Shown: piece after piece, positions 1 to 51,672 of the stretch
Layout of the letters: each line of letters begins with the position of its first letter
How positions within the stretch are numbered: the first letter of the stretch is position 1
NCBI GenBank assembly: GCA_964448755.1
Contig: CAYUXF010000004.1
Location: 1-51,672, forward strand
Direction of reading: 5' to 3'
DNA: 51,672 nucleotides
Source of the DNA: an uncultured bacterium
GTDB taxonomy: Bacteria; Margulisbacteria; Termititenacia; Termititenacales; CAYUXF01
Notes under the pieces: generated by a model
Seen by the model: the letters and a program-made list of their open reading frames with translations, nothing else
Told to the model about the DNA's origin: nothing
Databases searched by the model: none
Made by a program: the position numbers and the translations under genes

Positions 1-54
1 GTTGCGACTTTAGCAAAAGATGAAATACTTGATATTTTAGATCAAATTAGTGCT

Positions 55-1428
55 TTAGGTGTTGATTTTGTTTATTTTTTTGGCTGTTATTAATCCGGAA
101 ATAAAAACACCCTGTATTGCTGACATGGGGTTTGTCCAGTGTCCGCAAAGATAAAGATTTTTTAGAGGTGTTTTATTGGCTAAGCTATTTTTTCCTGAGA
201 ACTTTGGATGAGACGCGGCGCCAAAAAAGGCGCCTGAAATATTATTGGTTAATTTTAGATAAGAATCTGGTCCAAGAAAAACCATTGTTTCTATTTTGTT
301 TTTGATTTCTGGAAATAATTCCAATATTATTTTTAAATAAATACTTTTTATTTTATTTTTTTCTTTGATAGAGAGTTTTGATCTATTGTTTGGTAAAAAC
401 CCGATTATTCTTATAATGCTTTTGCTTTTTGGTGCTATTTTTTTTGAATGAATTGTTGGTATATTTACAATATATTTATACTTATTTAAATATAGGCCGA
501 CTTTATTTTTTTCTTTACTGATATCTGTGTTTATCCCAAGATATAAGGCACAACCGGAGAGACTTGGCTTTAGTTTTTTTATTTTTTTTAAATAGTCGCT
601 GGGGATATTTTTTGGTGATAAAAGTTTTTCAAAAGTTAACTGTGGACTAATATTGGAGATAACAATATTGGCAGTTTTTTGATTTTTATTATTATGATAG
701 GTTATTTGGGCAAGATTATTATTAATTATATTTATTTTTGTGACATTGGCGTTGTATATTATTTTTCCACTATAGTGTTCGAGATTTTTTACAAGATTTT
801 GTGCAAAATCTGCCATCCCTTTTTGGGGATAGAAAGCCTGATAATAAAAAATGCTGCCAATCAAAGTGGCTATGTTCAAGGCAGATGCTTTATTAGCTTT
901 AAGTCCCAGATAATTGCTGAATGCGGACAGGTGTGTTTTTAGTTGTTTGTTTTTAAAGTAATTGTCGAGCATTTTTTTATAAGTTATTGTATTAATATCT
1001 GTGATTTTGCAGTTGTTATAATAAGACAATATATTTTTAATATCTTCAAAAAAATCAGAAATGGCTTTTTTTTCTTGAGGATATTTTTCTTGCAATGAGT
1101 AGATGAATTTATCTGCCGGTAAATTGTTTTTGATTTTTAGGCTTTCAATAAAGAAATTATCGAACTCGGTCAATTTACTGAATTTTGTTTTAAAAGGTAG
1201 CTGATCTAGATAATGACCAACGGGATTGTTTTTGTCGCCGACAGCGGTTAGAAAGTGTGGTCCTATATCAAAGGTGTATCTTTTTTTTTTTAAAGAAGAG
1301 CAGTAGCCGCCGGGAAAGCTATTTTTTTCAAGAATTGTTACATTGTAATTGTTTTTTGCCAATTCTATGCCGCAGATCAATCCTCCTATGCCGCTACCGA
1401 TAATTATAACTGTTGGTTTACTTTTCAT
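55..1428 (-). CDS. FAD-dependent oxidoreductase, phytoene-desaturase (CrtI/CrtD)-like family
   Basis: 457-aa ORF. N-terminal dinucleotide-binding motif VIIIGSGIGGL...ILEK. C-terminal NLYLCGHWTNP...ISG is typical of the CrtI/amine-oxidase fold. Its start overlaps the upstream KS-like gene by 11 nt, so it is the last visible gene of the minus-strand operon. Confidence 0.75.
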   Translation of the reverse strand: MKSKPTVIIIGSGIGGLICGIELAKNNYNVTILEKNSFPGGYCSSLKKKRYTFDIGPHFLTAVGDKNNPVGHYLDQLPFKTKFSKLTEFDNFFIESLKIKNNLPADKFIYSLQEKYPQEKKAISDFFEDIKNILSYYNNCKITDINTITYKKMLDNYFKNKQLKTHLSAFSNYLGLKANKASALNIATLIGSIFYYQAFYPQKGMADFAQNLVKNLEHYSGKIIYNANVTKINIINNNLAQITYHNNKNQKTANIVISNISPQLTFEKLLSPKNIPSDYLKKIKKLKPSLSGCALYLGINTDISKEKNKVGLYLNKYKYIVNIPTIHSKKIAPKSKSIIRIIGFLPNNRSKLSIKEKNKIKSIYLKIILELFPEIKNKIETMVFLGPDSYLKLTNNISGAFFGAASHPKFSGKNSLANKTPLKNLYLCGHWTNPMSAIQGVFISGLITAKKINKINT

Positions 1429-2461
1429 ATTTTTTTAATATTATAGTTGAGATCCTGCCGTCAGAATTAATATTATTAATTAGGATCGTTTTGTGTTTGT
1501 TTGTTGTTAGATTTAGATTGTTTAGTCGCTTGTTTTGAAATATTAGTAAAGCAACAATTATTTGTAAAGGCCCAGAGAGACCAAGCCCTTCTTTGGTATG
1601 TTTTTTTACTGCCAATGTCGGCTGTTCTTTGCCAAAGATTTTTTCAATGGAGTTTTGTTCAGCTGTATCTATTTCGGGATTTAAATTATTTTTATTTGTT
1701 AAAATCAGGTTTATGTCTGAGTAGGTTAGTTTGTTTTCATTCAAAATATCCTTGATGTTTTCTTCAACATTTTTATAGATATTATTGTTTTGATTTGTTC
1801 GATAGCCAATTATTTCTGCCATGATAGGTGTTTTTTCTTTTACAGCGGTTTTTGTCCTTTTTAATTGAAATAATGCGGCACCTTTTCCAAAACCGTAAAA
1901 TTTTTTACTGGGATTAAAAATATATTTAAGTTCTTTATTGTATTCATCTCCGCCGCCGCAGATGATTTCATGCAAAGATGAATTATTGTTTAAATAAAAA
2001 TAGCCCATTCCTATCGCATCAATACCTGAACAGAGACCGCTGCTGATAGTTTCGCACAATGTTAATTTTTTTTCTGTTAGAGCAATTCGGCAGGCAGGGA
2101 TATTTAGTACTGTGTCGGGAAATGCGCCGGGATTTATTCCATAATATCCCTTTTCTTGTGCCGATCTTTCAAACGTGTAAATACTGCTTAAACTGGATAG
2201 TGCAGAACCAATAACAATATTTTTTAATGGTTTTTCTAAATATTTTTTTAATAATACCGAAGCAAGTAATAAGTATTTGCTTAAATTGCTTTCTAAAGAA
2301 TTAAGCGGAATGCTTTTTTGTAATAGATTGGTTACTATATTTTCAAAATTTTCAGATTTTTGATTCTGTTGATTTACAGATGCAAGGTTTTTAATAAAGT
2401 TATCCAGACCGATTCCCAGAGGTGAAACTATTTCTGCTGCGGTTATAGCAATAGAGCTCAT
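1418..2461 (-). CDS. Ketosynthase-like partner subunit (chain-length-factor-type, probably non-condensing)
   Basis: 347-aa thiolase-fold ORF. It keeps a Cys in GLCSGIDAI, but the HGTGT catalytic-His block of the neighbouring KS aligns to LTNKNN (His replaced). An ATGA start/stop overlap with the upstream KS is typical of KS/CLF pairs. Confidence 0.65.
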   Translation of the reverse strand: MSSIAITAAEIVSPLGIGLDNFIKNLASVNQQNQKSENFENIVTNLLQKSIPLNSLESNLSKYLLLASVLLKKYLEKPLKNIVIGSALSSLSSIYTFERSAQEKGYYGINPGAFPDTVLNIPACRIALTEKKLTLCETISSGLCSGIDAIGMGYFYLNNNSSLHEIICGGGDEYNKELKYIFNPSKKFYGFGKGAALFQLKRTKTAVKEKTPIMAEIIGYRTNQNNNIYKNVEENIKDILNENKLTYSDINLILTNKNNLNPEIDTAEQNSIEKIFGKEQPTLAVKKHTKEGLGLSGPLQIIVALLIFQNKRLNNLNLTTNKHKTILINNINSDGRISTIILKKYEK

Positions 2462-3678
2462 TGTTTATTCTCTGAAAATTTTTTAATGATAATAGATGTA
2501 TTAATGCCGCCAAACGCCAGGGCGTTAGACATGACAATGTTTAGCTCTTTTTTTCTTGCTTTGTTTGGTATGTAGTCAAGATCACATAATGGGTCAGTTG
2601 TTTCATAATTAATTGTTGGTGGCATCAAGTTGTCTCGCAATGCCAGGCAACAGGCCACTGCTTCAATGGCGCTGGCTGCTCCCATGCAATGACCTAGCAT
2701 TGATTTGATAGAACTGATAGGCGTTTTGCAAGCAGTAGTTTTAAAAACGTTTTTTATGGCTTTTGTTTCAATCTGGTCATTAGTTAATGTTCCGGTGCCA
2801 TGGGCGCTAATATAATCAATATCTTTTGGTTGTATCTTGGCCATTTTCAAGGCATCTTTCATGGCCTGGCTGAGCCCTAGTCCTTCCGGGTGAGGGGCTG
2901 TAAGATGATAGCTGTCGCAATTTAGACCATACCCAATTATTTCACCGTAAATCTTAGCTTTTCTTTGAAGGGCAGTTTCTAAAGTTTCTAATAAAAGAAT
3001 GCCACTCCCTTCTCCAATTAAGATGCCAGATCTGTTCTTATCAAAAGGCTGAACTTTTTCTTTGGCCATAGAGCGTAATTTTATAAAGCCGGCATAGGCG
3101 GTATAAGAAAAAGAGTCACTTCCGCCAGCTAGTGCATATTGAACAATTCCATTTTTTATTAGTTCTGCAGCTCTGATTATTGCGTAGTTGCCAGCAGAAC
3201 AAGCCATAGGGAAGGTAAATGTTGGTCCGTTTAAATTTAATTCTTTGTTGATACCAGCGGCTATCTTCCAGGCTGGATATATTTGATATAAAAGTTTTTT
3301 TCGTTTAGGGGCAAGAGTTTTGTTGAATTTTTCATAAAGAACGTTACCTTCACCGCCGGTAACACCAATACATACTGCGGTTTGCTTGTTGTTAAGTGAA
3401 ATATTATTTTGGCAGGCCATTTTGGCGGCGACAATGGCAAATTGCGCGGCCGGTCCATAGTTTTTTAATGAACTTTTTTTAATAAAAAGCTCTGGCTGAA
3501 AAGAGTTTATTTCTCCACCGTGGGTAAAACTAAAATCTTTAGTATCATATTTTGTAATTGGTGAAATTCCACTTTTTCCGGTTACTATATTTTTCCAGAA
3601 GATATCCGGTTCGTTACCTAGTGCAGAGACTATACCCAGTCCGGTAATTACTATTCTGGTAGGTTTTTTGTTTTCCAA
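2458..3678 (-). CDS. Beta-ketoacyl-ACP synthase, KAS II (FabF)-like, intact catalytic triad
   Basis: 406-aa ORF with active-site Cys in MACSAGN, His in SAHGTGT and His in MLGHCMGAAS. It lies 3 nt downstream of an ACP gene. Confidence 0.9.
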   Translation of the reverse strand: MENKKPTRIVITGLGIVSALGNEPDIFWKNIVTGKSGISPITKYDTKDFSFTHGGEINSFQPELFIKKSSLKNYGPAAQFAIVAAKMACQNNISLNNKQTAVCIGVTGGEGNVLYEKFNKTLAPKRKKLLYQIYPAWKIAAGINKELNLNGPTFTFPMACSAGNYAIIRAAELIKNGIVQYALAGGSDSFSYTAYAGFIKLRSMAKEKVQPFDKNRSGILIGEGSGILLLETLETALQRKAKIYGEIIGYGLNCDSYHLTAPHPEGLGLSQAMKDALKMAKIQPKDIDYISAHGTGTLTNDQIETKAIKNVFKTTACKTPISSIKSMLGHCMGAASAIEAVACCLALRDNLMPPTINYETTDPLCDLDYIPNKARKKELNIVMSNALAFGGINTSIIIKKFSENKQ

Positions 3679-3681
3679 TTT

Positions 3682-3924
3682 TTATAGTTTTTTTGTTAAA
3701 TAGGCTTCAACTAAGGCAATGAATTGACCGACAGATTTTAGGTCATAGAGGTCGTTATTATCTATTTTAATGTTATATTTAGATTCTATATCAGAAACCA
3801 ATTCTAACATTTTTAAAGAATCAGCCTCAAGTTCTTTTAAAAAAAGAGTTTGAGGCGTTATTTTTTCAATAGGTTTTTTAAATGAAGTGGCAATAATTGA
3901 AAATATACCTTGTTGAATACTCAC
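3682..3924 (-). CDS. Acyl carrier protein
   Basis: 80-aa ORF with phosphopantetheine attachment motif LEADSLKMLELV (DSL). GTG start preceded by AGGAG about 8 nt upstream. Confidence 0.85.
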   Translation of the reverse strand: MSIQQGIFSIIATSFKKPIEKITPQTLFLKELEADSLKMLELVSDIESKYNIKIDNNDLYDLKSVGQFIALVEAYLTKKL

Positions 3925-3983
3925 GAATAACTCCTAAATTTTATACAAAAAAATATTCTATAGTATATAATATAATTTACAAC
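3925..3983. promoter_or_regulatory. 59-bp divergent intergenic region between the ACP operon (-) and the GNAT operon (+)
   Basis: This is the only non-coding gap between the two divergent operons. It contains TATAAT (3970-3975) only 8 nt upstream of the ATG at 3984, so that mRNA would have a very short leader or none. No clear -35 element was identified. Confidence 0.35.
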
Positions 3984-4562
3984 ATGTCATATTTACATAC
4001 TAATTTTGCAAAAATAGGCACAAAAAATTTATTTTTAATGGATTCTTTGCCTGCTGATCTGGAAAAAGTTAAGAATTTTTTTAAAAATAATAAAGATGTT
4101 CTTAATTACTCTAGTTGGCAGGATATTTACCAACAAGACGAAGGGCTCTCTTTTTTTGAAAAATCATTAAGGACACAGTTTGAATATCCGCGAAAAAGTT
4201 TTATTTTAGGCGTTGTTTCTAATAATAATCCTGCTGAAATGATAGGTGTTTGTAGTATATGTATTGATGAAGAAAAAAAAGAGGGTATTATTAGACTAGC
4301 TCTTGCCAGGAATATTCAGGGGCTCTTTTATTCTTTAGAAGTAATAGAGGCTCTTTTGGAATTTGGGTTTCAGGTTTTAAACTTTCATAAAATTATTTCC
4401 TTAGTAGATGTAGATAATGATATTTTAAAAAAAATATATTTGCGAGCAGGCCTTAAAGAAGATGGGAAATTACTGCAATATTTGTTTTATGGTAATTCTT
4501 GGCACGATCAATATTTGTTTTCTATTTTGCACAAAGATTGGCTGGAGCTGAAAAAAAGATGA
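3984..4562 (+). CDS. GNAT-family N-acyltransferase (RimJ/RimL-like)
   Basis: C-terminal GNAT core: ...FGFQVLNFHKIISLVDVDNDILKKIYLRAGLKEDGKLLQYLFYGNSWHDQYLFSIL. The ORF track starts at 3897 but that overlaps the ACP gene; the internal ATG at 3984 (MSYLHTNF) is preferred. The start is uncertain. Confidence 0.65.
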   Translation: MSYLHTNFAKIGTKNLFLMDSLPADLEKVKNFFKNNKDVLNYSSWQDIYQQDEGLSFFEKSLRTQFEYPRKSFILGVVSNNNPAEMIGVCSICIDEEKKEGIIRLALARNIQGLFYSLEVIEALLEFGFQVLNFHKIISLVDVDNDILKKIYLRAGLKEDGKLLQYLFYGNSWHDQYLFSILHKDWLELKKR

Positions 4563-5134
4563 ACAAAACAATAATGAAATTATCTGAATATTCTGTGAAA
4601 GAAATAGACTTTGATGATTTTGCTGCCTGCGCAATTTTTATAAGAAATAATCCTGATTTATTATCTTTTGATGGCTGGGGAAAGATAAAAAATATAGAAG
4701 AATTCAATTATTGTTTTCACAAATATCTGGTTGAAAAGCATGAAAACAAGAGTATTTATTCTATTTATCAAATAATTGATAATGATTCTGAAATAATAGG
4801 TTTTTGTGGATTTAAGTTAATTGATAAAACTTTCCTGATGACGGCAATTGGTCAAGGTGAGGCGGCTCTGTTATTTTGTTTTTCTGCAGAAATAGAAAAG
4901 ATCATTAAAAAAGAAATTCTATCTGAATTTATACGCTATGGGTTTAAAAAGTTAAATTTAAAACGTCAAAGATTTTTGGTTAGCGTTGATAGTGAAGAAG
5001 GGATCTCTTTTATTGCTGAATTGAATTTTATTAAAGAGGCGTTGCTTAGAGAACATTATTTTGCGGATAATGGTTGGCATGATTGTTTTTTGTATGCTGC
5101 GGTTAATTCTGTTTATCCAGGAGTAGCTAATTAA
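4559..5134 (+). CDS. GNAT-family N-acyltransferase (RimJ/RimL-like), tandem paralog
   Basis: ATGA overlap with the previous gene (ATG 4559, TGA 4560-4562). GNAT core: YGFKKLNLKRQRFLVSVDSEEGISFIAELNFIKEALLREHYFADNGWHDCFLY. Confidence 0.65.
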   Translation: MNKTIMKLSEYSVKEIDFDDFAACAIFIRNNPDLLSFDGWGKIKNIEEFNYCFHKYLVEKHENKSIYSIYQIIDNDSEIIGFCGFKLIDKTFLMTAIGQGEAALLFCFSAEIEKIIKKEILSEFIRYGFKKLNLKRQRFLVSVDSEEGISFIAELNFIKEALLREHYFADNGWHDCFLYAAVNSVYPGVAN

Positions 5135-5863
5135 ATGGTTTTTTTTGCCAGAGACAGGCTATTTAAAAACAATAAAAATTATCCCAAAGTTTTTAAGTTT
5201 AATGCGCTGGTTTCCCAAGTGTTTGATAACATGCTCAAGCGCAGTGTCCCTTTTTACTATAATATTCAAAAAGAGATCTGTTATTTTGCTAAAAAATTCA
5301 TCAAACCAAATACCAATGTTTATGATCTTGGCTGTTCAACCGGCTATACTGTCCGTAAAATTGCTAAAAACTTTAAAAAACAAAATATAACTTTATGGGC
5401 CGTTGATTATTCAAGCGAATTGCTCACTAGAGCGAAAGATCGTTTAAGAAAATACAAAAACATTAACTATATTAATTGTGATCTTAATAAAGATTTTAAA
5501 ATTTCTGGAGCCAGCTTTGTTGTTGCCAACTTAGTTTTACAGTTTTTAAAATATTCTTCCAGACAGAAACTTTTGAAAAATATTTATTCAGGTCTTCAGC
5601 CCGGCGGTTGTTTTATAATGGTTGAAAAATTGAGAAACGATAATTTTTTTCTGGAGAATATTTTTGTGGATCGTTACTATTTTTTTAAACAAAAAAACCG
5701 GTATTCAAGAGAGGAGATTGTTCGCAAAGAACGAGCGCTGAAAAGTATTTTATCTCCACTGACAATGCAAAAAAATATAGAGCTTTTGCAAAAAGCAGGC
5801 TTTTCTAATATAGAAGTATTTTTTAGGTGGTTTAATTTTTGTGGATTTATAGCGGTAAAATAA
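5135..5863 (+). CDS. cmoA: Carboxy-S-adenosyl-L-methionine (Cx-SAM) synthase, CmoA family
   Basis: 242 aa, collinear over its full length with E. coli CmoA as I recall it. Matching blocks: VFDNMLKRSVPFYYNIQ / VFPDMIQRSVPGYSNII; VYDLGCSTG / VYDLGCSLG; NLVLQFL..RQKLLKNIYSGLQPGG / NFTLQFL..RQALLDKIYQGLNPGG; YSREEIVRKERAL / YSELEISQKRSML; FFRWFNFCGFIAVK / WFQCFNFGSLVALK. Confidence 0.85.
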   Translation: MVFFARDRLFKNNKNYPKVFKFNALVSQVFDNMLKRSVPFYYNIQKEICYFAKKFIKPNTNVYDLGCSTGYTVRKIAKNFKKQNITLWAVDYSSELLTRAKDRLRKYKNINYINCDLNKDFKISGASFVVANLVLQFLKYSSRQKLLKNIYSGLQPGGCFIMVEKLRNDNFFLENIFVDRYYFFKQKNRYSREEIVRKERALKSILSPLTMQKNIELLQKAGFSNIEVFFRWFNFCGFIAVK

Positions 5864-5867
5864 AGAT

Positions 5868-6866
5868 ATGTATAGTGAAATATTTTCAAAAATAGCTACT
5901 CCGCAACTAAACGATAATGTTGTTGAGCGTCAAAAAAACAGATTATTTTCTTCAAATATACCTAAAATGATTGAACTCTTTAATCTTAGTGCAGCGCCTG
6001 TTATTTTAGATATTGGCGCAGGGACCGGTCAGTATAGCTATGCTTTTGCTGAGTATTTACAAGATAATGCCACTATTTATGCGGTGGAGGTTTTTAAGGA
6101 TAGGTATGATTACATAAAAGATCAAGTGGCTCTTAGAAATTATAAAAGTATTTTGCCAATGTTACTTTCTAGAAGTAATGATGATGAATTTTATTTTAAT
6201 AACAGTTATGACCTGATATTTTTGGGTAACAGTTTTGAATATATTAATAATAAGCAAAATTTTCTATCAAAATTAAGAGATAAGTTAAAAGAGCATGGTA
6301 AACTGGCAATAATTATGCATCGTGATATTAGCCCTTTTACAGAAGAGGATATTTTGGATAACGCTGGGTTGTTAAAGGCCTTATTAGATGAGAAACTGGA
6401 TAGTATATTTTATTTATCGGAAAAGAAAGAACCGCTGGCAAGCCTGAATTATTTCTTTAATGATTTAGACTGGACTGCCAAATATTTTCGCTATTGCCAG
6501 CAATTAAAATGGCTTCCTGTAAGCCAACTAGATGATCTGCAAAAAAGAACTTTAATGGGAATTATCAGTTTTTTAAAACGTGAAGAGAATATTTTTGATG
6601 ATAATTTTGAGATAAAAGACCCTGCCTTGATTACACCAAAAATAAATTTGATGTTTAAAATAGTTAATAAGTTAGTTTTTAGTGATCATTATAAACAATA
6701 TTTACGTGGAGATATTTTCAAGGAGAATTTTTTCTCTGATTTTAACAGAATGCAAAGCAGTGCTTTCTTGCAAGAGATAAAAGAAGTCATGGCTGCGGCC
6801 GGATATGGTTTTGCTGGTGTTTATGATTTTATTCCTTGGTATTATTTAGTAATTTTTAACAAGTAA
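5868..6866 (+). CDS. Class I SAM-dependent methyltransferase with a C-terminal extension of about 170 aa
   Basis: Motif I VILDIGAGTGQYS at residues about 45-57, plus LIFLGNSFEYI and GKLAIIM blocks. The domain layout differs from CmoB, whose GxGxG motif sits near residue 130, so it is not an obvious CmoB ortholog. Confidence 0.7.
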   Translation: MYSEIFSKIATPQLNDNVVERQKNRLFSSNIPKMIELFNLSAAPVILDIGAGTGQYSYAFAEYLQDNATIYAVEVFKDRYDYIKDQVALRNYKSILPMLLSRSNDDEFYFNNSYDLIFLGNSFEYINNKQNFLSKLRDKLKEHGKLAIIMHRDISPFTEEDILDNAGLLKALLDEKLDSIFYLSEKKEPLASLNYFFNDLDWTAKYFRYCQQLKWLPVSQLDDLQKRTLMGIISFLKREENIFDDNFEIKDPALITPKINLMFKIVNKLVFSDHYKQYLRGDIFKENFFSDFNRMQSSAFLQEIKEVMAAAGYGFAGVYDFIPWYYLVIFNK

Positions 6867-6888
6867 CATGTTAAGATAGTAGTTATAT

Positions 6889-7917
6889 ATGATTGAAACT
6901 GAAAATAATATCACTAATATATCTGATCCGGTAATCAAAAGTAATTGGTGCAATAAATTTGAAATTCCTTTAACAATGCTACAAACTGATTCTATTTTTG
7001 ATATTATTCAATCTGTAAAATACGGGGAATATATTCAAAGTGTTTATTTGCCTCTTTATGGGTTTGACGGTTTTTCTGGTAGACCTTTTTTTAAGAAAAC
7101 TAATGACAATCAAGTTGTAACTGTACCAGGCTATCAAAAGACAAAAGAAGAGTGGATCAGATTGATTAAAAACGTCGCTCAATACAAGCCTGTAACACTT
7201 ACAGTTCCTTTTTCAAAAAATATAAATTTAATTAAAGAATATATTGATTATGGCGTAAGTGAGATCATGATCAATCAATATTGGCCGGAACTTGATCAGG
7301 TTAAAGACAAGATCAAAATATCAAGATCTATTCTTGCTTATCATGATTCAGATGAGCCCATTGATGATCGTTTTGATGCAGTGATTATTCCCTATCGTAA
7401 AACTATGGACATAGAATGGTTAGAAAAGAATAGCAAGAAATTTGAGCTTATTGCGATCATAAATAATTATTGTGTAATAGAGTGCCCTTTGCAGAGTTAT
7501 AAAGAGAAGCTAATGCATAATTTTTATCGTGGTATTTTCCCTGTAAATAATGAGATCATGCCGTTTACTAAAAATTGTCTTAGATATGGCAAAACGACAT
7601 CTGCTATGTTGCCTAGAGATATTATTATCAAACTGAGTAAGTATATTTCTCGTTATAAATTAGTTGAAAGAGCATCTTCTCCCGCTGCTTATATTAGCTC
7701 TTTGAATTATTATATTTATAATGAACCTTTTTGTTTTGATTCTTTTAATTCTTCTGATTGGGTAAGAGAAGGTTTTAGTGCCGAGAAGATGGCTAGGATA
7801 ATGAAAGATAAAGAAGATCATTTTAGAGGATCAAACCTGGAAACACTTAATTGTAAATTTCAATGTTCTAGCTGTGATAGAAAGTGCTATAGTATTAATG
7901 ACTGGAATGATGAATAA
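6889..7917 (+). CDS. Cys-rich hypothetical protein, tentatively a U32-like barrel with a C-terminal Fe-S type Cys cluster
   Basis: 342-aa ORF. The pattern FEIPL...SVYLPLYGFDGFSGRP...KPVTLTV...GVSEIMI loosely follows the beta/alpha pattern of the U32 protein at 15809 and of the C-terminus of the 1556-aa protein. C-terminal NCKFQCSSCDRKC has spacing C-x3-C-x2-C-x3-C. There is also CVIEC. Confidence 0.35.
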   Translation: MIETENNITNISDPVIKSNWCNKFEIPLTMLQTDSIFDIIQSVKYGEYIQSVYLPLYGFDGFSGRPFFKKTNDNQVVTVPGYQKTKEEWIRLIKNVAQYKPVTLTVPFSKNINLIKEYIDYGVSEIMINQYWPELDQVKDKIKISRSILAYHDSDEPIDDRFDAVIIPYRKTMDIEWLEKNSKKFELIAIINNYCVIECPLQSYKEKLMHNFYRGIFPVNNEIMPFTKNCLRYGKTTSAMLPRDIIIKLSKYISRYKLVERASSPAAYISSLNYYIYNEPFCFDSFNSSDWVREGFSAEKMARIMKDKEDHFRGSNLETLNCKFQCSSCDRKCYSINDWNDE

Positions 7918-7966
7918 TAGATTTTTTAAAGACATTAATATATAATTCAAAACGAGAGGAATAATA

Positions 7967-8542
7967 ATGACTTACCAAAATTACATGGATTACACTAATA
8001 AATCACCTGATTATTCAGATCATACTAACTGGAATGGTTCTGCCTGGGTAGCTAATTATCGTGATCATCAGAATTATACTATAGATGATGGTGTTGCCCC
8101 TGTCACCAATGATCGTCAATATGTTTATAATATTAATACCCCAGCTAATGCTTTTACACAGGAATCTTATATTAAAGATCAGATTAATAATCTTAAAACC
8201 TTAAGGGACGATACAATAGAGTTAGCCACCCGCAAAGTTACATCTACTGGTGGAACAAATACTCCGGATTCGGTAAATAGTTATAATAAGGACACCGATT
8301 TTGAAGAGGCAGATTATGCTATCCAGCAGCAGGTAGAAGAGACCATTGCCAATGTCAAGGCTCTTTGGCAGTCTATGAAGGGAAACAACGATAATAACTG
8401 GTCTGGCTGGCCGGCAGATGAGCAAGACGGGCAAAGAAGAAAAGCCAGTGACTATAATATTTTGCGTGATAAGTTGCAAGATTTGGCACAGACAAATAAG
8501 CCGACAGGTTATGCTGACCATAAAAATATTGGTACGCCATAA
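7967..8542 (+). CDS. Hypothetical 191-aa protein with N-terminal aromatic-X-(Asn/Asp) tripeptide arrays; candidate rSAM substrate
   Basis: Strong SD (GAGAGGA) 6-7 nt before the ATG. No signal peptide or TM segment. Residues 3-39 read YQN YMD YTN kspd YSD HTN WNG sa WvaN YRD HQN YTI. Y-x-D-H-x-N occurs three times (residues 16-21, 31-36, 182-187). Confidence 0.6.
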   Translation: MTYQNYMDYTNKSPDYSDHTNWNGSAWVANYRDHQNYTIDDGVAPVTNDRQYVYNINTPANAFTQESYIKDQINNLKTLRDDTIELATRKVTSTGGTNTPDSVNSYNKDTDFEEADYAIQQQVEETIANVKALWQSMKGNNDNNWSGWPADEQDGQRRKASDYNILRDKLQDLAQTNKPTGYADHKNIGTP

Positions 8543-8550
8543 CTAATTAG

Positions 8551-8814
8551 ATGGCTATTATAAAAAAGTCTATCTCAAAAAAAAATTTACCAAAAAATGT
8601 TACATGCTCTTGCTGCGGTAAAACGCTTAACGAGATCGTTGTTTTAACTGAGGTTTTGTTGGATGTCTATAGCTGGTATGTTAATGATTCTAAAAAACAG
8701 TTGGAAAACATTAATGGCCTCTGGAAAAAGAATGGTGAGTATTTTTGTGAGCTCTGTTTTGCAAAATATGTAAAAACCATAGAAAAATTCTATAAAGATT
8801 GTCGCAAGGCTTAA
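8551..8814 (+). CDS. Small Cys4 zinc-ribbon protein (87 aa)
   Basis: CSCCG (residues 19-23) and CELC (residues 66-69) form a split zinc-ribbon pattern, and there are six Cys in total. It is tightly packed between the 191-aa ORF (8-nt gap) and the rSAM gene (6-nt gap). Confidence 0.55.
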   Translation: MAIIKKSISKKNLPKNVTCSCCGKTLNEIVVLTEVLLDVYSWYVNDSKKQLENINGLWKKNGEYFCELCFAKYVKTIEKFYKDCRKA

Positions 8815-8820
8815 TTTTTT

Positions 8821-10143
8821 ATGTTTGAAAATATTTATGAGGTTATTTTAAAAGTAACTCGCGATTGTAATTTAAATTGTCAGTATTGTTATTTAGGCGA
8901 CAAAAAACAGTATGCCGGCGAACGGATGAGTTTTACTGTTTTCAAAAAACTGATTGATCAAATTTATTTAGACAAACATATTCGTAATAAAAAAGAGAGA
9001 TTTAATGGTCAGCTACAGATAGTTTTTCACGGCGGCGAACCTACTTTGCTGGGGATATCTAGGCTGGAAAAATTTATTAAGTATGCCAAAGCCAAACTTC
9101 CCTATGTCCGGTTTGGTATGCAGACAAATATGTTAGTAATAGATCAGCAATGGGTAAACTTTTTTAAAAAATATAATATTTCACCGGGTATTAGTGTAGA
9201 TGGTAATTTAAAAAAGGAAAATGCTTTGCGTTTACCGGGATTTGATTTTACAGAAAAATTAAATTTGCTTAAAAAAAACAAGATCAGGTTCGGGACACTG
9301 ATGGTCTTAAGTAGTCAAAATATCAAAAATTTTTCTAAAAATTTAATGACATTTATTAAAAAATATAAGATCTCCTCAATTAAAGCCAATTTTGTCGAAA
9401 ATATGGCCAAACCAGAATTTTGTTATCCAGAAGTGACTGCCGACCAAATGTATCAACATGTTTTTTTGCCGACGATGGCCTTGTTTTTTGATCAAAATAA
9501 ATTATATGAATCAAATATTGAACATCTTATTGATAAATATATTAATAGTTTACTGTATAAAGAGTCTGCGGCTAAAACTTGTTCACATACTATTTGTCAT
9601 GCCAAATTTTGCGGCGGGGGTAATGCGATTGTTGAGGTTGAACCAACTGGTGAAATTCTTTTTTGTGGCCGCTGGAATAAAATTAATAAAGTTAATTTAA
9701 TGAATGATCTAACTTCTTTTTTTGATCCCTTTGGTATATCTTCTTATAAACGCGTTTTTGATCTGCAATTGCAAAAAGCGACAGCTGTAAGAGAATTAGG
9801 CTGTGATAGTTGTCCCGCTGCCGGTATTTGCAATTATGGCTGTTTGGCTTTTGCTTATGTTAAATATCAGGGGCAGATCAAAATTCGTTCAGAACTTATC
9901 TGTGATTACTATAAAAAAGTCATTAAATATTTTCAGGCACGTTATCATCAAATAATTTATATTTATAGCATGATCACTAAAAAAGAGATAATAGTGGCTA
10001 GAGGAAAAGTATTAATTGATTTCCCTATGGCTATGATTAATGGTGTTAGTAAGAAAAAGTTACCAGCCGGTTTGGCTTGGCAAAAAGTTAATAATAAAAA
10101 TTATTTAACAATTTCCAATAAATATTTAAAAGATTTTTTATAG
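8821..10143 (+). CDS. Radical SAM enzyme with canonical SPASM domain (peptide/protein maturase type)
   Basis: CNLNCQYC (CX3CX2C) at residues 16-23; GGEPTLLG. The C-terminal SPASM signature is visible directly: C-GGGNAIVEVEPT-G-EILF-C, then C-DS-C-PAAGI-C-NYG-C, then a downstream Cys (ELICDYY). Confidence 0.9.
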   Translation: MFENIYEVILKVTRDCNLNCQYCYLGDKKQYAGERMSFTVFKKLIDQIYLDKHIRNKKERFNGQLQIVFHGGEPTLLGISRLEKFIKYAKAKLPYVRFGMQTNMLVIDQQWVNFFKKYNISPGISVDGNLKKENALRLPGFDFTEKLNLLKKNKIRFGTLMVLSSQNIKNFSKNLMTFIKKYKISSIKANFVENMAKPEFCYPEVTADQMYQHVFLPTMALFFDQNKLYESNIEHLIDKYINSLLYKESAAKTCSHTICHAKFCGGGNAIVEVEPTGEILFCGRWNKINKVNLMNDLTSFFDPFGISSYKRVFDLQLQKATAVRELGCDSCPAAGICNYGCLAFAYVKYQGQIKIRSELICDYYKKVIKYFQARYHQIIYIYSMITKKEIIVARGKVLIDFPMAMINGVSKKKLPAGLAWQKVNNKNYLTISNKYLKDFL

Positions 10144-13100
10144 GGTTTTCTGTTGGCTGAATTTTGGCTGATAGACGATTCTCGATATTTTTAGTTTTTC
10201 CAAACAGGTACTATCTGGCAAACTGGTGTTTGTATAAAACTGGGTGTTGCCATTGATCAAGAGTGGCTCGTCATAGTTTCTTAAGTTGGCTGTAATATAT
10301 TTTTGCTGACAGTGTTGATAACAAAGATCTTTTTCTTTAAATAAACATTTTTTAGTTGTCGTTATATAGACATAAGGCAAGTAGAGACTATTACTTAAGT
10401 CTTCTGGCAATACAGCATCATATCCTTGCCAGACATTATCAAATTCTATGCCATTAATTTTATTGCTTAATAAATATTTCTGAAATATTTTTTCTGTTAA
10501 ATTAGCTGTGCGCAAATATTTTAATAATTCATTGTTATTTGTTTGGCGTGGTTCTCGTTTAACTTTTAATAAAAGGCGCCCCAGGCGCGGCGTTAACTGA
10601 TGCTTTTTTATTGAGGATAATAATCCCCAGTCATTAAAGACAATTTCACAATTTAAGGGCAGTAAAGGCAATAACTCAATTATTTTTTTTAATCCTTTTT
10701 CAGTTAGCGGCGGCGTTAATAAAATAAATCTTTTTTTATTTTTAAGACAATAATTTAAAAATGCTGCGGTTTTTTCTTTAGTGGGAATTAATTCTTCACA
10801 AAATTCTGAACCTAAGTAGATGTGAGTGTAGTTTAAGTGTTCCAGATCGGTTATTTTTTTTATGTTGTCAATGGCCAGCGCTAATTCTAACCGATGTTCT
10901 TTTAGATATTCTGGCAATTGGGCTAATAATTCTTTTTCTGTTTTTTCCCAGTTGTTAGATTTCTCTATTTGCTCAACAGCTGTTTTTATTGGTTCTTTAT
11001 TTTTTAGATAAGTGACCAGTTTTGGTATTTGTTGGTTGTAGTCATACTGTTTGGCTTTTTGCCTATTTATTTTTTGCATGGCCTGACGTGTTTTGTTATC
11101 AGATAATAAAATTAGTGCTGATAATAATTGTTGCGTGTCAGGAATATTGTTGTTGATATCTATTGTAAAGCCATTCTCGCCATCTATGACCAGTTCATTT
11201 ACTGCCTGCCAATTAGTGGTGATTATGGCGCAACCTGCGGCCATCCCCTCCACAATTGCCCGGCCAAAAGTTTCTCCTGTATCTGTGGAAAGAAAAACCA
11301 GCACATTAGATTCATTGAGGATTTGATTTCGCTTAATTTTTTCTTGTGTAAGATCTCCATGAAAAACAATATTTTCTTTCAGGTTAAATCGCTCAATAGT
11401 TTGGTGTAATAACGCTAAGTATTGTTTTTCTTCTTTATTTAAATTTTCCAGCGGACAGATAATATTCAATTTAAAAGATATTGCATTTTTACTGGCGCCT
11501 AGTAGACTGAGAAGAACGTGCAGATTTTTTACAGGGGTTAACCGTCCGCAATAAACCAGGCTCAGTTCATTGCTTTGGTCATAATTTTTCGGAAATTCTC
11601 TATAGTTTATTGGTCCGGCCATTTTTAGGAGATCAAAGTTTAGCGAAATTTGCTGAAAACTGCTGTGGAGATATTTGCTGAATGTCAAAAATGTATCAAT
11701 GTTTTTTGCTTCTCTGGCTAAGCGAAAATATCTTGCGCGCCACGGCTCAAAAATATAGGGCCAGACAATAAAGCCAATGGGCAATTTATTATCGTTGCGG
11801 TAAGTAAATAACGGATAAGCATCAATTGTAATATTGAGAAAGATAAAACTGATCTGGTTGGTTGTTAAAAAATTAAAAAAATCTATCAGTGATCTTTGTA
11901 AATGTTCTTCTTTGATCAAGATAACCTCAAAATAATTGCTAAGATATTTTAAGTTATCTTGATCGGTAACTTGATGACTAATATTGGCATATTGCTCTAT
12001 TTTTATTGCCGCTAGTTTGATCTTATTGTTGTTTTTTTCTTCAATTATTAGCTGTTCTTTAAGTTCAAAGTTAGCTACGGGTTTGTTTAAACATATTTCT
12101 GGCGGTAGCTCCAAAAAGAGCGGATGCTCTTGCCAGATAGTTTTTAAAACATAATAATTTTTTTCTAGATTTTTTATAGCAAGCGGTTTGTTTTTTTTGT
12201 AGAGCAGACAATCATTAGCTAGTAATATTTTATAGCCGTTATGCCGTGCTCTAAAACAGAAGTCAAAATAGGTATAAAGATCACTTTCTATAAAATTCTT
12301 GTTGAGCCCGCCAGCTTTTTGCAATAATGTCTTTTTTATTAGTAAACAGCTATCCCAAAGCCAATTTTTTTCTGTATAAGTTTCTGGTAGTTCTTCTGTC
12401 TGGCCTTTTTTCTTGTTTTTTATGTCAGTAAAATTATCGGTATAATTAGGCCCAACAATACCTATCTCTTTACAGAAAATAAACCCATTTTTTAATTTAT
12501 TTAACCAGTTATCGCTAATAATAATATTATCAGAAATTAAACAAACGTAGCGGCTTTGGCGATTATTTAACCCATCATTAATAAACGCTATTTCGCTGGT
12601 TGTTTGTGGGGCGATGATAATTTTTATATTTTTATATTTTTTTTGTAGTTGGTCATAATAGCTTTTTTTAGCTGAAGTAATGTTTTTATTTAAAATAATC
12701 AAATTAAAAGGGTGGCGCGTTCTTAAATAAAGAGCTGCCAGCGCTCGTTTAGTTAAAGAAAAATCATTGGATGTTAATAATATTATATCGATTGTTTCAC
12801 AGAAGATAGAATATTTTTCTAATAATTCACAGAACTGATATTTTTTTGTAAAACTAAGCTTGCTCTTGGCTACTCTTTCTTCAATATCAGGTGCGGTGAT
12901 CTGTTCTTCTAATGTAATATTGGCATAAAGAAAAAATTCTTGCCAGGAAAAGCTATTATTGCCAAATATTTCTGCTATTTCAGAGGTTTTAATTTTTTTT
13001 ACAGGTAGTAAGTTCAGATCGCTAATTGAAGGGACTGTGAAAGAGTGAATAGTGTAAATATTGTAATATTTTAGATGAAAATAAAAAGTTATCCCTTTAT

Positions 13101-14808
13101 CATCATGATTAATAGTGGAGAAGCTTAAGAATTGTAAGTTTTTTAATTTTCTGTTTTTTAGCATTAATTCAATCGAATAAAAAAGTGAATTTAAGCCGAG
13201 TTGTCCGGTCATTTTTTTTGTAAGCCCCTCATCATGTTGTCTTTTAAAATATAAAACCTTGGGGATAATATAAATTGGGGCCAGGGTTTCTAACCTAATA
13301 AATATATCGGCGTCTTCGCAGGCATTTAAAACTTCCGGGTTCCAGTGCCAACCGCCGATCTTTTTGAGATGTTTGGCATTGATCAAATAAGGTTGATAAA
13401 TATTGTAGATATCGATAGTAAATCCTTGATATTTTTGCCGTTGTTCAGGGATGATTTCCAGTGACATTATCTCTGATGTTATTCTGAGTCCGGCACGGAT
13501 GAGAGAAAAATCTTTATGTTTCGAAATTTCTTTTTTTAATTCTGCCAGTAGGGTAGGTGCTACATGGTCATCTGAATCAAGCGGAATTATATAGGGGCTG
13601 TTGGAGTTACTAAAGAGTATCTGTCGTGTAGGGCCTACACCTAAATTTCTGGTATTTTGAAAAAATTTTATTTTTTTATGTTTTTTATATTTTTCAACCA
13701 ATTCAGCTGCTTTTTTTTGGTCTGGTGGATTATCAAAACAAATGAGTAATTCCCAGTTTTTGTTAGTTTGCTGTATTACGGAAGTTACTGTTTCTTCAAT
13801 ATGTCGCAAGTCATAGGCCGGGCATTGAAAAGAGAAAAGAGGCCCTTTCTTCGCTCTATTGTTGATTGTTTTTTTTATGGGATTGATCTGAGTGTTTTTT
13901 AATATTTGAACACAAATTTCTGGCAGATCAAAGTCATAAAAATTATTATTATTAAAATTTATTAAATACTTTCCTGTTTTTAGATCTGAAGGTATTTTTG
14001 GATTTTTTATAGGGAGATCTTTATCTGTGATTGTTGTTTGATAATTATTCAAAATACTGATCTCTAATTTTTTGGAGTTATAAATTATTAAGTTAAAGTT
14101 TTTGTAGATTTGTTCATCAAGATAATTTTTAATTTTTAAAATATCTTTTTCCTGGGTTATTTTGAAAAAAAGAGATAGCAGTGGTTGCTCTAATTGCCAA
14201 AACTGCCCGGTAAAGGATTTTTTATTTATGGGGAATTTTAGATATTTTGGTAGGTAACTAAAGAGAGGTGTATTTTGCCAGCGGTAATAAAAAGCAGTGT
14301 AGTTTTCTTTAATCAATTTAGCAGCTTTTTCTGCGCCAAACGTGCCGCAATTGGCATGATGAATTTTACTATTGTGAGCGACTAATATTTTATAGCCGGC
14401 TTCAATTACTTTAAAACAGAGGTCAATATCCTCAAAATAACCTGGTCCAAAAATATTATCAAATAAGATATTTTCTTTGATCAATTGGCGATCGATCATA
14501 AAACAAGTGCCATAGACATAAGGGGCTTCAGTGTAAGTTGTTTTGCTGGAGATGGGGTTTTGGTAGGGATTATTGCAATTTATTAAAGGGGCTACAATGC
14601 CAACATTATTTGCCTTTTCAAACCCTTTAGCTAAGTTTTCCAGCCAGCCTTTATTAACTGTAGTATCATTGTTAAGTATTACCAGATATTTTGCTGTGCA
14701 ATGGGGAAGAGCCAGATTAATACTTTTTATAAACCCTAGGTTTTCATTGTTTTTAATTATTTTAATTTTCTTATGTTTTTTTAGTGAGTTATAATAATCT
14801 ATTGCCAA
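10138..14808 (-). CDS. Multidomain glycosyltransferase fusion: GT2 + GT2 + GT2 + GT4(GT-B) + C-terminal U32-like module
   Basis: 1556-aa ORF. GT2 no.1 is about 14340-14808 (ILNNDT, YFEDIDLCFKVIEAGYKI). GT2 no.2 is about 13230-13850 (PLDSDD). GT2 no.3 is about 12190-12800 (LISDNII, FDFCFRARHNGYKI). GT4 is about 11000-12000 (ETFGRAIVEGMAAGCAII, an EX7E motif). The U32-like tail is about 10138-10900 (HIYLGSEFCEE...ILLTPP...EIVFNDWGLL). The true start is probably upstream of 14808 (see findings). Confidence 0.8.
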   Translation of the reverse strand: MAIDYYNSLKKHKKIKIIKNNENLGFIKSINLALPHCTAKYLVILNNDTTVNKGWLENLAKGFEKANNVGIVAPLINCNNPYQNPISSKTTYTEAPYVYGTCFMIDRQLIKENILFDNIFGPGYFEDIDLCFKVIEAGYKILVAHNSKIHHANCGTFGAEKAAKLIKENYTAFYYRWQNTPLFSYLPKYLKFPINKKSFTGQFWQLEQPLLSLFFKITQEKDILKIKNYLDEQIYKNFNLIIYNSKKLEISILNNYQTTITDKDLPIKNPKIPSDLKTGKYLINFNNNNFYDFDLPEICVQILKNTQINPIKKTINNRAKKGPLFSFQCPAYDLRHIEETVTSVIQQTNKNWELLICFDNPPDQKKAAELVEKYKKHKKIKFFQNTRNLGVGPTRQILFSNSNSPYIIPLDSDDHVAPTLLAELKKEISKHKDFSLIRAGLRITSEIMSLEIIPEQRQKYQGFTIDIYNIYQPYLINAKHLKKIGGWHWNPEVLNACEDADIFIRLETLAPIYIIPKVLYFKRQHDEGLTKKMTGQLGLNSLFYSIELMLKNRKLKNLQFLSFSTINHDDKGITFYFHLKYYNIYTIHSFTVPSISDLNLLPVKKIKTSEIAEIFGNNSFSWQEFFLYANITLEEQITAPDIEERVAKSKLSFTKKYQFCELLEKYSIFCETIDIILLTSNDFSLTKRALAALYLRTRHPFNLIILNKNITSAKKSYYDQLQKKYKNIKIIIAPQTTSEIAFINDGLNNRQSRYVCLISDNIIISDNWLNKLKNGFIFCKEIGIVGPNYTDNFTDIKNKKKGQTEELPETYTEKNWLWDSCLLIKKTLLQKAGGLNKNFIESDLYTYFDFCFRARHNGYKILLANDCLLYKKNKPLAIKNLEKNYYVLKTIWQEHPLFLELPPEICLNKPVANFELKEQLIIEEKNNNKIKLAAIKIEQYANISHQVTDQDNLKYLSNYFEVILIKEEHLQRSLIDFFNFLTTNQISFIFLNITIDAYPLFTYRNDNKLPIGFIVWPYIFEPWRARYFRLAREAKNIDTFLTFSKYLHSSFQQISLNFDLLKMAGPINYREFPKNYDQSNELSLVYCGRLTPVKNLHVLLSLLGASKNAISFKLNIICPLENLNKEEKQYLALLHQTIERFNLKENIVFHGDLTQEKIKRNQILNESNVLVFLSTDTGETFGRAIVEGMAAGCAIITTNWQAVNELVIDGENGFTIDINNNIPDTQQLLSALILLSDNKTRQAMQKINRQKAKQYDYNQQIPKLVTYLKNKEPIKTAVEQIEKSNNWEKTEKELLAQLPEYLKEHRLELALAIDNIKKITDLEHLNYTHIYLGSEFCEELIPTKEKTAAFLNYCLKNKKRFILLTPPLTEKGLKKIIELLPLLPLNCEIVFNDWGLLSSIKKHQLTPRLGRLLLKVKREPRQTNNNELLKYLRTANLTEKIFQKYLLSNKINGIEFDNVWQGYDAVLPEDLSNSLYLPYVYITTTKKCLFKEKDLCYQHCQQKYITANLRNYDEPLLINGNTQFYTNTSLPDSTCLEKLKISRIVYQPKFSQQKTL

Positions 14809-14964
14809 TGGATCGGTGGAGTTATCATCAATAATGATTATTGAAAAAATATCTGACGTGGAGCAAAAAATAGAAGCAAGACATTTTTTTGTTAATGTAT
14901 GATTGTTGTATACAGGGATTAGTATTTCAACTTTAATTGTTTTAAATCCTAGCTTTTAGTGTTT

Positions 14965-15702
14965 TTAGTTATTTTGTTGTAGGTCCTCTTTAAGTTTTTT
15001 TAATAAACCTAATTCAATTTCTTCATCTATTGCAACAGCTGGATTGTACTTAAGTGCAATCCCTGAATCAATGATTTGAAGTGCCTCGGTATTACGTTTT
15101 TTATTTAATAAATATTCACCATAGAAACGATATACTTGACGATTTTCATGGCCAAGCTCTAATGCTTTTTTAAAATCTTTTTCCGCTTGGATATCATCGC
15201 CTATACTTACTGGTGGTGTAGGTGCTTTTGAATAAACAACTGCTCGGAGTAGATAAGCCGTTCCTGGTCGGTCATGTTCTTTCCCAAATTCTGGGTTTAG
15301 TTCTATTGCTTTGTTTAGTGCTTCAATGGTCTCCTTGAGATAAATAAGTTTTTCTTGATTATTAGAATACCTTGCCAGTTTACTGGTATTAATTCCGTAT
15401 ACAAAATAGCCTATAGCGTTATTGTTGTTTAATTTTATCGCGTTAGCTGCTGCATCTCTGCCTAGTTGAAATATTTCTCTTTTTTTTATATTTTCAGTAA
15501 CAAAAAGATCTCCATAAAAGTAAGCCGAGTGGGCAAAATGCGCATAATTTTCAAAAGTTTGGTTATTATCAATAGCGTCTTTAAAATGGTGGTAAGCATT
15601 TATTAATTTGGTGTTGGCTTGTTTTTGAGCCAATACTTCATTACTGTTACTGGCAAATAAAATAGAAACAATTAACAATAACAACAATATTTTTTTAAGC
15701 AT
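14965..15702 (-). CDS. Secreted TPR-repeat protein
   Basis: Signal peptide MLKKILLLLLIVSILFASNSNEVLAQ, followed by TPR-like helical repeats (AIELNPEF..., FKKALELGHEN..., YGEYLLNKKRNTEALQ). It sits immediately upstream of, and is co-oriented with, the giant GT gene. Confidence 0.7.
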   Translation of the reverse strand: MLKKILLLLLIVSILFASNSNEVLAQKQANTKLINAYHHFKDAIDNNQTFENYAHFAHSAYFYGDLFVTENIKKREIFQLGRDAAANAIKLNNNNAIGYFVYGINTSKLARYSNNQEKLIYLKETIEALNKAIELNPEFGKEHDRPGTAYLLRAVVYSKAPTPPVSIGDDIQAEKDFKKALELGHENRQVYRFYGEYLLNKKRNTEALQIIDSGIALKYNPAVAIDEEIELGLLKKLKEDLQQNN

Positions 15703-15808
15703 AAATTTCCTTTTCTATAGTTTTATTCATAATATTATACTGTAAATAGTAGATCAATAAAACTTAATAAAATTGATTTTTTGCTATTCATTAAGTATGC
15801 TCTTGAGA

Positions 15809-16711
15809 ATGAAAATAGAGGTCCCAGTTAGAGGTTATAGAGAGGCTGTAGAGTTGCTGGCGGCTGGTGCCGATATTCTCTATGGTGCTCTGGCCCCACA
15901 ATTCTATAGCAATGCCGCTGGTGCTGTTAGCCGTAGAGCCTGGCAAGAGTGTAATATTTTTTCTTTACAAGATCTAAAGGCAATTTGTCAGTTAGTTAAA
16001 GAAAAAAATAAAAAGTTTTATTTGGCCTTAAATGAACATTTTTATAATGAAGAACAATTGCAGGGGATTAGCGCGTTTTTAAAAATTAATAAATTTATTA
16101 AAAATATTATTATTGCAGATCTAGGCTTGGTCCTTTTTTTAAGAAAAAACTTTCCTAAACTAAATATTATTGCCAGTGTTGGGACACATGTGTTTAATTC
16201 TGCGGCGGTTAGTTTTTATGAAAATTTAGGAGTTAAAGAAATAGTTTTGCCAAGAGAGATAACGGCTGAAGAGGTAGTTTTATTAAAAAACAGTGCAGCG
16301 CAAATTAGTTTTTCGTATATTATAAAAAACGATGATTGTCCTAATATTGATGGTCTTTGTGCGTATTCTCATGGCATTTATGATGGTAGTGGTCCATGTA
16401 CAGATCTTTATAATATTGTTTGTAAAGATAGAATTTCCGAAGACGTCGTTGAAATAAATGATTATAATTTTAGATCACGTCAAAATTGCAAGGTTTGTCA
16501 ATTAAAGAGTTTTGCGCAAGCGGGGTTGGATATTGTTAAAATTGCTGGCAGAGGTAGTTCTTTAAAGAAGCTAGTTCAAGATATTGATTTTTTGAAACAG
16601 GCGATTGGTTTTTTGAAATATCCAGAGCAGCAATTTTTGTTTAGTCTAAAAAATGCATATAGAAAAAGTTATAATTGTGAATGTTTGGTGAATTGTCAGG
16701 ATGGTTCTTAA
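15809..16711 (+). CDS. Peptidase-U32-family protein (family of the O2-independent hydroxylases UbiU/UbiV, TrhP, RlhA)
   Basis: MKIEVPVRGYREAVELLAAGADILYG..., KKFYLALN, IIIADLGL, IVLPREIT. The U32 Cys signature C-x4-G-x-C-x-x-S is present as CPNIDGLCAYS, with further Cys in CTDLYNIVC. The ORF track begins at TTG 15773; ATG 15809 matches the usual family N-terminus. The start is uncertain. Confidence 0.8.
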   Translation: MKIEVPVRGYREAVELLAAGADILYGALAPQFYSNAAGAVSRRAWQECNIFSLQDLKAICQLVKEKNKKFYLALNEHFYNEEQLQGISAFLKINKFIKNIIIADLGLVLFLRKNFPKLNIIASVGTHVFNSAAVSFYENLGVKEIVLPREITAEEVVLLKNSAAQISFSYIIKNDDCPNIDGLCAYSHGIYDGSGPCTDLYNIVCKDRISEDVVEINDYNFRSRQNCKVCQLKSFAQAGLDIVKIAGRGSSLKKLVQDIDFLKQAIGFLKYPEQQFLFSLKNAYRKSYNCECLVNCQDGS

Positions 16712-16737
16712 TAAAAATAAACTAGAAAAGAGGATCA

Positions 16738-17760
16738 ATGCAGGTTTTAGATATAATGCAGTTAGAGTTTAATAAATTGAAACAACAGGACTTGCCTTTC
16801 CATGTGTTGGTTAAATTTAGCGGAGGTAAAGATAGTTCATATTTATTATATTTAATGAAAGAAAAATATGGGTTAACTCCGTTAGCTTTTTCAGTGATCC
16901 ATCCTTTTGTGGGGAAACAAGCCCTTTCCAACATGAAAAGAGTTTGTCGAAAATTAAAGGTCAAGTGGCAGCCGTGTTTTGTTGATAAAAAAGAGTTCTA
17001 TCAATATATGAGTTATGGCCTCAAGAATTATCAAAAATATAATACAAAATATCACCAGGCTGATCTTTATGGTTGTAGGCTCTGTTGTTCGGTTTATAAT
17101 ACGCTAGCTTATAGAAAAGCACTGGAATTAAATATTCCTTGTGTGATCGATGGTAGTGATTTTAATCAGCTGGGTTTTCCCTTATTTATACAAGGTTGTT
17201 CAGTCAAGGAAGAGCTGAATAAGGATGAAACTTTCTTTGGTTCTTATGAGCGGATCCTTCAGGATCTTCAACAGCAAAAATCGCTTAAGCCTATATATTT
17301 ATCGGTTTATGCCAAAATGCCGGATAAGACTTTCCCGGATTATGTTGCTCCGCTTTCAATAATTGAATATGACCCTGAAAAAGCTAAGTTGTTGCTGGAA
17401 GCAAAAGGGATAATTAAGTCTAATAAATTGTTTGTTGAAAAAACCAACTGTACGGTTCGCCATCTTTTTGCCCACCTAGGGTTTAAGTATTTTAATTGCC
17501 ATCCCTATCAGGAACACGTTTTGCGGATGGCTGACTCTGGTCGCCATGGTTTTACTCGTGATAAGGTGAGCGCCTATTTTGTAGAATTAAAAAATTTATT
17601 AAATTATCTAGCTAAAAATCCAGGCTTAAAAAATAAAGAGCTAAAGCAGCTGTATGCTAATTATCCTGTGCTGGCTTTGCGCCATAACTGTTCTTTGCCC
17701 TGGCTGAAAGATTTACAGCAGCTGCATAGATATGCGGAATATTTAGATGTTAAACTTTGA
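16738..17760 (+). CDS. PP-loop ATP pyrophosphatase (adenine-nucleotide alpha-hydrolase), resembling N-acetyl-sugar amidotransferases
   Basis: PP-loop SGGKDS in VLVKFSGGKDSSYLLYLMKEKYGLTPLAF. CRLCC motif and IDGSDFNQLG block. The overall pattern resembles the WbpG/PseA-type amidotransferase family, but TtcA/QueC-like roles cannot be excluded. Confidence 0.65.
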   Translation: MQVLDIMQLEFNKLKQQDLPFHVLVKFSGGKDSSYLLYLMKEKYGLTPLAFSVIHPFVGKQALSNMKRVCRKLKVKWQPCFVDKKEFYQYMSYGLKNYQKYNTKYHQADLYGCRLCCSVYNTLAYRKALELNIPCVIDGSDFNQLGFPLFIQGCSVKEELNKDETFFGSYERILQDLQQQKSLKPIYLSVYAKMPDKTFPDYVAPLSIIEYDPEKAKLLLEAKGIIKSNKLFVEKTNCTVRHLFAHLGFKYFNCHPYQEHVLRMADSGRHGFTRDKVSAYFVELKNLLNYLAKNPGLKNKELKQLYANYPVLALRHNCSLPWLKDLQQLHRYAEYLDVKL

Positions 17761-17835
17761 TTTTTTTAGGCTTTGGTTGTTAGAAAACTTATTTAATAAA
17801 ATTAAGATTTTCTTTTTGTTAAGTTAAATATCTGT

Positions 17836-18747
17836 TTGCCAGCTCCCAAAGAAATTATTTTAAATATTGAGAGCGCTTGTAACCTGCGGTGCAGTTATTG
17901 TTTTCAGAAAAGCCAGATTAATAGCCCGCATAGAATTAAATTAACACTGGGGCAGGTTAAGTTAATTGAAGAAAGAATTTCTAAGTATTATAAATCGTTT
18001 TTAAAGCCTAGGATTTTTTTAGTTGGCGGGGAGCCAACAATCAATCCGGAGTTTGTGCAGATCGTTAAATTCTTAAACAGCAAGAAATATGATCTTACAG
18101 TTGTTACAAATGGTCTTGAGTTAGACAAGTTTTATGCGGAAATAATTCCGCTGAATAACTCTAAAATTGTCCTGTCTATTTCAATACATTCTACAGATTA
18201 TGATTATTATTTACAAAAGATCAAAGCTTTTTATTGTATTTTTGATAAAAGAAATTATTATCTGGTTGTTTCTGTTACCATGAACTATTTAATTGAAAAC
18301 TCAGTAGACATCGAACAATTTATCAGAAAATTTCAGGACAGTGGAATTAAGTATATTTTATTTTTACATTCCTTAGACGCACTTAGTCTGGGTCAAAAAA
18401 TTGACTTTCCTGCACTTGAGTTACAGTTTCGAAAATTAAAAAAAGAAAAATTTAAAATCCCGTATGTTTTTTACCCGGCGCTGCCTTTTGATAAAATTAA
18501 ACCTTTTTATGCAGATAAGGAATTTCCGGATTTGACTAAGAAATGTTTTTATCCCTGGCAGGGGATGCAGATCTTGCCAGATGGACGAGTTATGTTATGT
18601 CCGGAAAGTGGTAGCTTAGGCAATCTTTTAGCGGATAGTGCTAATTTATTTATTAATGATCAGGCCAGGGCTTTTCGTAATAATATTCGAAATCAAGGAC
18701 CAGCTTATAATTGGTGTCGTCGCTGTTTTTTTAGAATATACTATTGA
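17836..18747 (+). CDS. Radical SAM enzyme with partial (twitch-like) C-terminal Cys domain
   Basis: TTG start. CNLRCSYC (CX3CX2C) at residues 15-22; LVGGEPTINPEF. The C-terminus has C...DGRVMLC (G-x4-C) and WCRRC, but not the full seven-Cys SPASM signature. Confidence 0.85.
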   Translation: MPAPKEIILNIESACNLRCSYCFQKSQINSPHRIKLTLGQVKLIEERISKYYKSFLKPRIFLVGGEPTINPEFVQIVKFLNSKKYDLTVVTNGLELDKFYAEIIPLNNSKIVLSISIHSTDYDYYLQKIKAFYCIFDKRNYYLVVSVTMNYLIENSVDIEQFIRKFQDSGIKYILFLHSLDALSLGQKIDFPALELQFRKLKKEKFKIPYVFYPALPFDKIKPFYADKEFPDLTKKCFYPWQGMQILPDGRVMLCPESGSLGNLLADSANLFINDQARAFRNNIRNQGPAYNWCRRCFFRIYY

Positions 18748-19937
18748 GCTAATTTTTGCCTTGGGGTTTTGGCTGTCTTATTTTGTAAATCCAATAATGG
18801 TTTAAAATAGAAAAAATAATTGAGAATTTGCCTCTGTTTTTTGACCTCTTTTTTGTAAGCTTGAGGATTTCTTTCAAAAAATTCAATTTTTTTTAGTGCT
18901 TTGGCAAAGGAAGTTGTGGAGGTCTTTCTGGTGAGCAGTAAGTTATTGTAACACTCCCTGGGGTTTCCTATGGCTAAACAGCCGGCAGCAACTGCTTCAA
19001 TCAGGGAATTTCCCCATATTTTGCGCTTGCCTCCGCTGCGCAAGTAATATTTGCTTTTTAAAAGGTCGAGAATGATTGTTTTAGTATCAGGAGAGACAGT
19101 GCGTATTTCGCCAAATTGTTTTAGGCTGGCCAGTTGTTCTTTAGTTAGGCTTTGCGCGGTAAAAGCCTCAATAAATATTCCCGAACGCTCTTTTTTTTCT
19201 AGAGTATTTGGCGCTAGTTCTTCCAGGCAACCATAATACTGCAGATTGAAAGGAAAATTTATAATATGCGGAGCTTGTTTAAATAAATTAAAGCTGGCGC
19301 TAAATTGATTTAAAAATAGATCATACCCAGATAACGGTTTTGCCAGCGAGCCCTGATATTCCGGCATCAGCGGTTCGGTAATTAAATAACACCAAAGAAC
19401 CTTGGGGTTTTGCTGAATTATTCTTGCTGGGATGGCCAGGTCAAAAGCAATTACCAGGTCATAGTTTGACCAGTTGATGCTTTCTGGTTTGATGGCTAAA
19501 TTATTTTGGGCAGAGCTGGGGCTGTTCTCTGGAGGAAAATCCGTGGATTTAATTATAAAAAAATCCGCATTAAATTTAGTAAAAAGACCAACCAGACCGG
19601 AATGTTTATTGGAGTTCAGTATCATTTTTTTGAAATCATTTCCAGATGGCATATTGTAAAGCATTTCAAGCTTAGATTCTTTGACAATAGCAATTCGGTA
19701 GTTTTTTAGTTTTGAAAGTTCTGTATTTAGGGCTAAAAATCCTGAAAATGCTCTGGTGAAAGCTTGGTCAATTTTCTTGTTTAGTATATATAAGTATAGT
19801 GGTAATTGTGCAGGCTTGAATTTGTGGGGACTTTTTATAATTTTAAAAAGTTTTGCGAATAATTTTTCTATAATTTTTTTAGATATTTTTTTTAGCATTA
19901 TTACTATAATAATAATTACATTAATTAAATGTAGCAA
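18741..19937 (-). CDS. Membrane-anchored GT-B-like glycosyltransferase (tentative)
   Basis: N-terminal hydrophobic segment. C-terminal GGKRKIWGNSLIEAVAAGCLAIGNP resembles the GT1/GT4 sugar-donor-binding helix. The start is uncertain (TTG 19937 or ATG 19898). The 3' end overlaps the convergent rSAM gene by 7 nt. Confidence 0.45.
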   Translation of the reverse strand: MLHLINVIIIIVIMLKKISKKIIEKLFAKLFKIIKSPHKFKPAQLPLYLYILNKKIDQAFTRAFSGFLALNTELSKLKNYRIAIVKESKLEMLYNMPSGNDFKKMILNSNKHSGLVGLFTKFNADFFIIKSTDFPPENSPSSAQNNLAIKPESINWSNYDLVIAFDLAIPARIIQQNPKVLWCYLITEPLMPEYQGSLAKPLSGYDLFLNQFSASFNLFKQAPHIINFPFNLQYYGCLEELAPNTLEKKERSGIFIEAFTAQSLTKEQLASLKQFGEIRTVSPDTKTIILDLLKSKYYLRSGGKRKIWGNSLIEAVAAGCLAIGNPRECYNNLLLTRKTSTTSFAKALKKIEFFERNPQAYKKEVKKQRQILNYFFYFKPLLDLQNKTAKTPRQKLAQ

Positions 19938-20016
19938 GTAGTGCCAATCTTACACTTATCCCCTTTTAGTCGCTTTTTTCTTATCCTGTTGTATAATATC
20001 TATAGTGGGGTGTAAC

Positions 20017-21030
20017 ATGAGAACAATTAGAGCATCGGTTATTTGTTTATTTATCCTTTTAAGTTTATTGCTGGCGCAGACCGAAAATTTAATATTGAAC
20101 TCATCTTTTGAGGATGGTTTAAATAAACAGGGGATCCCTAAAAATTGGGGTACAGAGACATATGGCCAGTCTTTGGCCAAAGAGGCTATGGAAGGAGATA
20201 ATTCACTTAAGATCAGTCGTTTGGCGCAAGGGTATTCCATTGGCGCCCAAATTTTAGCTGTAGAAGCCGGTAAAACTTATACTATTATGGGTTATATTAA
20301 AGGGGAGAATATTAAAAATCGCGATTCCTGGTGGCAGGGCGCCAAAATGCAAATTGTCTTTATGGATGAAGCAGATATCCAAATTGGTGAGCCTTTTGAT
20401 GTCATGCGTGGCAAGACTGGTACTTTTGACTGGGAAATGTTCATTAAAGATTTTAATGTCCCAGCTGGTGTTAAAAAAGTAAAGATCTTGTTGGGGCTCT
20501 GGAACGCTAAAGGGAGTGTCTGGTTCGATGATATTCGGCTCTATCAGGTAGATAAAAAGATCTCAGCAGAAAATATCTTAAATAACGGCGATTTTGAGCG
20601 TTGGGGCAGCTGGCTTTTTCTTGGTGAGGGTGAAGCTACTATCAAACATCCGGGGCGCGATAATTCTTCCGGTGCGTTGTATGTTAAAAATAATAAGGCC
20701 GATTGGACATTCTCTTCGCAGAGGGTTTTATTTAAGTCGTTAGAGAGCAATAAACTGGAACTAAGCGGTTATGTTAAGTATTCTAATATTCTTCCGGGCC
20801 AGCAAAAATGGCAAAAAGGGCGTGTTTATGTGGAGTTCAAAGATGAACTTGGTAACCGCGTCGGAGATTGGCTGGAATTGATTGTTTTTGAAGGAAATTC
20901 TAATGGCTGGCAGCATTTTTCTAAAAAGATCATTCTGGATCCTAAGGCGGTAGAGCTGGAACTTTTTTTTGGTTTACAGGATGCTTCTGGTGAAATAATC
21001 TTTGATGATCTGATCTTAAAAGAAATTTAG
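20017..21030 (+). CDS. Secreted protein with two tandem CBM_4_9-like carbohydrate-binding / jelly-roll domains
   Basis: Signal peptide MRTIRASVICLFILLSLLLAQ. Two repeats each open with N..(S/G)(F/D)FE...W (NLILNSSFEDG; ILNNGDFERWGSW) and close with (VW/II)FDD(I/L)xL. The ORF track start is GTG 20005; ATG 20017 is preferred. Confidence 0.6.
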   Translation: MRTIRASVICLFILLSLLLAQTENLILNSSFEDGLNKQGIPKNWGTETYGQSLAKEAMEGDNSLKISRLAQGYSIGAQILAVEAGKTYTIMGYIKGENIKNRDSWWQGAKMQIVFMDEADIQIGEPFDVMRGKTGTFDWEMFIKDFNVPAGVKKVKILLGLWNAKGSVWFDDIRLYQVDKKISAENILNNGDFERWGSWLFLGEGEATIKHPGRDNSSGALYVKNNKADWTFSSQRVLFKSLESNKLELSGYVKYSNILPGQQKWQKGRVYVEFKDELGNRVGDWLELIVFEGNSNGWQHFSKKIILDPKAVELELFFGLQDASGEIIFDDLILKEI

Positions 21031-21044
21031 CGGGGTAGTTTAAA

Positions 21045-21848
21045 ATGTTTAACAAAATAGCGTTTATTGGCGCCGGTAATATGGCGGAGGCAATTATTAA
21101 AGGATTGCTTTTAAAAGATGTAGTTGTTAGAGAGAATATTCTGGTTACTGATATCGTAGCCCAGCGTTTAAAATATGTTGCGGAGACCTACGGCGTTAAG
21201 ACCTGTAGCAATAACATTCAGGCGATCAATGAATGTGATGTAATTGTGCTGGCGGTAAAGCCGCAGGTCATTGGCGGAGTTCTCAGTGAATTAGAACAAA
21301 GTAAAGGTGATAAACTAATTATTTCTATCGTGGCTGGTGTGAAAATGGCAACGCTTGATCCTGCTAGCCGCTTTAGTGTCGCCAGAGCTATGCCAAATAC
21401 GCCCGCGTTGATAGGCGAAGCAGCGACAGCAGTTGCGTTTAATAATAGAGTTAAGTCAGAGGATAAAGAGTTTGTTTTAAAGATGTTCTCTGCTTTAGGA
21501 TTGGCTTTAGCCGTTGAGGAAAAAGATCTTAATGCAGTGACTGGTCTCTCCGGTTCCGGCCCAGCTTTTGTCTTTCGTCTGCTCGACTATTTTATGGAAG
21601 CAGGATCTCTGGCCGGTTTAAAAGCGGATCAGGCTAAAAAACTTGTTTTACAGACTTTTCTTGGTTCTGTTAAGTTGGTAGAACAAAGTGATAAGAGTAT
21701 CCAGCAGCTGGTAGATCAGGTCACTTCACCTAACGGCACTACTGCTGCCGGACGTGAAGTTTTAGAGAGTTCTGATATTAAAAAAATAATATGGCAGACC
21801 GTGCAGGCTGCTAAAAATCGGGCCGAAGAATTGAGTGAGGGCAAATAA
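21045..21848 (+). CDS. proC: Pyrroline-5-carboxylate reductase
   Basis: IAFIGAGNMAEAI Rossmann motif, RAMPNTPALIG, VTSPNGTTAAG. Confidence 0.9.
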   Translation: MFNKIAFIGAGNMAEAIIKGLLLKDVVVRENILVTDIVAQRLKYVAETYGVKTCSNNIQAINECDVIVLAVKPQVIGGVLSELEQSKGDKLIISIVAGVKMATLDPASRFSVARAMPNTPALIGEAATAVAFNNRVKSEDKEFVLKMFSALGLALAVEEKDLNAVTGLSGSGPAFVFRLLDYFMEAGSLAGLKADQAKKLVLQTFLGSVKLVEQSDKSIQQLVDQVTSPNGTTAAGREVLESSDIKKIIWQTVQAAKNRAEELSEGK

Positions 21849-21850
21849 TT

Positions 21851-22123
21851 ATGTATGGTTTATTGTTTTTTGTTATTTCTAGTTTAGCTGCTATTTTAGA
21901 ATGGCTTATTATTATCAGAGTTATTTTGAGCTGGGTTAATCCCAATCACTATAATCCGTTGATCATTCAAATATATAAATTGACAGATCCTATATTAAAA
22001 CCTTTTCAGGGTTTAGTGCCTACATATAAGATCGGCTTTGATCTCTCGCCTATTTTTGCACTGCTGGCCATTAAATTAGCCGAGCGAGTGCTGTTAATGT
22101 TTTTGAGCGGCTTATTTTTTTAA
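21851..22123 (+). CDS. yggT: YggT-family membrane protein
   Basis: 90 aa; IRVILSWVNP...LTDPILKPF...DLSPI matches the YggT/Ycf19 pattern. Confidence 0.8.
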   Translation: MYGLLFFVISSLAAILEWLIIIRVILSWVNPNHYNPLIIQIYKLTDPILKPFQGLVPTYKIGFDLSPIFALLAIKLAERVLLMFLSGLFF

Positions 22124-22372
22124 ATGCCAGAAAATATTTTTTCTATTAAAGTTATCCCCGGTTCTTCTTGTGATCAAATGGCCGGCCGAGAAGGCGAGTA
22201 TATTAAAATAAAATTAAAAGCACCGCCCGTAGACGGTAAAGCAAATGAAGCTTTGATAAAATTTCTGGCTGAATTTTTTCAAGTAAAAAAAAGCGCTGTA
22301 GAAATAATTAGAGGCGCTACATCTCGCAAAAAAACAGTTAAAATTATCACTGCGGAGAAGATCAATATTTAA
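22124..22372 (+). CDS. DUF167 (YggU-like) protein
   Basis: 82 aa; IKLKAPPVDGKANEALIKFLAEFF...VEIIRGATSRKKTVKI is the DUF167 hallmark. The gene follows yggT, as in the E. coli yggT-yggU pair. Confidence 0.8.
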   Translation: MPENIFSIKVIPGSSCDQMAGREGEYIKIKLKAPPVDGKANEALIKFLAEFFQVKKSAVEIIRGATSRKKTVKIITAEKINI

Positions 22373-22469
22373 AAAATAAAAAGATCTTATTAAAAGAGGG
22401 GCAGTCTGTTATTTGCTTTTTTATAAATTTTAAGTTTATTTGTGGTTGTTATTGTATAATTCTGGTGTT

Positions 22470-23759
22470 ATGGATCTTTTTGAAAATAATCTAATTAAAA
22501 ATCAGCCTTTAGCTAAAAGAATGGCGCCTCGTTCTTTTGAGGAATATGTCGGTCAGGATCATATTGTCGGCAGCGGTAAACTATTGCGCCGGGCAATTGA
22601 GGCCGATCGCCTTCAATCTTTGATTTTTTATGGTCCCCCTGGCACTGGAAAAACAGCACTAGCTAAATTGATCTCTAATTACACTAAGGCGGCATATGCT
22701 GAATTAAATGCTGTTAAGGCGGGAGTTGCTGAACTGCGGCAGCTCATTGAACAGGCCAAGAACAGACTCTCTTTGAATGAACAAAAAACAATTCTCTATT
22801 TAGATGAAATCCATCGCTTTAATAAGGCGCAGCAAGATGCTCTGCTGCCAGATGTGGAGGCTGGGATAATTATATTGATCGGCACGACGACAGAAAATCC
22901 TTATTTTACTGTAAATCCCGCTTTAATTTCACGTTCGATCGTTTTTGAGTTTAAGCCCTTAAAAAAAGAAGATGGTCTGCAGATAATTGATAATTGTTTG
23001 CAGAGTGACCGAGGATTTAAGGACAAAAAAATATTCATTGATGCCGAGGCGAGAACTCACTTAATTAAAAAAGCTGGCGGCGATGCCCGCCGAATTTTGA
23101 CCGGTTTAGAACTGGCAGTGTTAACAACTAAGCCTAATGAAGAGGGTGAATTATATATTACACTGGATATTATTGAGGAATCATTGCAGCAGAAAAAAGT
23201 AGTTTATGATAAGAACGAACATTACGATATTATTTCAGCGTTCATAAAATCGATGCGCGGCAGTGATCCTGATGCGGCAATTTACTGGCTGGCTAAAATG
23301 GTCTACGCGGGAGAGGATCCCCGTTTTATTGCCCGCCGTATTTTAATTTGCGCGGCCGAAGATGTCGGCAATGCCGATCCGTTGGCGCTGGTAATTGCCA
23401 ATTCTTGTTATGCCGGTGTTTCTCAATTAGGTTATCCCGAGGCACGTATTCTCTTAGCGCAGGCGGCTATTTATGTGGCTACGGCACCCAAAAGCAATTC
23501 AGCTTACTTAGCTATAGATAAAGCATTGGCTGATATTGGCGGCGGGTTAGATCTAGCGGTGCCGGACTATTTAAAAAACGCTGTGTATGATGAAGAAAAA
23601 AAAGCCGGCAAGGGAGCAGGTTACCAATATGCGCATGATCATCCTAAGGGTTATGCTCCGGGCATAAAATTTTTACCTGAAGACAGAAAATATTATGAGC
23701 CGGTCGAGCGCGGCTATGAGAAAAAAATTATCGATTGGCTCAATTGGCTGAAGAAGTAA
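22470..23759 (+). CDS. rarA: Replication-associated recombination protein A (AAA+ ATPase)
   Basis: Walker [26 protein letters not shown], and the C-terminal MgsA block [24 protein letters not shown]...[13 protein letters not shown] 22470 (MDLFENN) is preferred over the ORF-track TTG 22440. Confidence 0.9.
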
Positions 23760-23779
23760 AAAGAGGTATTATTTACCTA

Positions 23780-24355
23780 ATGAAAAAACATATAATTATT
23801 ATTCTGGGTCTTTTTCTAGTATCGACTTTTTTGTTGGCTGCTAAAGATTTGGAGGAACAAAACGTTCAGGAACTGGAAAAGACCGAACAGGTGGACGAGA
23901 TCGATAGCGTTAACTATAAAGCTATTGTTTTGGAAGAAAAAACCTATCCGGAGGCAATTGAGTTTGCTCTTTATTCTCCTAGTTTAAAAAAAACTGTCAG
24001 ATTATCAGAATATGCCGGGACAAACGTTATTGTCTTTTTTTGGGCCGGCTGGGATCGCTATAGTCGTGAGCAGGTTGATATGCTGGCGGCTGTTCAGAAA
24101 AAATTAAACAAAAAAGAAATTAAGGTCATTGCTGTTGGACTAGATTCTGCCGAAGAGATCAGAAGTTTTTTTGACAAAAAAGTAGATACAGTAGATTTTA
24201 TTACGGTTTGCGGTAATAAATATTTAATGGAAAGTTATAATGTTTGGGGTTTGCCGGCAATTTTTATTATTGATAAAGAGCAAAAGATCAGAAAAAAATT
24301 CAGTGGCTATGTTAGTGATAAAACCTTGATCAAAGAACTGAAAAAAGTGCTGTAA
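23780..24355 (+). CDS. TlpA/ResA-like thioredoxin-fold protein lacking the CxxC active site
   Basis: Signal/anchor MKKHIIIILGLFLVSTFLLA. Thioredoxin-fold blocks VIVFFWAGWDRYSREQ...VIAVGLDS...WGLPAIFIID. The position of WCxxC reads WDRYS. ATG 23780 is preferred over the ORF-track start at 23735. Confidence 0.65.
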   Translation: MKKHIIIILGLFLVSTFLLAAKDLEEQNVQELEKTEQVDEIDSVNYKAIVLEEKTYPEAIEFALYSPSLKKTVRLSEYAGTNVIVFFWAGWDRYSREQVDMLAAVQKKLNKKEIKVIAVGLDSAEEIRSFFDKKVDTVDFITVCGNKYLMESYNVWGLPAIFIIDKEQKIRKKFSGYVSDKTLIKELKKVL

Positions 24356-24431
24356 ATTTCGTCAATTATCTAAAAGATCATAATTTTTCAGTATTTTCTC
24401 CTGGCACTAAAGTTTATAGTAGATAATTGTC

Positions 24432-25355
24432 ATGAATTATTTAAAAAATAAATTTAAAGAAATACGGCAGGAAATTATTCTGGAAAATGTTAAAGAATTG
24501 CCGGAGCTGATAAATGTTGCTGATGAGCTTGTTATTAAAATAAAAGAAAAAAACTTAAATATAGAACAATTTTCTTTTAAAAAAGAAACAGATGTTTCTC
24601 TGGAAGAGCAATTGAAGTGGCTTTTGAGTAATATTACAGAAAAGCCGGTAGAAAATTATGTCTGGCATTATTCGCTGTTTAATCAGGCAGAACAAAATGA
24701 GGCTATGGGCTTGCTTTGTTATTTTGACCGGCAAGAGCTTAGTGCCATTTTAAATAAATATCAGAATCAGAATATTTCTTTGATTGCATCAGAAGATGAG
24801 CAATTTATTTTTTATAAAAATAAAATTTATTTCTGGCAAAAGAAGGCCTTGTTGAAAAACTTAGCGCCTTTGATTATGGTGGTAAATTTATTTTTATTTG
24901 TCATTTTTTTGTCTTTGATGCTGACGGTTTCTTTTAAGATAAAGTCACTTTTAATTGAAAAAAATATGGTCCAGGAAAAATTAACAGCATTGGAGAATTC
25001 ATTTCGTATTATTCAGGAAGGGCAATCCAGAAAGCACCAAGCGGTTATTAATAAAAAAGAGAATGAGAAAAATTGTAATTTATTAGTCAGCTTAACCGAG
25101 CAGACTCCGGCAGATATTTTTTTTAATGAATTGGTTTTTAGTCAAAATGACATTAAGGTTATTGGTTGTGACCGTGCTTCTTTGACCGGCGTAAATTCTT
25201 TTATAAAAAATCTTAAAAAAAATAAAGAAGTGCAAGATGTTGCGCTGCTTAAAACTTTAAAAAGTGATCAGGGGATGAATTTTGATCTAAAAATTGTCCT
25301 TAAAAATAAAAGAACACTAAATAATAAACAACAAGGTGAGATGCCAAATGTTTAA
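24432..25355 (+). CDS. PilN-like pilus/secretion assembly protein with an N-terminal cytoplasmic extension of about 140 aa
   Basis: A single TM (LAPLIMVVNLFLFVIFLSLMLTV) is followed by a coiled coil and a C-terminal ...IKVIGCDRASLTGVNSFIKNLKKNKEVQDVALLKT...FDLKIVLK pattern typical of PilN/GspL periplasmic domains. It lies upstream of PilO-like and secretin genes. Confidence 0.5.
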   Translation: MNYLKNKFKEIRQEIILENVKELPELINVADELVIKIKEKNLNIEQFSFKKETDVSLEEQLKWLLSNITEKPVENYVWHYSLFNQAEQNEAMGLLCYFDRQELSAILNKYQNQNISLIASEDEQFIFYKNKIYFWQKKALLKNLAPLIMVVNLFLFVIFLSLMLTVSFKIKSLLIEKNMVQEKLTALENSFRIIQEGQSRKHQAVINKKENEKNCNLLVSLTEQTPADIFFNELVFSQNDIKVIGCDRASLTGVNSFIKNLKKNKEVQDVALLKTLKSDQGMNFDLKIVLKNKRTLNNKQQGEMPNV

Positions 25356-25839
25356 TTTTAAATTAGAACGGTTTGATTTTCTGTTTAAATTAGAGAGATG
25401 TCAGCAGGTTTGTTTGGCTGGTTTATTGATTTTTTTATTTGTTATTCTGCCGCTGATCTTTTTTTCTAATTTTAAGATCAATAAGTATTTTTATGAAAAA
25501 GAATATTTAAATAATCTTCTCTATAAAGAAAGTAAATTAAAAGAAAAAATGCCTGTTAATTCACCGCAGGAATTACCGCGAGACTTGAATATAGACATTG
25601 AAAACATTAAAAAGATAGCAGAATTAGCTAATTTAAATGTTGTAAAAGTAGATTTGCAAAATAATAGTGATCAGAAGTTTTGCTTTTCTTTGCAGGGCAG
25701 ATATCTTGATTTTTTGAATTTTTTGAACAGTTATAATAGTGCCGATCATATTTATCAATATGAAATTATTACGGTTAAAAAAGAAGCTGGGCGGGTTGCT
25801 ATTGAGATAATTTTTTCTTTTAACGGAGCGCTGGCATGA
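25348..25839 (+). CDS. PilO-like assembly protein
   Basis: TM (VCLAGLLIFLFVILPLIFF), a coiled coil, then FCFSLQGRYLDFLNFLNSYN...YEIITVKK. Its position between the PilN-like and secretin genes supports the call. The start is uncertain (25336 or 25348). Confidence 0.45.
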   Translation: MFNFKLERFDFLFKLERCQQVCLAGLLIFLFVILPLIFFSNFKINKYFYEKEYLNNLLYKESKLKEKMPVNSPQELPRDLNIDIENIKKIAELANLNVVKVDLQNNSDQKFCFSLQGRYLDFLNFLNSYNSADHIYQYEIITVKKEAGRVAIEIIFSFNGALA

Positions 25840-26792
25840 AAAATTTTATTATTGGTTTTATTTGTTGTTTGATCTTTTTTTTGTGGCTGGTTGCCGCCGG
25901 CCAAAACAGCAAAGCCCTGCGCGATCCTTTTGCTGATCTTTCTTCGCAGGAGTTCATTATTAATGACCATAATAATGAGCAGCTTTTTATTTATGATTTG
26001 CTCTATCGCGATACAGAGAGCATGGTAATGCTTTTAAAAAAACTTTATCCAGAACTGGTGGTTGCCGGGGAGCCGGAGTCTAAGCAAATTGTTATTAAAA
26101 CAAATAAAAATAATTTTAATTCTTTATATAAAAAGGTTCGCTTGCTCGACAGAGAACTAGATCAAATTTTAATAGAGGTTAAAGTGGTCGAGTTGAGCAG
26201 TAGCGATATGCTGCGCTTGGGAACTATTTGGGATTTTAAGCGTGAAGGGCGGGCTTTATATGAGCAGGCCAAGGTTTATGATTTTATTGAGAGTTTAGAG
26301 GTAATGATCGGCAATGGTAAGGCCAGAATAATGGCAAATCCCAGAGTGACAACAATGCTTGGCAAAGAGGCGTTGATCCATATCGGTGACCAGGTGCCCT
26401 ATTCTGTGCCTGTGGAGTCCGCTTCCGGTAAAACCAGCTGGGAGGTTAAATATCTCGATGCGGGGATTAATCTCTCATTACTTCCATTAAAAGCGGAGAG
26501 GGGTTTTATTTCACTTAACTTAAGGCCTGAGGTGGCGACGATCAAGCAATGGAAACTAACACCTAACGGCGAGTATCCTATTATCTCTTCGCGCAAGGTG
26601 GAAACTAATTTGCGCTTAAAAGACGGTGAATCTTTTATTATTGGCGGTTTATTAAATGAGGAAGAGCGAGAAAATATTCGCAAAGTTCCTCTTCTGGGAG
26701 ATATTCCAGTATTGAATATTTTATTCAAACACAAGAGCTACGAAAAGATAAGTTCGGAAATACTGTTCTTGGTTACGGCCAAGAAAGTATAG
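25836..26792 (+). CDS. Short secretin (PilQ/GspD-family C-terminal domain)
   Basis: Signal peptide. Secretin-domain blocks ILIEVKVVELS, ANPRVTTMLGKEALIHIGDQVPY and LKDGESFIIGGLLNEEERENIRKVPLLGDIPVLNILF. It is only 318 aa. Confidence 0.85.
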   Translation: MKNFIIGFICCLIFFLWLVAAGQNSKALRDPFADLSSQEFIINDHNNEQLFIYDLLYRDTESMVMLLKKLYPELVVAGEPESKQIVIKTNKNNFNSLYKKVRLLDRELDQILIEVKVVELSSSDMLRLGTIWDFKREGRALYEQAKVYDFIESLEVMIGNGKARIMANPRVTTMLGKEALIHIGDQVPYSVPVESASGKTSWEVKYLDAGINLSLLPLKAERGFISLNLRPEVATIKQWKLTPNGEYPIISSRKVETNLRLKDGESFIIGGLLNEEERENIRKVPLLGDIPVLNILFKHKSYEKISSEILFLVTAKKV

Positions 26793-26911
26793 AGATTATA
26801 ACTAAGGTATTTGTTTTTTACTTATTTTAACTTTATATATTCCATATATCTTTTTGGTAAAAAATTATAATATATACGATATATGGTTATGATTTTCATT
26901 TCTGGAGGTTT

Positions 26912-27412
26912 ATGTTGATGGTCTTATTTGCTAAAAAAATAGCTAATAATATAGAAAATTATGGTGAACATAAAGAAATACAAAAAATAGCCAGAGAAGA
27001 AATAAAGAAAGTATTAAAAAGTGACTCGGAATATGTATTTATTTATGAAAATAAAAAGAAAAAAGGAAAAAAAGATAACCTGGCGTTCAATATAGTGTTT
27101 AGACCGAAAACAAAGTTTTCTGCTATGGAAAAGTGTATTAACAATAATTTGAAAATAGGACGAAAGACACTGATGATTGGGGTGCATTTTAACCTTACAG
27201 AACATGGTGTTATTGATATATCTCAGCCTAACCCAGTTTCGTTTAGACTTATTTTAGGAAGTAAAATTAGTTCATATTTGCCAGAAATTCAAAATAGTTT
27301 TATTGCGAATAAGAAAATTTTAATTGACATGATCCTTAATGGTGAATATAAGAAGTTTGCACTTAAATGTCTGGAGATATCAAACAAAGTTTTTATAAAT
27401 GATAGGTTTTAA
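26912..27412 (+). CDS. Hypothetical protein (orphan, very AT-rich)
   Basis: 166-aa ORF with GGAGG 6 nt upstream of the ATG. No recognisable motifs. A TATAAT box at about 26868 and a terminator-like hairpin downstream suggest a monocistronic unit. Confidence 0.5.
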   Translation: MLMVLFAKKIANNIENYGEHKEIQKIAREEIKKVLKSDSEYVFIYENKKKKGKKDNLAFNIVFRPKTKFSAMEKCINNNLKIGRKTLMIGVHFNLTEHGVIDISQPNPVSFRLILGSKISSYLPEIQNSFIANKKILIDMILNGEYKKFALKCLEISNKVFINDRF

Positions 27413-27508
27413 TTAAAATTAATCATTGGGTATTTCAAAAAACAGAATAAAAGTCCCTAAATATTGAATAAATATTGTTGACATCGGTTTTTAATTATGC
27501 TTGAATAT

Positions 27509-27551
27509 GCCCTCGCATTTTCGCTTGTCATTTAAGCGAGGCTTTTTTTTG
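27509..27551 (+). terminator. Rho-independent terminator-like hairpin plus T8 tract
   Basis: Stem TCGCTT (27521-27526) / AAGCGA (27534-27539), or alternatively CCTCGC/GCGAGG, followed by GC and TTTTTTTT (27543-27550). It lies between the orphan ORF and rpmG. Confidence 0.55.
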
Positions 27552-27579
27552 ACTGAAATTTATTAGGAGTGTAATAACT

Positions 27580-27729
27580 GTGAGAGAAATAATAACCTTA
27601 GCTTGTGAAACATGTAAAAGAAAAAATTATACTACCAATAAGGAAAAAAGAAATAATCCTGACAGGTTGTTGTTAAAAAAATATTGTCGCTGGTGCAAAA
27701 AGCACACCGACCATAAAGAGACTAAGTAA
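27580..27729 (+). CDS. rpmG: 50S ribosomal protein L33 (zinc-binding C+ form)
   Basis: Not in the ORF track (49 aa). Hand translation from GTG 27580 gives [49 protein letters not shown], with AGGAG upstream and CxxC...CxxC present. Confidence 0.85.
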
Positions 27730-27830
27730 TTTTTGTCTTTTTGTTTTTTGATAAATAAATGAGCTCTTGGCCAGCAGAGAGTATAAAATAAAGTGGCGGG
27801 CTGCTTAAGTTAAATAGCGGTTAGGAGTGA

Positions 27831-27906
27831 AGGCGAGTAGCTCAATTGGTAGAGTGGCGGTCTCCAAAACCGTAGGTTGCAGGTTCGATTCCTGTCTCGC
27901 CTGCCA
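27831..27906 (+). tRNA. trnW: tRNA-Trp (anticodon CCA), 3' CCA encoded
   Basis: Folded by hand. Acceptor stem AGGCGAG/CTCGCCT, D arm GCTC-AATTGGTA-GAGT, anticodon arm GCGGT-CTCCAAA-ACCGT, T arm GCAGG-TTCGATT-CCTGT, discriminator G plus CCA. Confidence 0.9.
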
Positions 27907-27947
27907 AAAAATATAATGGTAATTATAGAAATAGAAGGAATTTAAGG

Positions 27948-28133
27948 TTGAGTATTAAAAATTTTTTTTCAGATACGAAAAGTGAAATAAAAAAAGTTAT
28001 ATGGCCGACTAAACAGGTCATTGTACATTCAACTTTAGTGGTTTTAGTAATAGTTGTAGTAATGACGGTAGCGGTATCTTTTTTAGATGTTAGTTTTGGG
28101 AACATGTTTGATATTTTAAATACAAGATTTTAG
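27948..28133 (+). CDS. secE: Preprotein translocase subunit SecE
   Basis: 61 aa, TTG start. SEIKKVIWPTKQVIVHSTLVVLVIVVVMTVAV is the SecE pattern. It occupies the canonical position before nusG. Confidence 0.85.
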   Translation: MSIKNFFSDTKSEIKKVIWPTKQVIVHSTLVVLVIVVVMTVAVSFLDVSFGNMFDILNTRF

Positions 28134-28141
28134 GAGTTAAC

Positions 28142-28777
28142 GTGAGCTTAGAAGAAATACATCAAGATAATATTGCTGAAGAAAATGATAATTTAGCGCC
28201 TGGTGCCGCTGATCTTTCAGAGGCGGAAGAACTAGAGGAGAATTTAGCAGAATTGAGCGGTAATTGGTATATTCTGCATGTATTTTCCGGTTACGAAATG
28301 AAAGTAAAAGTAGCTATTGAACAAAAAGTTAAAGAAGAGGGTCTTGCTGCGGTAGTTCATAAAGTGTTAATACCGGAAGAAGACGTAATTGAAGTTAAAA
28401 ATAATAAACGGGTTGAGAGAACTAAACGGATGTTTCCGGGATATGTTTTTATTAACATGGAACCCGATGATAAAGTTTGGGCGACAATTAGAAGAATTAA
28501 TGGAGTAACCCGTTTTGTTGGGTCAGACATGCCTGAGCCTGTGCCGGAAAACGAGGTTATGCGTGTACTTAGACAAACAGGCGAAAAAGTTAAAAAAGTC
28601 GAGATCGATTTTGAAATTGATGAGAATGTCAAAGTTATTTCCGGTCCTTTCAGAGGGTATACCGGTGAAATTAAAGAGATCAATGCCGACAGAGGAAAAG
28701 TTAAAGTTAATATCTTAATATTTGGCCGCGAGACTCCAATGGAGCTTGATTTTGACCAGATAGAGAAGAATGCTTAA
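28142..28777 (+). CDS. nusG: Transcription termination/antitermination factor NusG (with an acidic N-terminal extension of about 40 aa)
   Basis: GTG start after TAGGAG. NGN block WYILHVFSGYEMKV and KOW block VKVISGPFRGYTGEIKEI. Confidence 0.9.
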   Translation: MSLEEIHQDNIAEENDNLAPGAADLSEAEELEENLAELSGNWYILHVFSGYEMKVKVAIEQKVKEEGLAAVVHKVLIPEEDVIEVKNNKRVERTKRMFPGYVFINMEPDDKVWATIRRINGVTRFVGSDMPEPVPENEVMRVLRQTGEKVKKVEIDFEIDENVKVISGPFRGYTGEIKEINADRGKVKVNILIFGRETPMELDFDQIEKNA

Positions 28778-28799
28778 TAGATAAGGAGAAAGTGCAGCG

Positions 28800-29243
28800 A
28801 TGGGTGAGCAGAAGAAAAAAAAGAAAGAGATAACAGCAGTTATAAAACTGCAAATAGAAGCAGGTAAAGCAAATCCTGCTCCGCCAGTTGGTCCAGCTCT
28901 TGGTCAGCATGGCGTTAATATTATGGAATTCTGTAAGGCTTATAACGAAAGAACCAAAGATAAAGTTGGTTCGGTTATTCCGGTAGAAATTTCTGTTTTT
29001 TCCGACAGAACTTTTGAATTTATTACTAAGTCACCGCCAGCTTCTGAGTTAATAAAGAAGGCTTTAAAACTCGAAAAAGGCTCGGCTATTCCTAATAGAA
29101 ATAAAGTTGGCAAAATAACCAGAGCACAGCTGGCTGCTATTGCTAAAGAAAAAGCCGCTGGTCTTAATTCTTATAATGAGGCTGCTGCTGTTAATATTAT
29201 TGCTGGTACCGCTCGTTCCATGGGCGTAGATGTAATTGACTAA
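28800..29243 (+). CDS. rplK: 50S ribosomal protein L11
   Basis: [34 protein letters not shown]. Confidence 0.95.
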
Positions 29244-29264
29244 TTTAGGGTTGGTGAAATAAAA

Positions 29265-29957
29265 ATGAAATTAAGTAAAAAATACGGTAAAAAGTACAGA
29301 GCAAAGCAGGAGCTGATCAAAGATCAAGAACTGTTTGAAGTAGATCAGGCGGTAGCTAAAGTCAGAGAACTGGGTATTGCTAAGTTCGACGAAACTATTG
29401 AAATGGTTTTTAATCTTGGCATTGACCCACGTAAGAACGATCAGCAGGTCAGAGGGACAGTTAATTTACCGGCTGGGCTTGGTAAAAAAATAACTGTAGC
29501 GGTAATTTCCTCTGGTGAAAATCTTAAAGTGGCTGAAGCTGCCGGTGCCGAAATAGTCGGTTCCGATGAGCTCATTGAGAAAATTAATGGCGGCTTTGTG
29601 GATTTTGATATTCTTCTCGCTACTTCAGATATGATGCCTAAAGTAGGTAAGCTTGGTAAAGTCCTGGGTCGTAAGGGTTTAATGCCTTCACCTAAAGCCG
29701 GTACTGTTGTAACAGATGTAACTAAAGCAGTTAAAGAATTTAAAGCCGGAAAACTGGAATTTAAAGCCGACAAAAACGGTGTAGTCCATTCGGTTATTGG
29801 TAAAAAATCTTTTGAAACAGAAAAATTAAAAGATAATTACAATGCTCTCTATGACGCAATAGTTAAAGCTAAGCCGTCTGGCGCTAAAGGGGTTTACATT
29901 AAATCTGTTTATCTCTCGCCTAGCATGGGTCCGAGCGTTAGAGTAGCCGTTAAATAA
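29265..29957 (+). CDS. rplA: 50S ribosomal protein L1
   Basis: DPRKNDQQVRGTVNLPAGLGK...VGKLGKVLGRKGLMPSPKAGTV. Confidence 0.95.
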   Translation: MKLSKKYGKKYRAKQELIKDQELFEVDQAVAKVRELGIAKFDETIEMVFNLGIDPRKNDQQVRGTVNLPAGLGKKITVAVISSGENLKVAEAAGAEIVGSDELIEKINGGFVDFDILLATSDMMPKVGKLGKVLGRKGLMPSPKAGTVVTDVTKAVKEFKAGKLEFKADKNGVVHSVIGKKSFETEKLKDNYNALYDAIVKAKPSGAKGVYIKSVYLSPSMGPSVRVAVK

Positions 29958-29992
29958 GATCATTAAAATATTTTCAAGGCGAGGATTAAATT

Positions 29993-30511
29993 ATGGTAAA
30001 AGAAAATAAAAAAGAACAGGTAGCAGTTATTAAGGAAAAATTTAATAATTCCGAATTAGTTATTTTTGCAGAATATCGCGGCTTAAATGTTGCCGATGAC
30101 CGTAAATTGCGCAGTGATTTTCGTTCTAATTCTGCCGATTACTGTGTTTACAAAAACAATCTAGTTAAAATTGCCATAGGTGATACAGTTTCCGGTATTG
30201 ATGAAAAAGTTTTTAGCGGTCCGACCTCTTTTATTTTTTCTTCAGATCCGGTTGCGCCGGCTAAAGTTATCTGCAATTTTATTAAAGATGCAGAAAAAGA
30301 AGTTCTTAAAATTAAAGGCGGTATTTATCAAAAACAATTTATTTCTTCTGATAAAGTTAAGGAATTAGCTTCGCTGCCAGGCCGTGAAGAGCTCTTAGCT
30401 AAACTTGTTTATGTCTTAAATTCGCCGATCAGTGGTTTTGTTAACGTTTTACACGCTAACTTGCGTAAACTGGTCTATGCTTTGAACGCCGTTAAAGATA
30501 CCAAAAAATAA
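29993..30511 (+). CDS. rplJ: 50S ribosomal protein L10
   Basis: 172 aa. The position between rplA and rplL, plus the FAEYRGLNVADDRKLR block, supports the call. Confidence 0.9.
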   Translation: MVKENKKEQVAVIKEKFNNSELVIFAEYRGLNVADDRKLRSDFRSNSADYCVYKNNLVKIAIGDTVSGIDEKVFSGPTSFIFSSDPVAPAKVICNFIKDAEKEVLKIKGGIYQKQFISSDKVKELASLPGREELLAKLVYVLNSPISGFVNVLHANLRKLVYALNAVKDTKK

Positions 30512-30530
30512 GAGGAGGTGAGGTTTAAAA

Positions 30531-30902
30531 ATGACACAGGAAATAATTGAAAAAATTGAGAAAATGACAGTGCTAGAGCTTAATGACTTGGTAAAAGCGC
30601 TTGAGGAGAAGTTTGGTGTATCTGCTGCTGCCCCCGTGGCTGTAGCTGCTGCCCCTGTTGCTGGTGCGGCTGCTGCTGCTGGTGATGATGCCGGTACAGT
30701 TGACGTTATTCTGGCTTCCGCAGGTGATAAAAAAATACAGGTTCTGAAAGTTGTTCGTGAGATCACTGGGCTTGGTTTGAAAGAAGCAAAGGACCTTGTT
30801 GATGGTGCACCGAAACCAATTAAAGAAGGTGTTTCTGCAGAAGAAGCTAAAGATATTAAAGCTAAGATCGAAGCTGAAGGCGGAAAAGTAGAAGTAAAAT
30901 AA
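30531..30902 (+). CDS. rplL: 50S ribosomal protein L7/L12
   Basis: An Ala-rich hinge followed by [51 protein letters not shown]. Confidence 0.95.
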
Positions 30903-30924
30903 TTAGTTAAGCTAATTTATAAAA

Positions 30925-30966
30925 ACTGGCTCCTGTTGCCAATTAAGAAGCGACAGGGGCCAGTTT
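30925..30966 (+). terminator. rplL-rpoB intergenic attenuator-type hairpin
   Basis: ACTGGCTCCTGTTGC (30925-30939) pairs with GCGACAGGGGCCAGT (30950-30964). The stem is 15 bp including two G-U pairs, the loop is 10 nt, and only a weak T tract (TTTAATT) follows. Confidence 0.55.
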
Positions 30967-31010
30967 AATTGTGTTACGACAAAAATAAAAAGCGAGGTCA
31001 GGTAAATAAT

Positions 31011-34000
31011 ATGGCTAAAATAGCACAAAGAGTGAAATTAAATCCTGAGATTCCCGAAGATATTATCGATGTTCCCAAATTAACCAGTTTACAAATAGAG
31101 TCTTTTGATAAATTTATCAACGAAGGAATTTCCGAAGAATTAAAGGCCGTCAGTCCTATTAAAGGTTACGGTGACAGATTTGAACTTTACTTTGGAGATA
31201 AAATTAAAATAGAAAAACCAAAATATTCTGCTAAAGAATGTTTGTTAAAAGAAATTACTTATTCTGCTTCTTTAACTGTTCCTACTAAGTTAGTGGATAC
31301 AGAGACCGGCGAAGTTAAAAAGCAGGATATTTTCATGGGTGAGATCCCTTATATGACAGAGTTTGGCACCTTTATTTTTAATGGTGATGAGCGGGTGGTT
31401 GTTTCGCAGTTTATCCGTTCGCCGGGCGTATATTTTAAAGAAAAAGAAGATGTTAAAAAAATGAAAACCGCTTATCGGGCAACGATCATCCCTAACCGCG
31501 GTGCCTGGCTGGAGCTGGAAGTAGATATTAACGGTGTCCTTTATGTTTATATTAACAAGATCAAAAAATTACCGTTAACTTTATTCTTGGCCGCGCTCGG
31601 TTATTCAGAAGAAGAGATGTACAGCCTGATCGAAGAAAAAGAAAATCTTGATAAAACTATTGCTAAAGGCGGGCCGATCACTAATCCGTCAGAAGCGGTA
31701 GTGGAACTTTATAAAAAGATCAGACCAGGCGACCCGGTAACTGAAGAAGGCGCTAAGAACTTCTTAGAGAATCTTTTCTTTAATCAAGAAAAATATAGCC
31801 TTGGTTTTATTGGCCGTTACAAGATGAATAAGAAGTTAAAGGTCAATATTCCGGAAGAAGTAGAGACCTTAACTAAAGAAGATGTTGTTGGCGTAGCTAA
31901 TTATATTATTAAACTGACCAAGAACGAAGGGACAATTGATGACATTGACCATTTGGGAAATCGCCGTGTGCGCGCTGTTGGTGAACAGTTGCAGAAACAG
32001 TTCCGTATCGGTTTGACCAGATTAGAGCGTTTAATTCGTGAACAGATGATGCTCAAAGGCAACGAAGAAGATGTCATGCCGCAGAACTTAATTAACATCA
32101 GACCGCTGATCGCTGTTATGAAAGAGTTCTTTGGTTTGTCACAGCTTTCACAGTTCATGGATCAAACCAATCCTTTGGCTGAACTTGCCCACAAAAGAAG
32201 ACTTTCGGCCCTGGGGCCTGGCGGTCTTTCCCGCGAGCATGCCGGTTTTGAGGTTCGCGATATTCACCCTTCTCATTACGGACGTATTTGTCCTATTGAG
32301 TCGCCTGAAGGTCCTAACGCCGGTTTAATTGCCCCTATTTCTACTCACGCAGTAGTTAATAAGTTCGGGTTCATTGAAACACCTTACCGTAAAGTTAAGA
32401 ATAGTGTTGTAACCAATGACGTTGAATATCTTTCTGCCGATGTTGAAGATAATTTTAAGATCGCGCCTTACGATATTCCGCTCGATGCCAAAAACAATAT
32501 CAAGAATCCTAAAGTTCCTGTTAAATACAAGAAGCAGTTCATCATGGTTGACGCTCCAGAAGTTGACTATGTTGGTGTTTCTTCCCGTCAGATCTTTGGT
32601 GTCAGCGCTTGTTTAATTCCTTTCTTAGAACACGATGACGCTAACCGCGCCTTGATGGGTTCTAACATGCAACGTCAGGCTACCCCGCTGGTCAGACCGG
32701 ACAGACCGCTGGTCGGTACCGGTATGGAGAAATGGGTCGGCTTAAATTCATCTTCACCTCTTTTTGCCATCGAGGCCGGCGAAGTTATCAGTGTCGATGC
32801 CAATGAGATCATCATTAAAAATAAAGAAGGCAAAAAAGATGTTTATGAACTGATCAAGTATCAGAGAACTAACCAGAATACCTGCCGCAATCAAAAGCCG
32901 ATCGTTAAAGTCGGTCAGAAAGTTAAGCAAGGCGAAGCTATTGCTGACGGCTCTTCAGTGGTTGAAGGTGAGATCGCTCTTGGTAAAAACGTCATTGTCG
33001 CTTTTATGCCCTGGGAAGGTTATAACTTTGAGGACGCCATATTGCTTTCCGAGCGTCTGGTCAAAGACGATGTTTTCTCATCTATCCATATTGCTCGTTA
33101 CGAAATAGATGTCCGCAATACCAAGTTGGGTGTGGAAGAAATTACTCCGGAAGTTCCTGGTGTCAGCGAAGAAGCTTTAAAAAATCTTGACGACAGAGGT
33201 ATTGTCAGAATTGGTTCAACTGTAGGGCCAGGCGATATTCTCGTTGGTAAAGTTACACCTAAGGGTGAGACCGAACAGCCGGCAGAAGAAAAACTGCTGC
33301 GCGCTATCTTTGGCGATAAAGCTCGTGAAATGCGCAATACTTCACTGAAGGTTTCTTCTGGTGAAGGCGGTAAAGTTATTGATGTCCGAGTTTTCTCTAG
33401 AGAAAATAACGATGACCTGCCGCCGGGCGTAAACTACCTGGTGCGTGTTTATGTTGCTCATTTACGTAAAGTAATGATCGGCGACAAGATGGCTGGACGT
33501 CACGGTAACAAGGGTGTTATCTCTAAAATATTACCGGAAGAAGATATGCCTTTTCTGCCAGATGGACGGCCGGTAGACATTGTTCTTAATCCGCTGGGTG
33601 TACCTTCACGTATGAACGTCGGACAGGTTTACGAAACAATTTTAGGTATGGCTGCTTATGCGCTTGATGAGCATATTGAAACACAGCAGTTTGACGAAGC
33701 CTATGGCCCGGAAGCTTCAGTGCAGGCCATTGAGAGAAAATTAGAAGAGGCTTCTAAAATAGCCGGGTTTGAATGGATCGACAAGAGCGGTAAGTATCCT
33801 TTAAGGGACGGCCGCACCGGTGATTTTTTTGACCGCCAGGTTATGTGCGGTTGTATGTATATGCTTAAACTGATCCACTTAGTAGAAGAAAAAATGCACG
33901 CCAGAGCAACTGGTCCTTATTCACTGGTTACGCAGCAGCCGCTGGGTGGTAAAGCACAGTTTGGCGGACAGCGTTTTGGTGAAATGGAAGTTTGGGCGCT

Positions 34001-34220
34001 CGAGGCCTATGGTGCCGCTTATACACTGCAGGAATTGTTAACGGTTAAGTCAGACGACGTAACCGGCCGCGCTAAAGTTTATGAAGCCATCATTAAAGGC
34101 AAGAACCTGCCAAAACCAGGAACACCGGAAGCTTTCCGGGTCTTGGTCAGAGAGCTGCGTTCTATGGCGCTGGATGTTCGTGTTATCACAGAAGATAACA
34201 TTGAAATTGATAACAGATAA
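31011..34220 (+). CDS. rpoB: DNA-directed RNA polymerase subunit beta
   Basis: Conserved blocks [38 protein letters not shown] and [18 protein letters not shown] 31011 (MAKIAQR) is preferred over the ORF-track start at 30969. Confidence 0.95.
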
Positions 34221-34265
34221 TTAGTGTAATTTAAAAATAATTTTTTAAGCTGAACGGGAGGCACA

Positions 34266-37200
34266 ATGTTAGTTAGAAACCCAAATGATTTTAAGAGTAT
34301 AAAGATAGGTATTGCCGCGCCGGAGCGCATTCGCTTCTGGTCTTACGGCGAAGTAAAAAAACCGGAGACTATTAATTACCGTACTTTTAAACCGGAACGC
34401 AACGGTCTTTTCTGTGAAAAGATCTTTGGCCCGGTCAAAGACTGGGAATGTTCTTGCGGTAAATATCGCCGGGTCAGATACCGCGGTATTGTTTGCGAAC
34501 GCTGCGGTGTAGAAGTTACACACTCTAAAGTCCGCCGTGAGAGAATGGGTCATATCGAACTGGCAACTCCCGTTGTGCATATTTGGTTCTTAAAAGGTGC
34601 GCCAACACACGTTGGTTTAATGCTTGATATCCAGTATAAAATTCTGGAAAAAGTTGTTTATTATGATGCTTATATGATCACCGAAGTAGATGAGTCTATT
34701 AAAGGTGATATAGAAGTAAAACAGATCATTTCAGAATCTGAATATCTGGAATTAAAAAAGAAGTATGGCAATAAGTTCAAAGCGGAAATGGGCGCTAAAG
34801 CAATTAAAGATATTTTAGAGACTATTGATCTGCCAAAATTCATTAAACATTTGCGTAAAGAGCTGGTCACTTCCACCGGCGCTAAATATTTAAAATTAAC
34901 TAAACGTGTCCGCATTGCCGAAGCTTTCCAGAAATCTAATAACCGTCCGGAGTGGATGGTCATGGATTGTATCCCGGTCATGCCGCCGGATCTCAGACCA
35001 ATGGTCCAGTTAGAAGGCGGTCGTTTTGCTACTTCTGACCTTAACGATCTTTACAGAAGAGTTGTCAACAGAAACAACCGTTTAAAACGTCTTATTGATA
35101 TCGGTGCTCCTAATATGATCATCCGCAATGAGAAGAGAATGTTACAGGAAGCTGTGGATGTTCTTTTTGATAATGGCAAAAGAGGCCGTGCCGTAACTGG
35201 CAGCAACGGACGTCCGTTAAAATCTATTTCTGATATTGTTGAAGGTAAACAGGGTCGTTTTCGTCAGAACCTTCTGGGTAAACGCGTCGACTATTCCGGC
35301 CGTTCCGTTATCGTTGTCGGTCCAACACTTAAACTGCACCAGTGCGGTCTGCCTAAAGAGATGGCCATTGAGCTCTTTAAGCCGTTCATTATCAGAGAGC
35401 TGGTCAAAGACGGTCACGCGCAGAATGTTAAGTCTGCCAAACGTAAAATAGAAAACAAAGAAGTAGCGGTTTACGATGTTTTAGAAAAAGTTATTAAAGG
35501 GCATCCGGTTTTACTTAACCGCGCCCCGACACTGCACCGCCTTGGTATTCAGGCGTTTGAGCCGATCCTGGTAGAAGGTAAAGCTATCCAGATCCATCCG
35601 CTGGTTTGCGTGGCGTTTAACGCCGACTTTGACGGTGACCAGATGGCTGTTCACGTGCCACTTTCTTTAGAAGCACAGGCAGAGAGCCGTTTATTGATCA
35701 TGTCTTCTAATAACGTTCTTTCTCCTTCCAACGGCAATCCGATCATTACGCCGTCGCAGGATATGATCCTCGGCCTTTATTGTATGACAATTGACGCGCC
35801 GGAAGATGATAAAAAGCCGATGGTCTTTAAAGACAGCGAAGAAGCGCTTAAAGCTTATGCGCTTGGTCATATTAAACTGCAGTCCAAAATAGTAGTTCGT
35901 TATCATGGTGAAAAACTTGAAACAACAATTGGTAAACTTATTTTCAATAACACTGTTAATGAGGTTATTGAACATTTTGGCAAAGAGCGTTATCCGTATA
36001 TTACGCAAATGGTCGGCAAGAAAAAACTGGCCGCGCTGTTGTCCGATTGGTTCGATGTCTACGGTTCCACTATTACTTCAAAATTAGCGGACAGAATTAA
36101 AGATCTTGGTTTTCACTACGCTACACTGACCGGTGTTTCTATTGGTATCGATGATCTTGTAGTTCCTAACACTAAAGAAAAGATCATTGCCAAAGCAGAC
36201 AAAGAACAAGAGCGTTTAGAAAAACAATTAAAGTCCGGCGCGGTTTCTCTGCGTGAAATGAGAGAAAAGAGTCATAACCTCTGGCGTCAAGTTACGGCAG
36301 AAGTTACGGAAGAAATGAACAGCCAGCTCGGTCAATACAACAATATCTTTATTATGGCCAACTCCGGCGCCAGAGGTAATATTGACCAGGTCAGACAGCT
36401 CTCCGGTATGCGCGGTCTTATGGCTGACGCTTCCGGTAATACTGTAGATATTCCTATTAAGTCAAATTTCCGGGAAGGTCTTTCTATGACCGAGTACTTT
36501 ATTTCTTGTTACGGCGCGCGTAAGGGTGTTGTAGATACAGCGCTGCGTACCGCCGACTCCGGTTATTTAACCAGAAGGCTGGTCGACGTTGCTCAAGACG
36601 TTATGATCGTCGAAGAAGACTGTGGCTCTAAAGAGAGTATTATTGTTAAGGCCATTAAAGACGGTTATGAAATTGTTCTTTCGTTAGAAGAAAGAATTAA
36701 AGGGCGTGTCGCTGCCGAACAGATCAAAGATCTTATTGACGATACGGTCATTGTTAAAAAAGGTGAGATCATCACACCGCGTCTGGCCAAAAAAATTACT
36801 GAAGCCGGTTACGAGGAAATTAAAGTTCGTTCTGTGCTTACTTGTAAGAGCAGAAGAGGTATCTGCCGTAAATGTTACGGTGTCGATCTCTCTTCCCGTA
36901 AATTAATTAATATCGGTGAAGCGGTCGGTATTGTTGCCGCGCAGTCAATTGGTGAGCCTGGTACACAGCTGACTATGAGAACGTTCCATACTGGCGGTGT
37001 AGACTTAACCAAGTCGGCCGGTAAAATAGAGTTCAAAGCTAAAGTTGACGGCACTATTGAATTTGACGAGGCGGTCAAGCAGACTACCACTACAGACGAA
37101 GACGGCAATAAAATAAAAATTTTAGTTCGCGATTGTCATCTTAAATTACACCGTGTTAAAGGCAATATCTCTACTTACGATATCCCGGCCGGTGCTATTT

Positions 37201-38444
37201 TACTGGTCAAGAATGGTCAGAAGGTTAAAGAGGGTCAGGTTATTGCCGAGCATCAGCCTGCTTACGAATATGTTATTGCTGTTAACGAAGGTATCATTGA
37301 GTATCACGGCTTTTCTATTCAGAGCCGCGAAGGTGAGCAGATCGCCAAGAGCGACGGCGAAGCCTTTATTCATGACCCCAAAGTTTACAGAGATTATATC
37401 GTGCCCAAAGATGTGGAAATTTATGTTGAAAAAAATGAGCGGGTCCGCAATGACGAAGAACTGGCCCTGGGCGTGGTTTCAGAATCAGCCGGCCGCGTCA
37501 TTGATATAATTTCGGAAGACAATAAAAATATTGTTATCAGATTAGCGCTTGGTGAAAATTATCCTATTTTGGCCGGTGCCAGACTTTACTTTGAAGAAGG
37601 TGCAAAGGTAAGTATAGACGAGGTTATCGCCAGAGAGTCCGGCGGTCTTAAGGTTGGCGCGCGTGATATCGTTGCCGGTCTGCCGCGTGTAGAAGAATTG
37701 GTAGAAGCTCGTAAGCCTAAAAAGACAGCGCTGCTTTCAGAAATTGCCGGTGTGGCAGAAATTTCCGAGAAAGACGGTATGCGTATTGTCAGAATTATTT
37801 CCGGTAAACAGAAAAAAGAGTACAAAGTTCCGTTTGGTGTCAGGCTGAAAGCCTTCCCTGGCAAACACGTAGAAAAAGGGGAACAGTTAACTGAAGGTTC
37901 GATCAATCCGCATGACGTAATTTCTATTAACGGCAAAGAGGCTGCACAGCAGTTCCTGGCAGAAGAGGTCCAAAAAGTTTACCTTTCACAGGGCGTTGTC
38001 ACTAATGACAGACATATTGAAACTATCATCAGACAAATGTCTAAAAAAGTGAGAATTAGAGAGATCGGCGATTCTGAATACCTAACAGATGATTACATTG
38101 AATACGAAGCTTACATGGACACTAATGCTAAACTTAAAGAAGCAGGGAAAACACCGGCCATTGGCGATGAAGTTCTTCTGGGTATCACTAAAGCTTCGTT
38201 AAATACAGATAGTGTTATTTCGGCTGCTTCTTTCCAGGAAACATCTTCTGTGCTCACTAAGGCGGCGGTTAAAGGGAAGATAGACCCAATGCTTGGTCTT
38301 AAAGAGAATGTCATTATTGGTAAACTAATTCCGGCTGGTACCGGTTTTGATCAAAATGAGAATGTCTCTTTACGGGCTACCGAAGAGGGTGTCAGTCTGG
38401 AAGCCGCTGAAGATGTTCTGGAAGAGGAAATTTTTAAAATATAA
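34266..38444 (+). CDS. rpoC: DNA-directed RNA polymerase subunit beta' (unsplit, with trigger-loop insertion)
   Basis: Zinc motif CSCGKY...CERCGVEV, catalytic NADFDGDQM, and trigger loop TFHTGG ... [24 protein letters not shown] upstream. Confidence 0.95.
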
Positions 38445-38483
38445 AAAAGACGGCGTTGTATTATATTATTAAGAATATTTTTC

Positions 38484-38512
38484 TTGACAAGGATTTTTTG
38501 CTGTAATACAAT
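38484..38512 (+). promoter_or_regulatory. Sigma-70-type promoter upstream of rpsL
   Basis: TTGACA (38484-38489), 17 nt spacer, TACAAT (38507-38512). It lies in the 155-nt rpoC-rpsL spacer. Confidence 0.6.
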
Positions 38513-38599
38513 AGCCGTCCTTTTTGTGCACAAAATAGATATTTTTTGCCTTAAATAAGAGGAATTTTAATATAAAAAACGGAAGATGGAGAAATTTGA

Positions 38600-38980
38600 A
38601 TGCCGACAATAAACCAGTTAATGAAAAAGGGAAGAAAAAAGCTTAAAAAGAAGTCAAAATCACCTGCCATGCACGCCTGTCCGCAAAAACGCGGCGTTTG
38701 TGTTAAGGTTTATACTACTACGCCTAAAAAGCCCAACTCTGCTCTGCGTAAGGTTGCCCGTGTGGTTCTTTCCAATAAAGAAGAAGTTACAGCTTATATT
38801 CCCGGCGAAGGTCATAATTTGCAAGAACACTCTATTGTTATGATTCGCGGCGGCCGTGTTAAAGATTTACCTGGTGTTCGTTACCATATTGTGCGCGGCA
38901 CACTAGATACTGCCGGTGTCGATAAACGTAATCAAGCCCGTTCTAAGTACGGTAAAAAAGTTGATAAGAAGAAAAAATAG
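38600..38980 (+). CDS. rpsL: 30S ribosomal protein S12
   Basis: MPTINQL...[14 protein letters not shown]...GVRYHIVRG. Confidence 0.95.
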
Positions 38981-38994
38981 GAGTTAGTTAAACT

Positions 38995-39465
38995 ATGTCA
39001 AGAAGAAATAGAGCTAAAAAGAGAGAAATTATTCCAGATCCAATTCACGGCAGCACGTTAGTAACGGCGATGGTTTCCCGCTTAATTCTGGGCGGTAAAA
39101 AAGCTACTGCTGAAAAAATTTTATATGGTGCTATCAATAATTTGGCTGAAAAGACCGGTAAAGACGGCCTGGAAGTTTTTGATCAAGCCATTCAAAATGT
39201 TAAGCCGGTCATGGAAGTTAAATCCAGACGTGTCGGCGGTGCTAATTATCAAGTTCCTATTGAGGTTCGGCCGGAAAGAGCTATTGCTCTGGCTTTAAGA
39301 TGGATAGTAGCTAATTCACGCTCTAAAAAAGGCAAAGCAATGGCCGAGCGTTTAACAGATGAACTGCTCGATGCCTATAACAATACCGGCGCTTCTATTA
39401 AAAAAAGAGAGGATACACATAAAATGGCTGAAGCTAATAAAGCGTTCGCTCATTTTAGATGGTAG
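38995..39465 (+). CDS. rpsG: 30S ribosomal protein S7
   Basis: [16 protein letters not shown]...[14 protein letters not shown]...AFAHFRW. Confidence 0.95.
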
Positions 39466-39483
39466 TTTGAGGGGAGAAGAAAA

Positions 39484-41577
39484 TTGGCTAGAAAAATATC
39501 ATTAGAAAATACAAGAAATATCGGTATCGCCGCGCACATTGATGCCGGTAAAACAACACTTTCGGAGAGAATTTTATTCTATACCGGTGTTTCGCATAAA
39601 ATTGGTGAAGTTCATGATGGCGCCGCTGTTATGGACTGGATGGAACAGGAGCAGGATCGAGGTATCACTATTACTTCCGCTGCTACTACTTGTTTTTGGG
39701 ATAAAGACGGAATTAAAAACAGAGTTAACATTATTGATACACCCGGGCACGTTGACTTTACTGTAGAAGTAGAGCGTTCTCTGCGTGTTTTAGACGGCGT
39801 TGTTACGGTTTTTTGTGCTGTCGGCGCTGTGCAACCGCAGTCAGAGACAGTTTGGCGTCAGGCTACTAAATACAAAGTTCCGCGCATTGTTTTCGTCAAT
39901 AAAATGGACCGTGTCGGTGCCGATTTTTTTAATGTAGAAAAACAGATCGTCCAAAAATTACAGGCTAATCCTGTGCCTATTGAATTGCCAATCGGCTGTG
40001 AGGACAGCTTAAAAGGTGTAGTTGATCTGGTTGAAATGAGATCTATAACTCACACTGGTGAGAGAAATACGCAGTTAGTTTACTCTAATGATCTGCCGGA
40101 AGATATGAAAGACGTTATTGCCAAGTACAGAGAAAAACTCATTGAAGCGGCTGCTGAGCAGGATGATACCTTAATGGAAAAATATCTTGAGGGTAATGAA
40201 CTGACCGTTGCGGAAATAAAAAAAGGTCTCCGCCTTGGTACTTTAAAAGGCGCTATTGTGCCAATGACCTGCGGTTCAGCTTTTAAAGATACCGGTATTC
40301 AGCCGCTCTTAAATGCTGTTGTCGACTATTTGCCATCGCCTTTAGATGTTGATGTAACAGGTACTAACCCGGATACTGGTGAAGAGATAAAATTAAAAAT
40401 TGCCGATAACGAGCCTTTTAGAGCCTTAGCTTTTAAAGTTGCTACCGATCCTTTTGTCGGACGTTTAACTTTTGTGCGCGTTTATTCCGGTATGCTTAAT
40501 TCTGGTTCATATGTTTATAACTATACAACTAATACCAAAGAGCGTATTGGCCGTTTAGTGCAAATGCACGCCAATAAGCGCGATGAAATTAGCGAAGTTT
40601 ATGCCGGTGATATCGCTGCGGTCATTGGTCTTAAAAATACTAAAACCGGTGATACCCTGGCAGATGAAGGCAAACCGGTTCTCTTAGAATCTATTGAATT
40701 CCCGGAAACTGTTATCGACGTTGCTATTGAGCCCAAGACCAAAGCTGACCAGGAAAAAATGGGTATTGCTTTACAGAAACTGGCCGAAGAAGATCCTACT
40801 TTTAAAGTTCGTTCAGACGAAGAGACCAGCCAGACCGTTATTTCCGGTATGGGTGAGTTACACTTAGAAATTATTGTCGACAGAATGATGCGTGAGTTTA
40901 AAGTAGAAGCTAATGTCGGTAAACCGCAGGTAGCTTATCGTGAAACCATTAAAACTGCTGTTGAGCAAGAAGGTAAGTTTATTCGTCAGTCCGGCGGCCG
41001 CGGTCAATATGGTCACGTTTGGATCAAGCTGGAGCCCAATGAAAAAGGTAAAGGCTACGAGTTTGTTAATAAAATTGTCGGTGGTGCTATTCCTAAAGAA
41101 TACATCAATCCGGTAGATAAAGGTATTAAAGAAACTTTAGAGTCTGGTATTTTAGCCGGCTACCCGGTTATTGATGTTAAAGCAACGCTGTTTGACGGTT
41201 CTTTCCACGAGGTTGACTCTTCAGAGGTTGCCTTTAAAGTAGCTGCTTCTATGGCGGTCAAAGAGGCTTTCCATAAATGTCAGCCGGCCTTACTTGAGCC
41301 AATCATGGACATTGAAGTTGTGGTTCCGGAAGCTAACTCTGGCGATGTTATTGGCGATGTCAGCAGCCGCCGCGGACGTATTGAAGGTATGGAGTCCACA
41401 CATGGCATGCAGAATATCAGGGCCAAAGTTCCGCTGGCAGAAATGTTCGGTTACTCAACAGATTTGCGCAGTTTAACGCAGGGCCGTGGCAACTACACCA
41501 TGCAGTTTGCCGACTATGAAGAGGCGCCGCGCAATGTAACTGAAGAGATCGTTAAGAAATTTAAAGGCGAGAAATAA
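39484..41577 (+). CDS. fusA: Elongation factor G
   Basis: TTG start. [30 protein letters not shown]. 697 aa. Confidence 0.95.
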
Positions 41578-41604
41578 GAGAGAAAAAATTTAAAAGAGGA
41601 AACT

Positions 41605-41952
41605 ATGACAGCAACAAAAGGAAAAACAAAAACCAGGATCAAAGCTAATCAGAAAGTGCGCATTAAGCTCAAGGCTTTTGACTACCGTTTGCTCGACCAA
41701 TCGGCAGCCAAAATTGTCGGGACCGCTCAGCGTTCCGGCGCTAAAGTCTATGGGCCGGTGCCGCTGCCGACAGATATTAAAAGATGGTCGGTCACTAAAT
41801 CACCGCACGTCAATAAAAAGTCCGGTGAGCATTTTGATCTGCGTATCCATAAACGGCTTATCGATATTATCGATCCGCCGGCGTCAGCTGTGGATGGTTT
41901 AATGACACTGGACCTGCCGTCAGGTGTTGATATTGAAATAAAGTTACAGTAA
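41605..41952 (+). CDS. rpsJ: 30S ribosomal protein S10 (short N-terminal extension)
   Basis: [38 protein letters not shown]. Confidence 0.95.
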
Positions 41953-41964
41953 AGAGGAAGAAAA

Positions 41965-42675
41965 ATGAAGGCTATAGTTGGTAAAAAATTAGGAATGACA
42001 AGAATATTTAATGACGACGGTTCTTTAGTGCCGGTAACGGTAGTAGAGGCTGGTCCTTGTGTTGTTTTGCAGCGCAAGACAGTTCAGAAAGACGGTTACT
42101 CCGCTCTGCAAGTCGGTTTTGGCGCTAAAAAAGAGCAGCGAGCAAATAAAGCAGAATTAGGTCATGCTAAAAAAGCTGGTCTGACAGCCGCCAATAAATA
42201 TGTTGTTGAATTTGTTGTGCCGGAAGAACTCAAGGTTAATGCCGGTGCTGTTATTAAGCCGACAATTTTTGATAAAGGTGAGAAAGTAAGTGTTACCGGT
42301 ACATCTATCGGTAAAGGTTTTCAGGGTACTACCAAACGCTGGGGTTTTACTATCGGTCAAATGACTCACGGTTCTAAAACACATCGCGGACCTGGTACAT
42401 TGGGGCCAGGAACCGGTAAAAGTAATGTATTTAAAGGGAAAAAATTACCTGGACATATGGGTAATAAAAAAGTTACAATAGCCGGCCTTGAAATAGTGGA
42501 CATTTTAGAAGATAAGAACGTTCTTTTAATTAGCGGTGCTATTCCCGGTCCTAAAAACGGCTATGTTATTATAAAAACTAAAGAAGCCGACTTTAGTGCC
42601 GATAAAATAGAGCAGGCTCAAGGAAATGTTGTTGCCGAGCAGGAAGTCTCAACAGAAAACAAGGCTTCAGAATAA
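41965..42675 (+). CDS. rplC: 50S ribosomal protein L3 (C-terminal extension)
   Basis: GKKLGMTRIFNDDGSLVPVTVVEAGPC...GKGFQGTTKRWGF. Confidence 0.95.
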   Translation: MKAIVGKKLGMTRIFNDDGSLVPVTVVEAGPCVVLQRKTVQKDGYSALQVGFGAKKEQRANKAELGHAKKAGLTAANKYVVEFVVPEELKVNAGAVIKPTIFDKGEKVSVTGTSIGKGFQGTTKRWGFTIGQMTHGSKTHRGPGTLGPGTGKSNVFKGKKLPGHMGNKKVTIAGLEIVDILEDKNVLLISGAIPGPKNGYVIIKTKEADFSADKIEQAQGNVVAEQEVSTENKASE

Positions 42676-42756
42676 AATAAAAAATACGGTCGACAGATAA
42701 TATTTTTTAATATTATCCGGTCAGGATCAATACGTAAATTAAAGGGTAGAGAGAAG

Positions 42757-43383
42757 ATGAAAATGGAAATAAATATATACAACTTAGAAGGAAAACAAGA
42801 AGCAGAAAAATTAACTGTCAGCAAAGAGGTCTTTGGCGGCAAAGTTAATAAGAGTTTATTACACCTCTATACGCTCTGGTATTTAGCCAACTCCCGTGCC
42901 GGCAGTGCTAATACTAAAACCAAATCAGAAGTCCGCGGCGGTGGCAGAAAGCCCTACAGACAAAAAGGGACCGGCGGTGCCAGAAGAGGTTCTACTCGTA
43001 CTCCTTTAACCAGAGGCGGCGGCGTTATTTTTGGTCCTAAGCCGCGCAGCTTTTCGTTTAAGTTTACTAAAAAAATGAAACGGGCTACTTTAATTTCGGC
43101 GTTGAGCAGCAAAAAAGAAAATCTTATTGTAGTTAAAGATATGAACATTAAAGCACCTAAGACCAAAGAGATGGCCAGAATTATTAATAATTTTGATCTC
43201 AAGGGCAATGCTCTGTTCGTAGATGTTAAAGCTGGTGAGAATCTTTTGAGAGCGGCGCAGAACATTAAATATGTTAAGACTTATGATATCGATAATGTTA
43301 ATGCCTATGACCTTTTAAAATACGAGAAAGTTTTTTTTACGGTCGATGCTGTTAAAAAAATAGAGGAGAAGTTAGTAAAATGA
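42757..43383 (+). CDS. rplD: 50S ribosomal protein L4
   Basis: RGGGRKPYRQKGTGGARRGSTRTPLTRGGGVIFGPKPR. Confidence 0.95.
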   Translation: MKMEINIYNLEGKQEAEKLTVSKEVFGGKVNKSLLHLYTLWYLANSRAGSANTKTKSEVRGGGRKPYRQKGTGGARRGSTRTPLTRGGGVIFGPKPRSFSFKFTKKMKRATLISALSSKKENLIVVKDMNIKAPKTKEMARIINNFDLKGNALFVDVKAGENLLRAAQNIKYVKTYDIDNVNAYDLLKYEKVFFTVDAVKKIEEKLVK

Positions 43384-43664
43384 AGACGATCTATGACATA
43401 ATCGTAAGACCGGTAATAACCGAGAAATCAAGCACAGAGAACGCCGCAGGCAAGTATACTTTCATTGTCAACGATGACTGTAATAAAATAGAGATTCGCA
43501 ACGCCGTTGAGAAAATTTATAACGTCAAAGTAAAAAGAGTTAATACGCTCAATGTCAAAGGTAAAAAAGTTCGGTTAGGCAGAAAAGAAGGCAAAAAATC
43601 AGATGTTAAAAAAGCGGTAGTTTTTTTACAGGCTGGTCAAAAAATAGAATCTTTAATAGGTTAA
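43380..43664 (+). CDS. rplW: 50S ribosomal protein L23
   Basis: ATGA overlap with rplD. IVRPVITEKS...FIVNDDCNKIEIRNAVEKIYNVKV. Confidence 0.95.
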   Translation: MKTIYDIIVRPVITEKSSTENAAGKYTFIVNDDCNKIEIRNAVEKIYNVKVKRVNTLNVKGKKVRLGRKEGKKSDVKKAVVFLQAGQKIESLIG

Positions 43665-43680
43665 AAAAGAGGTAAGATAA

Positions 43681-44511
43681 ATGGCTACAAAAGAAAGAAA
43701 ATCAATAACTAATAGCAGCAGAAACACTGTCCTGTTGACTTTTGAGGAGCTGACAAAAAATAAGCCGGAAAAGTCGCTGGTAGTTAAATATAAAAAGAAC
43801 TCCGGCCGCAACAATCAGGGGCGGATCACTTGTCGTCATAAAGGCGGCGGCAGCAAAAAGTTCTATCGTCTCATTGATTTTAAAAGAGACAAAGACAATA
43901 TTCCGGCTAAAGTTCAGTCTATTGAATACGATCCTAACAGATCTGCTTTTATCTCTTTGTTAGCCTATAACGATGGTGAAAAGAGATATATATTAGCGCC
44001 TAAAGGTATTAAAGTTGACGATGAATTAATGTCCGGGCCGCAGGCGGAAATTAAGATCGGCAATTCACTGCCTATTTCCAATATTCCCATCGGTACAGTT
44101 ATTCATAATATTGAGCTGGTCGCTGGCAAAGGCGCGCAAATAGTTCGTTCAGCTGGTTCTTCGGCGCAGATCGTGGCCAAAGAGGGTGAATATGCTGTAA
44201 TTAAAATGCCGTCATCAGAATTAAGATTAGTCCGCATTGAGTGCCGCGCCACTATCGGCGTTGTCTCTAACGAAGACTACGGCAATACCAGTAAAGGTAA
44301 AGCTGGCCGCAACAGATGGCTGGGTATCAGACCAACTGTCAGAGGTTCTGCTATGAATCCTAACGATCACCCGCATGGTGGTGGTGAAGGTTGTTCGCCA
44401 ATTGGTCATGCTTCACCGAGATCACCCTGGGGTTGGAAAACTCTTGGTAAAAAGACCAGAAAAGATAAGAAACCTTCTGGCCGCTTAATTACTAGAAGAA
44501 GAAATAAATAA
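43681..44511 (+). CDS. rplB: 50S ribosomal protein L2
   Basis: [16 protein letters not shown]...[17 protein letters not shown]. Confidence 0.95.
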
Positions 44512-44532
44512 ATTTAGTTAAAGGAGTAGTTT

Positions 44533-44808
44533 GTGTCTAGATCTTTAAAAAAAGGCCCTTTTTGCGACGATCATTTGTTGAAAAAAGTAAATGAAATGAA
44601 CGATAAAGGCGAGAAAAAAATGCTCAAAACCTGGTCGAGAAGATCGGTTATTTTTCCTGAAATGGTCGGCCATACAATTGCCGTTCATAATGGTATTAAA
44701 CATATTCCTGTTTTCATTAATGAGAACATGGTCGGCTATAAATTAGGCGAATTTGTTTTTACCCGCACATTTAAGGGTCATAGCGGACACAGAAAGGAAG
44801 GGAACTAA
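44533..44808 (+). CDS. rpsS: 30S ribosomal protein S19
   Basis: GTG start. SRSLKKGPF...GHTIAVHNG...[12 protein letters not shown]. Confidence 0.95.
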
Positions 44809-44810
44809 TT

Positions 44811-45155
44811 ATGGCATTGGTACAAGCTAAGGCCAAGTATTTAAGAATATCGCCAAAAAAAGTAGATAGAGTTTTAGAACATATTCGCGGTAAAGATGTT
44901 ACTGAGGCCATGAATGTCCTGAAATTTATTCCTAATTCCGGCGCCCGCTACGTTGAAAAAGTTTTAAAGTCAGCGGTCTCTAACGCAGAAAATAACAATA
45001 AGCTTAACAAGAGCGAGCTTAAAGTTGCCGAAGCCATTGTCAGCAGCGGTATGGTCTTAAAAAGATTCAGAGCAGCAGCGCGTGGCCGCGGCGTGCGTAT
45101 TGAGAAACTGACATCGCATATAACTATATCGTTAGCAGAAAAGGGAGTTAGATAA
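44811..45155 (+). CDS. rplV: 50S ribosomal protein L22
   Basis: [34 protein letters not shown]. Confidence 0.95.
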
Positions 45156-45853
45156 TGGGACAAAAAGTAGATCCTAGAGCACTAAGACTTGGGATAAACA
45201 AAGATTGGGACAGTGAGTGGTATGCCTCTAAAAAGGATTATGCGGCTTATTTATTAGAAGACGATAAACTGCGCAAGTTCTTAAAAAAAGAATTGTTTAA
45301 AGCAGGTGTTTCCCGCATTGTTATTAGAAGAAAAGCTAAGCACGTTATTATCGATATTATTTGTGCCCGTCCCGGCATGATCATCGGTAAAGGCGGTCAG
45401 GAAGCGGAAAAACTAAAACAACATCTTGTTAAAATGGTTAACAAGGAAGTTCAGTTAAATATTAAAGAAGAAGAGAATGTTTCTATTAATTCTCTGCTTT
45501 TGGCCGAGAGCGTTGCTTTTCAGCTGGCTAAGCGTATGCCTTTTAGAAGAGCTATGAAGCAAGCTATTACCAGAGCCTTAAAGGGCGGCGCCCAGGGTAT
45601 TAAAATAAGAGTTGCCGGCCGTTTAAATGGCGCCGAAATTGCCCGGGCGGAGTGGTATTTAGAGGGTAAAGTTCCTCTGCATACACTGCGTTCCGATATC
45701 GATTACGGTTTTGCCGAAGCGGATACTACCTACGGTAAAATTGGTGTCAAAGTTTGGGTTTACAAAGGTGATATTCTCGATAAAAAACAAGTTAAGTTAG
45801 ATGTTAAAGCTGATGTAGAGTTAGAGGAGGAACGCGAAAATGTTAATGCCTAA
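45155..45853 (+). CDS. rpsC: 30S ribosomal protein S3
   Basis: TAATG overlap with rpl[14 protein letters not shown]...[25 protein letters not shown]. Confidence 0.95.
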
Positions 45854-46253
45854 ACGCACTAAATACCGCAAACAACAGCGCGGCAGAAACAGAGGCGAAG
45901 CAACAAGAGGAAATAAAATTTCTTTCGGTTCTTTTGGTATTCAAGCCCTGGAAGGTTGTCAAATTACCAGCCGGCAGATCGAAGCGGCCAGAAAAACTAT
46001 CAGCCGTCAGGTTGTCCGTGGCGGTAAAGTTTGGATCCGGATTTTCCCGGACCATGTTATCACTTCACGTCCGGCCGATACCCGTATGGGTAAAGGTAAA
46101 GGCGCGCCGTTACACTGGGTAGCGGTAGTCAGACCTGGTAAGATTTTATTTGAAATGGCCGGTATTGACAAAGAGCTGGCTAAAAAAGCTTTAAAAATGG
46201 CCGGTTATAAACTGCCTTGCAAAACAAGATTCATAGCGTTAGAAGAGGTATAG
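45840..46253 (+). CDS. rplP: 50S ribosomal protein L16
   Basis: [19 protein letters not shown]...RMGKGKG. Confidence 0.95.
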
Positions 46254-46256
46254 ACC

Positions 46257-46463
46257 ATGATGAAAATAGAAGAAATTAAAAAAATGGATTTAGCGGCAAT
46301 TACAGCTAAAATAGTAGAATTAAAAAAGTCTGTTTTTGACAATAAACAAAAACTTTTAAAAGGCGAACTGCAGAATACCAGCTTGATCTCTAAAGAGAAA
46401 AAAGAGATCGCTCAGCTGAGCATGGTCCTTAATGAAAAAAAGAAAGAAGTCAGGAGCAAGTAA
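46257..46463 (+). CDS. rpmC: 50S ribosomal protein L29
   Basis: 68 aa, helical. Its position between rplP and rpsQ supports the call. Confidence 0.9.
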   Translation: MMKIEEIKKMDLAAITAKIVELKKSVFDNKQKLLKGELQNTSLISKEKKEIAQLSMVLNEKKKEVRSK

Positions 46464-46466
46464 AAG

Positions 46467-46787
46467 ATGAGAAACAGAAGAAAATCACTTTCTGGCGTTG
46501 TCGTCAGCAATAAAATGGCCAAAACTATTGTTGTCCGTGTTGACAATTTAGCGGCGCATGAAAAATATCAAAAGATCTACACCAAGAGCTCTAAGTTCCA
46601 TGCCCACGACGAAAAAGGCCAAGCGGGCATTGGCGACGAAGTTACTATTGTAGAGACCAGACCTTTAAGTAAGACTAAAAGATGGCGTTTGCTTTCGGTC
46701 GACAAAAAGAATATCGAAGGGACCGCCGCTCCGGAAAATGAAATAGCTGCTATAGAAGAAGAAATAAAGCAAGGAGAAAATAAGTAA
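46467..46787 (+). CDS. rpsQ: 30S ribosomal protein S17 (acidic C-terminal extension)
   Basis: [18 protein letters not shown]...KFHAHDE...[18 protein letters not shown]. Confidence 0.95.
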
Positions 46788-47173
46788 TGTTGCAGAGAGA
46801 ATCAAGAATGAAAGTTGCCGATAACAGCGGCGCTAAAGAAGCTCTAATTATGCATATTCCCGGCAGTTCTCACCGTAAACAGGTTTCTGTTGGTGAAATA
46901 GTTACCGTGGTTATTAAAAAAGCCATGCCGGACTCAGCTTCTAAAAAAGTTTTAGTAAAAAAAGCACAGGTAACTAAAGCGGTCGTTGTCCGCACCAAAA
47001 AAGAGATCATCCGCAAAGACGGCACAACTATCCGTTTTGATGATAACGCCTGTGTAATTATTGACGAAAAAAGTAAAATGCCTAAAGGTACCCGTGTTTT
47101 CGGTCCTATCGCCAGAGAGTTGAGAGATAAAGGCTACAGCAAAATTATTTCTCTGGCAGTAGAAGTATTATAA
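46787..47173 (+). CDS. rplN: 50S ribosomal protein L14
   Basis: [18 protein letters not shown]...[10 protein letters not shown]. Confidence 0.95.
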
Positions 47174-47203
47174 CTAGATCATAAAATTTAAAGTGGTGAA
47201 AAA

Positions 47204-47527
47204 ATGGCAAATAAAATAAAAAAAGAAGACAAAGTAAAAGTTATCTACGGCAAAGAAAAAGGCAAAACTGCCAAAGTTGTTAAGCTGCTGGCCGATGAAA
47301 ATAAGCTGTTGTTAGAGAATATTAACATGGCTAAACGTCATACCAAGCCGAGCCAGAAGCACCAGGGCGGTATCATCGAGAAAGGTGTTGCGCTAGATGC
47401 TTCTAAAGTTATGCTGGTTTGTCCGGCTTGCGATAAACCAACCAGAGTTGGTTTTAAAGTGCTGACAGATAAGAACAAGAAAAAAGTTCGTGTTTGTAAA
47501 AAATGCGGCGAGAATATCGATAAGTAA
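47204..47527 (+). CDS. rplX: 50S ribosomal protein L24 (carries a CxxC...CxxC pair)
   Basis: KKEDKVKVIYGKEKGKTAKV (KOW)...HQGGIIEKG...CPACDKPTRVGFKV...VRVCKKCGENI. Confidence 0.95.
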   Translation: MANKIKKEDKVKVIYGKEKGKTAKVVKLLADENKLLLENINMAKRHTKPSQKHQGGIIEKGVALDASKVMLVCPACDKPTRVGFKVLTDKNKKKVRVCKKCGENIDK

Positions 47528-47554
47528 GAAATTAAGACAGAGGTAGAATAAAAA

Positions 47555-48100
47555 ATGATAATAGATCTTAAGAAAAAATACGAAGAAGAAATTGTACCGG
47601 CATTAATTAAAGAGTTCGGCTACAAAAATAAAATGATGGTCCCCAAGATCACTAAAATTTCTGTTAACAGACGTGTCGGTGAGGCTACACAAAATGCCAA
47701 ACTGCTCGACTCGTTTGCCGATGAGTTGGCTGCCATTACCGGTCAAAAGCCGTTAATTACTAAAGCTAAAAAATCTATCGCTACATTTAAACTGCGCGAA
47801 GGTCAGGCTATCGGCTGTGTGGTAACTTTAAGAAAAGCCAGAATGTATGACTTTCTCAATAAAGTTATCAATGTGGTTCTGCCTAAAGTGCGCGATTTCC
47901 GCGGCTTAAACAGAAACTCTTTTGACGGACGCGGCAATTATTCTTTCGGTATTAAAGAGCAGATCGTTTTTCCGGAAATTAATTATGAAAAGATCGTTAA
48001 GCTCGGCGGTATGGATGTGACAATTTGCACAACAGCTAAAAGCAATGAAGAGGCTTTTGCGCTGTTAGAAAAGATCGGCATCCCGTTCAGAAAAAAATAA
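47555..48100 (+). CDS. rplE: 50S ribosomal protein L5
   Basis: [16 protein letters not shown]...[28 protein letters not shown]. Confidence 0.95.
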
Positions 48101-48133
48101 ATATTAAGTAAGCAAAGAGAGGAATATTAAAAA

Positions 48134-48319
48134 ATGGCCAAGAAATCGATGATCATTAAAGCAAAAAGAAAGCCGAAATTTTCAGCGCGTAAAATTCAGC
48201 GCTGCAGTATTTGCGGCCGGCCGCGCGGCTATATCCGTTTTTTCAGCATTTGCCGTCTTTGCTTTAGAAAACTCGCTTATGAAGGTAAGATCCCTGGCTT
48301 AAGAAAATCCAGCTGGTAG
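48134..48319 (+). CDS. rpsN: 30S ribosomal protein S14, short zinc-binding type Z
   Basis: 61 aa. [16 protein letters not shown]...[10 protein letters not shown]...CRLCFR...[11 protein letters not shown]. Confidence 0.95.
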
Positions 48320-48349
48320 AAAACTGGTAGAAAAAAGGAGAGAAAGTTA

Positions 48350-48754
48350 ATGAGTGTTACAGATTCTATAGGAAATATGCTGACGATCATCAGAAATGGC
48401 AACCTCAACGGTTTTGCCGCTGTCGATGTGATCTATTCGCAAATGAGCGAAGCGATCCTCAATGTGCTGGCTAAAGAAGGGTTCATTAAAGGTTTTGAAA
48501 AATACCGCCCGGAAAAGCTTAGTTACGATAAATTAAAAGTCCATTTAAAATACGGTGCTAACGGCGAGAAAGTTCTGCATGAAATTAACAGAGTGAGCAA
48601 GCCCGGCAAACGTGTTTTCTATGAAAAAAGCGAGATCCCGCGCTTAAAGAACGGTTACGGTTTAGTTGTTTTAACCACCTCTAAAGGTGTACTGTCCGGT
48701 AGAGATGCCCGTCTGCAAAATGTCGGCGGCGAAGTTATTTGTAACGTTTGGTAG
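48350..48754 (+). CDS. rpsH: 30S ribosomal protein S8
   Basis: DSIGNMLTIIRNG...GLVVLTTSKGVLSGRDARLQNVGGEVICNVW. Confidence 0.95.
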   Translation: MSVTDSIGNMLTIIRNGNLNGFAAVDVIYSQMSEAILNVLAKEGFIKGFEKYRPEKLSYDKLKVHLKYGANGEKVLHEINRVSKPGKRVFYEKSEIPRLKNGYGLVVLTTSKGVLSGRDARLQNVGGEVICNVW

Positions 48755-48764
48755 GAGAGAATAA

Positions 48765-49310
48765 ATGAGTAGAGTAGGTAAACTTCCAGTAAAGATCCCC
48801 GCCGGTGTTGATGTTAATATAACAGAGACCGCTGGAGAAATTAAATTAAAAGTCAAAGGTCCTAAAGGTGAACTGCAAAACAGTTTTTCACCGGTAGTTA
48901 AGTTCAAAAAAGAAGCCGATGAGCTGATCTTAGAGAGAACTAACGAAGAGAAGAAAACGGTTTCCTTACACGGTACTTATCGTGCGCTGATCAGCAATAT
49001 GGTCAAAGGCGTTTCGGTTGGCTTTGAGAAAAAACTAACCTGGACCGGCGTCGGTTACAGAATGCAGGCCAAAGGTAAAGGTCTCGGTATTCAAATGGGT
49101 TATTCGCACGATGTCGATTTCCCTGCTATCGACGGCATTACTTTTAAAGTAGAAGGCGATGTCTTAACAATTGCCGGCATCGACAAACAGCTGGTTGGTC
49201 AGGTCGCGGCTAATATCCGCGAGATCCGCGGTCCAGAGCCTTATAAAGGTAAAGGTATTCGTTATGCTGAAGAACATATTATAAGAAAAGCCGGTAAGGC
49301 CGCAAAATAA
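48765..49310 (+). CDS. rplF: 50S ribosomal protein L6
   Basis: MSRVGKLPVKIPAGVDV...GVGYRMQ...RGPEPYKGKGIRY. Confidence 0.95.
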   Translation: MSRVGKLPVKIPAGVDVNITETAGEIKLKVKGPKGELQNSFSPVVKFKKEADELILERTNEEKKTVSLHGTYRALISNMVKGVSVGFEKKLTWTGVGYRMQAKGKGLGIQMGYSHDVDFPAIDGITFKVEGDVLTIAGIDKQLVGQVAANIREIRGPEPYKGKGIRYAEEHIIRKAGKAAK

Positions 49311-49323
49311 GAGGTAATAAAAA

Positions 49324-49647
49324 ATGGGAAGAATAAAATTTAAAACAGATCGAGCAAAAAAAGTACACGGAACAACAGAGCGTCCGCGTCTAGCTGTTAA
49401 AAAGAGTCTGCGTTATATCAGTGCGCAGATCATCGATGACGAAAAAGGGGTTACCCTGGCGGCGGCTGTTTCACCTAAAGGTGAGTCCAATAATATTGAA
49501 ACCGCTAAAAAGACCGGTGTTTTACTGGCCCAAAAAGCTAAAGCGGCCGGTGTTACTAAACTGGTTTTTGACAGACGGAAATATTTGTATCATGGTAAGA
49601 TCAAAGCTCTGGCCGAAGCGGTTAGAGAAGGCGGCTTAGAGTTCTAA
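49324..49647 (+). CDS. rplR: 50S ribosomal protein L18
   Basis: [20 protein letters not shown]...[28 protein letters not shown]. Confidence 0.95.
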
Positions 49648-49666
49648 AAAAGGAGACATTAATATA

Positions 49667-50206
49667 ATGGCAGAAAAGGAATTATTAAAATCAGATCAGC
49701 AAGAAAAGGTATTGAGCATAGACCGCGTTACTAAAGTAGTAAAGGGCGGTAAAAATATGCGCTTCAGAGCTACCGTTGTTGTTGGCGATCTGCAGGGTAA
49801 AGTCGGCATCGGCGTCAGCAAAGCGCTGGAAGTGCCTAAAGCCATCAGAAAAGCTATTGAAGATGCCAGAAAAAATCAGATCCAGATCGATCTCGGCGGG
49901 GCCACTACTATTGCCCATGACTCTACTGGCGCGTATAAAGCGGCAAAAGTTTTAATTAAGCCGGCTCGCAAAGGTACCGGTGTTATTGCCGGCGGCGCTG
50001 TCCGTGCGGTTTTGGAACTTGCCGGTGTTAAAGATATTGTTGCTAAATCACTTGGTTCCAGTTCACCTATTAATACCGCTAGAGCAACTATTAATGCTTT
50101 GAGCGCTATTACCAGCCGTGAAAAAGCAGAGGAACTCAGAGGTGTTAAGGTCTTCGTGCGTAAAAGTGAAGTGACCGAAGCTGTTATTGTTGAATCAGAA
50201 AAATAA
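49667..50206 (+). CDS. rpsE: 30S ribosomal protein S5
   Basis: [36 protein letters not shown]...[22 protein letters not shown]. Confidence 0.95.
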
Positions 50207-50248
50207 AAAATATTTATAAAAAATATATTTAAATAACGGGAGAAAAAA

Positions 50249-50731
50249 GTGTCTTTAAAGTTAAATGAATTAAAACCTAAAAAAGGTACAAGAAAAAAAA
50301 TAAGAAGGGTCGGCCGTGGTCATGCGTCTGGCTGGGGTACACAGGCCGGTCGCGGTCATAAAGGCCAAAGCTCACGCTCCGGCGGCGGTTTACCTTATGC
50401 CGGTTTTGAAGGCGGACAGAACCCTCTTTACAAGAGAATTCCCAAGTTAAAAGGTTTCCGTTCTTTTTCTACTGTTAAATTTGCAGTAATTAACGTCTCT
50501 AGTTTCGTTAAATTAAAAGAGGGTACAGTTGTTAATTTAGAAAATTTAATAGCTGCCGGCTTAATTAGAAAAGGTGCTAAATACTTAAAAGTTCTCGGTA
50601 ACGGCGAGCTTAAATCTCCTGTTACTGTTCAGGCGCATAAGGTTTCAGACGCGGCGCAGGAAAAAATAACCAAAGCTGGCGGCAAAATCGAACTTTTAAA
50701 AGTAGCTGCTGTTAAAAAAGAGGAGAAATAA
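50249..50731 (+). CDS. rplO: 50S ribosomal protein L15
   Basis: GTG start. LKLNELKPKKGTRKKIRRVGRGHASGWGTQAGRGHKGQ. Confidence 0.95.
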   Translation: MSLKLNELKPKKGTRKKIRRVGRGHASGWGTQAGRGHKGQSSRSGGGLPYAGFEGGQNPLYKRIPKLKGFRSFSTVKFAVINVSSFVKLKEGTVVNLENLIAAGLIRKGAKYLKVLGNGELKSPVTVQAHKVSDAAQEKITKAGGKIELLKVAAVKKEEK

Positions 50732-50734
50732 CCT

Positions 50735-51672
50735 TTGCTCGGTTCTCTTAAATATATATTTAAGTTACCCGATCTAAGAAAAAAAGTTCTCTGGACTTTC
50801 TTAATTATTGCTCTTACCAGGGTTGGTGTTCATATTCCGGTTCCCGGTATTGATATTGTGCAATTAAAGGCCTTGTTCTCCGGCGGCGGTTTACTGGGCT
50901 TTGTCGATCTCTTTTCCGGCGGTGCTTTAGCTAATTTTTCTATTTTTTCTATGGGTATTATTCCCTATATCAACGCCTCTATTATTATGCAGTTAATGAC
51001 CGTTGTCACACCTTCTTTAAAAGAGTTAATGGAAGAGGGTGAAGCTGGTCGTAAACAGATGGCACAGTATACCCGTTATCTCTCTATTGGGCTGGCTTTA
51101 GTGCAGTCGCTGGCGATAGCTGCCAGTTTTCGCGGCCTTATTCTACCAGGCCATTCGCCGTCATTGTTCATTTTCTCGGCGGCTGTTTCGCTGGTTGCCG
51201 GTACCGCTTTAGTTATGTGGCTGTCAGAATTAATTACCGAGCACGGCATTGGTAACGGTGCCTCTATTGTTATTTTTACCGGTATCATTTCCAGTATGCC
51301 TTCTTATCTGGCCAGAACTATAACTTTGGTTAAAGGCGGCACATCTGTTTTTAATGTCCTGGCGCTTTTAGCGGTCTTGGTTTTTGTGATCATCGGCATT
51401 ATTATTATTCAGGGCGGTGAGCGTCGCATCCATGTGCAGTATGCTAAGCGCATTGTCGGCAATAAAATGTACGGCTCACAGGCTACGTATATTCCCTTAA
51501 AAATTAATCAGGGTGGCGTTCTCCCTATGATCTTTGCCGCTTCTGTCCTCATGTTCCCGGCTATGCTGTCTAAAGTTTTTCCCTTTATGCAGGGGCTGGC
51601 TGAGGCCATGTATCCCGGCCGTTTTTTATATATGTTCGTTTTTGCGTTGTTAATTTTCTTCTTTACTTATTT
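50735..51672 (+). CDS. secY: Preprotein translocase subunit SecY (5' partial, runs off the window)
   Basis: Not in the ORF track because no stop lies in the window. Hand translation from TTG 50735, with AGGAG 8 nt upstream, gives MLGSLKYIFKLPDLRKKVLWTFLIIALTRVGVHIPVPGID...FSMGIIPYINASIIMQLM, the SecY N-terminus. Confidence 0.9.
   Translation, partial: MLGSLKYIFKLPDLRKKVLWTFLIIALTRVGVHIPVPGIDIVQLKALFSGGGLLGFVDLFSGGALANFSIFSMGIIPYINASIIMQLMTVVTPSLKELMEEGEAGRKQMAQYTRYLSIGLALVQSLAIAASFRGLILPGHSPSLFIFSAAVSLVAGTALVMWLSELITEHGIGNGASIVIFTGIISSMPSYLARTITLVKGGTSVFNVLALLAVLVFVIIGIIIIQGGERRIHVQYAKRIVGNKMYGSQATYIPLKINQGGVLPMIFAASVLMFPAMLSKVFPFMQGLAEAMYPGRFLYMFVFALLIFFFTY

Follow-up and report, generated by a model that had tools for sequence, protein, structure and literature searches.

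A small conserved radical SAM cassette with variable accessory genes in a Margulisbacteria contig, and its occurrence beside phage tail-fibre genes

Gene content and organisation of the block

The window, that is, the whole stretch of DNA analysed (51,672 nucleotides), is an entire contig of an uncultured member of the Margulisbacteria, so that the block considered here (positions 1-19937) has no DNA further to its left. The contig is cellular, with rpoB/rpoC and ribosomal protein genes. The block encodes:

55-1428, minus: CrtI/carotenoid-isomerase-like FAD oxidoreductase (PF01593, 77 bits; TIGR02730, 133 bits, well under cutoff)
1418-2461, minus: KS-like partner, inactive (all three catalytic residues absent)
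2458-3678, minus: FabF-like KS (Cys-His-His present)
3682-3924, minus: ACP (DSL motif)
3984-4562, plus: first GNAT (Pfam/NCBIfam)
about 4559-5134, plus: second GNAT (Pfam/NCBIfam)
5135-5863, plus: CmoA (TIGR00740, 197.3 bits against a cutoff of 193.3)
5868-6866, plus: class-I methyltransferase (Pfam/NCBIfam)
6889-7917, plus: 342-aa Cys-rich protein, no family assigned
7967-8542, plus: Y191, core; 191 aa, Tyr/Asn/His-rich, presumed substrate or structural protein
8551-8814, plus: Zn87, core; 87-aa zinc-ribbon-type protein, presumed rSAM partner
8821-10143, plus: rSAM440, core; radical SAM enzyme (PF04055) with SPASM-type auxiliary-cluster cysteines, 440 aa
10138-14937, minus: giant GT, core; GT2-GT2-GT2-GT4 plus a C-terminal domain of ~270 aa (Pfam/NCBIfam)
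14965-15702, minus: secreted TPR protein, accessory or neighbouring gene
15809-16711, plus: U32-family protein (PF01136, 92 bits), accessory or neighbouring gene
16738-17760, plus: PP-loop ATPase, weakly WbuX-like
17836-18747, plus: rSAM303, rSAM+SPASM, 303 aa (Pfam/NCBIfam)
18741-19937, minus: 398-aa protein, no family assigned

The ORF coordinates and tight packing described in the first-pass annotation are reproduced. Neighbouring genes overlap by 4-11 nt at 1418/1428 and 2458/2461 and stand 6-8 nt apart at 8542/8551 and 8814/8821; convergent genes overlap at 18741/18747 and at 10138/10143, where the giant GT and rSAM440 genes meet. The genes from the first GNAT to the 342-aa protein form a single tight co-directional run ending 49 nt upstream of Y191. 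The block had been called a low-GC island; its GC content is indeed lower than that of the remainder of the window (0.322 against 0.400), but the effect is mild and positions 24432-27412 are similarly low (0.319).

Pfam and NCBIfam searches bear out the calls of ACP, KS, KS-like partner, CrtI-like enzyme, two GNATs, CmoA, methyltransferase, rSAM/SPASM enzyme, giant GT with three GT2 domains and one GT4, TPR protein, U32 protein, PP-loop ATPase and second rSAM. The methyltransferase is not CmoB. Three other assignments could not be confirmed. The 342-aa protein, described as U32-like, has no Pfam, NCBIfam or PHROGs match and an hhalign probability of 0.2% against U32. The same label for the C-terminal ~270 aa of the giant GT, a conserved and Cys-containing region, is likewise not confirmed: hhalign gives E=0.03 across 60 columns, a PDB search returned no match and the AF2 model has a pLDDT of 40. 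The 398-aa ORF, taken as GT-B-like, has a best Pfam E of 0.11, which leaves four of the five GT domains originally counted. The giant GT likely starts at a non-canonical ATT at 14937, rather than at TTG at 14808: in the upstream-extended protein the first GT2 domain covers profile positions 2-120 (82 bits), and the sequence aligns with the N-terminus of the protein of the relative.

A recurrent core and interchangeable accessory genes

The Y, zinc-ribbon and rSAM genes (hereafter the cassette) occur together in all 16 distinct loci having enough upstream DNA (the window, L045, L048/L050, L003, L001, L004, L005, L053, L131, L133, L135, L136, L145, L146, L147 and L148), with rSAM identities of 30-80%; among loci with enough upstream DNA, no family-level rSAM locus lacks Y. 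Two Margulisbacteria genomes and IMG/VR phage contigs are among them. The Y gene adjoins the rSAM gene in every family locus, and the Zn87 gene always lies between them in bacterial-type loci. At least 10 of the 16 loci have GT genes within 10 kb of the cassette, and the giant GT itself has orthologues in L045 (68% identity), L050, L003 (37%) and L146 (36%). The recurring part of the block is limited to 7967-14937, an uncharacterised core formed by the four genes for Y191, Zn87, rSAM440 and the giant GT. What is conserved across distant genomes is exactly the sequence of precursor, small partner, SPASM rSAM and GT that had been likened to PQQ and mycofactocin.

The flanking genes behave differently: they are swapped or absent in related loci. 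In L048, whose Y protein is 73% identical to Y191, the acyl/GNAT/CmoA/methyltransferase/342-aa block is replaced by sulfation genes (TauE, APS kinase, sulfotransferase, CysD, CysN, a 378-aa protein and an aminotransferase). Among the other cassette loci, L045, the closest relative, alone shares the acyl module (1418-3924), a lineage-specific accessory; the run 3984-7917 is likewise conserved only in L045. L045 also has the TPR and U32 genes, the latter with an in-frame stop. In L045/L046, a CBM protein and ProC directly follow U32, so that 16738-19937 (PP-loop, rSAM303, 398-aa protein) reads as an insertion relative to the closest relative. Accessory blocks are thus swapped even between close relatives, and the 20-kb block is a small conserved core with variable accessory genes, not the single hybrid cluster first envisaged.

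Could the block then be a chance juxtaposition of an unrelated lipid/polyketide module (ACP/KS/CrtI-like), tRNA-modification genes (CmoA and a TrhP-like U32 protein for cmo5U) and the Y cassette? In E. coli, CmoA and the U32 enzyme TrhP both serve cmo5U synthesis. The CmoA of the window is a genuine homologue (35% identity to E. coli CmoA over its full length), and conservation past the closest relative is limited to the core. Nevertheless, such a juxtaposition seems unlikely. The U32 protein scores 60 bits against the TrhP cutoff of 534, the methyltransferase adjoining CmoA is not CmoB, and the GNAT-to-342-aa run is tight, co-directional and close to Y. Moreover, in the distant locus L146 the cassette is accompanied by a CrtI-like homologue (34% identity, E 1e-32), next to an rSAM-SPASM gene as it also is in L045, and by a full-length rSAM303 homologue (E 5e-26). 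No other accessory gene of the window was seen with the cassette outside the closest relative; the others are tied to it by adjacency, a point against the function proposed below. The origin of L045, an anaerobic-digester metagenome, makes the proposed anaerobic setting plausible, but "exclusively O2-independent" overstates the enzymology because a CrtI-type flavoenzyme carries no information on O2.

Accessory swapping of this kind resembles that of O-antigen loci. The whole block might accordingly make a decorated surface polysaccharide or lipo-oligosaccharide, with the rSAM enzymes modifying sugars (BtrN-type or other) and with Y and the zinc ribbon as structural or regulatory accessories, not substrates. 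The many GTs, the lower GC, the WbuX-like PP-loop protein and the sugar-decorating genes swapped in elsewhere (sulfotransferase with PAPS synthesis, WbqC, GNATs, carbamoyltransferase, KDO8P-synthase-like, aminotransferase, CMP-sugar synthetase) are consistent with this reading, which is nonetheless considered unlikely. In agreement with the first-pass annotation, the block does not correspond to any standard O-antigen or capsule locus: among the ORFs of 1-19937, Pfam/NCBIfam name no gene for a flippase, a polymerase, an ABC exporter, an initiating phosphoglycosyltransferase or the synthesis of nucleotide sugars. The Y-ribbon-rSAM order, involving non-enzymatic, motif-rich proteins, is kept with tight spacing in distant loci, a signature of substrate-partner-maturase systems, and the nearest relatives of rSAM440 act on proteins or peptides. 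In several cassette loci many rSAM genes are intermixed with sugar-acid biosynthesis genes, so that some or all could act on sugars, an observation that also speaks against the proposed function.

Proteins of the core

The rSAM440 family is discrete, with 31 members at E<1e-55 and the next matches only at 1e-22. C16, C20 and C23 are nearly invariant, and C259, C264, C282, C328, C331, C337, C341 and C361 are invariant. The top NCBIfam matches (anSME at 113 bits, PapB, DynA and cyclophane synthases) are all far under cutoffs; PDB matches are CteB, anSME (over the full length) and ChlB. Sequence comparison places the family nearest to protein- or peptide-modifying SPASM enzymes (anSME, CteB, PapB, cyclophane synthases). 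The PDB alignments start at residue 14 in anSME, whereas in CteB and SkfB they start at 96-113, so that rSAM440 has no N-terminal RRE. Zn87, with no significant Pfam or PDB match, shows a CxxC...CxxC pattern (C19, C22, C66 and C69 invariant in an alignment of 13 orthologues) and is presumed to be the rSAM partner, for substrate presentation or electron transfer.

Searches of Pfam, NCBIfam, PHROG and PDB gave no match for Y191. Both of its tails, the N-terminal one covering about residues 1-60, are rich in Tyr, Asn, His and Asp and bear Y/H-x-N/D-H/Y motifs, and they flank a conserved three-helix middle; in the AF2 model (pLDDT 46) helices span 66-86, 120-138 and 160-175 and the tails are disordered. 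The family comprises 80 clusters among 1.84 billion representatives. Tyr, Asn and His make up 12.7%, 13.7% and 4.9% of its N-tails, against 2.7%, 8.0% and 0.9% of the core. The tails show a strong enrichment of Tyr, His and Cys and repeated Y/H-x-N/D motifs, the Y/H-x-N/D-H/Y motif occurring a median of 5 times per tail. Y191 itself lacks Cys, which excludes thioether formation as a reaction common to the whole family. The tails are hypervariable and expandable to about 220 aa, and the core is conserved. Y proteins span 190-370 aa with motifs at both ends, unlike known RiPP precursors, which speaks against their being substrates.

A C-terminal Y-x-N/D motif is present in 75 of 86 family members, and Y182 and H185 of this conserved motif are invariant in alignment A4. 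Together with the gene order (precursor, small partner, SPASM rSAM, GT2) and a weak MftF-like GT2 match (E 3.7e-8), this could indicate a mycofactocin- or PQQ-like RiPP/cofactor system, in which the rSAM would cross-link a short Y segment, for example the C-terminal Y-x-D/N-H tail, and this segment would be cut out, glycosylated and serve as a small molecule. This seems distinctly improbable: a peptidase, transporter and dependent dehydrogenase are not conserved with the cassette, Zn87 is not PqqD- or MftB-like, and the putative precursor combines a conserved folded core with long hypervariable tails. The phage and tail-fibre links of the family also argue against it.

Phage and tail-fibre context

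The conserved core also occurs beside tail-fibre genes in large phages. PHROG tail-fibre matches lie immediately upstream of the cassette in the IMG/VR contigs L135 and L136, where sugar-modifying enzymes surround it; the tail-fibre C-terminal module is also found in L003, L053, L131, L133, L146 and L147. In addition, a Peptidase_S74 chaperone domain is fused to one Y-family member. No matching GenBank phage record was found for the Y/zinc-ribbon family. This connection was missing from the first-pass annotation. In the window, Y191 has no signal peptide and there is neither an exporter nor a tail-fibre homologue, which speaks against a fibre role.

Proposed function

It is proposed, with a probability of about 0.5, that the rSAM modifies the Y tails together with its ribbon partner, that GTs add a variably decorated glycan and that the product is a modified fibre- or adhesin-like protein. 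The functional unit would be the four-gene core, making a post-translationally modified protein. Y191 would be the substrate, its three-helix middle serving as a handle and its disordered Tyr/His/Asn/Asp-rich tails (low-confidence model) providing the modification sites. Having no recognition domain of its own, rSAM440 would act with the zinc-ribbon protein and modify the tails through 5'-deoxyadenosyl radical chemistry; on the model of relatives that form cyclophanes and thioethers, the likeliest reaction would be side-chain cross-linking at the repeated Y/H-x-N/D motifs. The GT2x3-GT4 enzyme may next assemble a glycan on the protein. Surrounding genes would add lineage-specific decorations of glycan or protein: acyl (ACP/KS), acetyl (GNATs), carboxy-SAM/methyl (CmoA/methyltransferase) and amidation (PP-loop) in the window, where the CrtI-like enzyme and the second rSAM may supply redox steps, and sulfate in the sister lineage. 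Because the same cassette adjoins tail-fibre genes in phages, a fibre- or adhesin-like structural protein is the most likely product.

Comparison with known systems

The acyl module shares the KS triad, inactive partner and ACP DSL motif of KS/CLF/ACP type II systems (NodE/NodF, highly reducing type II PKS). However, KR, DH, ER, acyltransferase and thioesterase are absent from the window, a CrtI-like flavoenzyme is paired instead, and the module is confined to this lineage.

With anSME and other SPASM maturases (CteB, PapB, DynA), rSAM440 shares the radical-SAM core and a SPASM domain with auxiliary-cluster cysteines. It likewise resembles anSME in its full-length alignment without an RRE, and a whole protein could be its substrate. 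In contrast, it lies far below every curated cutoff (349 bits for anSME), extends about 60 aa further at its C-terminus and comes with a zinc-ribbon partner of its own and with a Tyr-rich substrate candidate in place of a sulfatase or short peptide.

Mycofactocin (MftA-F) and PQQ (PqqA-E) share the logic of precursor, small partner and SPASM rSAM, with a GT2 in the case of mycofactocin. The cassette differs in its zinc-ribbon partner, in having a protein as precursor and not a peptide of 20-30 aa, in the lack of conserved peptidase and flavoenzyme steps, and in its occurrence in phages.

Triceptide synthases modify three-residue aromatic-X-X motifs, His-based ones included (PMC11499958). The Y tails share repeated, aromatic-first (Tyr/His) three-residue motifs with the substrates of these systems (XyeB, YhhB, HaaB, HtkB, GrrM/OscB; PMC11499958), and rSAM440 is also SPASM-type, with weak matches to these families. 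Y proteins, however, have a helical core and motifs at both ends instead of a leader/core layout, and the cassette has a giant GT and no protease or exporter; a cross-link is suggested by analogy.

Finally, hypervariable host-recognition regions of T4-like marine myophages contain tail fibres, glycosyltransferases and "radical SAM cassettes", mentioned without explanation (PMC7029224). The window is a cellular contig, and the likeness is drawn from the description in that paper, the Y/zinc-ribbon family itself being seen in IMG/VR contigs. In L135 and L136 the cassette likewise directly follows tail-fibre genes, among sugar-modifying enzymes.

A conserved core within the block

Comparison of the neighbourhoods of rSAM440-family members with the window, by tblastn and clustering, reveals a core of three adjoining genes in the block at 1-19937, which encode a 191-aa protein (Y191), an 87-aa zinc-ribbon protein (Zn87) and a 440-aa radical-SAM enzyme (rSAM440). 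A Y homologue and a zinc ribbon accompany the radical-SAM gene in all 16 distinct loci that include enough upstream DNA. All 15 bacterial-type and L135-type loci keep the order Y, ribbon, rSAM, the genes being only a few bases apart; the phage contigs L136 and L138 are ordered differently. Most other loci carry two extra radical-SAM genes, one of about 335-365 aa directly ahead of Y and one of about 330 aa directly behind the 440-aa enzyme. Both are missing in the window's lineage, and the window cassette is therefore a reduced version. In one locus (L148, 1-17415) a row of at least 12 radical-SAM genes surrounds those for Y and the zinc ribbon, and two of the 12 encode B12-binding domains.

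Genes of the block and its right-hand neighbour
55-1428, minus: CrtI/carotenoid-isomerase-like FAD oxidoreductase (Pfam/NCBIfam)
1418-2461, minus: KS-like partner (Pfam/NCBIfam)
2458-3678, minus: FabF-like KS (Pfam/NCBIfam)
3682-3924, minus: ACP (PF00550, DSL motif)
plus: two GNATs (Pfam/NCBIfam)
5135-5863, plus: CmoA (TIGR00740)
5868-6866, plus: class-I methyltransferase (Pfam/NCBIfam)
plus: 342-aa Cys-rich protein, without family match
7967-8542, plus: 191-aa protein, Y191
8551-8814, plus: 87-aa CxxC...CxxC protein, Zn87
8821-10143, plus: 440-aa radical-SAM enzyme, rSAM440
10138-14937, minus: giant glycosyltransferase, three GT2 domains and one GT4 (Pfam/NCBIfam)
minus: TPR protein with signal peptide
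U32 protein (PF01136, 92 bits)
PP-loop ATPase (weak WbuX-like match)
17836-18747: 303-aa radical-SAM enzyme, rSAM303 (Pfam SPASM match)
minus: 398-aa protein, family unassigned by Pfam/NCBIfam
20005-21030: secreted protein with two CBM_4_9 carbohydrate-binding domains

The ORF map agrees with the layout first described for this block, and most family names of the first-pass annotation are borne out by Pfam and NCBIfam; the family searches gave no backing to the name 'GT-B-like' for the 398-aa ORF. The block had also been called a low-GC island. Its GC content is indeed lower than that of the remaining contig (0.322 vs 0.400), but 24.4-27.4 kb is equally low and the 'island' signal is therefore modest. 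This second stretch (24432-27412, GC 0.319) holds four ORFs, and low GC is thus not confined to the first 20 kb. The window is the entire contig, and proC, rarA, rpoB/rpoC and the ribosomal protein genes found beyond the block show it to be cellular DNA. A promoter/terminator scan returned 112 sites vs 85 expected, AT-rich DNA making such a scan uninformative, and an Rfam search found one tRNA and nothing else.

Turnover of the flanking genes

The closest relative (L045/L046; identity about 80%), which comes from a pulp-mill anaerobic digester (PMC11556013), keeps the gene order from the CrtI-like gene through U32. A CBM protein and proC then follow U32 directly, so that 16738-19937 of the window (PP-loop ATPase, rSAM303 and the 398-aa protein) is an insertion/deletion difference. 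The CBM_4_9 protein beside proC, kept in this relative, bounds the variable region on the right. At the other end, the relative has an rSAM-SPASM gene to the left of the CrtI-like gene, of which the first 54 nt of the window contain no trace. The U32 gene of L045 (17884-18789; the same in L046) has an in-frame stop at the position of a lysine in the window, so that either the gene is a pseudogene or the assembly is in error; L045 and L046 may come from one sample. Between the 342-aa homologue and Y of L045 (8941-9832, minus), two short ORFs cluster with the sulfotransferase of L048, which suggests a decayed sulfation gene and ongoing accessory turnover.

In the next relative (L048/L050, Y 73% identical) the entire ACP/KS/CrtI/GNAT/CmoA/methyltransferase/342-aa side is replaced by genes for TauE, APS kinase, sulfotransferase, CysD, CysN, a 378-aa protein and an aminotransferase. 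Outside these two relatives, only two accessory genes of the window recur with the cassette, both in L146: the CrtI-like gene (34% identity, E 1e-32), which forms a pair with an rSAM-SPASM gene there and in L045, and a full-length rSAM303 homologue (E 5e-26). Co-localisation of the block's genes in relatives, the refutation test set in the first-pass annotation, therefore gives a split outcome: it is robust for the core and does not extend to most flanks. Chance juxtaposition of unrelated pathways would explain part of these data, but it fits the conserved triad, or the L146 recurrence, less well than a model in which Y is the substrate of rSAM440.

Among the flanking genes, the minimal module of a type II FAS/PKS is complete: a KS, which keeps Cys-His-His in the motifs ACSAG, HGTGT and GHCMG; a partner without active site, in which all three residues are lost to Ile, Asn and Glu; and an ACP with the DSL motif. 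Pfam and NCBIfam searches of window 1-20 kb found no KR, DH, ER or release enzymes. CmoA passes TIGR00740 (197.3 vs cutoff 193.3), fails the stricter NF011995 (155 vs 285) and aligns end to end with E. coli CmoA at 35% identity (E 2e-52). In pairwise alignment a Glu of CmoA (5135-5863) faces E. coli residue 199 (Arg), with an Arg one residue on. A cmoA-cmoB pair with the adjoining methyltransferase was rejected, the latter having 18% identity to E. coli CmoB over the generic fold (E 0.002) and no CmoB model match; the U32 protein scores 59.8 bits vs a TrhP cutoff of 534. The block is likewise no standard O-antigen, capsule or EPS locus: Pfam and NCBIfam find no Wzx/Wzy, ABC exporter, initiating phosphoglycosyltransferase or nucleotide-sugar synthesis among the 18 ORFs of 1-19937.

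The giant glycosyltransferase

The reading frame of the giant glycosyltransferase is open upstream of the listed TTG (14808) up to an ATT at 14937-14935 (minus), nine bases past an AGGA. Read from this ATT, the first GT2 domain is complete (ILIPVYNN...DDNSTD) and aligns with the N-terminus in the relative; the non-canonical ATT at 14937, not the TTG, is the likely start. Orthologues are found in L045 (68% identity), L050, L003 (37%, likewise convergent with the radical-SAM gene) and L146 (36%), and glycosyltransferases lie within 10 kb of the cassette in most loci. A pure glycan island would cover part of the data, yet it matches the conserved triad, or the recurrence in L146, more poorly than does the substrate model.

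The U32-like names given to the C-terminal domain of this enzyme and to the 342-aa protein were checked by BLASTP, hhalign and PDB profile search, and neither was confirmed. The former aligns with U32 at hhalign E 0.03 over 60 columns only, including an 'NDWGL/ADLGL' segment; it has no Pfam or PDB match, and its AF2 model from a single sequence (pLDDT 40) is unusable. The 342-aa protein has no Pfam match to PF01136 and an hhalign probability of 0.2%; neither it nor the 398-aa protein has a PHROG match.

The Y family

Searches of Pfam, NCBIfam, PHROG and PDB give no match for Y191. Just 80 clusters among 1.84 billion representatives emerge from a full HMMER search, the only kind in which the family is visible; a word-indexed search with Y191 alone returns 3 proteins, and the family alignment found nothing in metagenomes. 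The proteins are 190-370 aa long and begin with M-x-Y-(S/N/Q)-(E/N/D)-(Y/H). A hypervariable N-tail, expanding in places into repeats such as CSTSHSNSNN or DCEVVYSDYS, precedes a conserved middle with three predicted helices; in the C-tail behind it, Y-x-(D/N)-H is invariant. Tyr makes up 12.7% of the N-tails, Asn 13.7%, His 4.9% and Cys 3.9%, vs 2.7%, 8.0%, 0.9% and 0.1%, respectively, of the core, and each N-tail has a median of five [YH]-x-[ND]-[YH] motifs. Cysteine is absent from 21 of 79 tails, that of Y191 included. The AF2 model of Y191 (11 sequences; pLDDT 46, low confidence) shows helices and disordered tails.

In one member of 580 aa (P0196), tails of His-Ser-Asn repeats and a glycine-rich domain accompany the helical core of the Y family, and a Peptidase_S74 intramolecular chaperone (SDKRLKKNI) forms the C-terminus; by its predicted domains this architecture is of the tail-fibre type.

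The radical-SAM enzyme and its putative zinc-ribbon partner

The rSAM440 family is discrete, with 31 homologues at E<1e-55 before the next matches drop to 1e-22. Its SAM-cluster motif CxxxCxxC (C16, C20 and C23) is conserved in at least 90% of 29 members, and rSAM440 scores 49 bits against PF04055 (cutoff 29.5). Eight further cysteines (C259, C264, C282, C328, C331, C337, C341 and C361) are invariant; the anSME alignment spans the SPASM region and PF13186 (SPASM) gives no match. The nearest families and structures are anSME (full length), CteB, PapB, DynA, ChlB and several cyclophane synthases, all far under family cutoffs. In the PDB alignments the match starts at residue 14 in anSME and only at about 96-113 in RRE-bearing enzymes, and rSAM440 is therefore without a recognition domain of its own. 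Zn87, with its invariant cysteines in a CxxC...CxxC layout and its gene between those of Y and rSAM440, has no match in Pfam, NCBIfam, PHROG or PDB. It would be the obvious candidate to supply the recognition function; alternatively, it could be a small redox partner.

Several known classes were tried and rejected for rSAM440: anSME itself (TIGR03942, 113.1 bits vs cutoff 349.45, with no sulfatase gene in 1-24 kb) and the 3-CyFE families XyeB, YhhB, GrrM, FxsB and AmcB (67-94 bits vs cutoffs of 310-450). A mycofactocin or PQQ type was also discarded: Zn87 is not of PqqD/MftB type, MftC gives 30 bits, for rSAM303 only, and MftF is under its cutoff (E 3.7e-8).

A small RiPP or cofactor as the product would explain part of the data; the conserved triad, or the L146 recurrence, is better accommodated by Y as a substrate of rSAM440.

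A more distant radical-SAM gene in a Cytophagales MAG (L006, 7498-8718; 29% identity) is preceded by neither a Y nor a ribbon gene. Its product has a Tyr-rich end of its own (…DTGYYDSYSDNPMYND), perhaps a substrate segment fused to the enzyme.

Association with phage tail fibres

In two IMG/VR phage contigs, L135 (179 kb) and L136 (75 kb, with L138 as a near-identical fragment), the cassette stands directly behind PHROG tail-fibre matches (E 1e-28 and 1.6e-20), with GIY-YIG and HNH homing endonucleases and a T4-type RNA ligase nearby. In L003, L053, L131, L133, L146 and L147 a gene of its own next to the cassette encodes the C-terminal module of these fibres. In the two Margulisbacteria loci, the GTDB matches to the cassette through which the window is linked to this phylum, BppL_N-like repeat proteins are encoded upstream. 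No tail-fibre homologue was found anywhere in the 51.7-kb window, and no GenBank phage record has a member of the rSAM440 or Y family. A study of pelagimyophages reports unexplained 'radical SAM' cassettes, which may belong to the same family, and glycosyltransferases in a tail-fibre hypervariable region (PMC7029224).

Behind the cassette of three phage-type loci (L133 8066-15379, L053 9911-16843 and L135 12949-21083) lies a conserved run of genes for a carbamoyltransferase, a KDO8P-synthase-like protein, two rSAM-SPASM enzymes, an aminotransferase, a transaldolase-like protein and a CMP-sugar synthetase. From its predicted enzymes this run looks like a pathway to an unusual keto-deoxy sugar acid.

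Proposed function and comparison with known systems

In the best-supported of the proposed mechanisms, Y would be the substrate of rSAM440 and the zinc ribbon would assist the enzyme. The glycosyltransferases would glycosylate the product, which the variable flanking genes would further decorate to give a fibre- or adhesin-like protein. The Y/zinc-ribbon/rSAM cassette may be a previously unrecognised system. Its radical-SAM enzymes, a single one in the window and as many as a dozen elsewhere, would introduce cross-links into the hypervariable Tyr/His/Asn/Cys-rich tails of a protein associated with fibres, and glycosyltransferases would decorate this protein. In large phages the system would serve to build or diversify the receptor-binding end of the tail fibre, and in Margulisbacteria-like anaerobes to make a surface fibre or adhesin. 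This reading is tentative, with a probability of roughly three in ten.

If it is true, a radical-SAM pathway that matures a structural protein of virions or cell surfaces would be described here for the first time, and the accessory swaps (acyl/carboxy-SAM vs sulfate) would be a natural diversification kit. Cross-linking and glycosylation of the tails would constitute a new post-translational chemistry for host-recognition or surface structures, and would account for the 'radical SAM cassettes' in phage host-recognition regions. The system is small, with three or four genes, and is directly testable in E. coli.

The cross-linking chemistry suggested for the Y tails draws on an analogy with triceptide synthases, whose targets are aromatic-X-X motifs, His-based ones included (PMC11499958). 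Such motifs are likewise present in Y, but the precursor is short in triceptide/3-CyFE systems and a protein of 190-370 aa here. A radical-SAM/SPASM maturase with a dedicated substrate and partner is a known arrangement; the substrate type, the partner, the glycosyltransferase fusion and the phage context are new. The known targets of radical-SAM/SPASM maturases are small peptides, cofactors and sulfatases; here a putative maturase of this kind is tied to a protein of about 200 aa whose aromatic tails are hypervariable, to a zinc-ribbon partner of a new type and to giant glycosyltransferases.

Follow-up and report, generated by a model that had tools for sequence, protein, structure and literature searches.

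The window, the whole 51,672-nucleotide stretch of DNA analysed here, begins at a contig end, 54 nt past the stop codon of a gene for a CrtI-like flavoenzyme. The features relevant to this analysis are listed below.

1..93, plus strand: tail of a short radical SAM N-terminal fragment (~67 aa if contig C25 is joined, from translations)
55..1428, minus strand: CrtI/CrtD/CrtISO-family FAD enzyme, 457 aa (PF01593, 77.1 bits; PF13450)
1418..2461, minus strand: dead, shortened ketosynthase (KS) partner, chain-length-factor-like, 347 aa (triad positions Leu/Asn/(Lys)/Glu)
2458..3678, minus strand: active FabF-like KS, 406 aa (PF00109 and PF02801; Cys-His-His intact)
3682..3924, minus strand: private acyl carrier protein (ACP), 80 aa (GTG start; Ser36 in D-S-L; PF00550, 42.3 bits)
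3925..3983, no strand: divergent intergenic region between the ACP and GNAT1 genes, 59 bp
3984..4562, plus strand: GNAT1, 192 aa, RimJ/RimL/SpeG type (Acetyltransf_3; PF13302, 40.3 bits)
4559..5134, plus strand: GNAT2, 191 aa, divergent paralogue of GNAT1 (PF13302, 24.5 bits; cut-off 25.4)
5135..10143, plus strand: remainder of the operon, encoding a CmoA-like enzyme, a second methyltransferase, a U32-like protein, a 191-aa protein, an 87-aa Cys protein and a radical SAM/SPASM enzyme

All six of the ORFs described in a first-pass annotation, made from the letters alone, were present at their assigned places. The matches listed above confirm the ACP with a DSL motif, the intact KAS II-type KS and the CrtI-like flavoenzyme in the operon, and every Atlas neighbour of the flavoenzyme belongs to the CrtI/CrtD/CrtISO family. 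The two tandem, ATGA-coupled RimJ/RimL-type GNATs were also recovered. GNAT2 lies just under the PF13302 cut-off but its paralogy with GNAT1 (25 % identity, E 1.1e-7) backs the assignment, and it matches PDB 3igr (RimJ-type) weakly (E 0.0016). The claim that the minus-strand genes form one operon is borne out by the tight junctions. In the order ACP, KS, KS-like and CrtI-like, with the ACP first and the CrtI-like gene last, the ACP and KS genes are 3 nt apart, the KS stop and KS-like start overlap as ATGA, and the KS-like and CrtI-like genes overlap by 11 nt. By these junctions, the four genes are translationally coupled. On the plus strand, the GNAT1 start was corrected to 3984 and the GNAT1 stop overlaps the GNAT2 start, again as ATGA. 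The 59 bp said to separate the divergent operons is the gap 3925-3983. Promoter-like hexamer pairs were found for both strands (+ 3942-3971 and - 3990-3962, each 10/12), and the count of such sites, 34, is only slightly above the 22.4 ± 5.6 of shuffled sequence, the stretch being AT-rich.

Contig C25 joins the window via a 55-base end overlap, the first 55 bases of C25 being the reverse complement of window positions 1-55. The radical SAM fragment, whose CxxxCxxC part sits on C25, is convergent with the CrtI-like gene, the two overlapping at the 3' end of the latter. A low-GC island of ~28 kb runs on from the window into C25 (GC 0.28-0.33 versus 0.395 for the genome), and the four-gene module, the GNAT genes and the gene for the 191-aa protein all lie inside it. 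Other island genes encode a PseH-like GNAT (GNAT3), a WbuX-like amidotransferase, a class-III aminotransferase and a 1556-aa glycosyltransferase. The island looks foreign and is rich in peptide- and sugar-modifying genes. Domain searches found no KR, DH, ER, AT or TE in the window's island or in the first 9.3 kb of C25, and for this DNA the absence noted earlier stands. However, the window opens at a contig end, 54 nt past the CrtI-like stop.

The KS scores 399.5 bits against the NCBIfam FabF equivalog TIGR03150, where the cut-off is 493.75. Its best PDB match is 9s5h_B (402.5 bits), with 313 bits for the best FabF, that of B. subtilis. Identity reaches 49-50 % with Scalindua proteins, against 39 % with the genome's own FabF and 34 % with a KS encoded on contig C65. 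In a quick tree of 48 rows, it falls in a 17-row clade (SH-aLRT 99) with KSs from Scalindua, Omnitrophota, Thermodesulfovibrionales and G144, a genome of the same phylum; the clade also takes in Actinobacteria proteins. The FabF of the genome itself belongs to the other clade (31 rows), among FabFs from the same order. No KS more than 44 % identical was found in 40 related genomes, and none of the 8 genomes examined from the same order has the module. Judged by its sequence, the KS is a member of an amxFabF2-like clade and not a housekeeping FabF. This distinction was the one on which the first-pass annotation had staked its reading beforehand. The genome carries its own fab cluster on contig C28 (plsX-fabH-fabD-fabG-acpP-fabK-fabF; FabF, 601 bits), which includes the housekeeping acpP gene, as well as FabZ on contig C70, and the KS therefore cannot be its only FabF.

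For the KS-like protein, no Pfam match was obtained at E≤0.01, and it scores 48.8 bits against TIGR03150. Leu occupies its Cys position (a Cys follows one residue later), with Asn at His298 and Glu at His333, and only Lys328 is kept. The earlier description of a shorter, ATGA-coupled partner with the first His replaced was right as far as it went; however, the loss covers the whole triad (Cys to Leu, His to Asn, His to Glu). The Leu/Asn/Lys/Glu pattern agrees with the Asn298/Lys328/Glu333 listed for the anammox proteins Kuste3606 and Kuste2805 in the available part of PMC2649909 (Table 2). Among the best 148 matches to a profile of the partner, 132 are unfused proteins. Of these, 100 lack both Cys163 and His298 and have Lys328 and Glu333, and none has an intact triad. 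A spare copy of the housekeeping FabF and AcpP accompanied by a decaying duplicate is thus highly improbable, as the residue pattern is family-conserved rather than the product of random decay, every frame is open and coupled, the complete fab cluster is on C28, and none of the 29 relatives' FabFs sampled falls in the clade of the KS.

The fold model of the KS-like protein is confident (pLDDT 90.3, pTM 0.92) and resembles KS chains (VIA Z ~40, rmsd 2.6 Å over ~340 residues). The predicted complex of the KS with the KS-like protein scored 0.94 and the best of three controls 0.00, with runs agreeing in at least 94 % of contacts and a partner pLDDT of at least 88. Of 157 solved complexes, 116 reach the mark applied, as do 2 of 215 mismatched pairs. 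However, we note that this result may reflect likeness alone, because KS/chain-length factor (CLF) and FabF dimers have already been solved. The pair is accordingly described here as a predicted KS/chain-length-factor-like heterodimer.

The architecture, a private ACP with an active KS and an inactive KS-fold partner, is shared with type II polyketide pairs, namely Iga11/Iga12 (6kxd), the actinorhodin pair (1tqy) and AntDE (6smo), at Z ~38-40, and kinship with type II polyketide or aryl-polyene systems had been suggested for this locus. The scores place the closest relatives elsewhere. The ishigamide KS Iga11 gives 296.9 bits on the KS, and the actinorhodin KS, AntD and 7f27, the KS from the aryl-polyene paper, give 196, 208 and 204 bits. 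With the partner profile, 9s5h_C scores 120.5 bits and the next match 54.1, whereas the CLFs 1tqy_B and 6smo_C reach 26 and 31 bits. In addition, the partner has Leu and not the Gln of aromatic CLFs, and searches of the island turned up neither a cyclase or aromatase nor a KR/DH pair, an aryl-starter ligase or a Lol-like exporter. A KS/CLF pair making an aromatic or polyene pigment is very unlikely, and the closest relatives are instead the anammox amxFabF2/amxFabFmut pair, according to both the 9s5h scores and the tree.

PDB 9s5h/9s5i is probably the anammox heterodimer amxFabFhet, given the entry composition, a Val at the Cys position and the score of 9s5h_B against a Ca. Scalindua arabica protein (677.9 bits, versus 370.7 against B. 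subtilis FabF). The activity of amxFabFhet was described by Granatino et al. (bioRxiv 10.64898/2026.05.19.726425), and the code '9S5' does not occur in the available portion of that text. The genes in question belong to anammox Cluster I, suspected to carry out the start of ladderane lipid synthesis. As given in the accessible part of PMC4790861, the order of kuste3603-3608 is ACP, FabZ, FabF, non-canonical FabF, phytoene desaturase and radical SAM; the corresponding names in the preprint excerpt (10.64898/2026.05.19.726425) are amxACP, amxFabZ, amxFabF2, amxFabFmut, a phytoene-dehydrogenase homologue and a B12 radical SAM enzyme.

The window's operon has the same order of ACP, active KS, dead KS and CrtI-family flavoenzyme. 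Its KS and partner are each nearest to one chain of 9s5h, and the partner shares Asn298/Lys328/Glu333 and an aliphatic residue at Cys163, in addition to the predicted heterodimer. We therefore consider the minus-strand operon to be a minimal acyl-chain module of the anammox Cluster I type, a stripped-down relative, with a probability of roughly 0.7. There are several differences. The module includes neither a FabZ variant nor a B12 radical SAM enzyme, and neither was found in the island. The partner is 347 aa long, compared with ~412, with loops deleted. The host is not an anammox bacterium, and the module sits in a peptide/sugar-modifying island beside GNATs. The ACP scores 48-60 bits against ACP NCBIfam models, every one under its cut-off, and 25-28 bits against 9s5i_E (25.3) and 7auf versus 39 for AcpM; in these comparisons it shows no specific likeness to amxACP. 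For the flavoenzyme, the NCBIfam scores (carotenoid isomerase, 132.7 bits; crtI_fam, 109.7; CrtD, 106.6) are all far under the cut-offs, and the gamma-carotene desaturase PDB 4rep gives 82.7 bits. None of its 23 matches at E≤1e-20 is an anammox-named relative, and Kuste3607 is taken here as a counterpart by position. Kuste3336 and Kuste3607 are reported in the available part of PMC4790861 to have made no lycopene.

Relatives in other genomes were also examined, with synteny resting on equal contig sizes and on G144. The closest KS-like, KS and CrtI-like relatives pair as P0002 with P0054 (26136), P0003 with P0055 (3502) and P0004 with P0177 (14165). G144 carries ACP-KR-FabA/Z-KS-KS-like on one contig and, on a second, a KS-like gene followed by several CrtI-like genes.

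The most likely function of the module is to make a specialised, probably unsaturated acyl-ACP together with the housekeeping FabD, FabG, FabZ and FabK. The ACP would be activated by the genome's AcpS-type transferase (a PPTase gene is found at C25 end/C59) and loaded with malonate by FabD. The heterodimer would then prime itself through decarboxylation of malonyl-ACP, an activity measured for the anammox pair (10.64898/2026.05.19.726425), and elongate the chain, with the tunnel wall of the dead partner fixing how long it grows. The reductions would fall to the housekeeping FabG, FabZ and FabK, since the island lacks such enzymes, and the need to borrow FAS II enzymes, foreseen earlier, fits the fab cluster on C28 and FabZ on C70. 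The flavoenzyme would desaturate, isomerise or saturate the ACP-bound chain. What results would be a specialised acyl-ACP, probably unsaturated and short to medium in length, for use within the ~28-kb island, and the chain may either be transferred to an amine by GNAT1/GNAT2 or enter membrane lipids.

In the second case, the chain would pass into phospholipids or olefins via housekeeping acyltransferases, and the proximity of GNAT and radical SAM genes would be due to mosaicism of the island. There is precedent in the accessible parts of two papers. Rattray et al. 2009 (PMC2649909) describe, for Desulfotalea psychrophila, Geobacter and Pelobacter, FASII clusters that include phytoene-dehydrogenase-like and SAM enzymes, and found polyunsaturated hydrocarbons in Desulfotalea; many phyla other than the anammox bacteria are reported in the Cariaco Basin study to carry and express antiSMASH 'ladderane' clusters (PMC9902471). 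Such clusters have been proposed to yield unsaturated chains by a route that needs no oxygen (PMC2649909, PMC9902471). Compared by description only, they likewise bring together FabF paralogues, a private ACP and PF01593 flavoenzymes outside anammox bacteria, but are larger, with their own FabG/FabZ, a ligase and a membrane protein, whereas the window's module is reduced to four genes. The inclusion of Omnitrophota, Thermodesulfovibrionales and Actinobacteria in the KS clade and the location of plsX in the fab cluster also favour lipid or hydrocarbon tailoring. However, the module lies in a foreign-looking island away from lipid genes and was missing from the 8 same-order genomes, and this fate is possible, if somewhat unlikely.

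Transfer of the chain by GNAT1/GNAT2 from the ACP onto an amine, of the 191-aa protein, its fragment or an amino sugar, would be ribosomal or glycan lipidation without a thioesterase, and no thioesterase or other off-loading enzyme was found in the ~29 kb searched. The divergent operons are close together, all within one low-GC island. The CoA-pyrophosphate loops of both GNATs are degenerate, GNAT1 keeping only the first of the two motif A glycines and GNAT2 neither, and GNATs accepting only ACP-bound acyl donors are on record, namely GdvG and SbzI in the available excerpts. The situation recalls the lipo-RiPP GNAT acyltransferases (selidamides, goadvionin GdvG, lipoavitide LpvE) in having GNAT-fold enzymes beside fatty-acid-type genes and a candidate ribosomal substrate, a likeness of context and not of sequence. 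However, the best solved relatives of GNAT1 are SpeG spermidine acetyltransferases (44 bits), which act on small molecules, a comparison of GNAT1 with 145 other genomes of the phylum gave no close orthologue (23 % identity at best), and GNAT2, under the Pfam cut-off, may be inactive. No GNAT lies beside the related KS cluster of G144 in the flanks covered. The trio of 191-aa, 87-aa and radical SAM proteins also occurs in the related genomes G073 and G075, where the 20 kb around it hold no homologue of the KS, ACP, CrtI-like, GNAT1/2, CmoA-like, second methyltransferase or U32-like proteins. Acyl transfer by the GNATs is thus doubtful overall, and lipidation of the 191-aa protein is one possible form of it. 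An amino-sugar acceptor has as much support from context, in the form of GNAT3, the WbuX-like amidotransferase, the aminotransferase and the giant glycosyltransferase.

The six genes that the first-pass annotation had placed at the start of the window were confirmed, with corrections, and are listed here.

Genes of the proposed acyl module and of the divergent GNAT pair (window coordinates)
3682-3924, minus strand: ACP, 80 aa, GTG start, Ser36 in D-S-L; PF00550, 42.3 bits
2458-3678, minus strand: ketosynthase (KS), 406 aa; PF00109 and PF02801
1418-2461, minus strand: KS-like partner, 347 aa; TIGR03150 (fabF), 48.8 bits
55-1428, minus strand: CrtI-family flavoenzyme, 457 aa; PF01593, 77.1 bits
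start at 3984, plus strand: GNAT1; Acetyltransf_3, 40.3 bits, above the Pfam cut-off
start at 4559, plus strand: GNAT2; 24.5 bits, below the Pfam cut-off of 25.4

The minus-strand genes make up a module of 3.9 kb in which all four are coupled. The ACP stop and the KS start are 3 nt apart, the KS and KS-like genes have an ATGA in common, and the KS-like and CrtI-like genes overlap by 11 nt. GNAT1 and GNAT2 are likewise coupled by ATGA, and the divergent gap between GNAT1 and the ACP gene is exactly 59 bp; promoter-like sites in this gap are in no excess over the expectation for AT-rich sequence. The KS-like protein has no Pfam match at E<=0.01. The CrtI-like protein scores 107-133 bits with the carotenoid isomerase, crtI_fam and CrtD models, far under their cut-offs, and an Atlas search put it in its broad family only. 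The earlier statement that no KR, DH, ER, AT or TE is present holds for the island in the window and for the linked DNA of a second contig, C25.

The KS has an intact Cys-His-His triad. Were this KS and its ACP the only housekeeping FabF and AcpP of the genome, a dedicated role would be hard to defend, as the first-pass annotation had noted, but this identity was rejected. The KS and the ACP both score under their model cut-offs (399.5 bits for the KS with TIGR03150, the FabF equivalog, cut-off 493.75), and contig C28 carries the genome's own plsX-fabH-fabD-fabG-acpP-fabK-fabF set, whose FabF scores 601 bits and is above the TIGR03150 cut-off. An extra KS (contig C65), a FabZ that is the sole FabA/FabZ match of the genome (C70) and an AcpS-type gene (C25/C59 junction) are found elsewhere.

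Among solved structures, the best match to the KS is chain B of 9s5h/9s5i (402.5 bits), followed by B. subtilis FabF (313), the ishigamide KS (297), AntD (208), 7f27 (204) and the actinorhodin KS (196). The first-pass annotation had compared the KS/ACP set with type II PKS and aryl-polyene systems; 196-208 bits for the last three against 402.5 for 9s5h_B do not bear this out. We infer that 9s5h and 9s5i are the amxFabF2/amxFabFmut pair of anammox bacteria. A Candidatus Scalindua arabica protein scores 677.9 bits with 9s5h chain B versus 370.7 with B. subtilis FabF, and 9s5i also contains an 80-aa ACP chain; the text of the preprint on the pair (Granatino et al., bioRxiv, May 2026, 10.64898/2026.05.19.726425) contains no '9S5' code. 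According to that preprint, amxFabF2 and amxFabFmut, both encoded in Cluster I (kuste3603-3608, the suspected start of ladderane lipid synthesis), form a heterodimer resembling a KS and chain-length factor, as seen in structures. They decarboxylate malonyl-ACP only as a pair and favour C6-C8 probes over C16, and the heterodimer was also crystallised with C8-ACP.

Four metagenome proteins share 81, 71, 61 and 55 % identity with the KS, and proteins with the names Scalindua, Omnitrophota, Thermodesulfovibrionales and Actinobacteria RBG_13 share approximately 50 %. Its identity is 49-50 % to two Scalindua proteins, 45 % to the KS of G144 (a genome of the same phylum), 39 % to the genome's own FabF and 34 % to the KS on C65; in 40 related genomes no KS is more than 44 % identical to it. 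A tree was obtained with a quick IQ-TREE search only and rooted at its midpoint. Its 48 rows were the window KS, 15 of 120 listed matches picked by name or closeness, the genome's two other KSs, the G144 KS and, from related genomes, the 29 best KS matches. The window KS and its four relatives fall with Scalindua, Omnitrophota and G144 sequences in a clade of 17 rows (SH-aLRT 99), and the genome's FabF groups with FabFs of same-order genomes in the other clade, of 31 rows (99). On these sequence comparisons, the KS is placed as a predicted active, FabF-like enzyme of the amxFabF2 lineage.

In its KS-like partner, the first catalytic His was correctly reported as replaced, but the loss is wider, and alignment with the KS and the genome's own FabF shows the entire triad to be gone. 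The triad positions hold Leu (with a Cys one residue later), Asn and Glu, and Lys328 is retained. Its three relatives likewise have L/I-N-K-E. The same Asn/Lys/Glu pattern is tabulated as Asn298/Lys328/Glu333 for Kuste3606 and Kuste2805 (Rattray et al. 2009, PMC2649909), and the triad positions of 9s5h chain C are Val, Asn and Glu in the printed alignment. The dead KSs of anammox bacteria have been described as having Cys changed to an aliphatic residue or Thr and the two His changed to Asn, Glu or Cys. When the profile of the KS-like family was compared with solved structures, 9s5h chain C scored 120.5 bits and the next match 54; 7f27 scored 43 and the chain-length factors (CLFs) AntE and of actinorhodin 31 and 26.

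Close relatives of the partner are few. Only three (73, 59 and 39 % identity) were found among 5.8 billion clustered proteins, in a search with 52 matches at E<=0.001 out of 7999 candidates scored, and four scans of genome and metagenome contig sets (alignment A2, protein P0002) recovered no DNA of family relatives. The profile, run against 1.84 billion representatives, gave 3273 matches at E<=0.001, 835 at <=1e-10 and 21 at <=1e-30. Residues were surveyed in the best 148 of the 3273 (P0003 and P0004 excluded), after leaving out 16 fusions longer than 600 aa. Among the remaining 132, Cys is missing from 128 and the first His from 131, 104 have both Lys and Glu, all three features occur together in 100, and none has an intact triad. 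Their median length is 399.5 aa. By this survey, dead KS partners form a large class, of which the window protein (347 aa) is a shortened member. The 16 fusions (P0197, P0200, P0204, P0211 and 12 others) are 745-834 aa long with the partner as second half, and appear to be natural single-chain KS and partner proteins.

A fold prediction for the partner from a four-sequence input was poor (pLDDT 52) and was set aside in favour of one from a 27-row alignment (pLDDT 90.3, pTM 0.92). This model superposes on KS chains with Z of about 40 and an rmsd of 2.6 Å over about 340 of its 347 residues, FabF, Iga11, actinorhodin and other chains being tied. The predicted complex of KS and partner scored 0.94, versus 0.00 for the best of three controls, and passes a mark attained by 116 of 157 complexes with solved structures and by 2 of 215 mismatched pairs. 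At least 94 % of contacts recur between runs, with a partner pLDDT of at least 88. As KS dimers and KS/CLF pairs have been solved, the pass indicates likeness and is no proof of binding.

In Kuenenia, Cluster I runs kuste3603 (ACP), 3604 (FabZ), 3605 (FabF), 3606 (non-canonical FabF), 3607 (phytoene desaturase) and 3608 (radical SAM) (PMC4790861). The window has this gene order minus the FabZ and radical SAM genes. It has the neighbouring KS paralogue with an abolished triad and, directly after the KS pair, the phytoene-dehydrogenase homologue (PF01593/CrtI family). The private ACP is unlike the amxACP of Cluster I, scoring 25.3 bits on 9s5i_E, 27.6 on 7auf and 39 on AcpM. Also unlike Cluster I, the island lacks a FabZ variant and a B12-dependent radical SAM enzyme of its own; a search of window 1-27.4 kb and C25 1-11.6 kb turned up neither, and the radical SAM genes present in the island are of the SPASM type. 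The second methyltransferase of the island has three weak, generic PDB matches, none of them an anammox-labelled entry. In our judgement the best explanation, with a probability of roughly 70 %, is a module of Cluster I type, composed of KS, dead KS, ACP and flavoenzyme, that makes a specialised acyl-ACP. How CrtI-family enzymes act on the chain is still unknown for anammox bacteria according to a 2016 expression study (PMC4790861).

Other systems with paired KSs were considered and rejected. An aromatic type II PKS is contradicted by Leu, not Gln, at the Cys position and by low scores to 1tqy, and no cyclase or aromatase families were found in the island. Aryl polyene (APE) clusters comprise an ApeO/ApeC-type pair, KR and DH pairs, an aryl starter enzyme and export or attachment genes. 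A second KS is also part of APE clusters, as an abstract states for two KSs. The accessory families are missing from the island, and the scores of 7f27 are 204 bits (KS) and 43 bits (partner profile). A flavoaffinin preprint proved to have no bearing on the locus.

Cores of Cluster I type are already known outside anammox bacteria. FASII-like clusters with phytoene-dehydrogenase-like and SAM enzymes were described in Desulfotalea, Geobacter and Pelobacter in 2009 (PMC2649909), and antiSMASH 'ladderane' clusters were found, and found to be expressed, in nine non-anammox lineages (PMC9902471), a list in which the phylum assigned to this genome does not appear. The window locus is the smallest form so far. 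What is new is the reduction to four genes, the truncated partner, the lack of FabZ and a B12 radical SAM enzyme, the back-to-back GNAT pair, and the position of the module in an island of foreign appearance whose genes modify peptides and sugars.

The closest KS-like, KS and CrtI-like relatives lie on contigs of equal length, namely 26136 (P0002 and P0054), 3502 (P0003 and P0055) and 14165 (P0004 and P0177), and P0175, a CrtI-like protein with 80 % identity, is on an 8067-bp contig. KS-like matches at E<=1e-5 occur in 5 of 146 genomes of the phylum set (this genome counted), and only G144 has a real relative (30-37 % identity). One G144 contig (L043, 3324-7587 and 12700-13838) encodes an ACP, a FabG-like KR, a FabA/FabZ-like DH, a KS that scores 346 bits with the window KS, and a KS-like protein, and this cluster is broken by a toxin-antitoxin insertion (AbiEii and HEPN/nucleotidyltransferase genes). 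A second G144 contig (L044, 1-5109) carries another copy of the KS/KS-like junction, 83 % identical to the first, and both copies are at contig ends. After the junction, L044 encodes at least three CrtI-like proteins (two of the genes are split into halves), a ThiS-like protein and a 667-aa reductase of the old-yellow-enzyme type. This fuller G144 version points to a reducing logic akin to that of fatty-acid synthesis, and to a true association of the KS pair with CrtI-family enzymes.

The Cluster I core appears in a small non-anammox genome, reduced to four coupled genes without FabZ and the B12 radical SAM enzyme. This supports the view that the product of the core may be a generic acyl-ACP, short or unsaturated, and that whatever is specific to ladderanes would be done elsewhere. 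The module is small and should express easily, and offers a simple system for studying the effect of the CrtI-family enzyme on an ACP-bound chain.

The CrtI-like stop lies 54 nt from the start of the window, which is a contig end. Window 1-55 recurs in exact reverse complement as the first 55 bases of C25, and on no other contig. As 43 groups of contig ends in the assembly have such 55-mers in common, we consider the overlap to be an assembly-graph link. With C25 joined, the CrtI-like gene would be read as the end of the operon, and its 3' end is overlapped by a convergent N-terminal fragment (approximately 67 aa) of a radical SAM gene. This fragment, with CxxxCxxC (window 1-93, plus strand; C25 1-200, minus strand), appears to be left over from a paralogue of the radical SAM genes on C25 and may have caused the assembly break.

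The GC content is 0.315-0.334 for the first 20 kb of the window and 0.283 for C25 1-8 kb, compared with 0.395 for the genome, and these stretches fall within the lowest 1-4 % of the genome's 5-kb windows. They are therefore treated as one island of approximately 28 kb, foreign-looking in composition, of which about 8 kb lie on C25. In total, it holds five radical SAM/SPASM genes plus the fragment, four U32-like units, three GNATs and a giant glycosyltransferase.

Further genes of the island
Window 16738-17760, plus strand: WbuX-like N-acetyl-sugar amidotransferase, 58.5 bits (cut-off 203.2)
C25 1099-2088, plus strand: U32-like paralogue, 424 bits to the window U32-like protein, adjoined by a radical SAM/SPASM gene
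C25 5190-5732, plus strand: PseH-like GNAT3, 60.3 bits (cut-off 93.1)
C25 part of the island: ankyrin protein
C25 part of the island: three radical SAM/SPASM enzymes
C25 part of the island: unknown protein
C25 part of the island: class-III aminotransferase
Island: multi-domain glycosyltransferase, 1556 aa

The unannotated U32-like protein of the window (342 aa, 6889-7917) is likewise encoded beside a radical SAM/SPASM gene. The WbuX-like amidotransferase and PseH-like GNAT3, both below cut-off, suggest that the island may make modified amino sugars.

GNAT2 is a paralogue of GNAT1 (25 % identical). The best solved relatives of GNAT1 are SpeG spermidine acetyltransferases (44 bits), and GNAT2 has a single weak PDB match, of RimJ type. 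GNAT1 has matches at E<=1e-5 in 20 of 146 genomes of the phylum, the best beyond its own genome being 23 % identical. In an alignment with nine such GNATs, the G-x-G motif for the CoA pyrophosphate is half kept in GNAT1 and absent from GNAT2 and GNAT3, which would fit either an unusual donor or lost activity.

The first-pass interpretation, in which the module supplies a chain that the GNATs load onto the 191-aa protein, its fragment or an amino sugar, is partly supported, the supply of a chain faring better than its transfer. Lipidation of this kind is possible, and ACP-dependent GNATs are on record (GdvG and SbzI), but we consider GNAT-mediated transfer of the acyl chain unlikely, and genome comparisons so far lend it no support. 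The 191-aa protein has homologues in 3 of 146 genomes, and in the two besides this one (G073 and G075) its gene lies together with those for the 87-aa protein and the radical SAM enzyme. Local phmmer searches (E<=1e-3) of the 20 kb around these two trios gave no relatives of the ACP, KS, KS-like, CrtI-like, GNAT1, GNAT2, CmoA-like, MT2 (second methyltransferase) or U32-like proteins. The trio is thus a separable unit, kept without GNAT or KS genes in 2/2 related loci. As acceptor, the 191-aa protein is no more likely than an amino sugar or a small amine. The adjoining GNAT pair is a concrete and cheap test case for carrier-dependent N-acylation.

A joint reading, which we regard as improbable, would make the whole island of about 28 kb one pathway in which the GNATs move the acyl chain onto a protein or a sugar coat. 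A stripped-down KS/dead-KS module of ladderane type would build, on the ACP of its own, an acyl chain that is short and unsaturated, and GNAT1 and GNAT2, having largely lost the CoA-pyrophosphate loop, would take the chain directly from the carrier. The acceptor would be the 191-aa protein, cross-linked by radical SAM chemistry, or an amino-sugar coat added by the giant glycosyltransferase, and the product a protein-sized, ribosomally made lipo(glyco)protein. If true, this would be the first assigned use of the Cluster I core outside anammox bacteria.

Two further observations concern GNATs of related genomes. In each of four same-order genomes, the best GNAT1-like match has a single in-frame TGA, and recoding, a selenoprotein or a shared pseudogene, any of which may apply, cannot be told apart.

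GNAT1-like matches with an in-frame TGA
G075, contig C14, 36444-36665
G079, contig C76, 4408-4629
G080, contig C21, 13193-13414
G078, contig C47, 946-1155

In a locus of another genome of the phylum (L057; G121, contig C2, 236103-239642), a RimJ-like GNAT of 307 aa has a C-terminal tail that resembles a carrier protein and includes D-S-L, and would be a fusion of a GNAT to its own acyl carrier.

Follow-up and report, generated by a model that had tools for sequence, protein, structure and literature searches.

Three adjacent genes in the window (the whole analysed stretch of 51,672 nucleotides) encode a CmoA-family protein, a methyltransferase-fold partner outside the CmoB family and a Cys-rich remote relative of the U32 proteins. 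Together they may constitute a tailoring module, probably prephenate-dependent, within a larger biosynthetic island, where carboxy-SAM (Cx-SAM) would be produced and transferred to an acceptor other than tRNA. The complete module, taking its three steps together, is proposed tentatively, with a likelihood slightly short of even. By analogy, the trio looks like the tRNA set for hydroxylation followed by carboxymethylation, transplanted into an operon of natural-product type and equipped with a new kind of transfer enzyme.

Organization of the island

The trio lies inside a tightly spaced block of eight forward-strand genes (3897-10143), which forms one operon with intergenic gaps of -4 to 49 nt, being flanked in it by GNAT genes on one side and by the genes of a 191-aa protein and a radical SAM enzyme on the other. 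As seen by locus comparison, this block recurs as a unit in approximately three related lineages; these related islands come from close relatives, so their shared gene order supports functional linkage only weakly.

The first-pass annotation had placed two GNAT genes before the CmoA-family gene, and both were recovered as paralogues. The first, GNAT1 (3897..4562, +), opens the operon, matches Pfam Acetyltransf_3 with 40.3 bits and has orthologues in loci L005, L008 and L011; translation probably begins at an internal ATG near 3984, and the L011 orthologue is shorter. The ATG of GNAT2 (4559..5134, +) overlaps the GNAT1 stop codon, with an overlap of 4 nt, and its product reaches 24.5 bits with the same model, slightly below the cut-off, while a phmmer search with GNAT1 retrieves the GNAT2 orthologues (E=2e-11). 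On the opposite strand, a divergent block of the same island (55..3924, -), assigned through Pfam and NCBIfam and also present in L011/L012 and L002, comprises an ACP (3682-3924), a ketosynthase (KS, 2458-3678), a KS-like partner (1418-2461) and an FAD enzyme of the amine-oxidase family (55-1428). The KS-like partner lacks the catalytic Cys and His, as its alignment with the KS sets ISS opposite ACS and NKNN opposite HGTGT.

Downstream of the trio, the order given by the first-pass annotation also stands. The first of these genes (7967..8542, +) encodes an acidic 191-aa protein without Cys and rich in Tyr, Trp, His, Asn and Asp, a candidate substrate or structural partner with no family match in Pfam or NCBIfam. 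Where a RiPP system of radical SAM/SPASM type would have a short leader-core precursor, the neighbouring product is this protein, which is strongly conserved over its whole length. Copies from different islands share around 80% identity and agree in all of the first 28 residues (36/38 over the first 38), and among the loci examined the protein is seen only in islands that also carry the CmoA and transferase genes. Then follow an 87-aa basic, zinc-ribbon-like protein with CxCC and CxxC motifs (8551..8814, +; L011 orthologue 77% identical) and, as the last operon gene, a radical SAM/SPASM enzyme (8821..10143, +). The latter matches Pfam Radical_SAM (49 bits) and Fer4_12 and possesses both cysteine signatures, CX3CX2C as CNLNCQYC and CX2CX5CX3C as CDSCPAAGICNYGC; its best NCBIfam models are the anaerobic sulfatase maturase, PapB, DynA and cyclophane-forming maturases, the radical SAM/SPASM models remaining below their own cut-offs.

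The charge-swapped CmoA-family protein

The 242-aa product of 5135..5863 (+) is a predicted carboxy-SAM synthase. Its collinearity with CmoA, proposed earlier, is supported by an end-to-end match to the NCBIfam equivalog TIGR00740 (197.3 bits, cut-off 193.3, model positions 1-239/239) and by matches to E. coli CmoA (4GEK, E=9e-41) and to 1IM8. The margin is small, as its orthologues score 190.5, 202.5 and 198, so that the clade (190.5-202.5) lies on both sides of the cut-off with one member below it, and the protein falls short of the enterobacterial model PRK15451 (155 bits vs 285). The residues listed as contacting the SAM moiety in 4GEK (PMC3663124), Y39, D62, G64, S66, D89, D117, N132 and F137, are all kept along with the conserved E164, as are other family-invariant residues, including K165, K185, Y190 and K198. 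N90 is replaced by Tyr, at a position that is variable in canonical CmoAs too.

In E. coli CmoA, Arg199 is the sole side chain touching the Cx-SAM carboxylate. The first-pass annotation had recognized its equivalent in the Arg of an RKERAL block, which proved to be read in the wrong register: in a gap-free stretch anchored by the invariant Y190, E194, I195, K198 and L202, Arg199 stands opposite Glu199, a position occupied by K, S, D and D in the orthologues, while the adjacent Arg200 is Q, H, N and N in them. Arg199 is found in 111 of the 121 nearest homologues. Meanwhile, the basic residue that is invariant across the island clade is Lys203, so the Arg199/Glu203 pair of canonical enzymes appears here as Glu199/Lys203. 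The same swap occurs in SpCmoA, the product of the Synechococcus phage S-B43 CmoA gene (DNA-identical to the S-B05 gene), as Glu199/Arg203, and SpCmoA is a proven carboxy-SAM synthase, with a rate of Cx-SAM formation ten times that of E. coli CmoA. Because the active phage enzyme has this swap, it is plausible by analogy that the 5135-5863 product is an active carboxy-SAM synthase, and the shared swap is a better argument for CmoA function than the misplaced Arg. In the first step of the module, this CmoA-type enzyme would convert SAM and prephenate into carboxy-SAM, and Lys203, one helical turn past the canonical Arg199 position, would pair with the new carboxylate as Arg203 does in SpCmoA. 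The substitution of Arg199 by Lys203 is a predicted role, the experimental precedent being for Arg203 only. A lone Lys203-type CmoA, P0027, adjoins ATP synthase genes, which counts against the module.

The replacement of the sole carboxylate contact by Glu could also mean that the CmoA-like protein has lost carboxy-SAM synthesis, acting with the 332-aa enzyme as two ordinary SAM methyltransferases on the island product; the marginal TIGR00740 scores and the good matches of both proteins to generic methyltransferase models are in line with it. However, SpCmoA is highly active with the same Glu199, the remaining family-invariant residues are intact, the CmoA active site is buried, lid-covered and unsuited to methyl transfer onto a substrate, and the invariance of Lys203 points to selective retention of a basic side chain on this face of the helix, all of which make such a loss unlikely.

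The transferase and the U32-like protein

Starting 4 nt past the CmoA gene, 5868..6866 (+) encodes a 332-aa protein with a class I methyltransferase fold, a predicted Cx-SAM-dependent carboxymethyltransferase and the only methyltransferase-fold gene of the operon besides CmoA by Pfam and NCBIfam. Its Pfam matches are restricted to generic methyltransferase models, and the hits at E<=0.01 in Pfam and NCBIfam include no CmoB model, in agreement with its earlier description as unlike CmoB. The AF2 model (pLDDT 83) shows a Rossmann core whose motif I starts at residue 45; strands 5 and 6 are separated by a helical insert (about 150 aa, around residues 165-310). CmoB identity, judged by family models, the CmoB N-terminal domain (about 100 aa) and the carboxylate site Lys91/Tyr200/Arg315 taken together, was rejected: the protein matches no family model, has no such domain and finds no CmoB chain among its top 50 Foldseek matches, which are led by alkaloid (small-molecule) N-methyltransferases and protein lysine methyltransferases. 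The product is acidic (pI 5.3) and has no RNA-binding domain.

The pairing with CmoA is also seen at a distance. In L010, a full-length transferase homologue (25% identity, E=2e-29) begins about 4 nt past the gene of a Lys203-type CmoA (44% identical), L106 has the same arrangement, and contig P0012 probably has it too. On the distant metagenomic contigs, the pair adjoins EamA exporters and a HemN-like radical SAM enzyme, and the distant transferase homologues possess N-terminal hydrophobic segments. L010 carries two paralogous transferases. Weighing against the module, CmoA is missing from the neighbourhood of some full-length family members (P0130 type, L013-L015), and in L011/L012 a T-rich insert containing two stop codons in frame disrupts the transferase gene, cmoA being intact. 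No transferase feature could be linked to a preference for Cx-SAM over SAM. An RQxxR motif is conserved in the family, including the L010 and L106 relatives, and its function as a carboxylate clamp is only a guess. In the second step, the translationally coupled enzyme of this small non-CmoB family would move the carboxymethyl group from carboxy-SAM to a non-tRNA nucleophile.

The third gene (6889..7917, +) codes for a Cys-rich protein that is probably an Fe-S protein, judging from seven Cys invariant in its family: C195-x3-C199, C230 and C322-x3-C326-x2-C329-x3-C333. The family is small, with just 16 representative clusters among 1.84 billion proteins. The U32-like label of the first-pass annotation was upheld in part. 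The product has no match in Pfam or NCBIfam even at E<=10 and none to PDB sequences, and 20 family members likewise gave no match in these searches, PF01136 included. Nevertheless, its profile aligns by hhalign with a five-member U32 alignment (probability 84.4%, E=7e-6, score 47.6), while no control, whether unrelated, shuffled or reversed, exceeds a score of 20 or reaches a probability of 1%. The motif pairs are collinear, ELLxPAG of U32 corresponding to FEIPLT, AVYxG..R.F to VYLP..SGRxF and KIEGRxxSPxY to KLVERxxSPAAY, so that the label holds as remote homology only. C195 and C230 align with C169 and C193 of UbiU, which we take to be ligands of its 4Fe-4S cluster together with C232; the latter has no evident equivalent here, and an extra CX3CX2CX3C cluster is located at the C-terminal. 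The second Cys of the family is at +4 and not at +7; in UbiU, C176 is a 4Fe-4S ligand position (PMC10990095). The AF2 model is poor (pLDDT 55).

Characterised U32 proteins are tied to O2-independent, prephenate-dependent hydroxylation. In the third step, this relative may generate the hydroxyl group that is later carboxymethylated or may serve the neighbouring radical SAM/SPASM enzymes, a hydroxylating role being pure analogy. Its family is also found without CmoA, beside radical SAM/SPASM and KS genes, and is separable from the CmoA-transferase pair, which counts against the module.

Acceptor, precedents and implications

The context favours an acceptor other than tRNA, because of the tight operon, the conserved block, the hydrophobic segments and EamA exporters of the distant relatives, the pI of the transferase and its Foldseek neighbours, and because members of the U32-like family also sit beside radical SAM/SPASM and KS genes where CmoA is absent. 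The recruitment of Cx-SAM chemistry to the island product fits better than a tRNA operon, as the first-pass annotation had preferred; the operon context, the recurring block and the distant pairs by EamA exporters sustain this preference, but its Arg argument and its claim of a first non-tRNA use do not hold. The acceptor could be the 191-aa aromatic-rich protein, which among the loci examined is confined to module-bearing islands, or a compound derived from the adjacent KS, KS-like, ACP and GNAT genes.

A more specific proposal is that the cmo5U chemistry, O2-independent hydroxylation by a U32-type Fe-S enzyme and then O-carboxymethylation, was redirected away from tRNA, towards a product of protein or polyketide type. 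An aromatic position on the Tyr/Trp/His-rich 191-aa protein or on a KS/ACP-derived compound would be hydroxylated by the U32-like protein and then carboxymethylated, with the group supplied by the Lys203-type CmoA and added by the new family formed by the 332-aa enzyme and its L010/L106 relatives. This version is regarded as doubtful.

The competing tRNA interpretation considers the trio a divergent xo5U34 set for tRNA (or rRNA), where the U32-like protein hydroxylates the base, CmoA provides Cx-SAM and the non-orthologous 332-aa enzyme stands in for CmoB, the island position being incidental. The trio does match all three activities of the cmo5U pathway, its 332-aa gene sits where cmoB follows cmoA in E. 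coli, family searches located no cmoB within the window, and the transferase presents similarities to Taw2 (36 bits) and TRM5/TYW2 (24 bits). However, those tRNA methyltransferase scores are far under their cut-offs, and the genes are placed mid-operon, between the GNATs and the 191-aa protein and radical SAM genes. In addition, the acidic transferase without an RNA-binding domain resembles small-molecule and protein methyltransferases, its distant homologues carry N-terminal hydrophobic segments and have exporter neighbours, and the U32-like family keeps company with radical SAM/SPASM and KS genes when CmoA is absent, making this interpretation quite improbable. It is still less probable that Cx-SAM is made and used by another enzyme, the 332-aa protein perhaps methylating the newly added carboxylate, like CmoM, or an unrelated position, since the CmoM similarity (17.5 bits; 26.2 bits for the L010 homologue), the family members without a nearby CmoA and the two L010 paralogues are opposed by a 366-bit CmoM cut-off, by the 4-nt coupling and CmoA-to-transferase order kept in two deeply separated clades and by the lack of any further methyltransferase-fold gene in the operon.

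Returning to the proposed carboxy-SAM tailoring module, its closest functional counterpart is the TrhP/CmoA/CmoB pathway of cmo5U34 in E. coli, with which it shares a CmoA-family gene, a methyltransferase-fold partner directly downstream and a U32-related Fe-S-type protein, a trio that could provide hydroxylation, Cx-SAM synthesis and transfer. It differs in having a partner that is not CmoB, a CmoA without Arg199 and a U32 relative with another Cys pattern, too distant for Pfam, all within a GNAT, radical SAM and KS island and not stand-alone. In Bacillus mo5U formation, TrmR (YrrM) likewise adjoins the U32-family TrhP1/TrhP2 (YrrN/YrrO), but with plain SAM, true U32 members, a tRNA target and no CmoA.

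The earlier assertions that Cx-SAM has one known use, and that a non-tRNA use would be the first, are contradicted by published precedents. TglE/TglF (PmaE/PmaF) of Pseudomonas syringae, a CmoA homologue and transferase recruited into a peptide-based cluster for 3-thiaglutamate, employ Cx-SAM on a non-tRNA acceptor; however, TglF is CmoB-like with Lys91 conserved, a family unrelated to the 5868-6866 product, and the cluster partners are TglHI and TglB in place of radical SAM/SPASM, GNAT and KS. MccS and the MccB C-terminal domain, from the cluster of a microcin C-like antibiotic in Bacillus amyloliquefaciens, also join a CmoA homologue to a Cx-SAM-specific non-CmoB methyltransferase fold, but this transferase is a domain fused to a ThiF-like adenylyltransferase and acts on peptidyl-cytidylate, the window having no ThiF-like gene; this system was set apart by its description. 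The phage S-B43 CmoA/CmoX/CmoY system, responsible for 5-carboxymethylcytosine in DNA, shares the 199/203 swap and a non-CmoB partner; that partner is a C5 cytosine DNA methyltransferase homologue with DNA as acceptor, in contrast to the window, which is chromosomal and has no DNA methyltransferase or amide ligase.

The proven uses of carboxy-SAM are thus a handful (tRNA cmo5U, 3-thiaglutamate, the microcin C analogue and phage DNA), and the module would add one more form of a rare chemistry that has published precedents beyond tRNA. If the proposal is right, the recurrent new CmoA partner would widen the set of natural carboxymethyltransferases, at a time when enzyme engineers must create such enzymes through mutagenesis; under the more specific version it would represent a fourth independent type of Cx-SAM-using transferase. 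The change from Arg199/Glu203 to Glu199 with Lys or Arg203 would revise the functional signature of CmoA. Annotation would be affected, since the supposed hallmark residue of the family is missing from an enzyme with demonstrated Cx-SAM synthesis too. In turn, the Cys-rich protein would represent a small unannotated U32-related branch, always accompanied by radical SAM/SPASM enzymes, a hint that U32-type chemistry extends past RNA and quinones; under the more specific version, this would be the first such hydroxylation.

Layout of the island and its operon

The module formed by the CmoA-like protein, its neighbouring transferase and a Cys-rich protein is located in the left part of the window, which has a GC content of 30%. 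It belongs to a run of eight forward-strand ORFs extending from about 3897 to 10143, with successive gaps of -4, 0, 4, 22, 49, 8 and 6 nt: two GNAT genes (the first starting at about 3897), the CmoA-like gene (5135-5863), the gene of a 332-aa methyltransferase (5868-6866), that of a 342-aa Cys-rich protein (6889-7917), that of a 191-aa protein (7967-8542), that of an 87-aa CxxC protein and, at the end, a radical SAM/SPASM enzyme gene terminating at 10143. A divergent block on the reverse strand encodes an ACP, a ketosynthase, a ketosynthase-like partner and an FAD enzyme of the amine-oxidase family. At 1418-3924 (reverse strand), the ketosynthase keeps an intact Cys/His/His triad and is accompanied by the ACP, while its 347-aa partner has lost the triad, namely the catalytic Cys and His, in the manner of a chain-length factor; these three genes amount to a minimal set of the type II PKS-like or aryl-polyene-like kind. 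Scanning for promoters and terminators gave counts not above those of shuffled sequence, and a tRNA-Trp was the only Rfam match.

The left edge of the window falls within the island, and the region beyond it is revealed by a 26-kb syntenic contig of a relative (L011), together with L012 (GCA_030153525.1). To the left of the part equivalent to the window, L011 possesses three further radical SAM/SPASM genes, a 287-aa ORF and a second Cys-rich paralogue (1308-2336, reverse strand), which is 49% identical to the window copy and adjoins a radical SAM/SPASM gene. As the window begins inside the island, its own second copy, if any, would lie beyond the left edge. The three module genes are found together in all related islands, these representing only about three closely related lineages. 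Regarding local differences, a sulfotransferase gene is placed between the Cys-rich and 191-aa genes in another island (L005, 4119-4883, reverse strand), a spot having only short ORFs in L011 (12172-12357) and L012 and just 49 nt in the window.

The 191-aa protein is conserved at about 80% between islands, compared to 60-75% for the neighbouring enzymes. The three islands have exactly the same residues 1-28, a stretch with many Tyr, Asn, Asp, His and Trp, and agree at 36 of the first 38 positions; among the loci examined, the protein was seen only in islands having the CmoA-transferase pair.

As for the host, the RpoB/RpoC region (30969-38444) encodes a short RpoB of 1083 aa, closest to the cyanobacterial beta subunit (approximately 1357 bits to 8SYI, 8H3V and 8GZG), and an RpoC in one 1392-aa ORF, unlike the split cyanobacterial RpoC, a pattern hinting at a non-photosynthetic cyanobacterial relative or another deep lineage. 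A secretin is also encoded by the window.

The CmoA-like protein and its partner transferase

The 5135-5863 product matches the CmoA equivalog model TIGR00740 over its whole length (197.3 bits; cut-off 193.3), as well as E. coli CmoA (4GEK) and H. influenzae YecO (1IM8), both at about 1e-40. It is most closely related to four metagenomic proteins with 57-86% identity, and next to ordinary CmoAs at approximately 40-46%; island-type relatives were not found when the GTDB representative genomes were scanned with it. The residues holding the SAM moiety in 4GEK are kept, and so is Glu164. According to the structural study of CmoB, Arg199 is the sole CmoA side chain touching the carboxylate of carboxy-SAM (Cx-SAM), and the first-pass annotation had rested its key argument on recognizing this residue in the RKERAL block. 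That assignment was made in the wrong register: in a gap-free alignment fixed by the invariant Y190, E194, I195, K198 and L202, E. coli Arg199 corresponds to Glu199 of the window protein, and the arginine of RKERAL falls at position 200, where orthologues have Q, H, N and N. Meanwhile, Lys203 is conserved in the island clade at the position where canonical CmoAs have Glu, and positions 199 and 203, being four residues apart, would point to one side of a helix, should this segment form one.

Arg199 is present in 111 of the 121 nearest homologues; the exceptions are concentrated among the query's closest relatives, Lys203 being present in the majority. The same swap is observed in phage CmoAs paired with homologues of C5 DNA methyltransferases, with Ser199/Arg203 in the SPbeta-like phage of Staphylococcus and Glu199/Arg203 in the Synechococcus phages S-CRM01 and S-B05. 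The S-B05 CmoA gene is 100% identical in DNA sequence to that of S-B43, whose product, SpCmoA, has been described to make Cx-SAM with a kcat of 2.33 per second, ten times the rate of the E. coli enzyme. SpCmoA thus demonstrates that full activity is possible in a CmoA lacking Arg199 when position 203 bears a basic residue; in the window protein, for which activity is plausible, Lys203 may play the part of Arg203. Swapped residues also occur outside islands, as in a CmoA from a Pelagibacteraceae genome (L024, 10001-10708; Ala199/Arg203) and in a stand-alone CmoA beside ATP synthase genes (L016, 8001-8747; Lys199/Lys203), indicating that Arg199 does not mark every member of the family. In a neighbour-joining tree of 128 homologues, the swapped forms are scattered at several places, and a single origin is neither supported nor refuted.

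Concerning the second enzyme, the 5868-6866 product is recognized by generic class I methyltransferase models only, and the CmoB models gave no match to it. In its AF2 model, which is good (pLDDT 83, pTM 0.81), motif I occupies residues 45-54 of a Rossmann core, and a helical insert of approximately 150 residues separates strand 5 from strand 6. Structurally, it is closest to plant alkaloid N-methyltransferases, Rickettsia protein lysine methyltransferases, RoqN and TleD, with no CmoB chain among the top 50, and the initial description of this enzyme as unlike CmoB is thereby borne out. The protein is acidic (pI 5.3) and its family very small, with three close relatives and a few distant ones. 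A metagenome scan with the transferase alignment, matching on the SAM-binding motif only, returned mostly generic 230-aa methyltransferases and full-length relatives only at two loci (L026 and L027), and the relatives obtained by plasmid searches were limited to the Rossmann core. Such generic affinities, together with the loss of Arg199, would suit a reading in which CmoA activity has been lost and both proteins are ordinary methyltransferases; considering the activity of SpCmoA, we regard this as unlikely, albeit the most serious competitor.

The recurrence of the gene pair comes from distant loci. In L010, a Lys203-type CmoA (P0010, 44% identical to the window protein) has, about 4 nt downstream, the gene of a 392-aa protein aligning end to end with the window transferase (25% identity, E=2e-29), an arrangement that we consider the decisive observation for the pairing. 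The same order of EamA, CmoA and a next gene after about 4 nt is found in L106, where the following ORF carries the RRQxER motif of the transferase family's N-terminus, and the contig of a further relative, P0012, has a gene start about 4 nt past its CmoA. Conservation of the pair therefore extends over two clades whose CmoAs share only 40-45% identity. In these distant loci, EamA exporters and a HemN-like radical SAM enzyme are encoded nearby, and hydrophobic segments open the transferase sequences; no such feature points to tRNA. Neither cmoB nor trhO was detected among the scanned ORFs of the window's left half, up to about 28.8 kb, which would be compatible with a genuine tRNA or rRNA module where the 332-aa enzyme has replaced CmoB; given the surroundings of the distant pairs, we consider such a module improbable.

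Against the pairing, CmoA is missing from the vicinity of other full-length family members (P0130 type), one CmoA with Lys203 is found by itself, and in L011 and L012 a T-rich insert containing two in-frame stops disrupts the transferase gene. This insert (10520-10650 in both contigs) comprises approximately 110 nt translated as poly-Phe and ends in TGATAG; a pseudogene, an insertion element of small size and an artefact of assembly are all conceivable. In a further reading, Cx-SAM would be made here but used by another enzyme, which we judge slightly less probable still, the pair being conserved in two clades.

The Cys-rich protein as a remote U32 relative

The 6889-7917 product had no Pfam (E<=10), NCBIfam or PDB phmmer match, nor did a PDB search with its family profile return any; none of 20 family members (0/20) matched a relevant Pfam family, and plasmid searches yielded no relatives. 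Only 16 clusters emerged when 1.84 billion representative proteins were searched exhaustively with its profile. The AF2 model is poor (pLDDT 55), its Foldseek matches being generic TIM barrels with a TM of approximately 0.35, and it was set aside.

The profile-profile comparison is more informative. Against a five-member U32 profile (E. coli UbiU, UbiV, RlhA and TrhP and the window's own U32), the Cys-rich family aligned with 84.4% probability, E=7e-6 and a score of 47.6, while all controls (unrelated alignments, 30 column shuffles and the reversed profile) scored 20 or less. The alignment, extended with a relaxed threshold, is collinear end to end, pairing the U32 landmarks ELLxPAG with FEIPLT, AVYxG..R.F with VYLP..SGRxF and KIEGRQRSPAYV with KLVERASSPAAY, and UbiU Cys169 and Cys193 with Cys195 and Cys230, respectively. 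Therefore, the label "U32-like" proposed in the first-pass annotation is right in the sense of remote homology; however, the family models place it outside U32, and its cysteine pattern (CX3C...C and a C-terminal CX3CX2CX3C) is unlike that of U32 proteins. With the window's own U32 used as a single sequence, hhalign gave no significant match.

In other genomes, the Cys-rich family is found without CmoA or transferase (L002, L006 and the second copy of L011), and wherever such a locus extends far enough to reveal the neighbours, radical SAM/SPASM genes are close by. Three relatives (P0003, P0004 and P0005) are about equally far from both paralogues. Beside the genes of more distant relatives, ankyrin-repeat proteins are encoded (L002, 4578-5441; L006, 390-1256), which may reflect a host-associated lifestyle of this organism group.

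The window's own U32 (15773-16711) is a genuine but generic Peptidase_U32 (Pfam, 92 bits), reaching 59.8 bits with the TrhP model, whose cut-off is 534. Downstream are a WbuX-like PP-loop amidotransferase (16738-17760) and a radical SAM/SPASM gene (17836-18747), so that 15773-18747 holds a second U32 and radical SAM pairing. On the reverse strand, 10138-14808 encodes a 1556-aa protein with several GT2 domains and a GT1 domain, whose C-terminal portion of approximately 250 aa has no family match and a motif (HIYLGSEFCEE...) resembling U32 by eye; hhalign of this portion, as a single sequence, with the U32 profile gave less than 1% probability. BLASTP found no similarity of the Cys-rich protein to this glycosyltransferase or to the 340-aa ORF 16738-17760.

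Proposed use of carboxy-SAM in the island

The analysis shows which families the proteins belong to, the charge swap, how the operon is organized and that the gene pair recurs; beyond this, we infer a route in which the CmoA-type enzyme would convert SAM and prephenate to Cx-SAM, and the coupled transferase would move the carboxymethyl group onto a non-tRNA nucleophile of the island's product. Characterized U32 proteins are linked to O2-independent, prephenate-dependent hydroxylation; the U32 relative may either create that nucleophile by hydroxylation or serve the radical SAM/SPASM enzymes. The candidate acceptors are the 191-aa protein and a compound that would be built by the ketosynthase, ketosynthase-like, ACP and GNAT genes. 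Taken as a whole, with Cx-SAM made, its carboxymethyl group passed to a non-tRNA acceptor of the island and the U32 relative assisting, this reading is our tentative preference, at a little under an even chance.

Cx-SAM was previously said to have one known use, a statement that is out of date, as three others have been published: the carboxymethylation of a peptide thiol by TglE/TglF in 3-thiaglutamate biosynthesis, the modification of a peptidyl-cytidylate by MccS and MccB's C-terminal domain, and the production of 5-carboxymethylcytosine in DNA by phage CmoA/CmoX. A literature search found no paper on the present module of CmoA, transferase and U32-like protein. The partner transferase family and the Lys203 form of CmoA both appear to be new, and so does their association with a relative of U32 proteins within an island rich in radical SAM genes.

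Follow-up and report, generated by a model that had tools for sequence, protein, structure and literature searches.

The locus examined here encodes a small protein rich in aromatic-x-(Asn/Asp) tripeptides and, two genes downstream, a radical SAM (rSAM) enzyme of the SPASM type. The question it raises is whether these tripeptides are the sites at which the enzyme acts. The three ORFs (191, 87 and 440 aa) are separated by gaps of 8 and 6 nt and lie in a stretch of DNA of 51,672 nt, the whole of which is referred to as the window. The coordinates and gaps given in an earlier reading of the letters alone (the sequence-only reading) were borne out by the ORF list and the sequence, and the strong Shine-Dalgarno sequence that it had placed ahead of the 191-aa gene was found as GAGAGG (Table 1). 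The chances are about even that the reading as a whole is right, namely that the genes at 7967-10143 constitute a three-gene maturation cassette made up of a 191-aa substrate, a Cys4 protein and a SPASM rSAM that forms cyclophanes in the substrate; the pairing of substrate and enzyme is the stronger part of this reading and the cyclophane chemistry the weaker.

Table 1. Features of the candidate cassette, with positions in the window
Feature	Position	Strand	Basis
Shine-Dalgarno sequence GAGAGG	7954..7959	+	Read in sequence; 7 nt before repeat-protein ATG
191-aa Tyr/His-x-Asn/Asp repeat protein ('YxN protein'), proposed substrate	7967..8542	+	ORF
N-terminal array, residues 3-38: YQN-YMD(-YTN), YSD-HTN, YRD-HQN(-YT)	7973..8080	+	Sequence, shuffles, alignment, model
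Conserved core, residues about 50-180	8114..8506	+	AlphaFold2 and alignment columns
C-terminal unit YADHKN, residues 182-187	8510..8527	+	Family alignment
87-aa Cys4 (C-x2-C ... C-x2-C) zinc-ribbon-like protein	8551..8814	+	Homologue alignment, synteny
440-aa radical SAM/SPASM enzyme ('rSAM-B'), proposed maturase	8821..10143	+	PF04055, clade profile
Radical SAM cluster motif C16-x3-C20-x2-C23	8866..8889	+	Sequence and alignment
SPASM region, eight conserved Cys	9595..9903	+	Invariant alignment columns
Family-specific C-terminal extension of rSAM-B, residues 375-432	9943..10116	+	AlphaFold2 secondary structure

The window is chromosomal and adjoins rpoBC and a ribosomal-protein operon, both assigned by gene size and order; the HMM scan of neighbouring genes covered window positions 55-21848, and the remainder (the rpoBC/ribosomal region) was judged by size and order. 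In Termititenax, BppL_N-like and Bro-N genes are located upstream of the cluster, but a phage origin was rejected, as relatives of the repeat protein were absent from two IMG/VR scans and the window is chromosomal. A U32-like identity for the ORF at 6889-7917 or for the C-terminus of the 1556-aa glycosyltransferase was also dismissed, window-protein BLAST having shown no similarity. No tandem DNA repeat was detected by TRF over the repeat-array stretch, no Rfam family matched at the cassette, and the cassette DNA contained neither a terminator nor a surplus of promoter-like sites.

The repeat protein

Residues 3-39 of the 191-aa protein read YQN-YMD-YTN-kspd-YSD-HTN-WNG-sa-WvaN-YRD-HQN-YTI, and 20 of the 35 residues from 3 to 37 are Y/H/W or N/D. 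The hexapeptide Y-x-D-H-x-N occurs as YSDHTN at residues 16-21, YRDHQN at 31-36 and YADHKN at 182-187, the last copy ending four residues from the C-terminus. Direct reading of the sequence confirmed the tripeptide layout, the composition and the three hexapeptide copies as originally described, and the reported lack of an export signal agrees with an N-terminus without a hydrophobic stretch. Altogether, the protein includes nine aromatic-x-[ND] tripeptides and five in-phase doubles. When its own residues were shuffled 2000 times, 0.012 copies of Y-x-[ND]-H-x-[ND] were expected as compared with 3 observed, and 0.15 pairs of in-phase aromatic-x-[ND] tripeptides as compared with 5 observed; neither count was matched in any of the 2000 shuffles. 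The in-phase double unit was enriched likewise in all 26 of the 26 family members examined.

The repeat gene is under strong purifying selection, with dN/dS of 0.063 against a 79%-identical homologue, and its first 48 codons show 14 synonymous-only differences and 5 replacements. The protein had no match in Pfam or NCBIfam, and none among PDB sequences or in Foldseek-PDB (best E-values 0.38 and 3.6). In the AlphaFold2 model, residues 1-48 have pLDDT <50 and are predicted to be disordered, and the core includes helices at residues 69-92, 120-138 and 162-175 with pLDDT of 70-83 over the helices. This helical core is proposed to be a docking or functional domain. The protein contains no Cys, hence formation of a thioether in the window substrate is impossible.

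The repeat-protein family and its units

The repeat protein belongs to a small, unannotated family with members of 150-300 aa, for which there is no Pfam or NCBIfam model. A profile search of 1.84 billion proteins recovered about 20 representatives, and all named genomes with a repeat protein are Candidatus Margulisiibacteriota. Matches of polyubiquitin to the family profile were attributed to chance, 6-8 weak repeats being summed over one 45-residue stretch. Word searches of the literature on this family, on Margulisbacteria rSAM systems and on YxN/YxD repeats found nothing relevant.

Family members begin with an invariant M-x-Y-S-N-[YH]-x-[ND], which places the first unit at residue 3 in almost every one of them, and continue with a variable count of Y-x-[ND]-[HY]-x-[ND] units followed by a three-helix core of ~110 aa. 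The alignment includes a pre-domain motif, Y-x-N-H-x-N-x-S-I, and the unit that follows the core has the consensus G-Y-x-N-H-x-N, in which Y182 is invariant. Each protein carries from 2 to more than 10 near-identical units. A tally of the 118 double units gives Y 102 times at position 1, N 94 and D 24 times at position 3, H 65 and Y 48 times at position 4, and N 92 and D 26 times at position 6, whereas the residue at x varies freely. No other short motif of the family is conserved as well as these Y/H-x-N/D units. Conservation of Y-x-D-H-x-N, a check set in the sequence-only reading, was therefore upheld for the units, which are kept family-wide, but not for the strict hexapeptide, the family form being Y-x-[ND]-[HY]-x-[ND]; even in a 73%-identical homologue (P0003) the first YSDHTN copy is replaced by YNNVYD. 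Two features that had been called unusual for a RiPP, namely the size of the product and the placement of the array, hold throughout the family, in which the product is protein-sized and units are found from residue 3 and again after the folded domain.

In some lineages, the C-terminal unit reads GYLNCAN or GYLNCCN, with Cys in place of the His at position 4, as would suit a nucleophile or ring trapping a radical at C-beta. An N-x-S/T sequon follows the last pre-domain unit in most family members. N-glycosylation sequons were rejected as the meaning of the units in general, as, elsewhere, only about one unit in three has S or T at x.

Conservation of the gene order

Twelve distinct loci share the order repeat protein, Cys4 protein, rSAM-B (the window, L001-3, L004-9, L010, L012, L013/16, L014, L015, L018, L019, L098 and L099), with protein identity as low as 25-45% and with different flanking genes. 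The locus search across the family was performed with a sub-alignment, the full alignment being too divergent. To count as a member of the new family, a locus had to encode a repeat protein that starts with M-x-Y-x-N-[YH]-x-[ND], has a helical core and carries a Y-x-[ND]-H-x-N unit at its C-terminus, together with an rSAM that reaches >=350 bits with the A4 profile and is immediately preceded by a Cys4 protein. The window cassette has every one of these features, its proteins scoring 183.7 bits against the YxN profile and 610.8 bits against the rSAM (A4) profile.

Three further loci stand apart from these 12. L022 also has the repeat protein and the rSAM, with 260 nt between them; a diverged repeat protein lies directly downstream of the rSAM in L100; and L097 includes an rSAM-B homologue without a recognisable repeat protein or Cys4 partner. 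The sequence-only reading had asked whether the motifs and the rSAM adjacency are conserved, and both the units and the adjacency hold in homologues down to about 25% identity. Homologues without a neighbouring rSAM, which it had named as evidence against the proposal, were not seen among those with known context. In other lineages, up to eight rSAM genes accompany the repeat protein/Cys4 pair.

The Cys4 protein has four Cys residues (C19, C22, C66 and C69) that are invariant across 14 homologues, and its matches to zinc ribbons in Pfam and PDB (e.g. DUF4428, DZR_2) are weak and sub-threshold. As its gene lies directly upstream of the rSAM gene in every locus with enough sequence, L097 excepted, it is an obligate partner in the system.

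The rSAM-B enzyme

rSAM-B matches PF04055 and includes the C16-x3-C20-x2-C23 motif. The full SPASM signature, which had been reported as readable, was confirmed as C259, C264...G277-x4-C282, C328-x2-C331-x5-C337-x3-C341 and C361 and is conserved in 31 homologues; these eight Cys residues suffice for two auxiliary Fe-S clusters. As the rSAM cluster motif starts at residue 16, the enzyme has no N-terminal RRE domain. Its own clade comprises 31 members scoring 205-1007 bits, after which scores fall to <100. The AlphaFold2 model (pLDDT 85.7) ends in an extension of about 65 residues composed of one helix and four beta strands, which lies past the roughly 370-residue chains of anSME and ChlB, the best fold matches, and this extension may bind the substrate or a partner. 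Both are RRE-less SPASM enzymes, matched at TM 0.71-0.74 normalised to the target, and ChlB is a triceptide synthase that makes multiple Tyr cyclophanes.

No curated NCBIfam family cut-off is reached by rSAM-B. It scores 113.1 bits against anSME model TIGR03942 (cut-off 349.45) and 53.9 against PRK13758 (cut-off 441), and so lies outside anSME, a placement within which had been listed as counting against the proposal. After anSME, the best full-length curated matches are PapB (NF047865; 101 bits, cut-off 340) and then DynA (97 bits, cut-off 450). Scores against cyclophane synthases are likewise far from the respective cut-offs (YhhB 87/445, AmcB 94/425, GrrM 69/310, FxsB 67/370 and XyeB 67/450 bits), and the XyeB, FxsB, GrrM and AmcB models cover only residues about 6-195, the N-terminal rSAM core. 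The PqqE model is not among the 25 best NCBIfam matches. The crude matches include PQQ-like and QHNDH-type maturases. In both sequence and fold, rSAM-B is equally distant from anSME, ChlB and CteB.

A neighbouring clade with arrays fused to the enzyme

In a neighbouring rSAM clade, Y-x-D arrays are fused to the C-terminus of the enzyme itself. At least 3 Y-x-[ND] units were present within the last 80 residues of seven of the ten complete enzymes of this clade, and the tail of an eighth, from L032, is a mixture of Y/H/F/W-x-[ND] units. The same scan found C-terminal arrays in 0/13 enzymes of the rSAM-B clade and in 2/48 other SPASM enzymes. A six-frame scan of 101 loci (658 kb) located Y-x-[ND]-dense ORFs solely within members of these two clades or next to them. 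Enzymes of the fused-array clade score highest against PapB (112-134 bits), and a crude NJ tree places this clade near the rSAM-B clade but not strictly as its sister. The link between array and enzyme drawn in the sequence-only reading is thus strongly supported, both by the rSAM adjacency in homologues and by the arrays fused to the neighbouring clade.

Proposed modification and alternatives

Judged from gene order and motif conservation, the 191-aa repeat protein is likely to be the substrate of the adjacent rSAM-B. Very probably, radical cross-linking chemistry here has a target the size of a protein, and one of an uncharacterised kind. By analogy, triceptide-like cyclophane formation, linking ring to C-beta, is the best guess for the chemistry, though a tentative one. 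The flexible ends of the repeat protein would display Tyr/His-x-Asn/Asp units on both sides of the three-helix core, and the SPASM rSAM, together with the Cys4 protein, would modify them. A 5'-deoxyadenosyl radical would take hydrogen from the beta-carbon of the Asn/Asp at position 3, the resulting C-beta radical would attack the ring of the Tyr/His two residues upstream, and the auxiliary clusters would re-oxidise the intermediate. Each unit would thereby become a three-residue cyclophane with a change of -2 Da, and Y-x-N-H-x-N would give two adjacent rings. Given the lack of a leader, protease and exporter and the conservation of the helical core, a modified protein is a likelier end product than a small peptide cut out of it; no protease or exporter/transporter gene was conserved near the cassette among the neighbours in the window and in homologous loci. 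The arms of such a protein, made rigid by cross-links, would serve a role in structure, metal binding or redox chemistry.

The same enzyme might instead carry out another reaction on the same substrate, such as formation of a Tyr C-O ether to C-beta or of a His C-N link to C-beta (dynobactin-like), anSME-like two-electron oxidation of C-beta, beta-hydroxylation or epimerisation. This is rather unlikely, even though anSME is the best full-length curated and structural match and DynA, the third best, makes C-C and C-N links. Since no family cut-off is passed, homology leaves the reaction type unfixed, and the up to seven further rSAM genes elsewhere point to more than one reaction on the scaffold. 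However, the sulfatase motif Cys/Ser-x-Pro/Ala-x-Arg is absent from the 191-aa protein, no sulfatase family was detected by HMM among the neighbours scanned (window 55-21848), and the strict pairing of an aromatic residue with Asn/Asp at i/i+2 is predicted by a two-residue cross-link and not by single-residue modification.

It is improbable that the repeat protein is not a substrate at all, being structural, glycosylated or metal-binding, while the rSAM modifies some small molecule, such as a sugar or lipid, made by the glycosyltransferase-rich cluster around it. Glycosyltransferases do occur near the system in most lineages, so that another modification may be involved, and large multi-domain glycosyltransferases adjoin the cassette in the window, L001, L006, L010, L012, L013 and L098. 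The sequon after the last pre-domain unit, the capacity of Tyr/His/Asn-rich tails to bind metals and the missing protease and exporter would also suit a non-substrate role. Nevertheless, in L099 and in the short contigs L018 and L019 the cassette is kept with no glycosyltransferase within the fetched flanks, the closest characterised relatives of rSAM-B are all peptide or protein modifiers, and the Y-x-D arrays fused to the neighbouring-clade rSAM are hard to explain without a direct interaction of enzyme and motif. More improbable still is that the units are multiple cores excised to yield a Tyr- or His-derived cofactor or metabolite, as for PQQ from PqqA and mycofactocin from MftA, with the helical domain a mere handle. 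Unit numbers of 2 to more than 10 resemble those of multi-core precursors, multi-rSAM clusters resemble cofactor pathways, and the PQQ-like and QHNDH-type maturases noted above could be read in this way. Against this, the neighbours scanned include no conserved peptidase gene and none resembling PqqB/C or MftD/E, the minimal system of the window has a single enzyme, and the unconserved x positions would yield heterogeneous products.

Comparison with characterised systems

Triceptides are defined by aromatic-x-x tripeptides cross-linked from ring to C-beta, His and Tyr included and several in a row, with known motifs such as YDR, HNR, HAA, HTK and YSK-HAS-FTK (PMC11499958, PMC12912966). The characterised ones all have an N-terminal leader that is cleaved before the first ring (PMC12912966). 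As in the window, triceptide precursors (ChlB/ChlA, HaaB, YhhB, HtkB, MicB) carry aromatic-x-x tripeptides that include Tyr/His and are often serial, the maturase is an RRE-less SPASM enzyme, and rSAM-B superposes on ChlB at TM 0.73 (ChlB-normalised). Two of the features that characterise triceptides are present, a SPASM rSAM maturase and a substrate with aromatic(1)-X2-X3 motifs, whereas a recognised 3-CyFE family, with rSAM-B below every cut-off, and an N-terminal leader with a C-terminal core released before the first ring are not. In contrast to triceptide precursors, the window-type substrate is a leaderless protein of 150-300 aa with a folded core, its first unit at residue 3 and more units after the core, and position 3 is nearly always Asn or Asp. 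The window system also has an obligatory Cys4 partner and lacks a protease or exporter.

Like the putative substrate here, the target of anSME is a full-length protein, in which a side-chain C-beta hydrogen is abstracted within a short linear motif. The anSMEs (AtsB family; PDB 4k36-4k39) are the top full-length curated and structural match of rSAM-B, and neither has an RRE. The score of rSAM-B is nevertheless one third of the cut-off, neither a sulfatase nor the C/S-x-P/A-x-R motif was found, and rSAM-B differs further in its additional beta domain at the C-terminus, its Cys4 partner and its putative dedicated repeat substrate. Hydrogen abstraction from an acidic or amide side chain, at its beta- or gamma-carbon, is the first step for both PapB (ranthipeptide), which links a thioether to C-beta of Asp or C-gamma of Glu, and DynA (dynobactin), which joins Trp to Asn C-beta two residues away. 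They are the next best full-length matches, far under their cut-offs, and differ in that their substrates are short leader-core peptides; the window substrate, lacking Cys, has no C-x3-D/E.

The closest precedent for a modified protein as the outcome is QhpD/QhpC of quinohemoprotein amine dehydrogenase, in which the SPASM rSAM QhpD places several intramolecular cross-links to Asp/Glu side-chain carbons in QhpC and the subunit stays a protein. rSAM-B scores 71 bits against QhpD (cut-off 453), over the N-terminal core only, QhpC has Cys thioethers and a Trp-derived quinone, and no dehydrogenase subunits are encoded here. The features of a PQQ-type pathway (PqqA with E-x3-Y, a PqqD-type RRE and PqqB/C) were not found in the window cassette, and the PqqB, PqqC and PqqD families gave no match among the neighbours scanned. 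The uncharacterised His-Xaa-Ser system, described in TIGRFAM as a tripeptide-repeat protein (HxsA) with two or more SPASM rSAMs (HxsB/HxsC among them), shares with the window the combination of a tripeptide-repeat protein and rSAMs, HxsB being a weak match at 46 bits (cut-off 370). Beyond this HMM score the comparison is by description, according to which the repeat is H-x-S, the enzyme families are different, and there is no Cys4 partner or helical core.

Significance of the cassette

It is conceivable, if doubtful, that the system represents a new class of rSAM-modified protein product, in which a leaderless protein guides the enzyme through an internal three-helix domain and a Cys4 adaptor, and arrays at both termini are stitched together as successions of small rings, so that anaerobes could build a cross-linked material or a site for metals or redox chemistry without oxygen; the fused-array enzymes would then be self-modifying. 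If the proposed reading is correct, rSAM cross-linking, known mainly from short leader-core peptides, would extend to a leaderless protein scaffold with sites flanking a folded domain, and a mode of recognition would be added in which the RRE or leader is replaced by a Cys4 partner and a beta domain at the C-terminus. A testable role is thereby proposed for an unannotated conserved gene set, comprising a family and an enzyme clade without a Pfam or NCBIfam model, in Margulisbacteria, a phylum of which little is understood and to which ectosymbionts of protists in termite guts belong. The fused-array relatives provide a one-gene system for examining the chemistry, and the rule of Y at position 1, N/D at 3, H/Y at 4 and N/D at 6 can be used for genome mining.

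Anatomy and conservation of the repeat protein

The 191-aa product of the first cassette gene, in which the sequence-only reading had proposed arrays of crosslinking sites for the adjacent SPASM radical SAM (rSAM) enzyme, has the layout described there. The tripeptides lie at residues 3-39, aromatic/His or Asn/Asp residues make up 20 of the 35 positions from 3 to 37, and the hexapeptide Y-x-D-H-x-N is present three times (residues 16-21, 31-36 and 182-187). The three ORFs, their spacing of 8 and 6 nt, and a GAGAGG ribosome-binding site were likewise recovered. As judged by 2000 shuffles of the protein's own residues, Y-x-[ND]-H-x-[ND] hexapeptides (3 observed, 0.012 expected) and in-phase double units, i.e. 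two aromatic-x-[ND] tripeptides (5 observed, 0.15 expected) are strongly enriched, and no shuffle equalled either count. No tandem repeat was found in this stretch of DNA, so it is in the protein that the periodicity is maintained. Comparison with a 79%-identical homologue gave a dN/dS of 0.063 for the gene; codons 1-48 include 14 synonymous-only differences and 5 replacements, and are therefore constrained at least as much as the remaining protein.

Neither Pfam nor NCBIfam includes a model for the protein. A word-indexed search returned only two close relatives; searching 1.84 billion representatives exhaustively with HMMER identified ~20 true family members of 147-301 aa. Among named genomes, these are carried by Candidatus Margulisiibacteriota only, with two copies in Ca. 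Termititenax aidoneus. The alignment defines a common anatomy: M-[small]-Y-S-N-[YH]-x-[ND] at the N-terminus; a stretch of variable length in which Y, H, N and sometimes also C are abundant, made of Y-x-[ND]-[HY]-x-[ND] double units; a conserved last pre-core unit, Y-x-N-H-x-N-x-S-I..P..Y; a core of ~110 residues, W..L..AI.DIK.LR.EI..L...KV ... QINETI.N...LW..IKG ... DYK.I..KAQ.LA; and an invariant post-core unit, G-Y-x-N-H-x-N, followed in some members by more units. The units are conserved under purifying selection: of 118 double units, 102 have Y at position 1; position 3 is occupied by N (94) or D (24), position 4 mostly by H (65) or Y (48), and position 6 by N (92) or D (26), with no constraint at the x positions.

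AlphaFold2, run with the family alignment, predicts disorder at residues 1-48 and 181-191 and a core of three helices (pLDDT 70-83, a model of moderate quality), for which no PDB match was found by fold or by sequence. The model also pairs four residues on either side of the core in a short two-stranded sheet (pLDDT below 50; Table); these belong to the units flanking the helical core, and the predicted pairing would place units from the two termini next to each other. The unit just before the core is followed in most members by x-[ST]-I, forming an N-x-S/T sequon. Its Asn is a possible candidate for N-glycosylation, and glycosyltransferases are found near the cassette in most lineages. Eukaryotic polyubiquitins match the family profile with E values down to 1e-7 over the segment ETIxNVKA..Q...G.P.DQ....SDYNI, and this match was judged to be due to chance because its significance comes solely from summing 6-8 repeats.

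Coordinates of the cassette and of the other features discussed
Locus	Positions	Strand	Residues	Feature
Window	5135-7917			CmoA-like gene, methyltransferase gene, 342-aa ORF
Window	7967-8542			Repeat protein (191 aa)
Window	8066-8080		34-38	Sequon, HQNYT
Window	8069-8080, 8519-8530		35-38, 185-188	Predicted two-stranded sheet
Window	8330-8470		~122-168	Polyubiquitin match (rejected)
Window	8551-8814			Cys4 protein (87 aa)
Window	8821-10143			rSAM-B (440 aa)
Window	10138-14808	minus		1556-aa glycosyltransferase
Window	15773-18747			Peptidase U32 family protein, 340-aa ORF, 303-aa rSAM/SPASM
L013	232-2489			Two ~215-aa repeat proteins, HTH/Bro-N protein
L013	2501-10597			Run of rSAM genes
L023	3552-4403			TPM/Psb32-like protein
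L099	1467-11311			Run of rSAM genes

Linkage of the three genes

Gene context is available for only some half of the representatives, and a large share of the contigs are short; within this set the linkage is obligate. The order repeat protein, Cys4 protein, rSAM-B (the enzyme of the window's clade) occurs in the window and in the homologous loci L001-3, L004-9, L010, L012, L013/16, L014, L015, L018, L019, L098 and L099, across which identity drops to 25-45% for the repeat protein and 34-47% for the enzyme. Conservation of the unit motifs, and of the adjacent rSAM gene in homologues of known context, on which the proposal of a substrate-enzyme pair hinged, is thus borne out. The genes upstream in L004-6, a sulfate-assimilation and TauE set, are quite unlike those of the window, which indicates that the three genes move together. 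In L022 the repeat protein and rSAM genes are both present, 260 nt apart. The most divergent subclade, represented by L100 and probably by the truncated L021 and L025, has the order rSAM-A, Cys4, rSAM-B, and a diverged 308-aa Y/N/C-rich protein of the same plan is encoded directly downstream of rSAM-B.

Four cysteines are invariant in the Cys4 protein, which resembles generic zinc ribbons only. Its gene lies immediately upstream of rSAM-B at every locus with enough sequence bar L097, where neither a repeat protein nor a Cys4 partner of the rSAM-B homologue was found. Depending on the locus, further rSAM genes are present (upstream rSAM-A, a second B paralogue, a 330-aa rSAM-C, rSAM-D), with at least eight consecutive in L099; the window cassette is the minimal system. 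The second B paralogue is found in L013, L014, L098 and L099, where the repeat proteins hold 3-10 Cys, while that of L018 has three Cys without such a paralogue, so that over ~10 loci the co-occurrence of repeat proteins having at least three Cys with a second B-type paralogue is a weak correlation.

The rSAM-B enzyme

rSAM-B belongs to a clade of its own, comprising 31 proteins at 205-1007 bits, with the next scores below 100. Its radical SAM motif begins at residue 16, and an N-terminal RRE is hence absent; all eight SPASM cysteines are conserved, and a helix and four-stranded sheet are added past the SPASM domain at residues 375-432 in the AlphaFold2 model (pLDDT 85.7). Scores against curated models were all far below the cut-offs (anSME 113/349, PapB 101/340, DynA 97/450, AmcB 94/425, YhhB 87/445), and by curated cut-offs the enzyme is not a PqqE or QhpD family member either. 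Profiling therefore agrees with the earlier proposal in that the enzyme is not an anSME, but places it in none of the recognised three-residue cyclophane-forming enzyme (3-CyFE) families. PDB sequence profiles gave 92 bits for CteB, 85 for ChlB and 83 for anSME, and the target-normalised Foldseek TM-score was 0.71-0.74 for anSME and ChlB alike. Taken together, the family scores and fold matches place rSAM-B among the RRE-less peptide- or protein-modifying SPASM enzymes; homology leaves its reaction type undecided.

Related enzymes with fused arrays

When metagenomes were scanned with the profile of the enzyme, a neighbouring clade was also recovered at 180-234 bits, for which there is no NCBIfam model. 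In seven of its 10 complete members, Y-x-D arrays are fused to the enzyme C-terminus, as in L031 (...GYSDSDSGGGNSYSDYDDRGYKDKDNRGYIDYSDKGYRD....), and an eighth, L032, has a tail of mixed Y/H/F/W type; the corresponding counts are 0/13 in the window's clade and 2/48 in other SPASM enzymes. The C-termini with fused Y-x-D(-Y/H-x-D) arrays (L024, L027, L028, L029, L031, L032, L034, L036) are on unrelated, partly high-GC metagenome contigs; the genes span 46-1524 in L031 and 886-2376 in L036. In the tail-less member L023, the TPM/Psb32-like protein encoded by the adjacent upstream gene ends in YSDYSDK repeats. When all 101 loci (658 kb) were scanned in six frames, ORFs dense in Y-x-[ND] turned up solely next to or within enzymes of the two clades, which in a crude neighbour-joining tree fall within one larger group and are not strictly sisters. 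The fusion of motif and enzyme is the strongest computational argument for direct action of this enzyme lineage on Y-x-[ND] units.

Proposed reaction and alternatives

The cassette would belong to a known kind of process, in which a radical SAM/SPASM enzyme matures a ribosomal product. PapB and DynA, the nearest full-length characterised relatives, abstract a beta-carbon hydrogen on Asp and Asn, and for this reason rSAM-B is proposed to take hydrogen from the beta-carbon of the Asn/Asp at position 3. The ring of the Tyr/His at position 1 would then capture the radical, giving a three-residue cyclophane with loss of 2 Da, which is how triceptides are defined (PMC11499958, PMC12912966). The C-terminal unit of some lineages has Cys in place of His at position 4, and by the same logic this would yield a thioether. 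A different chemistry on the same Y/H-x-N/D units, which the undecided reaction type would accommodate, is a serious but lesser possibility.

That the repeat protein is merely co-localised with the rSAM gene, and is not its substrate, would agree with the glycosyltransferases nearby; against the conserved linkage and the fused arrays, this appears unlikely. Excision of the units to give a cofactor is more doubtful still: since leader, protease and exporter are all absent and the core shows conservation, a modified protein is the probable product, for which QhpC offers the closest precedent. Crosslinking of the units is the preferred reading, and in their working triceptide systems are the most similar. 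The cassette differs from them in that rSAM-B lies outside their recognised enzyme families and the repeat protein has no leader-core layout. Unusual features are a proposed substrate that is leaderless and protein-sized, the presence of units before and after its folded domain, the obligate partnership with a Cys4 protein, the C-terminal beta domain of rSAM-B, and the related enzymes to which such an array is itself fused. Literature searches found no report of this three-component system.

Surrounding genes

Between GNAT/ACP/ketosynthase/amine-oxidase genes and the cassette lie genes for a CmoA-like carboxy-SAM synthase (TIGR00740 197.3, barely over the cut-off of 193.3), a second class-I methyltransferase, and a 342-aa ORF belonging to no family with a Cys-rich C-terminus (CKFQCSSCDRKC). 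This arrangement is common to the window and L001, and is not found in L004-6. Downstream of the cassette are genes for a protein of the peptidase U32 family (92 bits), a 340-aa ORF without a family and a second small rSAM/SPASM protein, the last weakly similar (28-33% over ~90 aa) to rSAM-C, whose gene comes after that of rSAM-B in distant loci.

Relatives of the repeat protein were not found in IMG/VR. Both ~215-aa repeat proteins of L013 (Ca. Termititenax aidoneus, BGZN01000008.1) gave weak matches to BppL_N (phage lower baseplate), and an HTH/Bro-N protein is also encoded just upstream of the multi-rSAM cluster at this locus. In some Margulisbacteria, runs of five to eight or more rSAM genes surround the repeat-protein/Cys4 pair. 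The 1556-aa protein encoded convergently with rSAM-B, overlapping its stop codon by 6 nt, has three GT2 domains, one GT1 domain and a ~270-aa C-terminal region without a family, and proteins 37-64% identical to it are encoded next to the cassette in L001, L006 and L010.

What the first reader, a model, noticed from the sequence alone, without database searches (positions are those of the whole stretch)
10138..10900. U32-like module fused to the C-terminus of a four-domain glycosyltransferase
Seen: after three GT2 domains and one GT4 domain, the last 250 or so residues read ...HIYLGSEFCEELIP...KRFILLTPPLTEKGL...CEIVFNDWGLL...GIEFDN...LYLPYVYITTTKKCLFKEKDLCYQHC...RIVYQP. By eye this follows the same architecture as the bona fide U32 protein at 15809-16711 (ADILYG.., KKFYLALN.., IIIADLGL.., IVLPRE.., a Cys cluster) and as ORF 6889-7917. 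Established: U32 proteins are now known as Fe-S enzymes for O2-independent hydroxylation (UbiU/UbiV on the ubiquinone ring, TrhP on tRNA U34, RlhA on 23S rRNA C2501). As far as I know, no fusion to glycosyltransferases has been described. Inference: the fusion points to hydroxylate-then-glycosylate channeling on a single polypeptide. That would make three U32-type modules in one island.
Basis: partly seen in the sequence, partly recalled or inferred. Interest (0 to 1): 0.65.

Follow-up and report, generated by a model that had tools for sequence, protein, structure and literature searches.

The report
UbiV-like Fe-S domain fused to glycosyltransferases
The last 250 residues of a giant four-domain glycosyltransferase are a very distant, unannotated relative of the iron-sulfur "U32" oxygen-free hydroxylases. 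The domain most resembles the small subunit UbiV and almost always works beside a second U32 protein, so oxygen-independent hydroxylation may be wired directly to sugar attachment in a biosynthetic island.

Summary
ORF 10138..14808(-), really about 1599 aa from an ATT at 14937, carries GT2 x3 and GT4. It ends in a 250-aa domain ("X", nt 10159-10887) with no Pfam, NCBIfam or PDB sequence match.

X belongs to a large unannotated family: 1057 clusters at 50% identity. The AF2 model is confident (pLDDT 95) and shows a beta/alpha barrel. Four Cys are conserved in 95-99% of 150 representatives.

Profile-profile comparison ties X to the U32 catalytic domain:
- Probability 91-94%, E 1e-6 to 2e-7, colinear over up to 223 columns.
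- Shuffled, reversed and 13 unrelated real families score 25 or less, against 51-57.
- The four Cys align with the four proven [4Fe-4S] ligands of E. coli UbiV.

X genes sit directly beside a short divergent U32 gene, as ubiU sits beside ubiV:
- 9 of 9 contexts read by hand.
- 52 of 80 named genome loci (four more have it within 6 kb).
- Exact co-occurrence in 5 of 146 genomes of this phylum.

The island's U32 (15797-16711) is of that partner type.

Best reading: the tail is the UbiV-like subunit of a two-subunit O2-independent hydroxylase, tethered to the glycosyltransferases.

The "third U32 module" (6889-7917) is not supported. The chemistry and the substrate are inferred only.

The parts
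10138..14937 (-). Giant glycosyltransferase gene, about 1599 aa if started at ATT 14937 (1556 aa from TTG 14808): GT2-GT2-GT2-GT4-X
   Evidence: ORF and translation. Frame open to 14955 with MKVEILIPVYN upstream of the TTG. Pfam domains. Orthologous architectures in P0030 and P0069.
10159..10887 (-). X domain: UbiV-like, U32-superfamily beta/alpha barrel with a four-Cys site (residues about 1308-1550 in TTG numbering)
   Evidence: HMM match 4e-81. AF2 pLDDT 95.4. hhalign to U32 at 91-94%. Family of 1057 representatives.
10798..10800 (-). Cys37 of the domain (C1337), in the motif Y-L-G-S-E-F-C; aligns with UbiV C39
   Evidence: Conserved in 147/150 representatives. Alignment to UbiV. UbiV ligands from PMC6747719.
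10309..10347 (-). Cys188, Cys196 and Cys200 (C1488, C1496, C1500), motif C-x7-C-x3-C; align with UbiV C180/C193/C197 and with Cys 2-4 of the canonical U32 CX6CX15CX3C
   Evidence: Conserved in 148, 143 and 146 of 150 representatives. hhalign alignments.
11059..11577 (-). GT4 (Glycos_transf_1) domain, directly N-terminal of X through a linker of about 50 residues
   Evidence: PF00534 6.4e-21, residues 1078-1250. GT4 precedes X in all five GT-fused family members.
12205..14937 (-). Three GT2 domains
   Evidence: PF00535, three stretches, 2.6e-34. N-terminal extension.
15797..16711 (+). Short divergent U32 protein (P0179, 304 aa): the predicted UbiU-like partner of the X domain
   Evidence: PF01136 4.5e-26. 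Homologous to every U32 found next to a standalone X. Best A4 hit in the phylum. AF2 plus Foldseek top hit 5D88.
5135..5863 (+). CmoA-family carboxy-SAM synthase, a prephenate-consuming enzyme, in the same island
   Evidence: TIGR00740 197.3 bits against a cut-off of 193.3.
7967..10143 (+). Conserved neighbour module, convergent with the GT-X gene: 191-aa protein, 87-aa Cys-rich protein and an rSAM/SPASM maturase similar to cyclophane-forming enzymes. Candidate source of the substrate.
   Evidence: NCBIfam hits to AmcB, YhhB, GrrM, XyeB-type and sulfatase-type maturases. All three genes are conserved beside the GT-X ortholog in L042, and an rSAM is conserved in L038.

Best explanation
The C-terminal 250 residues are an autonomous beta/alpha-barrel domain of a large, so far unmodelled branch of the U32 superfamily. 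That branch plays the role UbiV plays for UbiU.

Inferred: the domain binds a [4Fe-4S] cluster through Cys37, Cys188, Cys196 and Cys200. It pairs with the separately encoded short U32 protein at 15797-16711. Together they would form a two-subunit, O2-independent hydroxylase, by analogy prephenate-dependent.

In this lineage the small subunit has been fused behind a GT4 and three GT2 domains. The hydroxyl made by the pair would therefore be created on the same assembly that then glycosylates the substrate. The substrate is most plausibly an aromatic residue of the peptide or protein matured by the neighbouring rSAM module. Less plausibly it is the island's acyl or polyene product.

Shown here: homology, Cys conservation, fold, gene pairing and the recurrence of the fusion.

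Inferred only: cluster binding, heterodimer formation, hydroxylation, prephenate use, the substrate, and the order of hydroxylation and glycosylation.
For: (1) Family. 1057 representatives at E<=1e-3, mostly standalone proteins of 250-290 aa without any Pfam domain.

(2) Remote homology.
- hhalign of X against 10 TrhP-like U32: P 91.1%, E 1e-6, 223 colinear columns.
- Against a combined U32 alignment: P 93.7%, E 1.8e-7.
- Against 59 partner U32 proteins: P 83.7%.
- Controls: reversed 17, 40 column shuffles at most 20, and 13 unrelated real families, including three radical-SAM families, at most 25.
- Calibration: true UbiV against the partner U32 family scores the same as X does, 72% against 71%.

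(3) Cysteines. Four Cys are conserved in 95-99% of representatives. They align one-to-one with UbiV C39/C180/C193/C197, which are the proven [4Fe-4S] ligands (PMC6747719).

(4) Fold. AF2 pLDDT 95.4. The order of secondary-structure elements matches the AF2 model of the island U32. The generic Foldseek neighbours are the same: PEP-mutase/isocitrate-lyase barrels and CutC.

(5) Pairing.
- U32 immediately next to X in 5/5 metagenomic contexts.
- Same in 4/4 other genomes of the phylum.
- In 80 named loci, 56 have a U32: always on the same strand, median gap 12 nt, 52 directly adjacent.
- The 5 genomes of 146 that have X are exactly the 5 with a partner-type U32.
- The window's U32 is homologous to all these partners.

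(6) GT link.
- U32, X and GT4 occur as three consecutive genes in L033.
- The GT-X fusions form one clade, support 99/96.
- An ortholog pair, P0069 (GT-X) and P0183 (U32), lies on one 76-kb contig with the same island genes.

(7) Prephenate is plausible. CmoA is in the island and chorismate synthase is in the genome.
Against: - No HMM-level match of any family member to PF01136 or to the UbiV, UbiU or TrhP NCBIfam models. The A2 profile does not find the island U32 in its own genome even at E<=10.
- hhalign probabilities stay below 95%. Against UbiV alone the probability is only 18%, with a low-diversity UbiV alignment.
- Foldseek of the X model does not list the one U32 catalytic-domain structure (5D88) in its top 50. 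Its best hits are generic TIM barrels at E of 7e-3 or worse.
- In the window the partner U32 is not adjacent. It lies 5 kb away on the other strand.
- The window's tail, like its closest homolog P0030, has Gly at a position where 142/150 members have Arg.
- 24 of 80 loci have no U32 within 6 kb. Of these, 21 form one derived Thermodesulfobacteriota clade.
- No U32 protein has yet been shown to hydroxylate in vitro (PMC10990095).
Confidence: 0.6

Rival explanations
1. The tail is a U32-superfamily Fe-S module, but a non-catalytic one. It would act as an electron-relay or docking subunit that recruits the true catalytic U32 (15797-16711) to the glycosyltransferase, without binding substrate itself.
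For: - The role of UbiV relative to UbiU is itself unresolved, and the clusters may only relay electrons (PMC10990095).
- The window tail has lost the near-invariant Arg153.
- X lacks the first Cys of the canonical CX6C and borrows an N-terminal Cys, as UbiV does.
- The partner U32 family carries 7 invariant Cys, enough for extra clusters.
Against: X has many invariant polar residues besides the Cys: E35, E88, N92, D93, G110-R111, E155, D157, N158, R243. That is more than a pure ferredoxin-like relay would need. A whole clade of X lives without an adjacent U32.
Confidence: 0.2
2. The tail is an ordinary TIM-barrel carbohydrate-active or sugar-modifying enzyme (epimerase, lyase or hydrolase) with a structural Cys4 metal site. 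It would be unrelated in function to U32 hydroxylases and fused to the GTs to prepare or trim the sugar.
For: Foldseek hits include D-psicose 3-epimerase, GH10 xylanases and a chitinase-like barrel. The domain is fused to GT domains. A WbuX-like sugar amidotransferase is nearby.
Against: - Those hits are weak: E of 7e-3 or worse, TM 0.3-0.48. The same generic barrels are hit, more strongly, by the bona fide U32 model.
- This reading does not explain the specific hhalign signal to U32.
- It does not explain the one-to-one Cys match with UbiV.
- It does not explain the near-obligate adjacency to U32 genes in loci that have no GT at all.
Confidence: 0.08
3. The U32/X pair performs a redox reaction other than hydroxylation, for example dehydrogenation, or dehydroxylation or desaturation of a peptide or lipid. 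The analogy with UbiU/V would then hold only at the level of fold and cofactor.
For: - Most of the twelve U32 subfamilies are uncharacterised (PMC10990095).
- X is more divergent than any of them.
- Its loci often hold FAD-linked oxidases, amine-oxidase/CrtI-like enzymes and many rSAMs.
Against: - All three characterised U32 systems are O2-independent hydroxylases of aromatic or heteroaromatic carbons.
- Methyltransferases are the most frequent fusion or neighbour of X. This fits O-methylation of a new hydroxyl, as in ubiquinone and cmo5U synthesis.
- CmoA is in this island.
Confidence: 0.12

Closest known systems
UbiV (YhbV) of the UbiU-UbiV heterodimer, O2-independent ubiquinone hydroxylase, E. 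coli
   Same: - Size of about 260-290 aa.
- Beta/alpha barrel.
- Four-Cys motif with the first Cys far upstream, just after beta-strand 2 (YLGEAVC in UbiV, YLGSEFC here), followed by C...C-x3-C. All four align.
- Encoded directly next to a longer U32 partner, mostly downstream of it.
- Found with methyltransferases that could act on the new hydroxyl.
   Different: - No HMM-level similarity. UbiV hits PF01136 and X does not.
- The spacing of Cys 2-3 is 7-20 residues instead of 12.
- No UbiT/SCP2 gene or ubiquinone context was seen.
- X occurs in anaerobic bacteria and archaea, far outside Proteobacteria.
- Here it is fused to four GT domains.
TrhP / CmoA / CmoB pathway (tRNA ho5U to cmo5U)
   Same: A U32 enzyme and a prephenate-using CmoA-family enzyme occur together. 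The logic of hydroxylating and then decorating the hydroxyl is shared. TrhP-like U32 proteins give the best profile match to X.
   Different: TrhP is a single 400-450-aa protein with a C-terminal beta-barrel, and the genome has its own copy on contig 16. The island's U32 is short and paired with X. The decoration here includes glycosylation, and the substrate is not tRNA.
Peptidase U32 Mk0906 (PDB 5D88)
   Same: It is the only solved U32 catalytic domain, a TIM-like barrel. It is the top Foldseek hit of the island's true U32 model.
   Different: It is not among the top 50 Foldseek hits of the X model. By structure search, X is no closer to it than to generic barrels.

Membership tests
Peptidase_U32 / U32 oxidases (PF01136, IPR001539) | Significant match to the family HMM (PF01136 gathering score 22.4) | tested here: not met
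   No PF01136 hit for the full protein, the isolated tail (E up to 10), or 10 fused family members. Precomputed Pfam is '-' for all 25 standalone homologs.
Peptidase_U32 / U32 oxidases (PF01136, IPR001539) | Profile-profile homology to the catalytic domain, colinear over the barrel | tested here: met
   hhalign P 91.1% / E 1e-6 / 223 columns; 93.7% / 1.8e-7; 83.7% against 59 partner U32 proteins. Controls score at most 25.
Peptidase_U32 / U32 oxidases (PF01136, IPR001539) | (beta-alpha)8-type barrel as in PDB 5D88 | tested here: inconclusive
   The AF2 model is a confident beta/alpha barrel with the same element order as the U32 model. However, 5D88 is absent from its top 50 Foldseek hits, while it is rank 1 for the true U32.
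Peptidase_U32 / U32 oxidases (PF01136, IPR001539) | Conserved four-cysteine motif (CX6CX15CX3/4C, or the UbiV variant CXnCX12CX3C) | tested here: met
   UbiV-type variant C37...C188-x7(-20)-C196-x3-C200, conserved in 143-148 of 150 representatives and aligned to the U32 and UbiV Cys (motif definition from PMC6747719).
Peptidase_U32 / U32 oxidases (PF01136, IPR001539) | Binds a [4Fe-4S] cluster; supports O2-independent, prephenate-dependent hydroxylation | not testable with these tools
   Needs anaerobic purification, UV-vis/EPR and product analysis.
UbiV (NCBIfam NF047965) | Score over the equivalog cut-off (275 bits) | tested here: not met
   No NCBIfam hit at all for the tail. No UbiV over the cut-off in any of 146 genomes of the phylum.
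UbiV (NCBIfam NF047965) | Encoded with, and acting with, a UbiU-like U32 partner | tested here: met
   Genetic pairing only: 9/9 contexts read by hand, 52/80 adjacent in named genomes, and exact phyletic co-occurrence in 5/146 genomes. Physical interaction was not tested.
UbiV (NCBIfam NF047965) | Ubiquinone-pathway context (UbiT/SCP2, Ubi genes) | not tested
   No such genes appeared among the Pfam hits of the island or of the ten neighbourhoods read. No dedicated search was made.
GT4-X fusion architecture (this report) | X directly C-terminal of a GT4 domain in one polypeptide | tested here: met
   Seen in the window protein, P0030, P0069, P0031 and P0048. The GT2...GT4-X forms are monophyletic.

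The most novel reading that the evidence does not exclude
Short-U32 plus X pairs are a widespread, unrecognised class of two-subunit, O2-independent (prephenate-dependent) hydroxylases. They would tailor ribosomal peptides and other natural products in anaerobic bacteria and archaea. In this organism the small subunit is welded to a four-domain glycosyltransferase, so the newly made hydroxyl would be glycosylated on the same assembly. That would be the first U32 chemistry outside quinone and RNA substrates.
Probability: 0.3. Interest if true: 0.8.

Novelty: new variant of a known kind. Interest (0 to 1): 0.6.

Why it matters
U32 proteins are the only known enzymes that hydroxylate without O2 using an organic oxygen donor. 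Only three substrates are known: the ubiquinone ring, tRNA U34 and rRNA C2501. No structure of a cluster-bearing member and no in-vitro assay exists.

This domain defines a large branch of the superfamily that Pfam and NCBIfam do not see. It has at least 1000 clusters at 50% identity and 304 loci in species-representative genomes, including Asgard, Bathyarchaeia and Methanosarcinales archaea. The branch behaves genetically like UbiV.

It therefore gives three things:
- A second, independent example of the heterodimer principle.
- A set of small, well-folding proteins (AF2 pLDDT 95) for biochemistry.
- Biosynthetic contexts (rSAM/RiPP genes, methyltransferases, GTs) where the product of the reaction could be read by mass spectrometry.

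The GT fusion is a natural "Rosetta stone" that links the hydroxylase to glycosylation of the same substrate.

Tried and rejected
- Direct sequence methods found nothing for the tail: Pfam, NCBIfam and PDB phmmer/hmmsearch, and BLASTP against the island U32, ORF 6889-7917 and UbiV.
- Foldseek against PDB cannot settle the U32 question. PDB holds only one very divergent U32 catalytic domain (5D88) and a C-terminal domain (4HE5/6). U32 and UbiV sequence profiles find no catalytic-domain chain. Even the true U32 model ranks 5D88 only marginally above generic barrels.
- The UbiV homolog search returned only sequences at least 85% identical to the query (apart from one 73% hit covering 73% of it), so it gave no diverse UbiV profile. 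I used TrhP-like and partner U32 proteins from genomes instead.
- 'of' centred on E. coli is not accepted by the genome search. A2 was too diverse for the search for related loci, so A1 was used.
It has one paralog on contig 25 and no homolog in the sister island.
- A radical-SAM relationship for X: rejected. X has no CX3CX2C motif, and hhalign to three rSAM families scores at most 24.
- Model coordinates are not exposed, so I could not measure whether the four Cys converge in the AF2 model.
Full report
**What is there.** The minus-strand ORF 10138..14808 translates without stops into 1556 aa. The frame stays open to 14955. The upstream 43 codons from an ATT at 14937 encode the missing start of the first GT2 domain (MKVEILIPVYN...IIIDDNSTD), preceded by AGGA. 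The protein is therefore most likely about 1599 aa with a non-canonical start. Pfam finds three GT2 stretches and one GT4 at residues 1078-1250. It finds nothing for the last 250-300 residues. The tail alone finds no Pfam or NCBIfam family at E up to 10, and only a chance-level PDB sequence hit (a gamma-tubulin complex component, E 0.58).

**The tail is a real, widespread, unmodelled domain.**
- An exhaustive phmmer search against 1.84 billion representatives found 1057 proteins at E<=1e-3 and 496 at E<=1e-10.
- Most are standalone proteins of 250-290 aa. All 25 found by the word-indexed search carry no Pfam domain and are named "hypothetical" at best.
- The fusions are: GT2+GT4+X (P0030, 60% identical to the tail), GT2x3+GT4+X (P0069), B12-radical-SAM+GT4+X with or without a methyltransferase (P0031, P0048), and many X+methyltransferase proteins.
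- In a 106-sequence alignment (A2) C37, C188 and C200 are invariant and C196 nearly so.
- Over 150 representatives that are at most 50% identical to each other, the four Cys are present in 147, 148, 143 and 146.
- Other near-invariant positions are Y31-x-G33-x-E35-F36-C37, E88, N92-D93-W94-G95, G110-R111, R153-x-E155-x-D157-N158, P178, G220-N221 and R243.
- The window protein and its closest homolog have Gly at 153, where 142/150 have Arg.
- AlphaFold2 with A2 gives a very confident model: pLDDT 95.4, pTM 0.92. It is a beta/alpha barrel followed by a beta-rich part that carries the C-x7-C-x3-C loop.

**Is it U32-like?** HMM-level methods say nothing, so I used profile-profile comparison with controls.

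| Comparison | Probability | E-value | Columns or score |
|---|---|---|---|
| A2 vs ten TrhP-like U32 proteins from genomes of the same phylum | 91.1% | 1e-6 | 223 colinear columns (X 5-245 on U32 3-247) |
| A2 vs a combined 25-sequence U32 alignment | 93.7% | 1.8e-7 | score 57.4, 132 columns |
| A2 vs 59 partner U32 proteins | 83.7% | 8e-6 | score 47.5, 129 columns |

- In the TrhP-like comparison, X C188, C196 and C200 sit on Cys 2, 3 and 4 of the canonical CX6CX15CX3C motif.
- Controls: the reversed alignment scores 17. Forty column shuffles score at most 20. Thirteen unrelated natural families taken from the same loci score 13-25, against 51-57 for the real comparison. Those families include three radical-SAM families, a GT2 and an FAD oxidase.
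- Calibration: genuine UbiV scores 97% against TrhP-like proteins but only 72% (E 3e-5) against the partner U32 family. That is the same as X against that family, 71% (E 4e-5).
- X aligned to UbiV is weak in score (18%, E 1.4e-3; the UbiV alignment was nearly clonal). It is nevertheless colinear over 175 columns and puts C37, C188, C196 and C200 on UbiV C39, C180, C193 and C197.
- Those four residues are the experimentally established [4Fe-4S] ligands. UbiV is the one U32 subfamily whose first Cys lies far upstream, outside the Pfam domain (PMC6747719). The local motif is alike: YLGEAVC in UbiV, YLGSEFC here.

**Structure search is uninformative either way.**
- The X model hits only generic TIM barrels: isocitrate-lyase/PEP-mutase barrels, CutC, dehydroquinase and a sugar epimerase, at E of 7e-3 or worse and TM 0.3-0.48.
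- PDB has no cluster-bearing U32. U32 and UbiV profiles retrieve nothing, and a TrhP-like query retrieves only the C-terminal domain 4HE5.
- An AF2 model of the island's true U32 (pLDDT 84) has the same order of strands and helices as X. It hits the same generic barrels. Its first hit is the divergent U32 structure 5D88 (8.4e-7), barely ahead of them.
- 5D88 is not in X's top 50. I count this as mild evidence against, not as a refutation.

**Genomic pairing is the strongest functional evidence.**
- Every standalone X gene whose neighbourhood I read lies directly beside a short (308-360 aa) PF01136 protein on the same strand, often overlapping it. This holds for five metagenomic contigs and for the four other genomes of the window's phylum that have X.
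- Among 80 loci from named species genomes, 56 have such a U32. All are on the same strand, the median gap is 12 nt, and 52 are directly adjacent.
- These genomes include Thermodesulfobacteriota, Omnitrophota, Acidobacteriota, Planctomycetota, Actinomycetota, Methanosarcinales, Bathyarchaeia, Helarchaeota, Woesearchaeota and Undinarchaeota.
- Of the 24 loci without a U32, 21 form one well-supported derived clade (99/95) of Thermodesulfobacteriota genes beside a Ham1 gene.
- In the window's phylum X occurs in 5 of 146 genomes. The five best matches to the partner-U32 profile (172-403 bits, ORFs of 316-360 aa) are in exactly those five genomes. All other hits are TrhP-like or RlhA-like proteins of 400-640 aa at 152 bits or less.
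- The window's U32 (15797-16711) is homologous to every partner (tblastn 1e-13 to 1e-74). It is the only such protein in the genome.
- This is the ubiU-ubiV arrangement. UbiU-UbiV form a heterodimer with one cluster each (PMC6747719).

**Link to glycosylation and to the rest of the island.**
- In L033 a U32, an X and a 555-aa GT4 are three consecutive genes followed by an ABC transporter.
- In all five GT-fused family members (the window protein and the four homologs above) X follows a GT4.
- The GT2...GT4-X proteins (window, P0030, P0069) are monophyletic (99/96). They sit inside a fusion-prone clade whose unfused or MT-fused members are U32-adjacent.
- P0069 and P0183, the ortholog of the island U32, lie about 20 kb apart on one 76-kb contig. 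That contig repeats the island's content: GNAT, ACP, KS, a KS-like protein, a CrtI-like oxidase and rSAM/SPASM genes.
- The three genes convergent with the GT-X gene are conserved beside P0069, and an rSAM is conserved beside P0030. They are the 191-aa protein 7967-8542, the 87-aa Cys-rich protein 8551-8814, and the rSAM/SPASM 8821-10143. That rSAM resembles the anaerobic sulfatase maturase and peptide maturases, including several cyclophane-forming ones.
- Standalone U32/X pairs also sit among RiPP-type genes: PqqD, ScmC, Frankia_peptide, HxsD and rSAMs. An rSAM family recurs in 20 of 56 paired loci.
- The island further encodes a CmoA-family carboxy-SAM synthase (TIGR00740, 197.3 against a cut-off of 193.3), whose substrate is prephenate. 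It also encodes a WbuX-like sugar amidotransferase.
- The genome has chorismate synthase. Prephenate is the oxygen donor proposed for U32 hydroxylases (PMC10990095).

**Interpretation.**
- Shown: X is a conserved, autonomously folding barrel with a four-Cys site. It is specifically but remotely related to U32 catalytic domains. It has the UbiV type of Cys arrangement, is genetically coupled to a dedicated short U32, and is recurrently fused or adjacent to GT4.
- Inferred: X binds a [4Fe-4S] cluster and forms a UbiU/UbiV-like complex with the 15797-16711 protein. The pair hydroxylates a carbon without O2, by analogy an aromatic one. The attached GT domains then use that hydroxyl.
- The substrate is unknown. 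The conserved rSAM/peptide module next to the gene makes a modified peptide or protein the leading candidate.
- I put about 0.8 on "remote U32-superfamily, UbiV-like partner domain" and 0.6 on the full statement, including a role in hydroxylation.

- ORF 6889-7917 shows no relation to U32 or X: hhalign probability below 5%, scores 22-24. It has no homolog in the sister island. Its one paralog, on contig 25, sits next to another rSAM. The island therefore has two U32-type modules, not three.
- These two are probably two halves of one enzyme rather than independent hydroxylases.

**Novelty.** I found no paper in the searchable library that joins U32 proteins to glycosyltransferases or to RiPP clusters. 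Reviews list only quinone and RNA substrates and call most subfamilies uncharacterised. This is a new, very divergent branch and a new domain architecture of a known superfamily, not a new kind of system.

Noticed in passing
window 14809-14955 (-): The giant gene's first GT2 domain starts upstream of any ATG, GTG or TTG. An in-frame ATT at 14937-14935, preceded by AGGA, gives MKVEILIPVYN. This points to probable ATT initiation.
   Followed up: partly
L052, L058, L060, L061, L073 and others (21 loci, Thermodesulfobacteriota): One well-supported clade of X-family genes has no U32 within 6 kb. Twelve of the 24 U32-less loci carry a conserved Ham1/RdgB gene nearby on the same strand. The same genomes often hold a second, U32-paired X copy. 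The function of this 'solo' clade is unexplained.
   Followed up: partly
alignment A4 (window 15797-16711 and partners): The short partner-U32 family has seven invariant Cys: C181, C188, C201, C231, C234, C296 and C300 in window numbering. That is three more than the canonical U32 cluster motif, which suggests a second metal or Fe-S site (CxxC plus a C-terminal Cx3C).
   Followed up: no
window 10447-10449 (residue 153 of the X domain): The window protein and its closest homolog P0030 have Gly where 142 of 150 family representatives have Arg (motif R-x-E-x-D-N). The other GT-fused member, P0069, keeps the Arg.
   Followed up: partly
window 6889-7917 and G000:C25:1099-2088: The Cys-rich 342-aa orphan has a 58%-identical paralog elsewhere in the genome, again followed by a radical-SAM/SPASM-like gene. 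It has only one weak hit in 146 genomes of the phylum and no Pfam or NCBIfam family.
   Followed up: partly
window 5135-5863: A CmoA-family carboxy-SAM synthase passes the TIGR00740 equivalog cut-off only just (197.3 against 193.3) inside a biosynthetic island, next to a non-CmoB methyltransferase. The genome has chorismate synthase on contig 18.
   Followed up: partly
G126:C8:67731-69551 and G103:C20:43040-44059: In two other genomes of the phylum the matches to X and/or the partner U32 contain one in-frame stop (TAA or TAG). These could be pseudogenes, read-through across the gene junction by the six-frame search, or recoding. This was not resolved.
   Followed up: no
L033 6932-14339: One Omnitrophota contig carries two U32/X pairs in a row. 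The second is flanked by a TPMT-like methyltransferase upstream and followed by a separate GT4 and an ABC transporter. This looks like an unfused version of the GT4-X architecture.
   Followed up: partly
window 16738-17760: The PP-loop protein next to the U32 gene is a weak relative of WbuX-type N-acetyl-sugar amidotransferases (58 bits, below the cut-off). This hints at sugar amidation in the same pathway.
   Followed up: no
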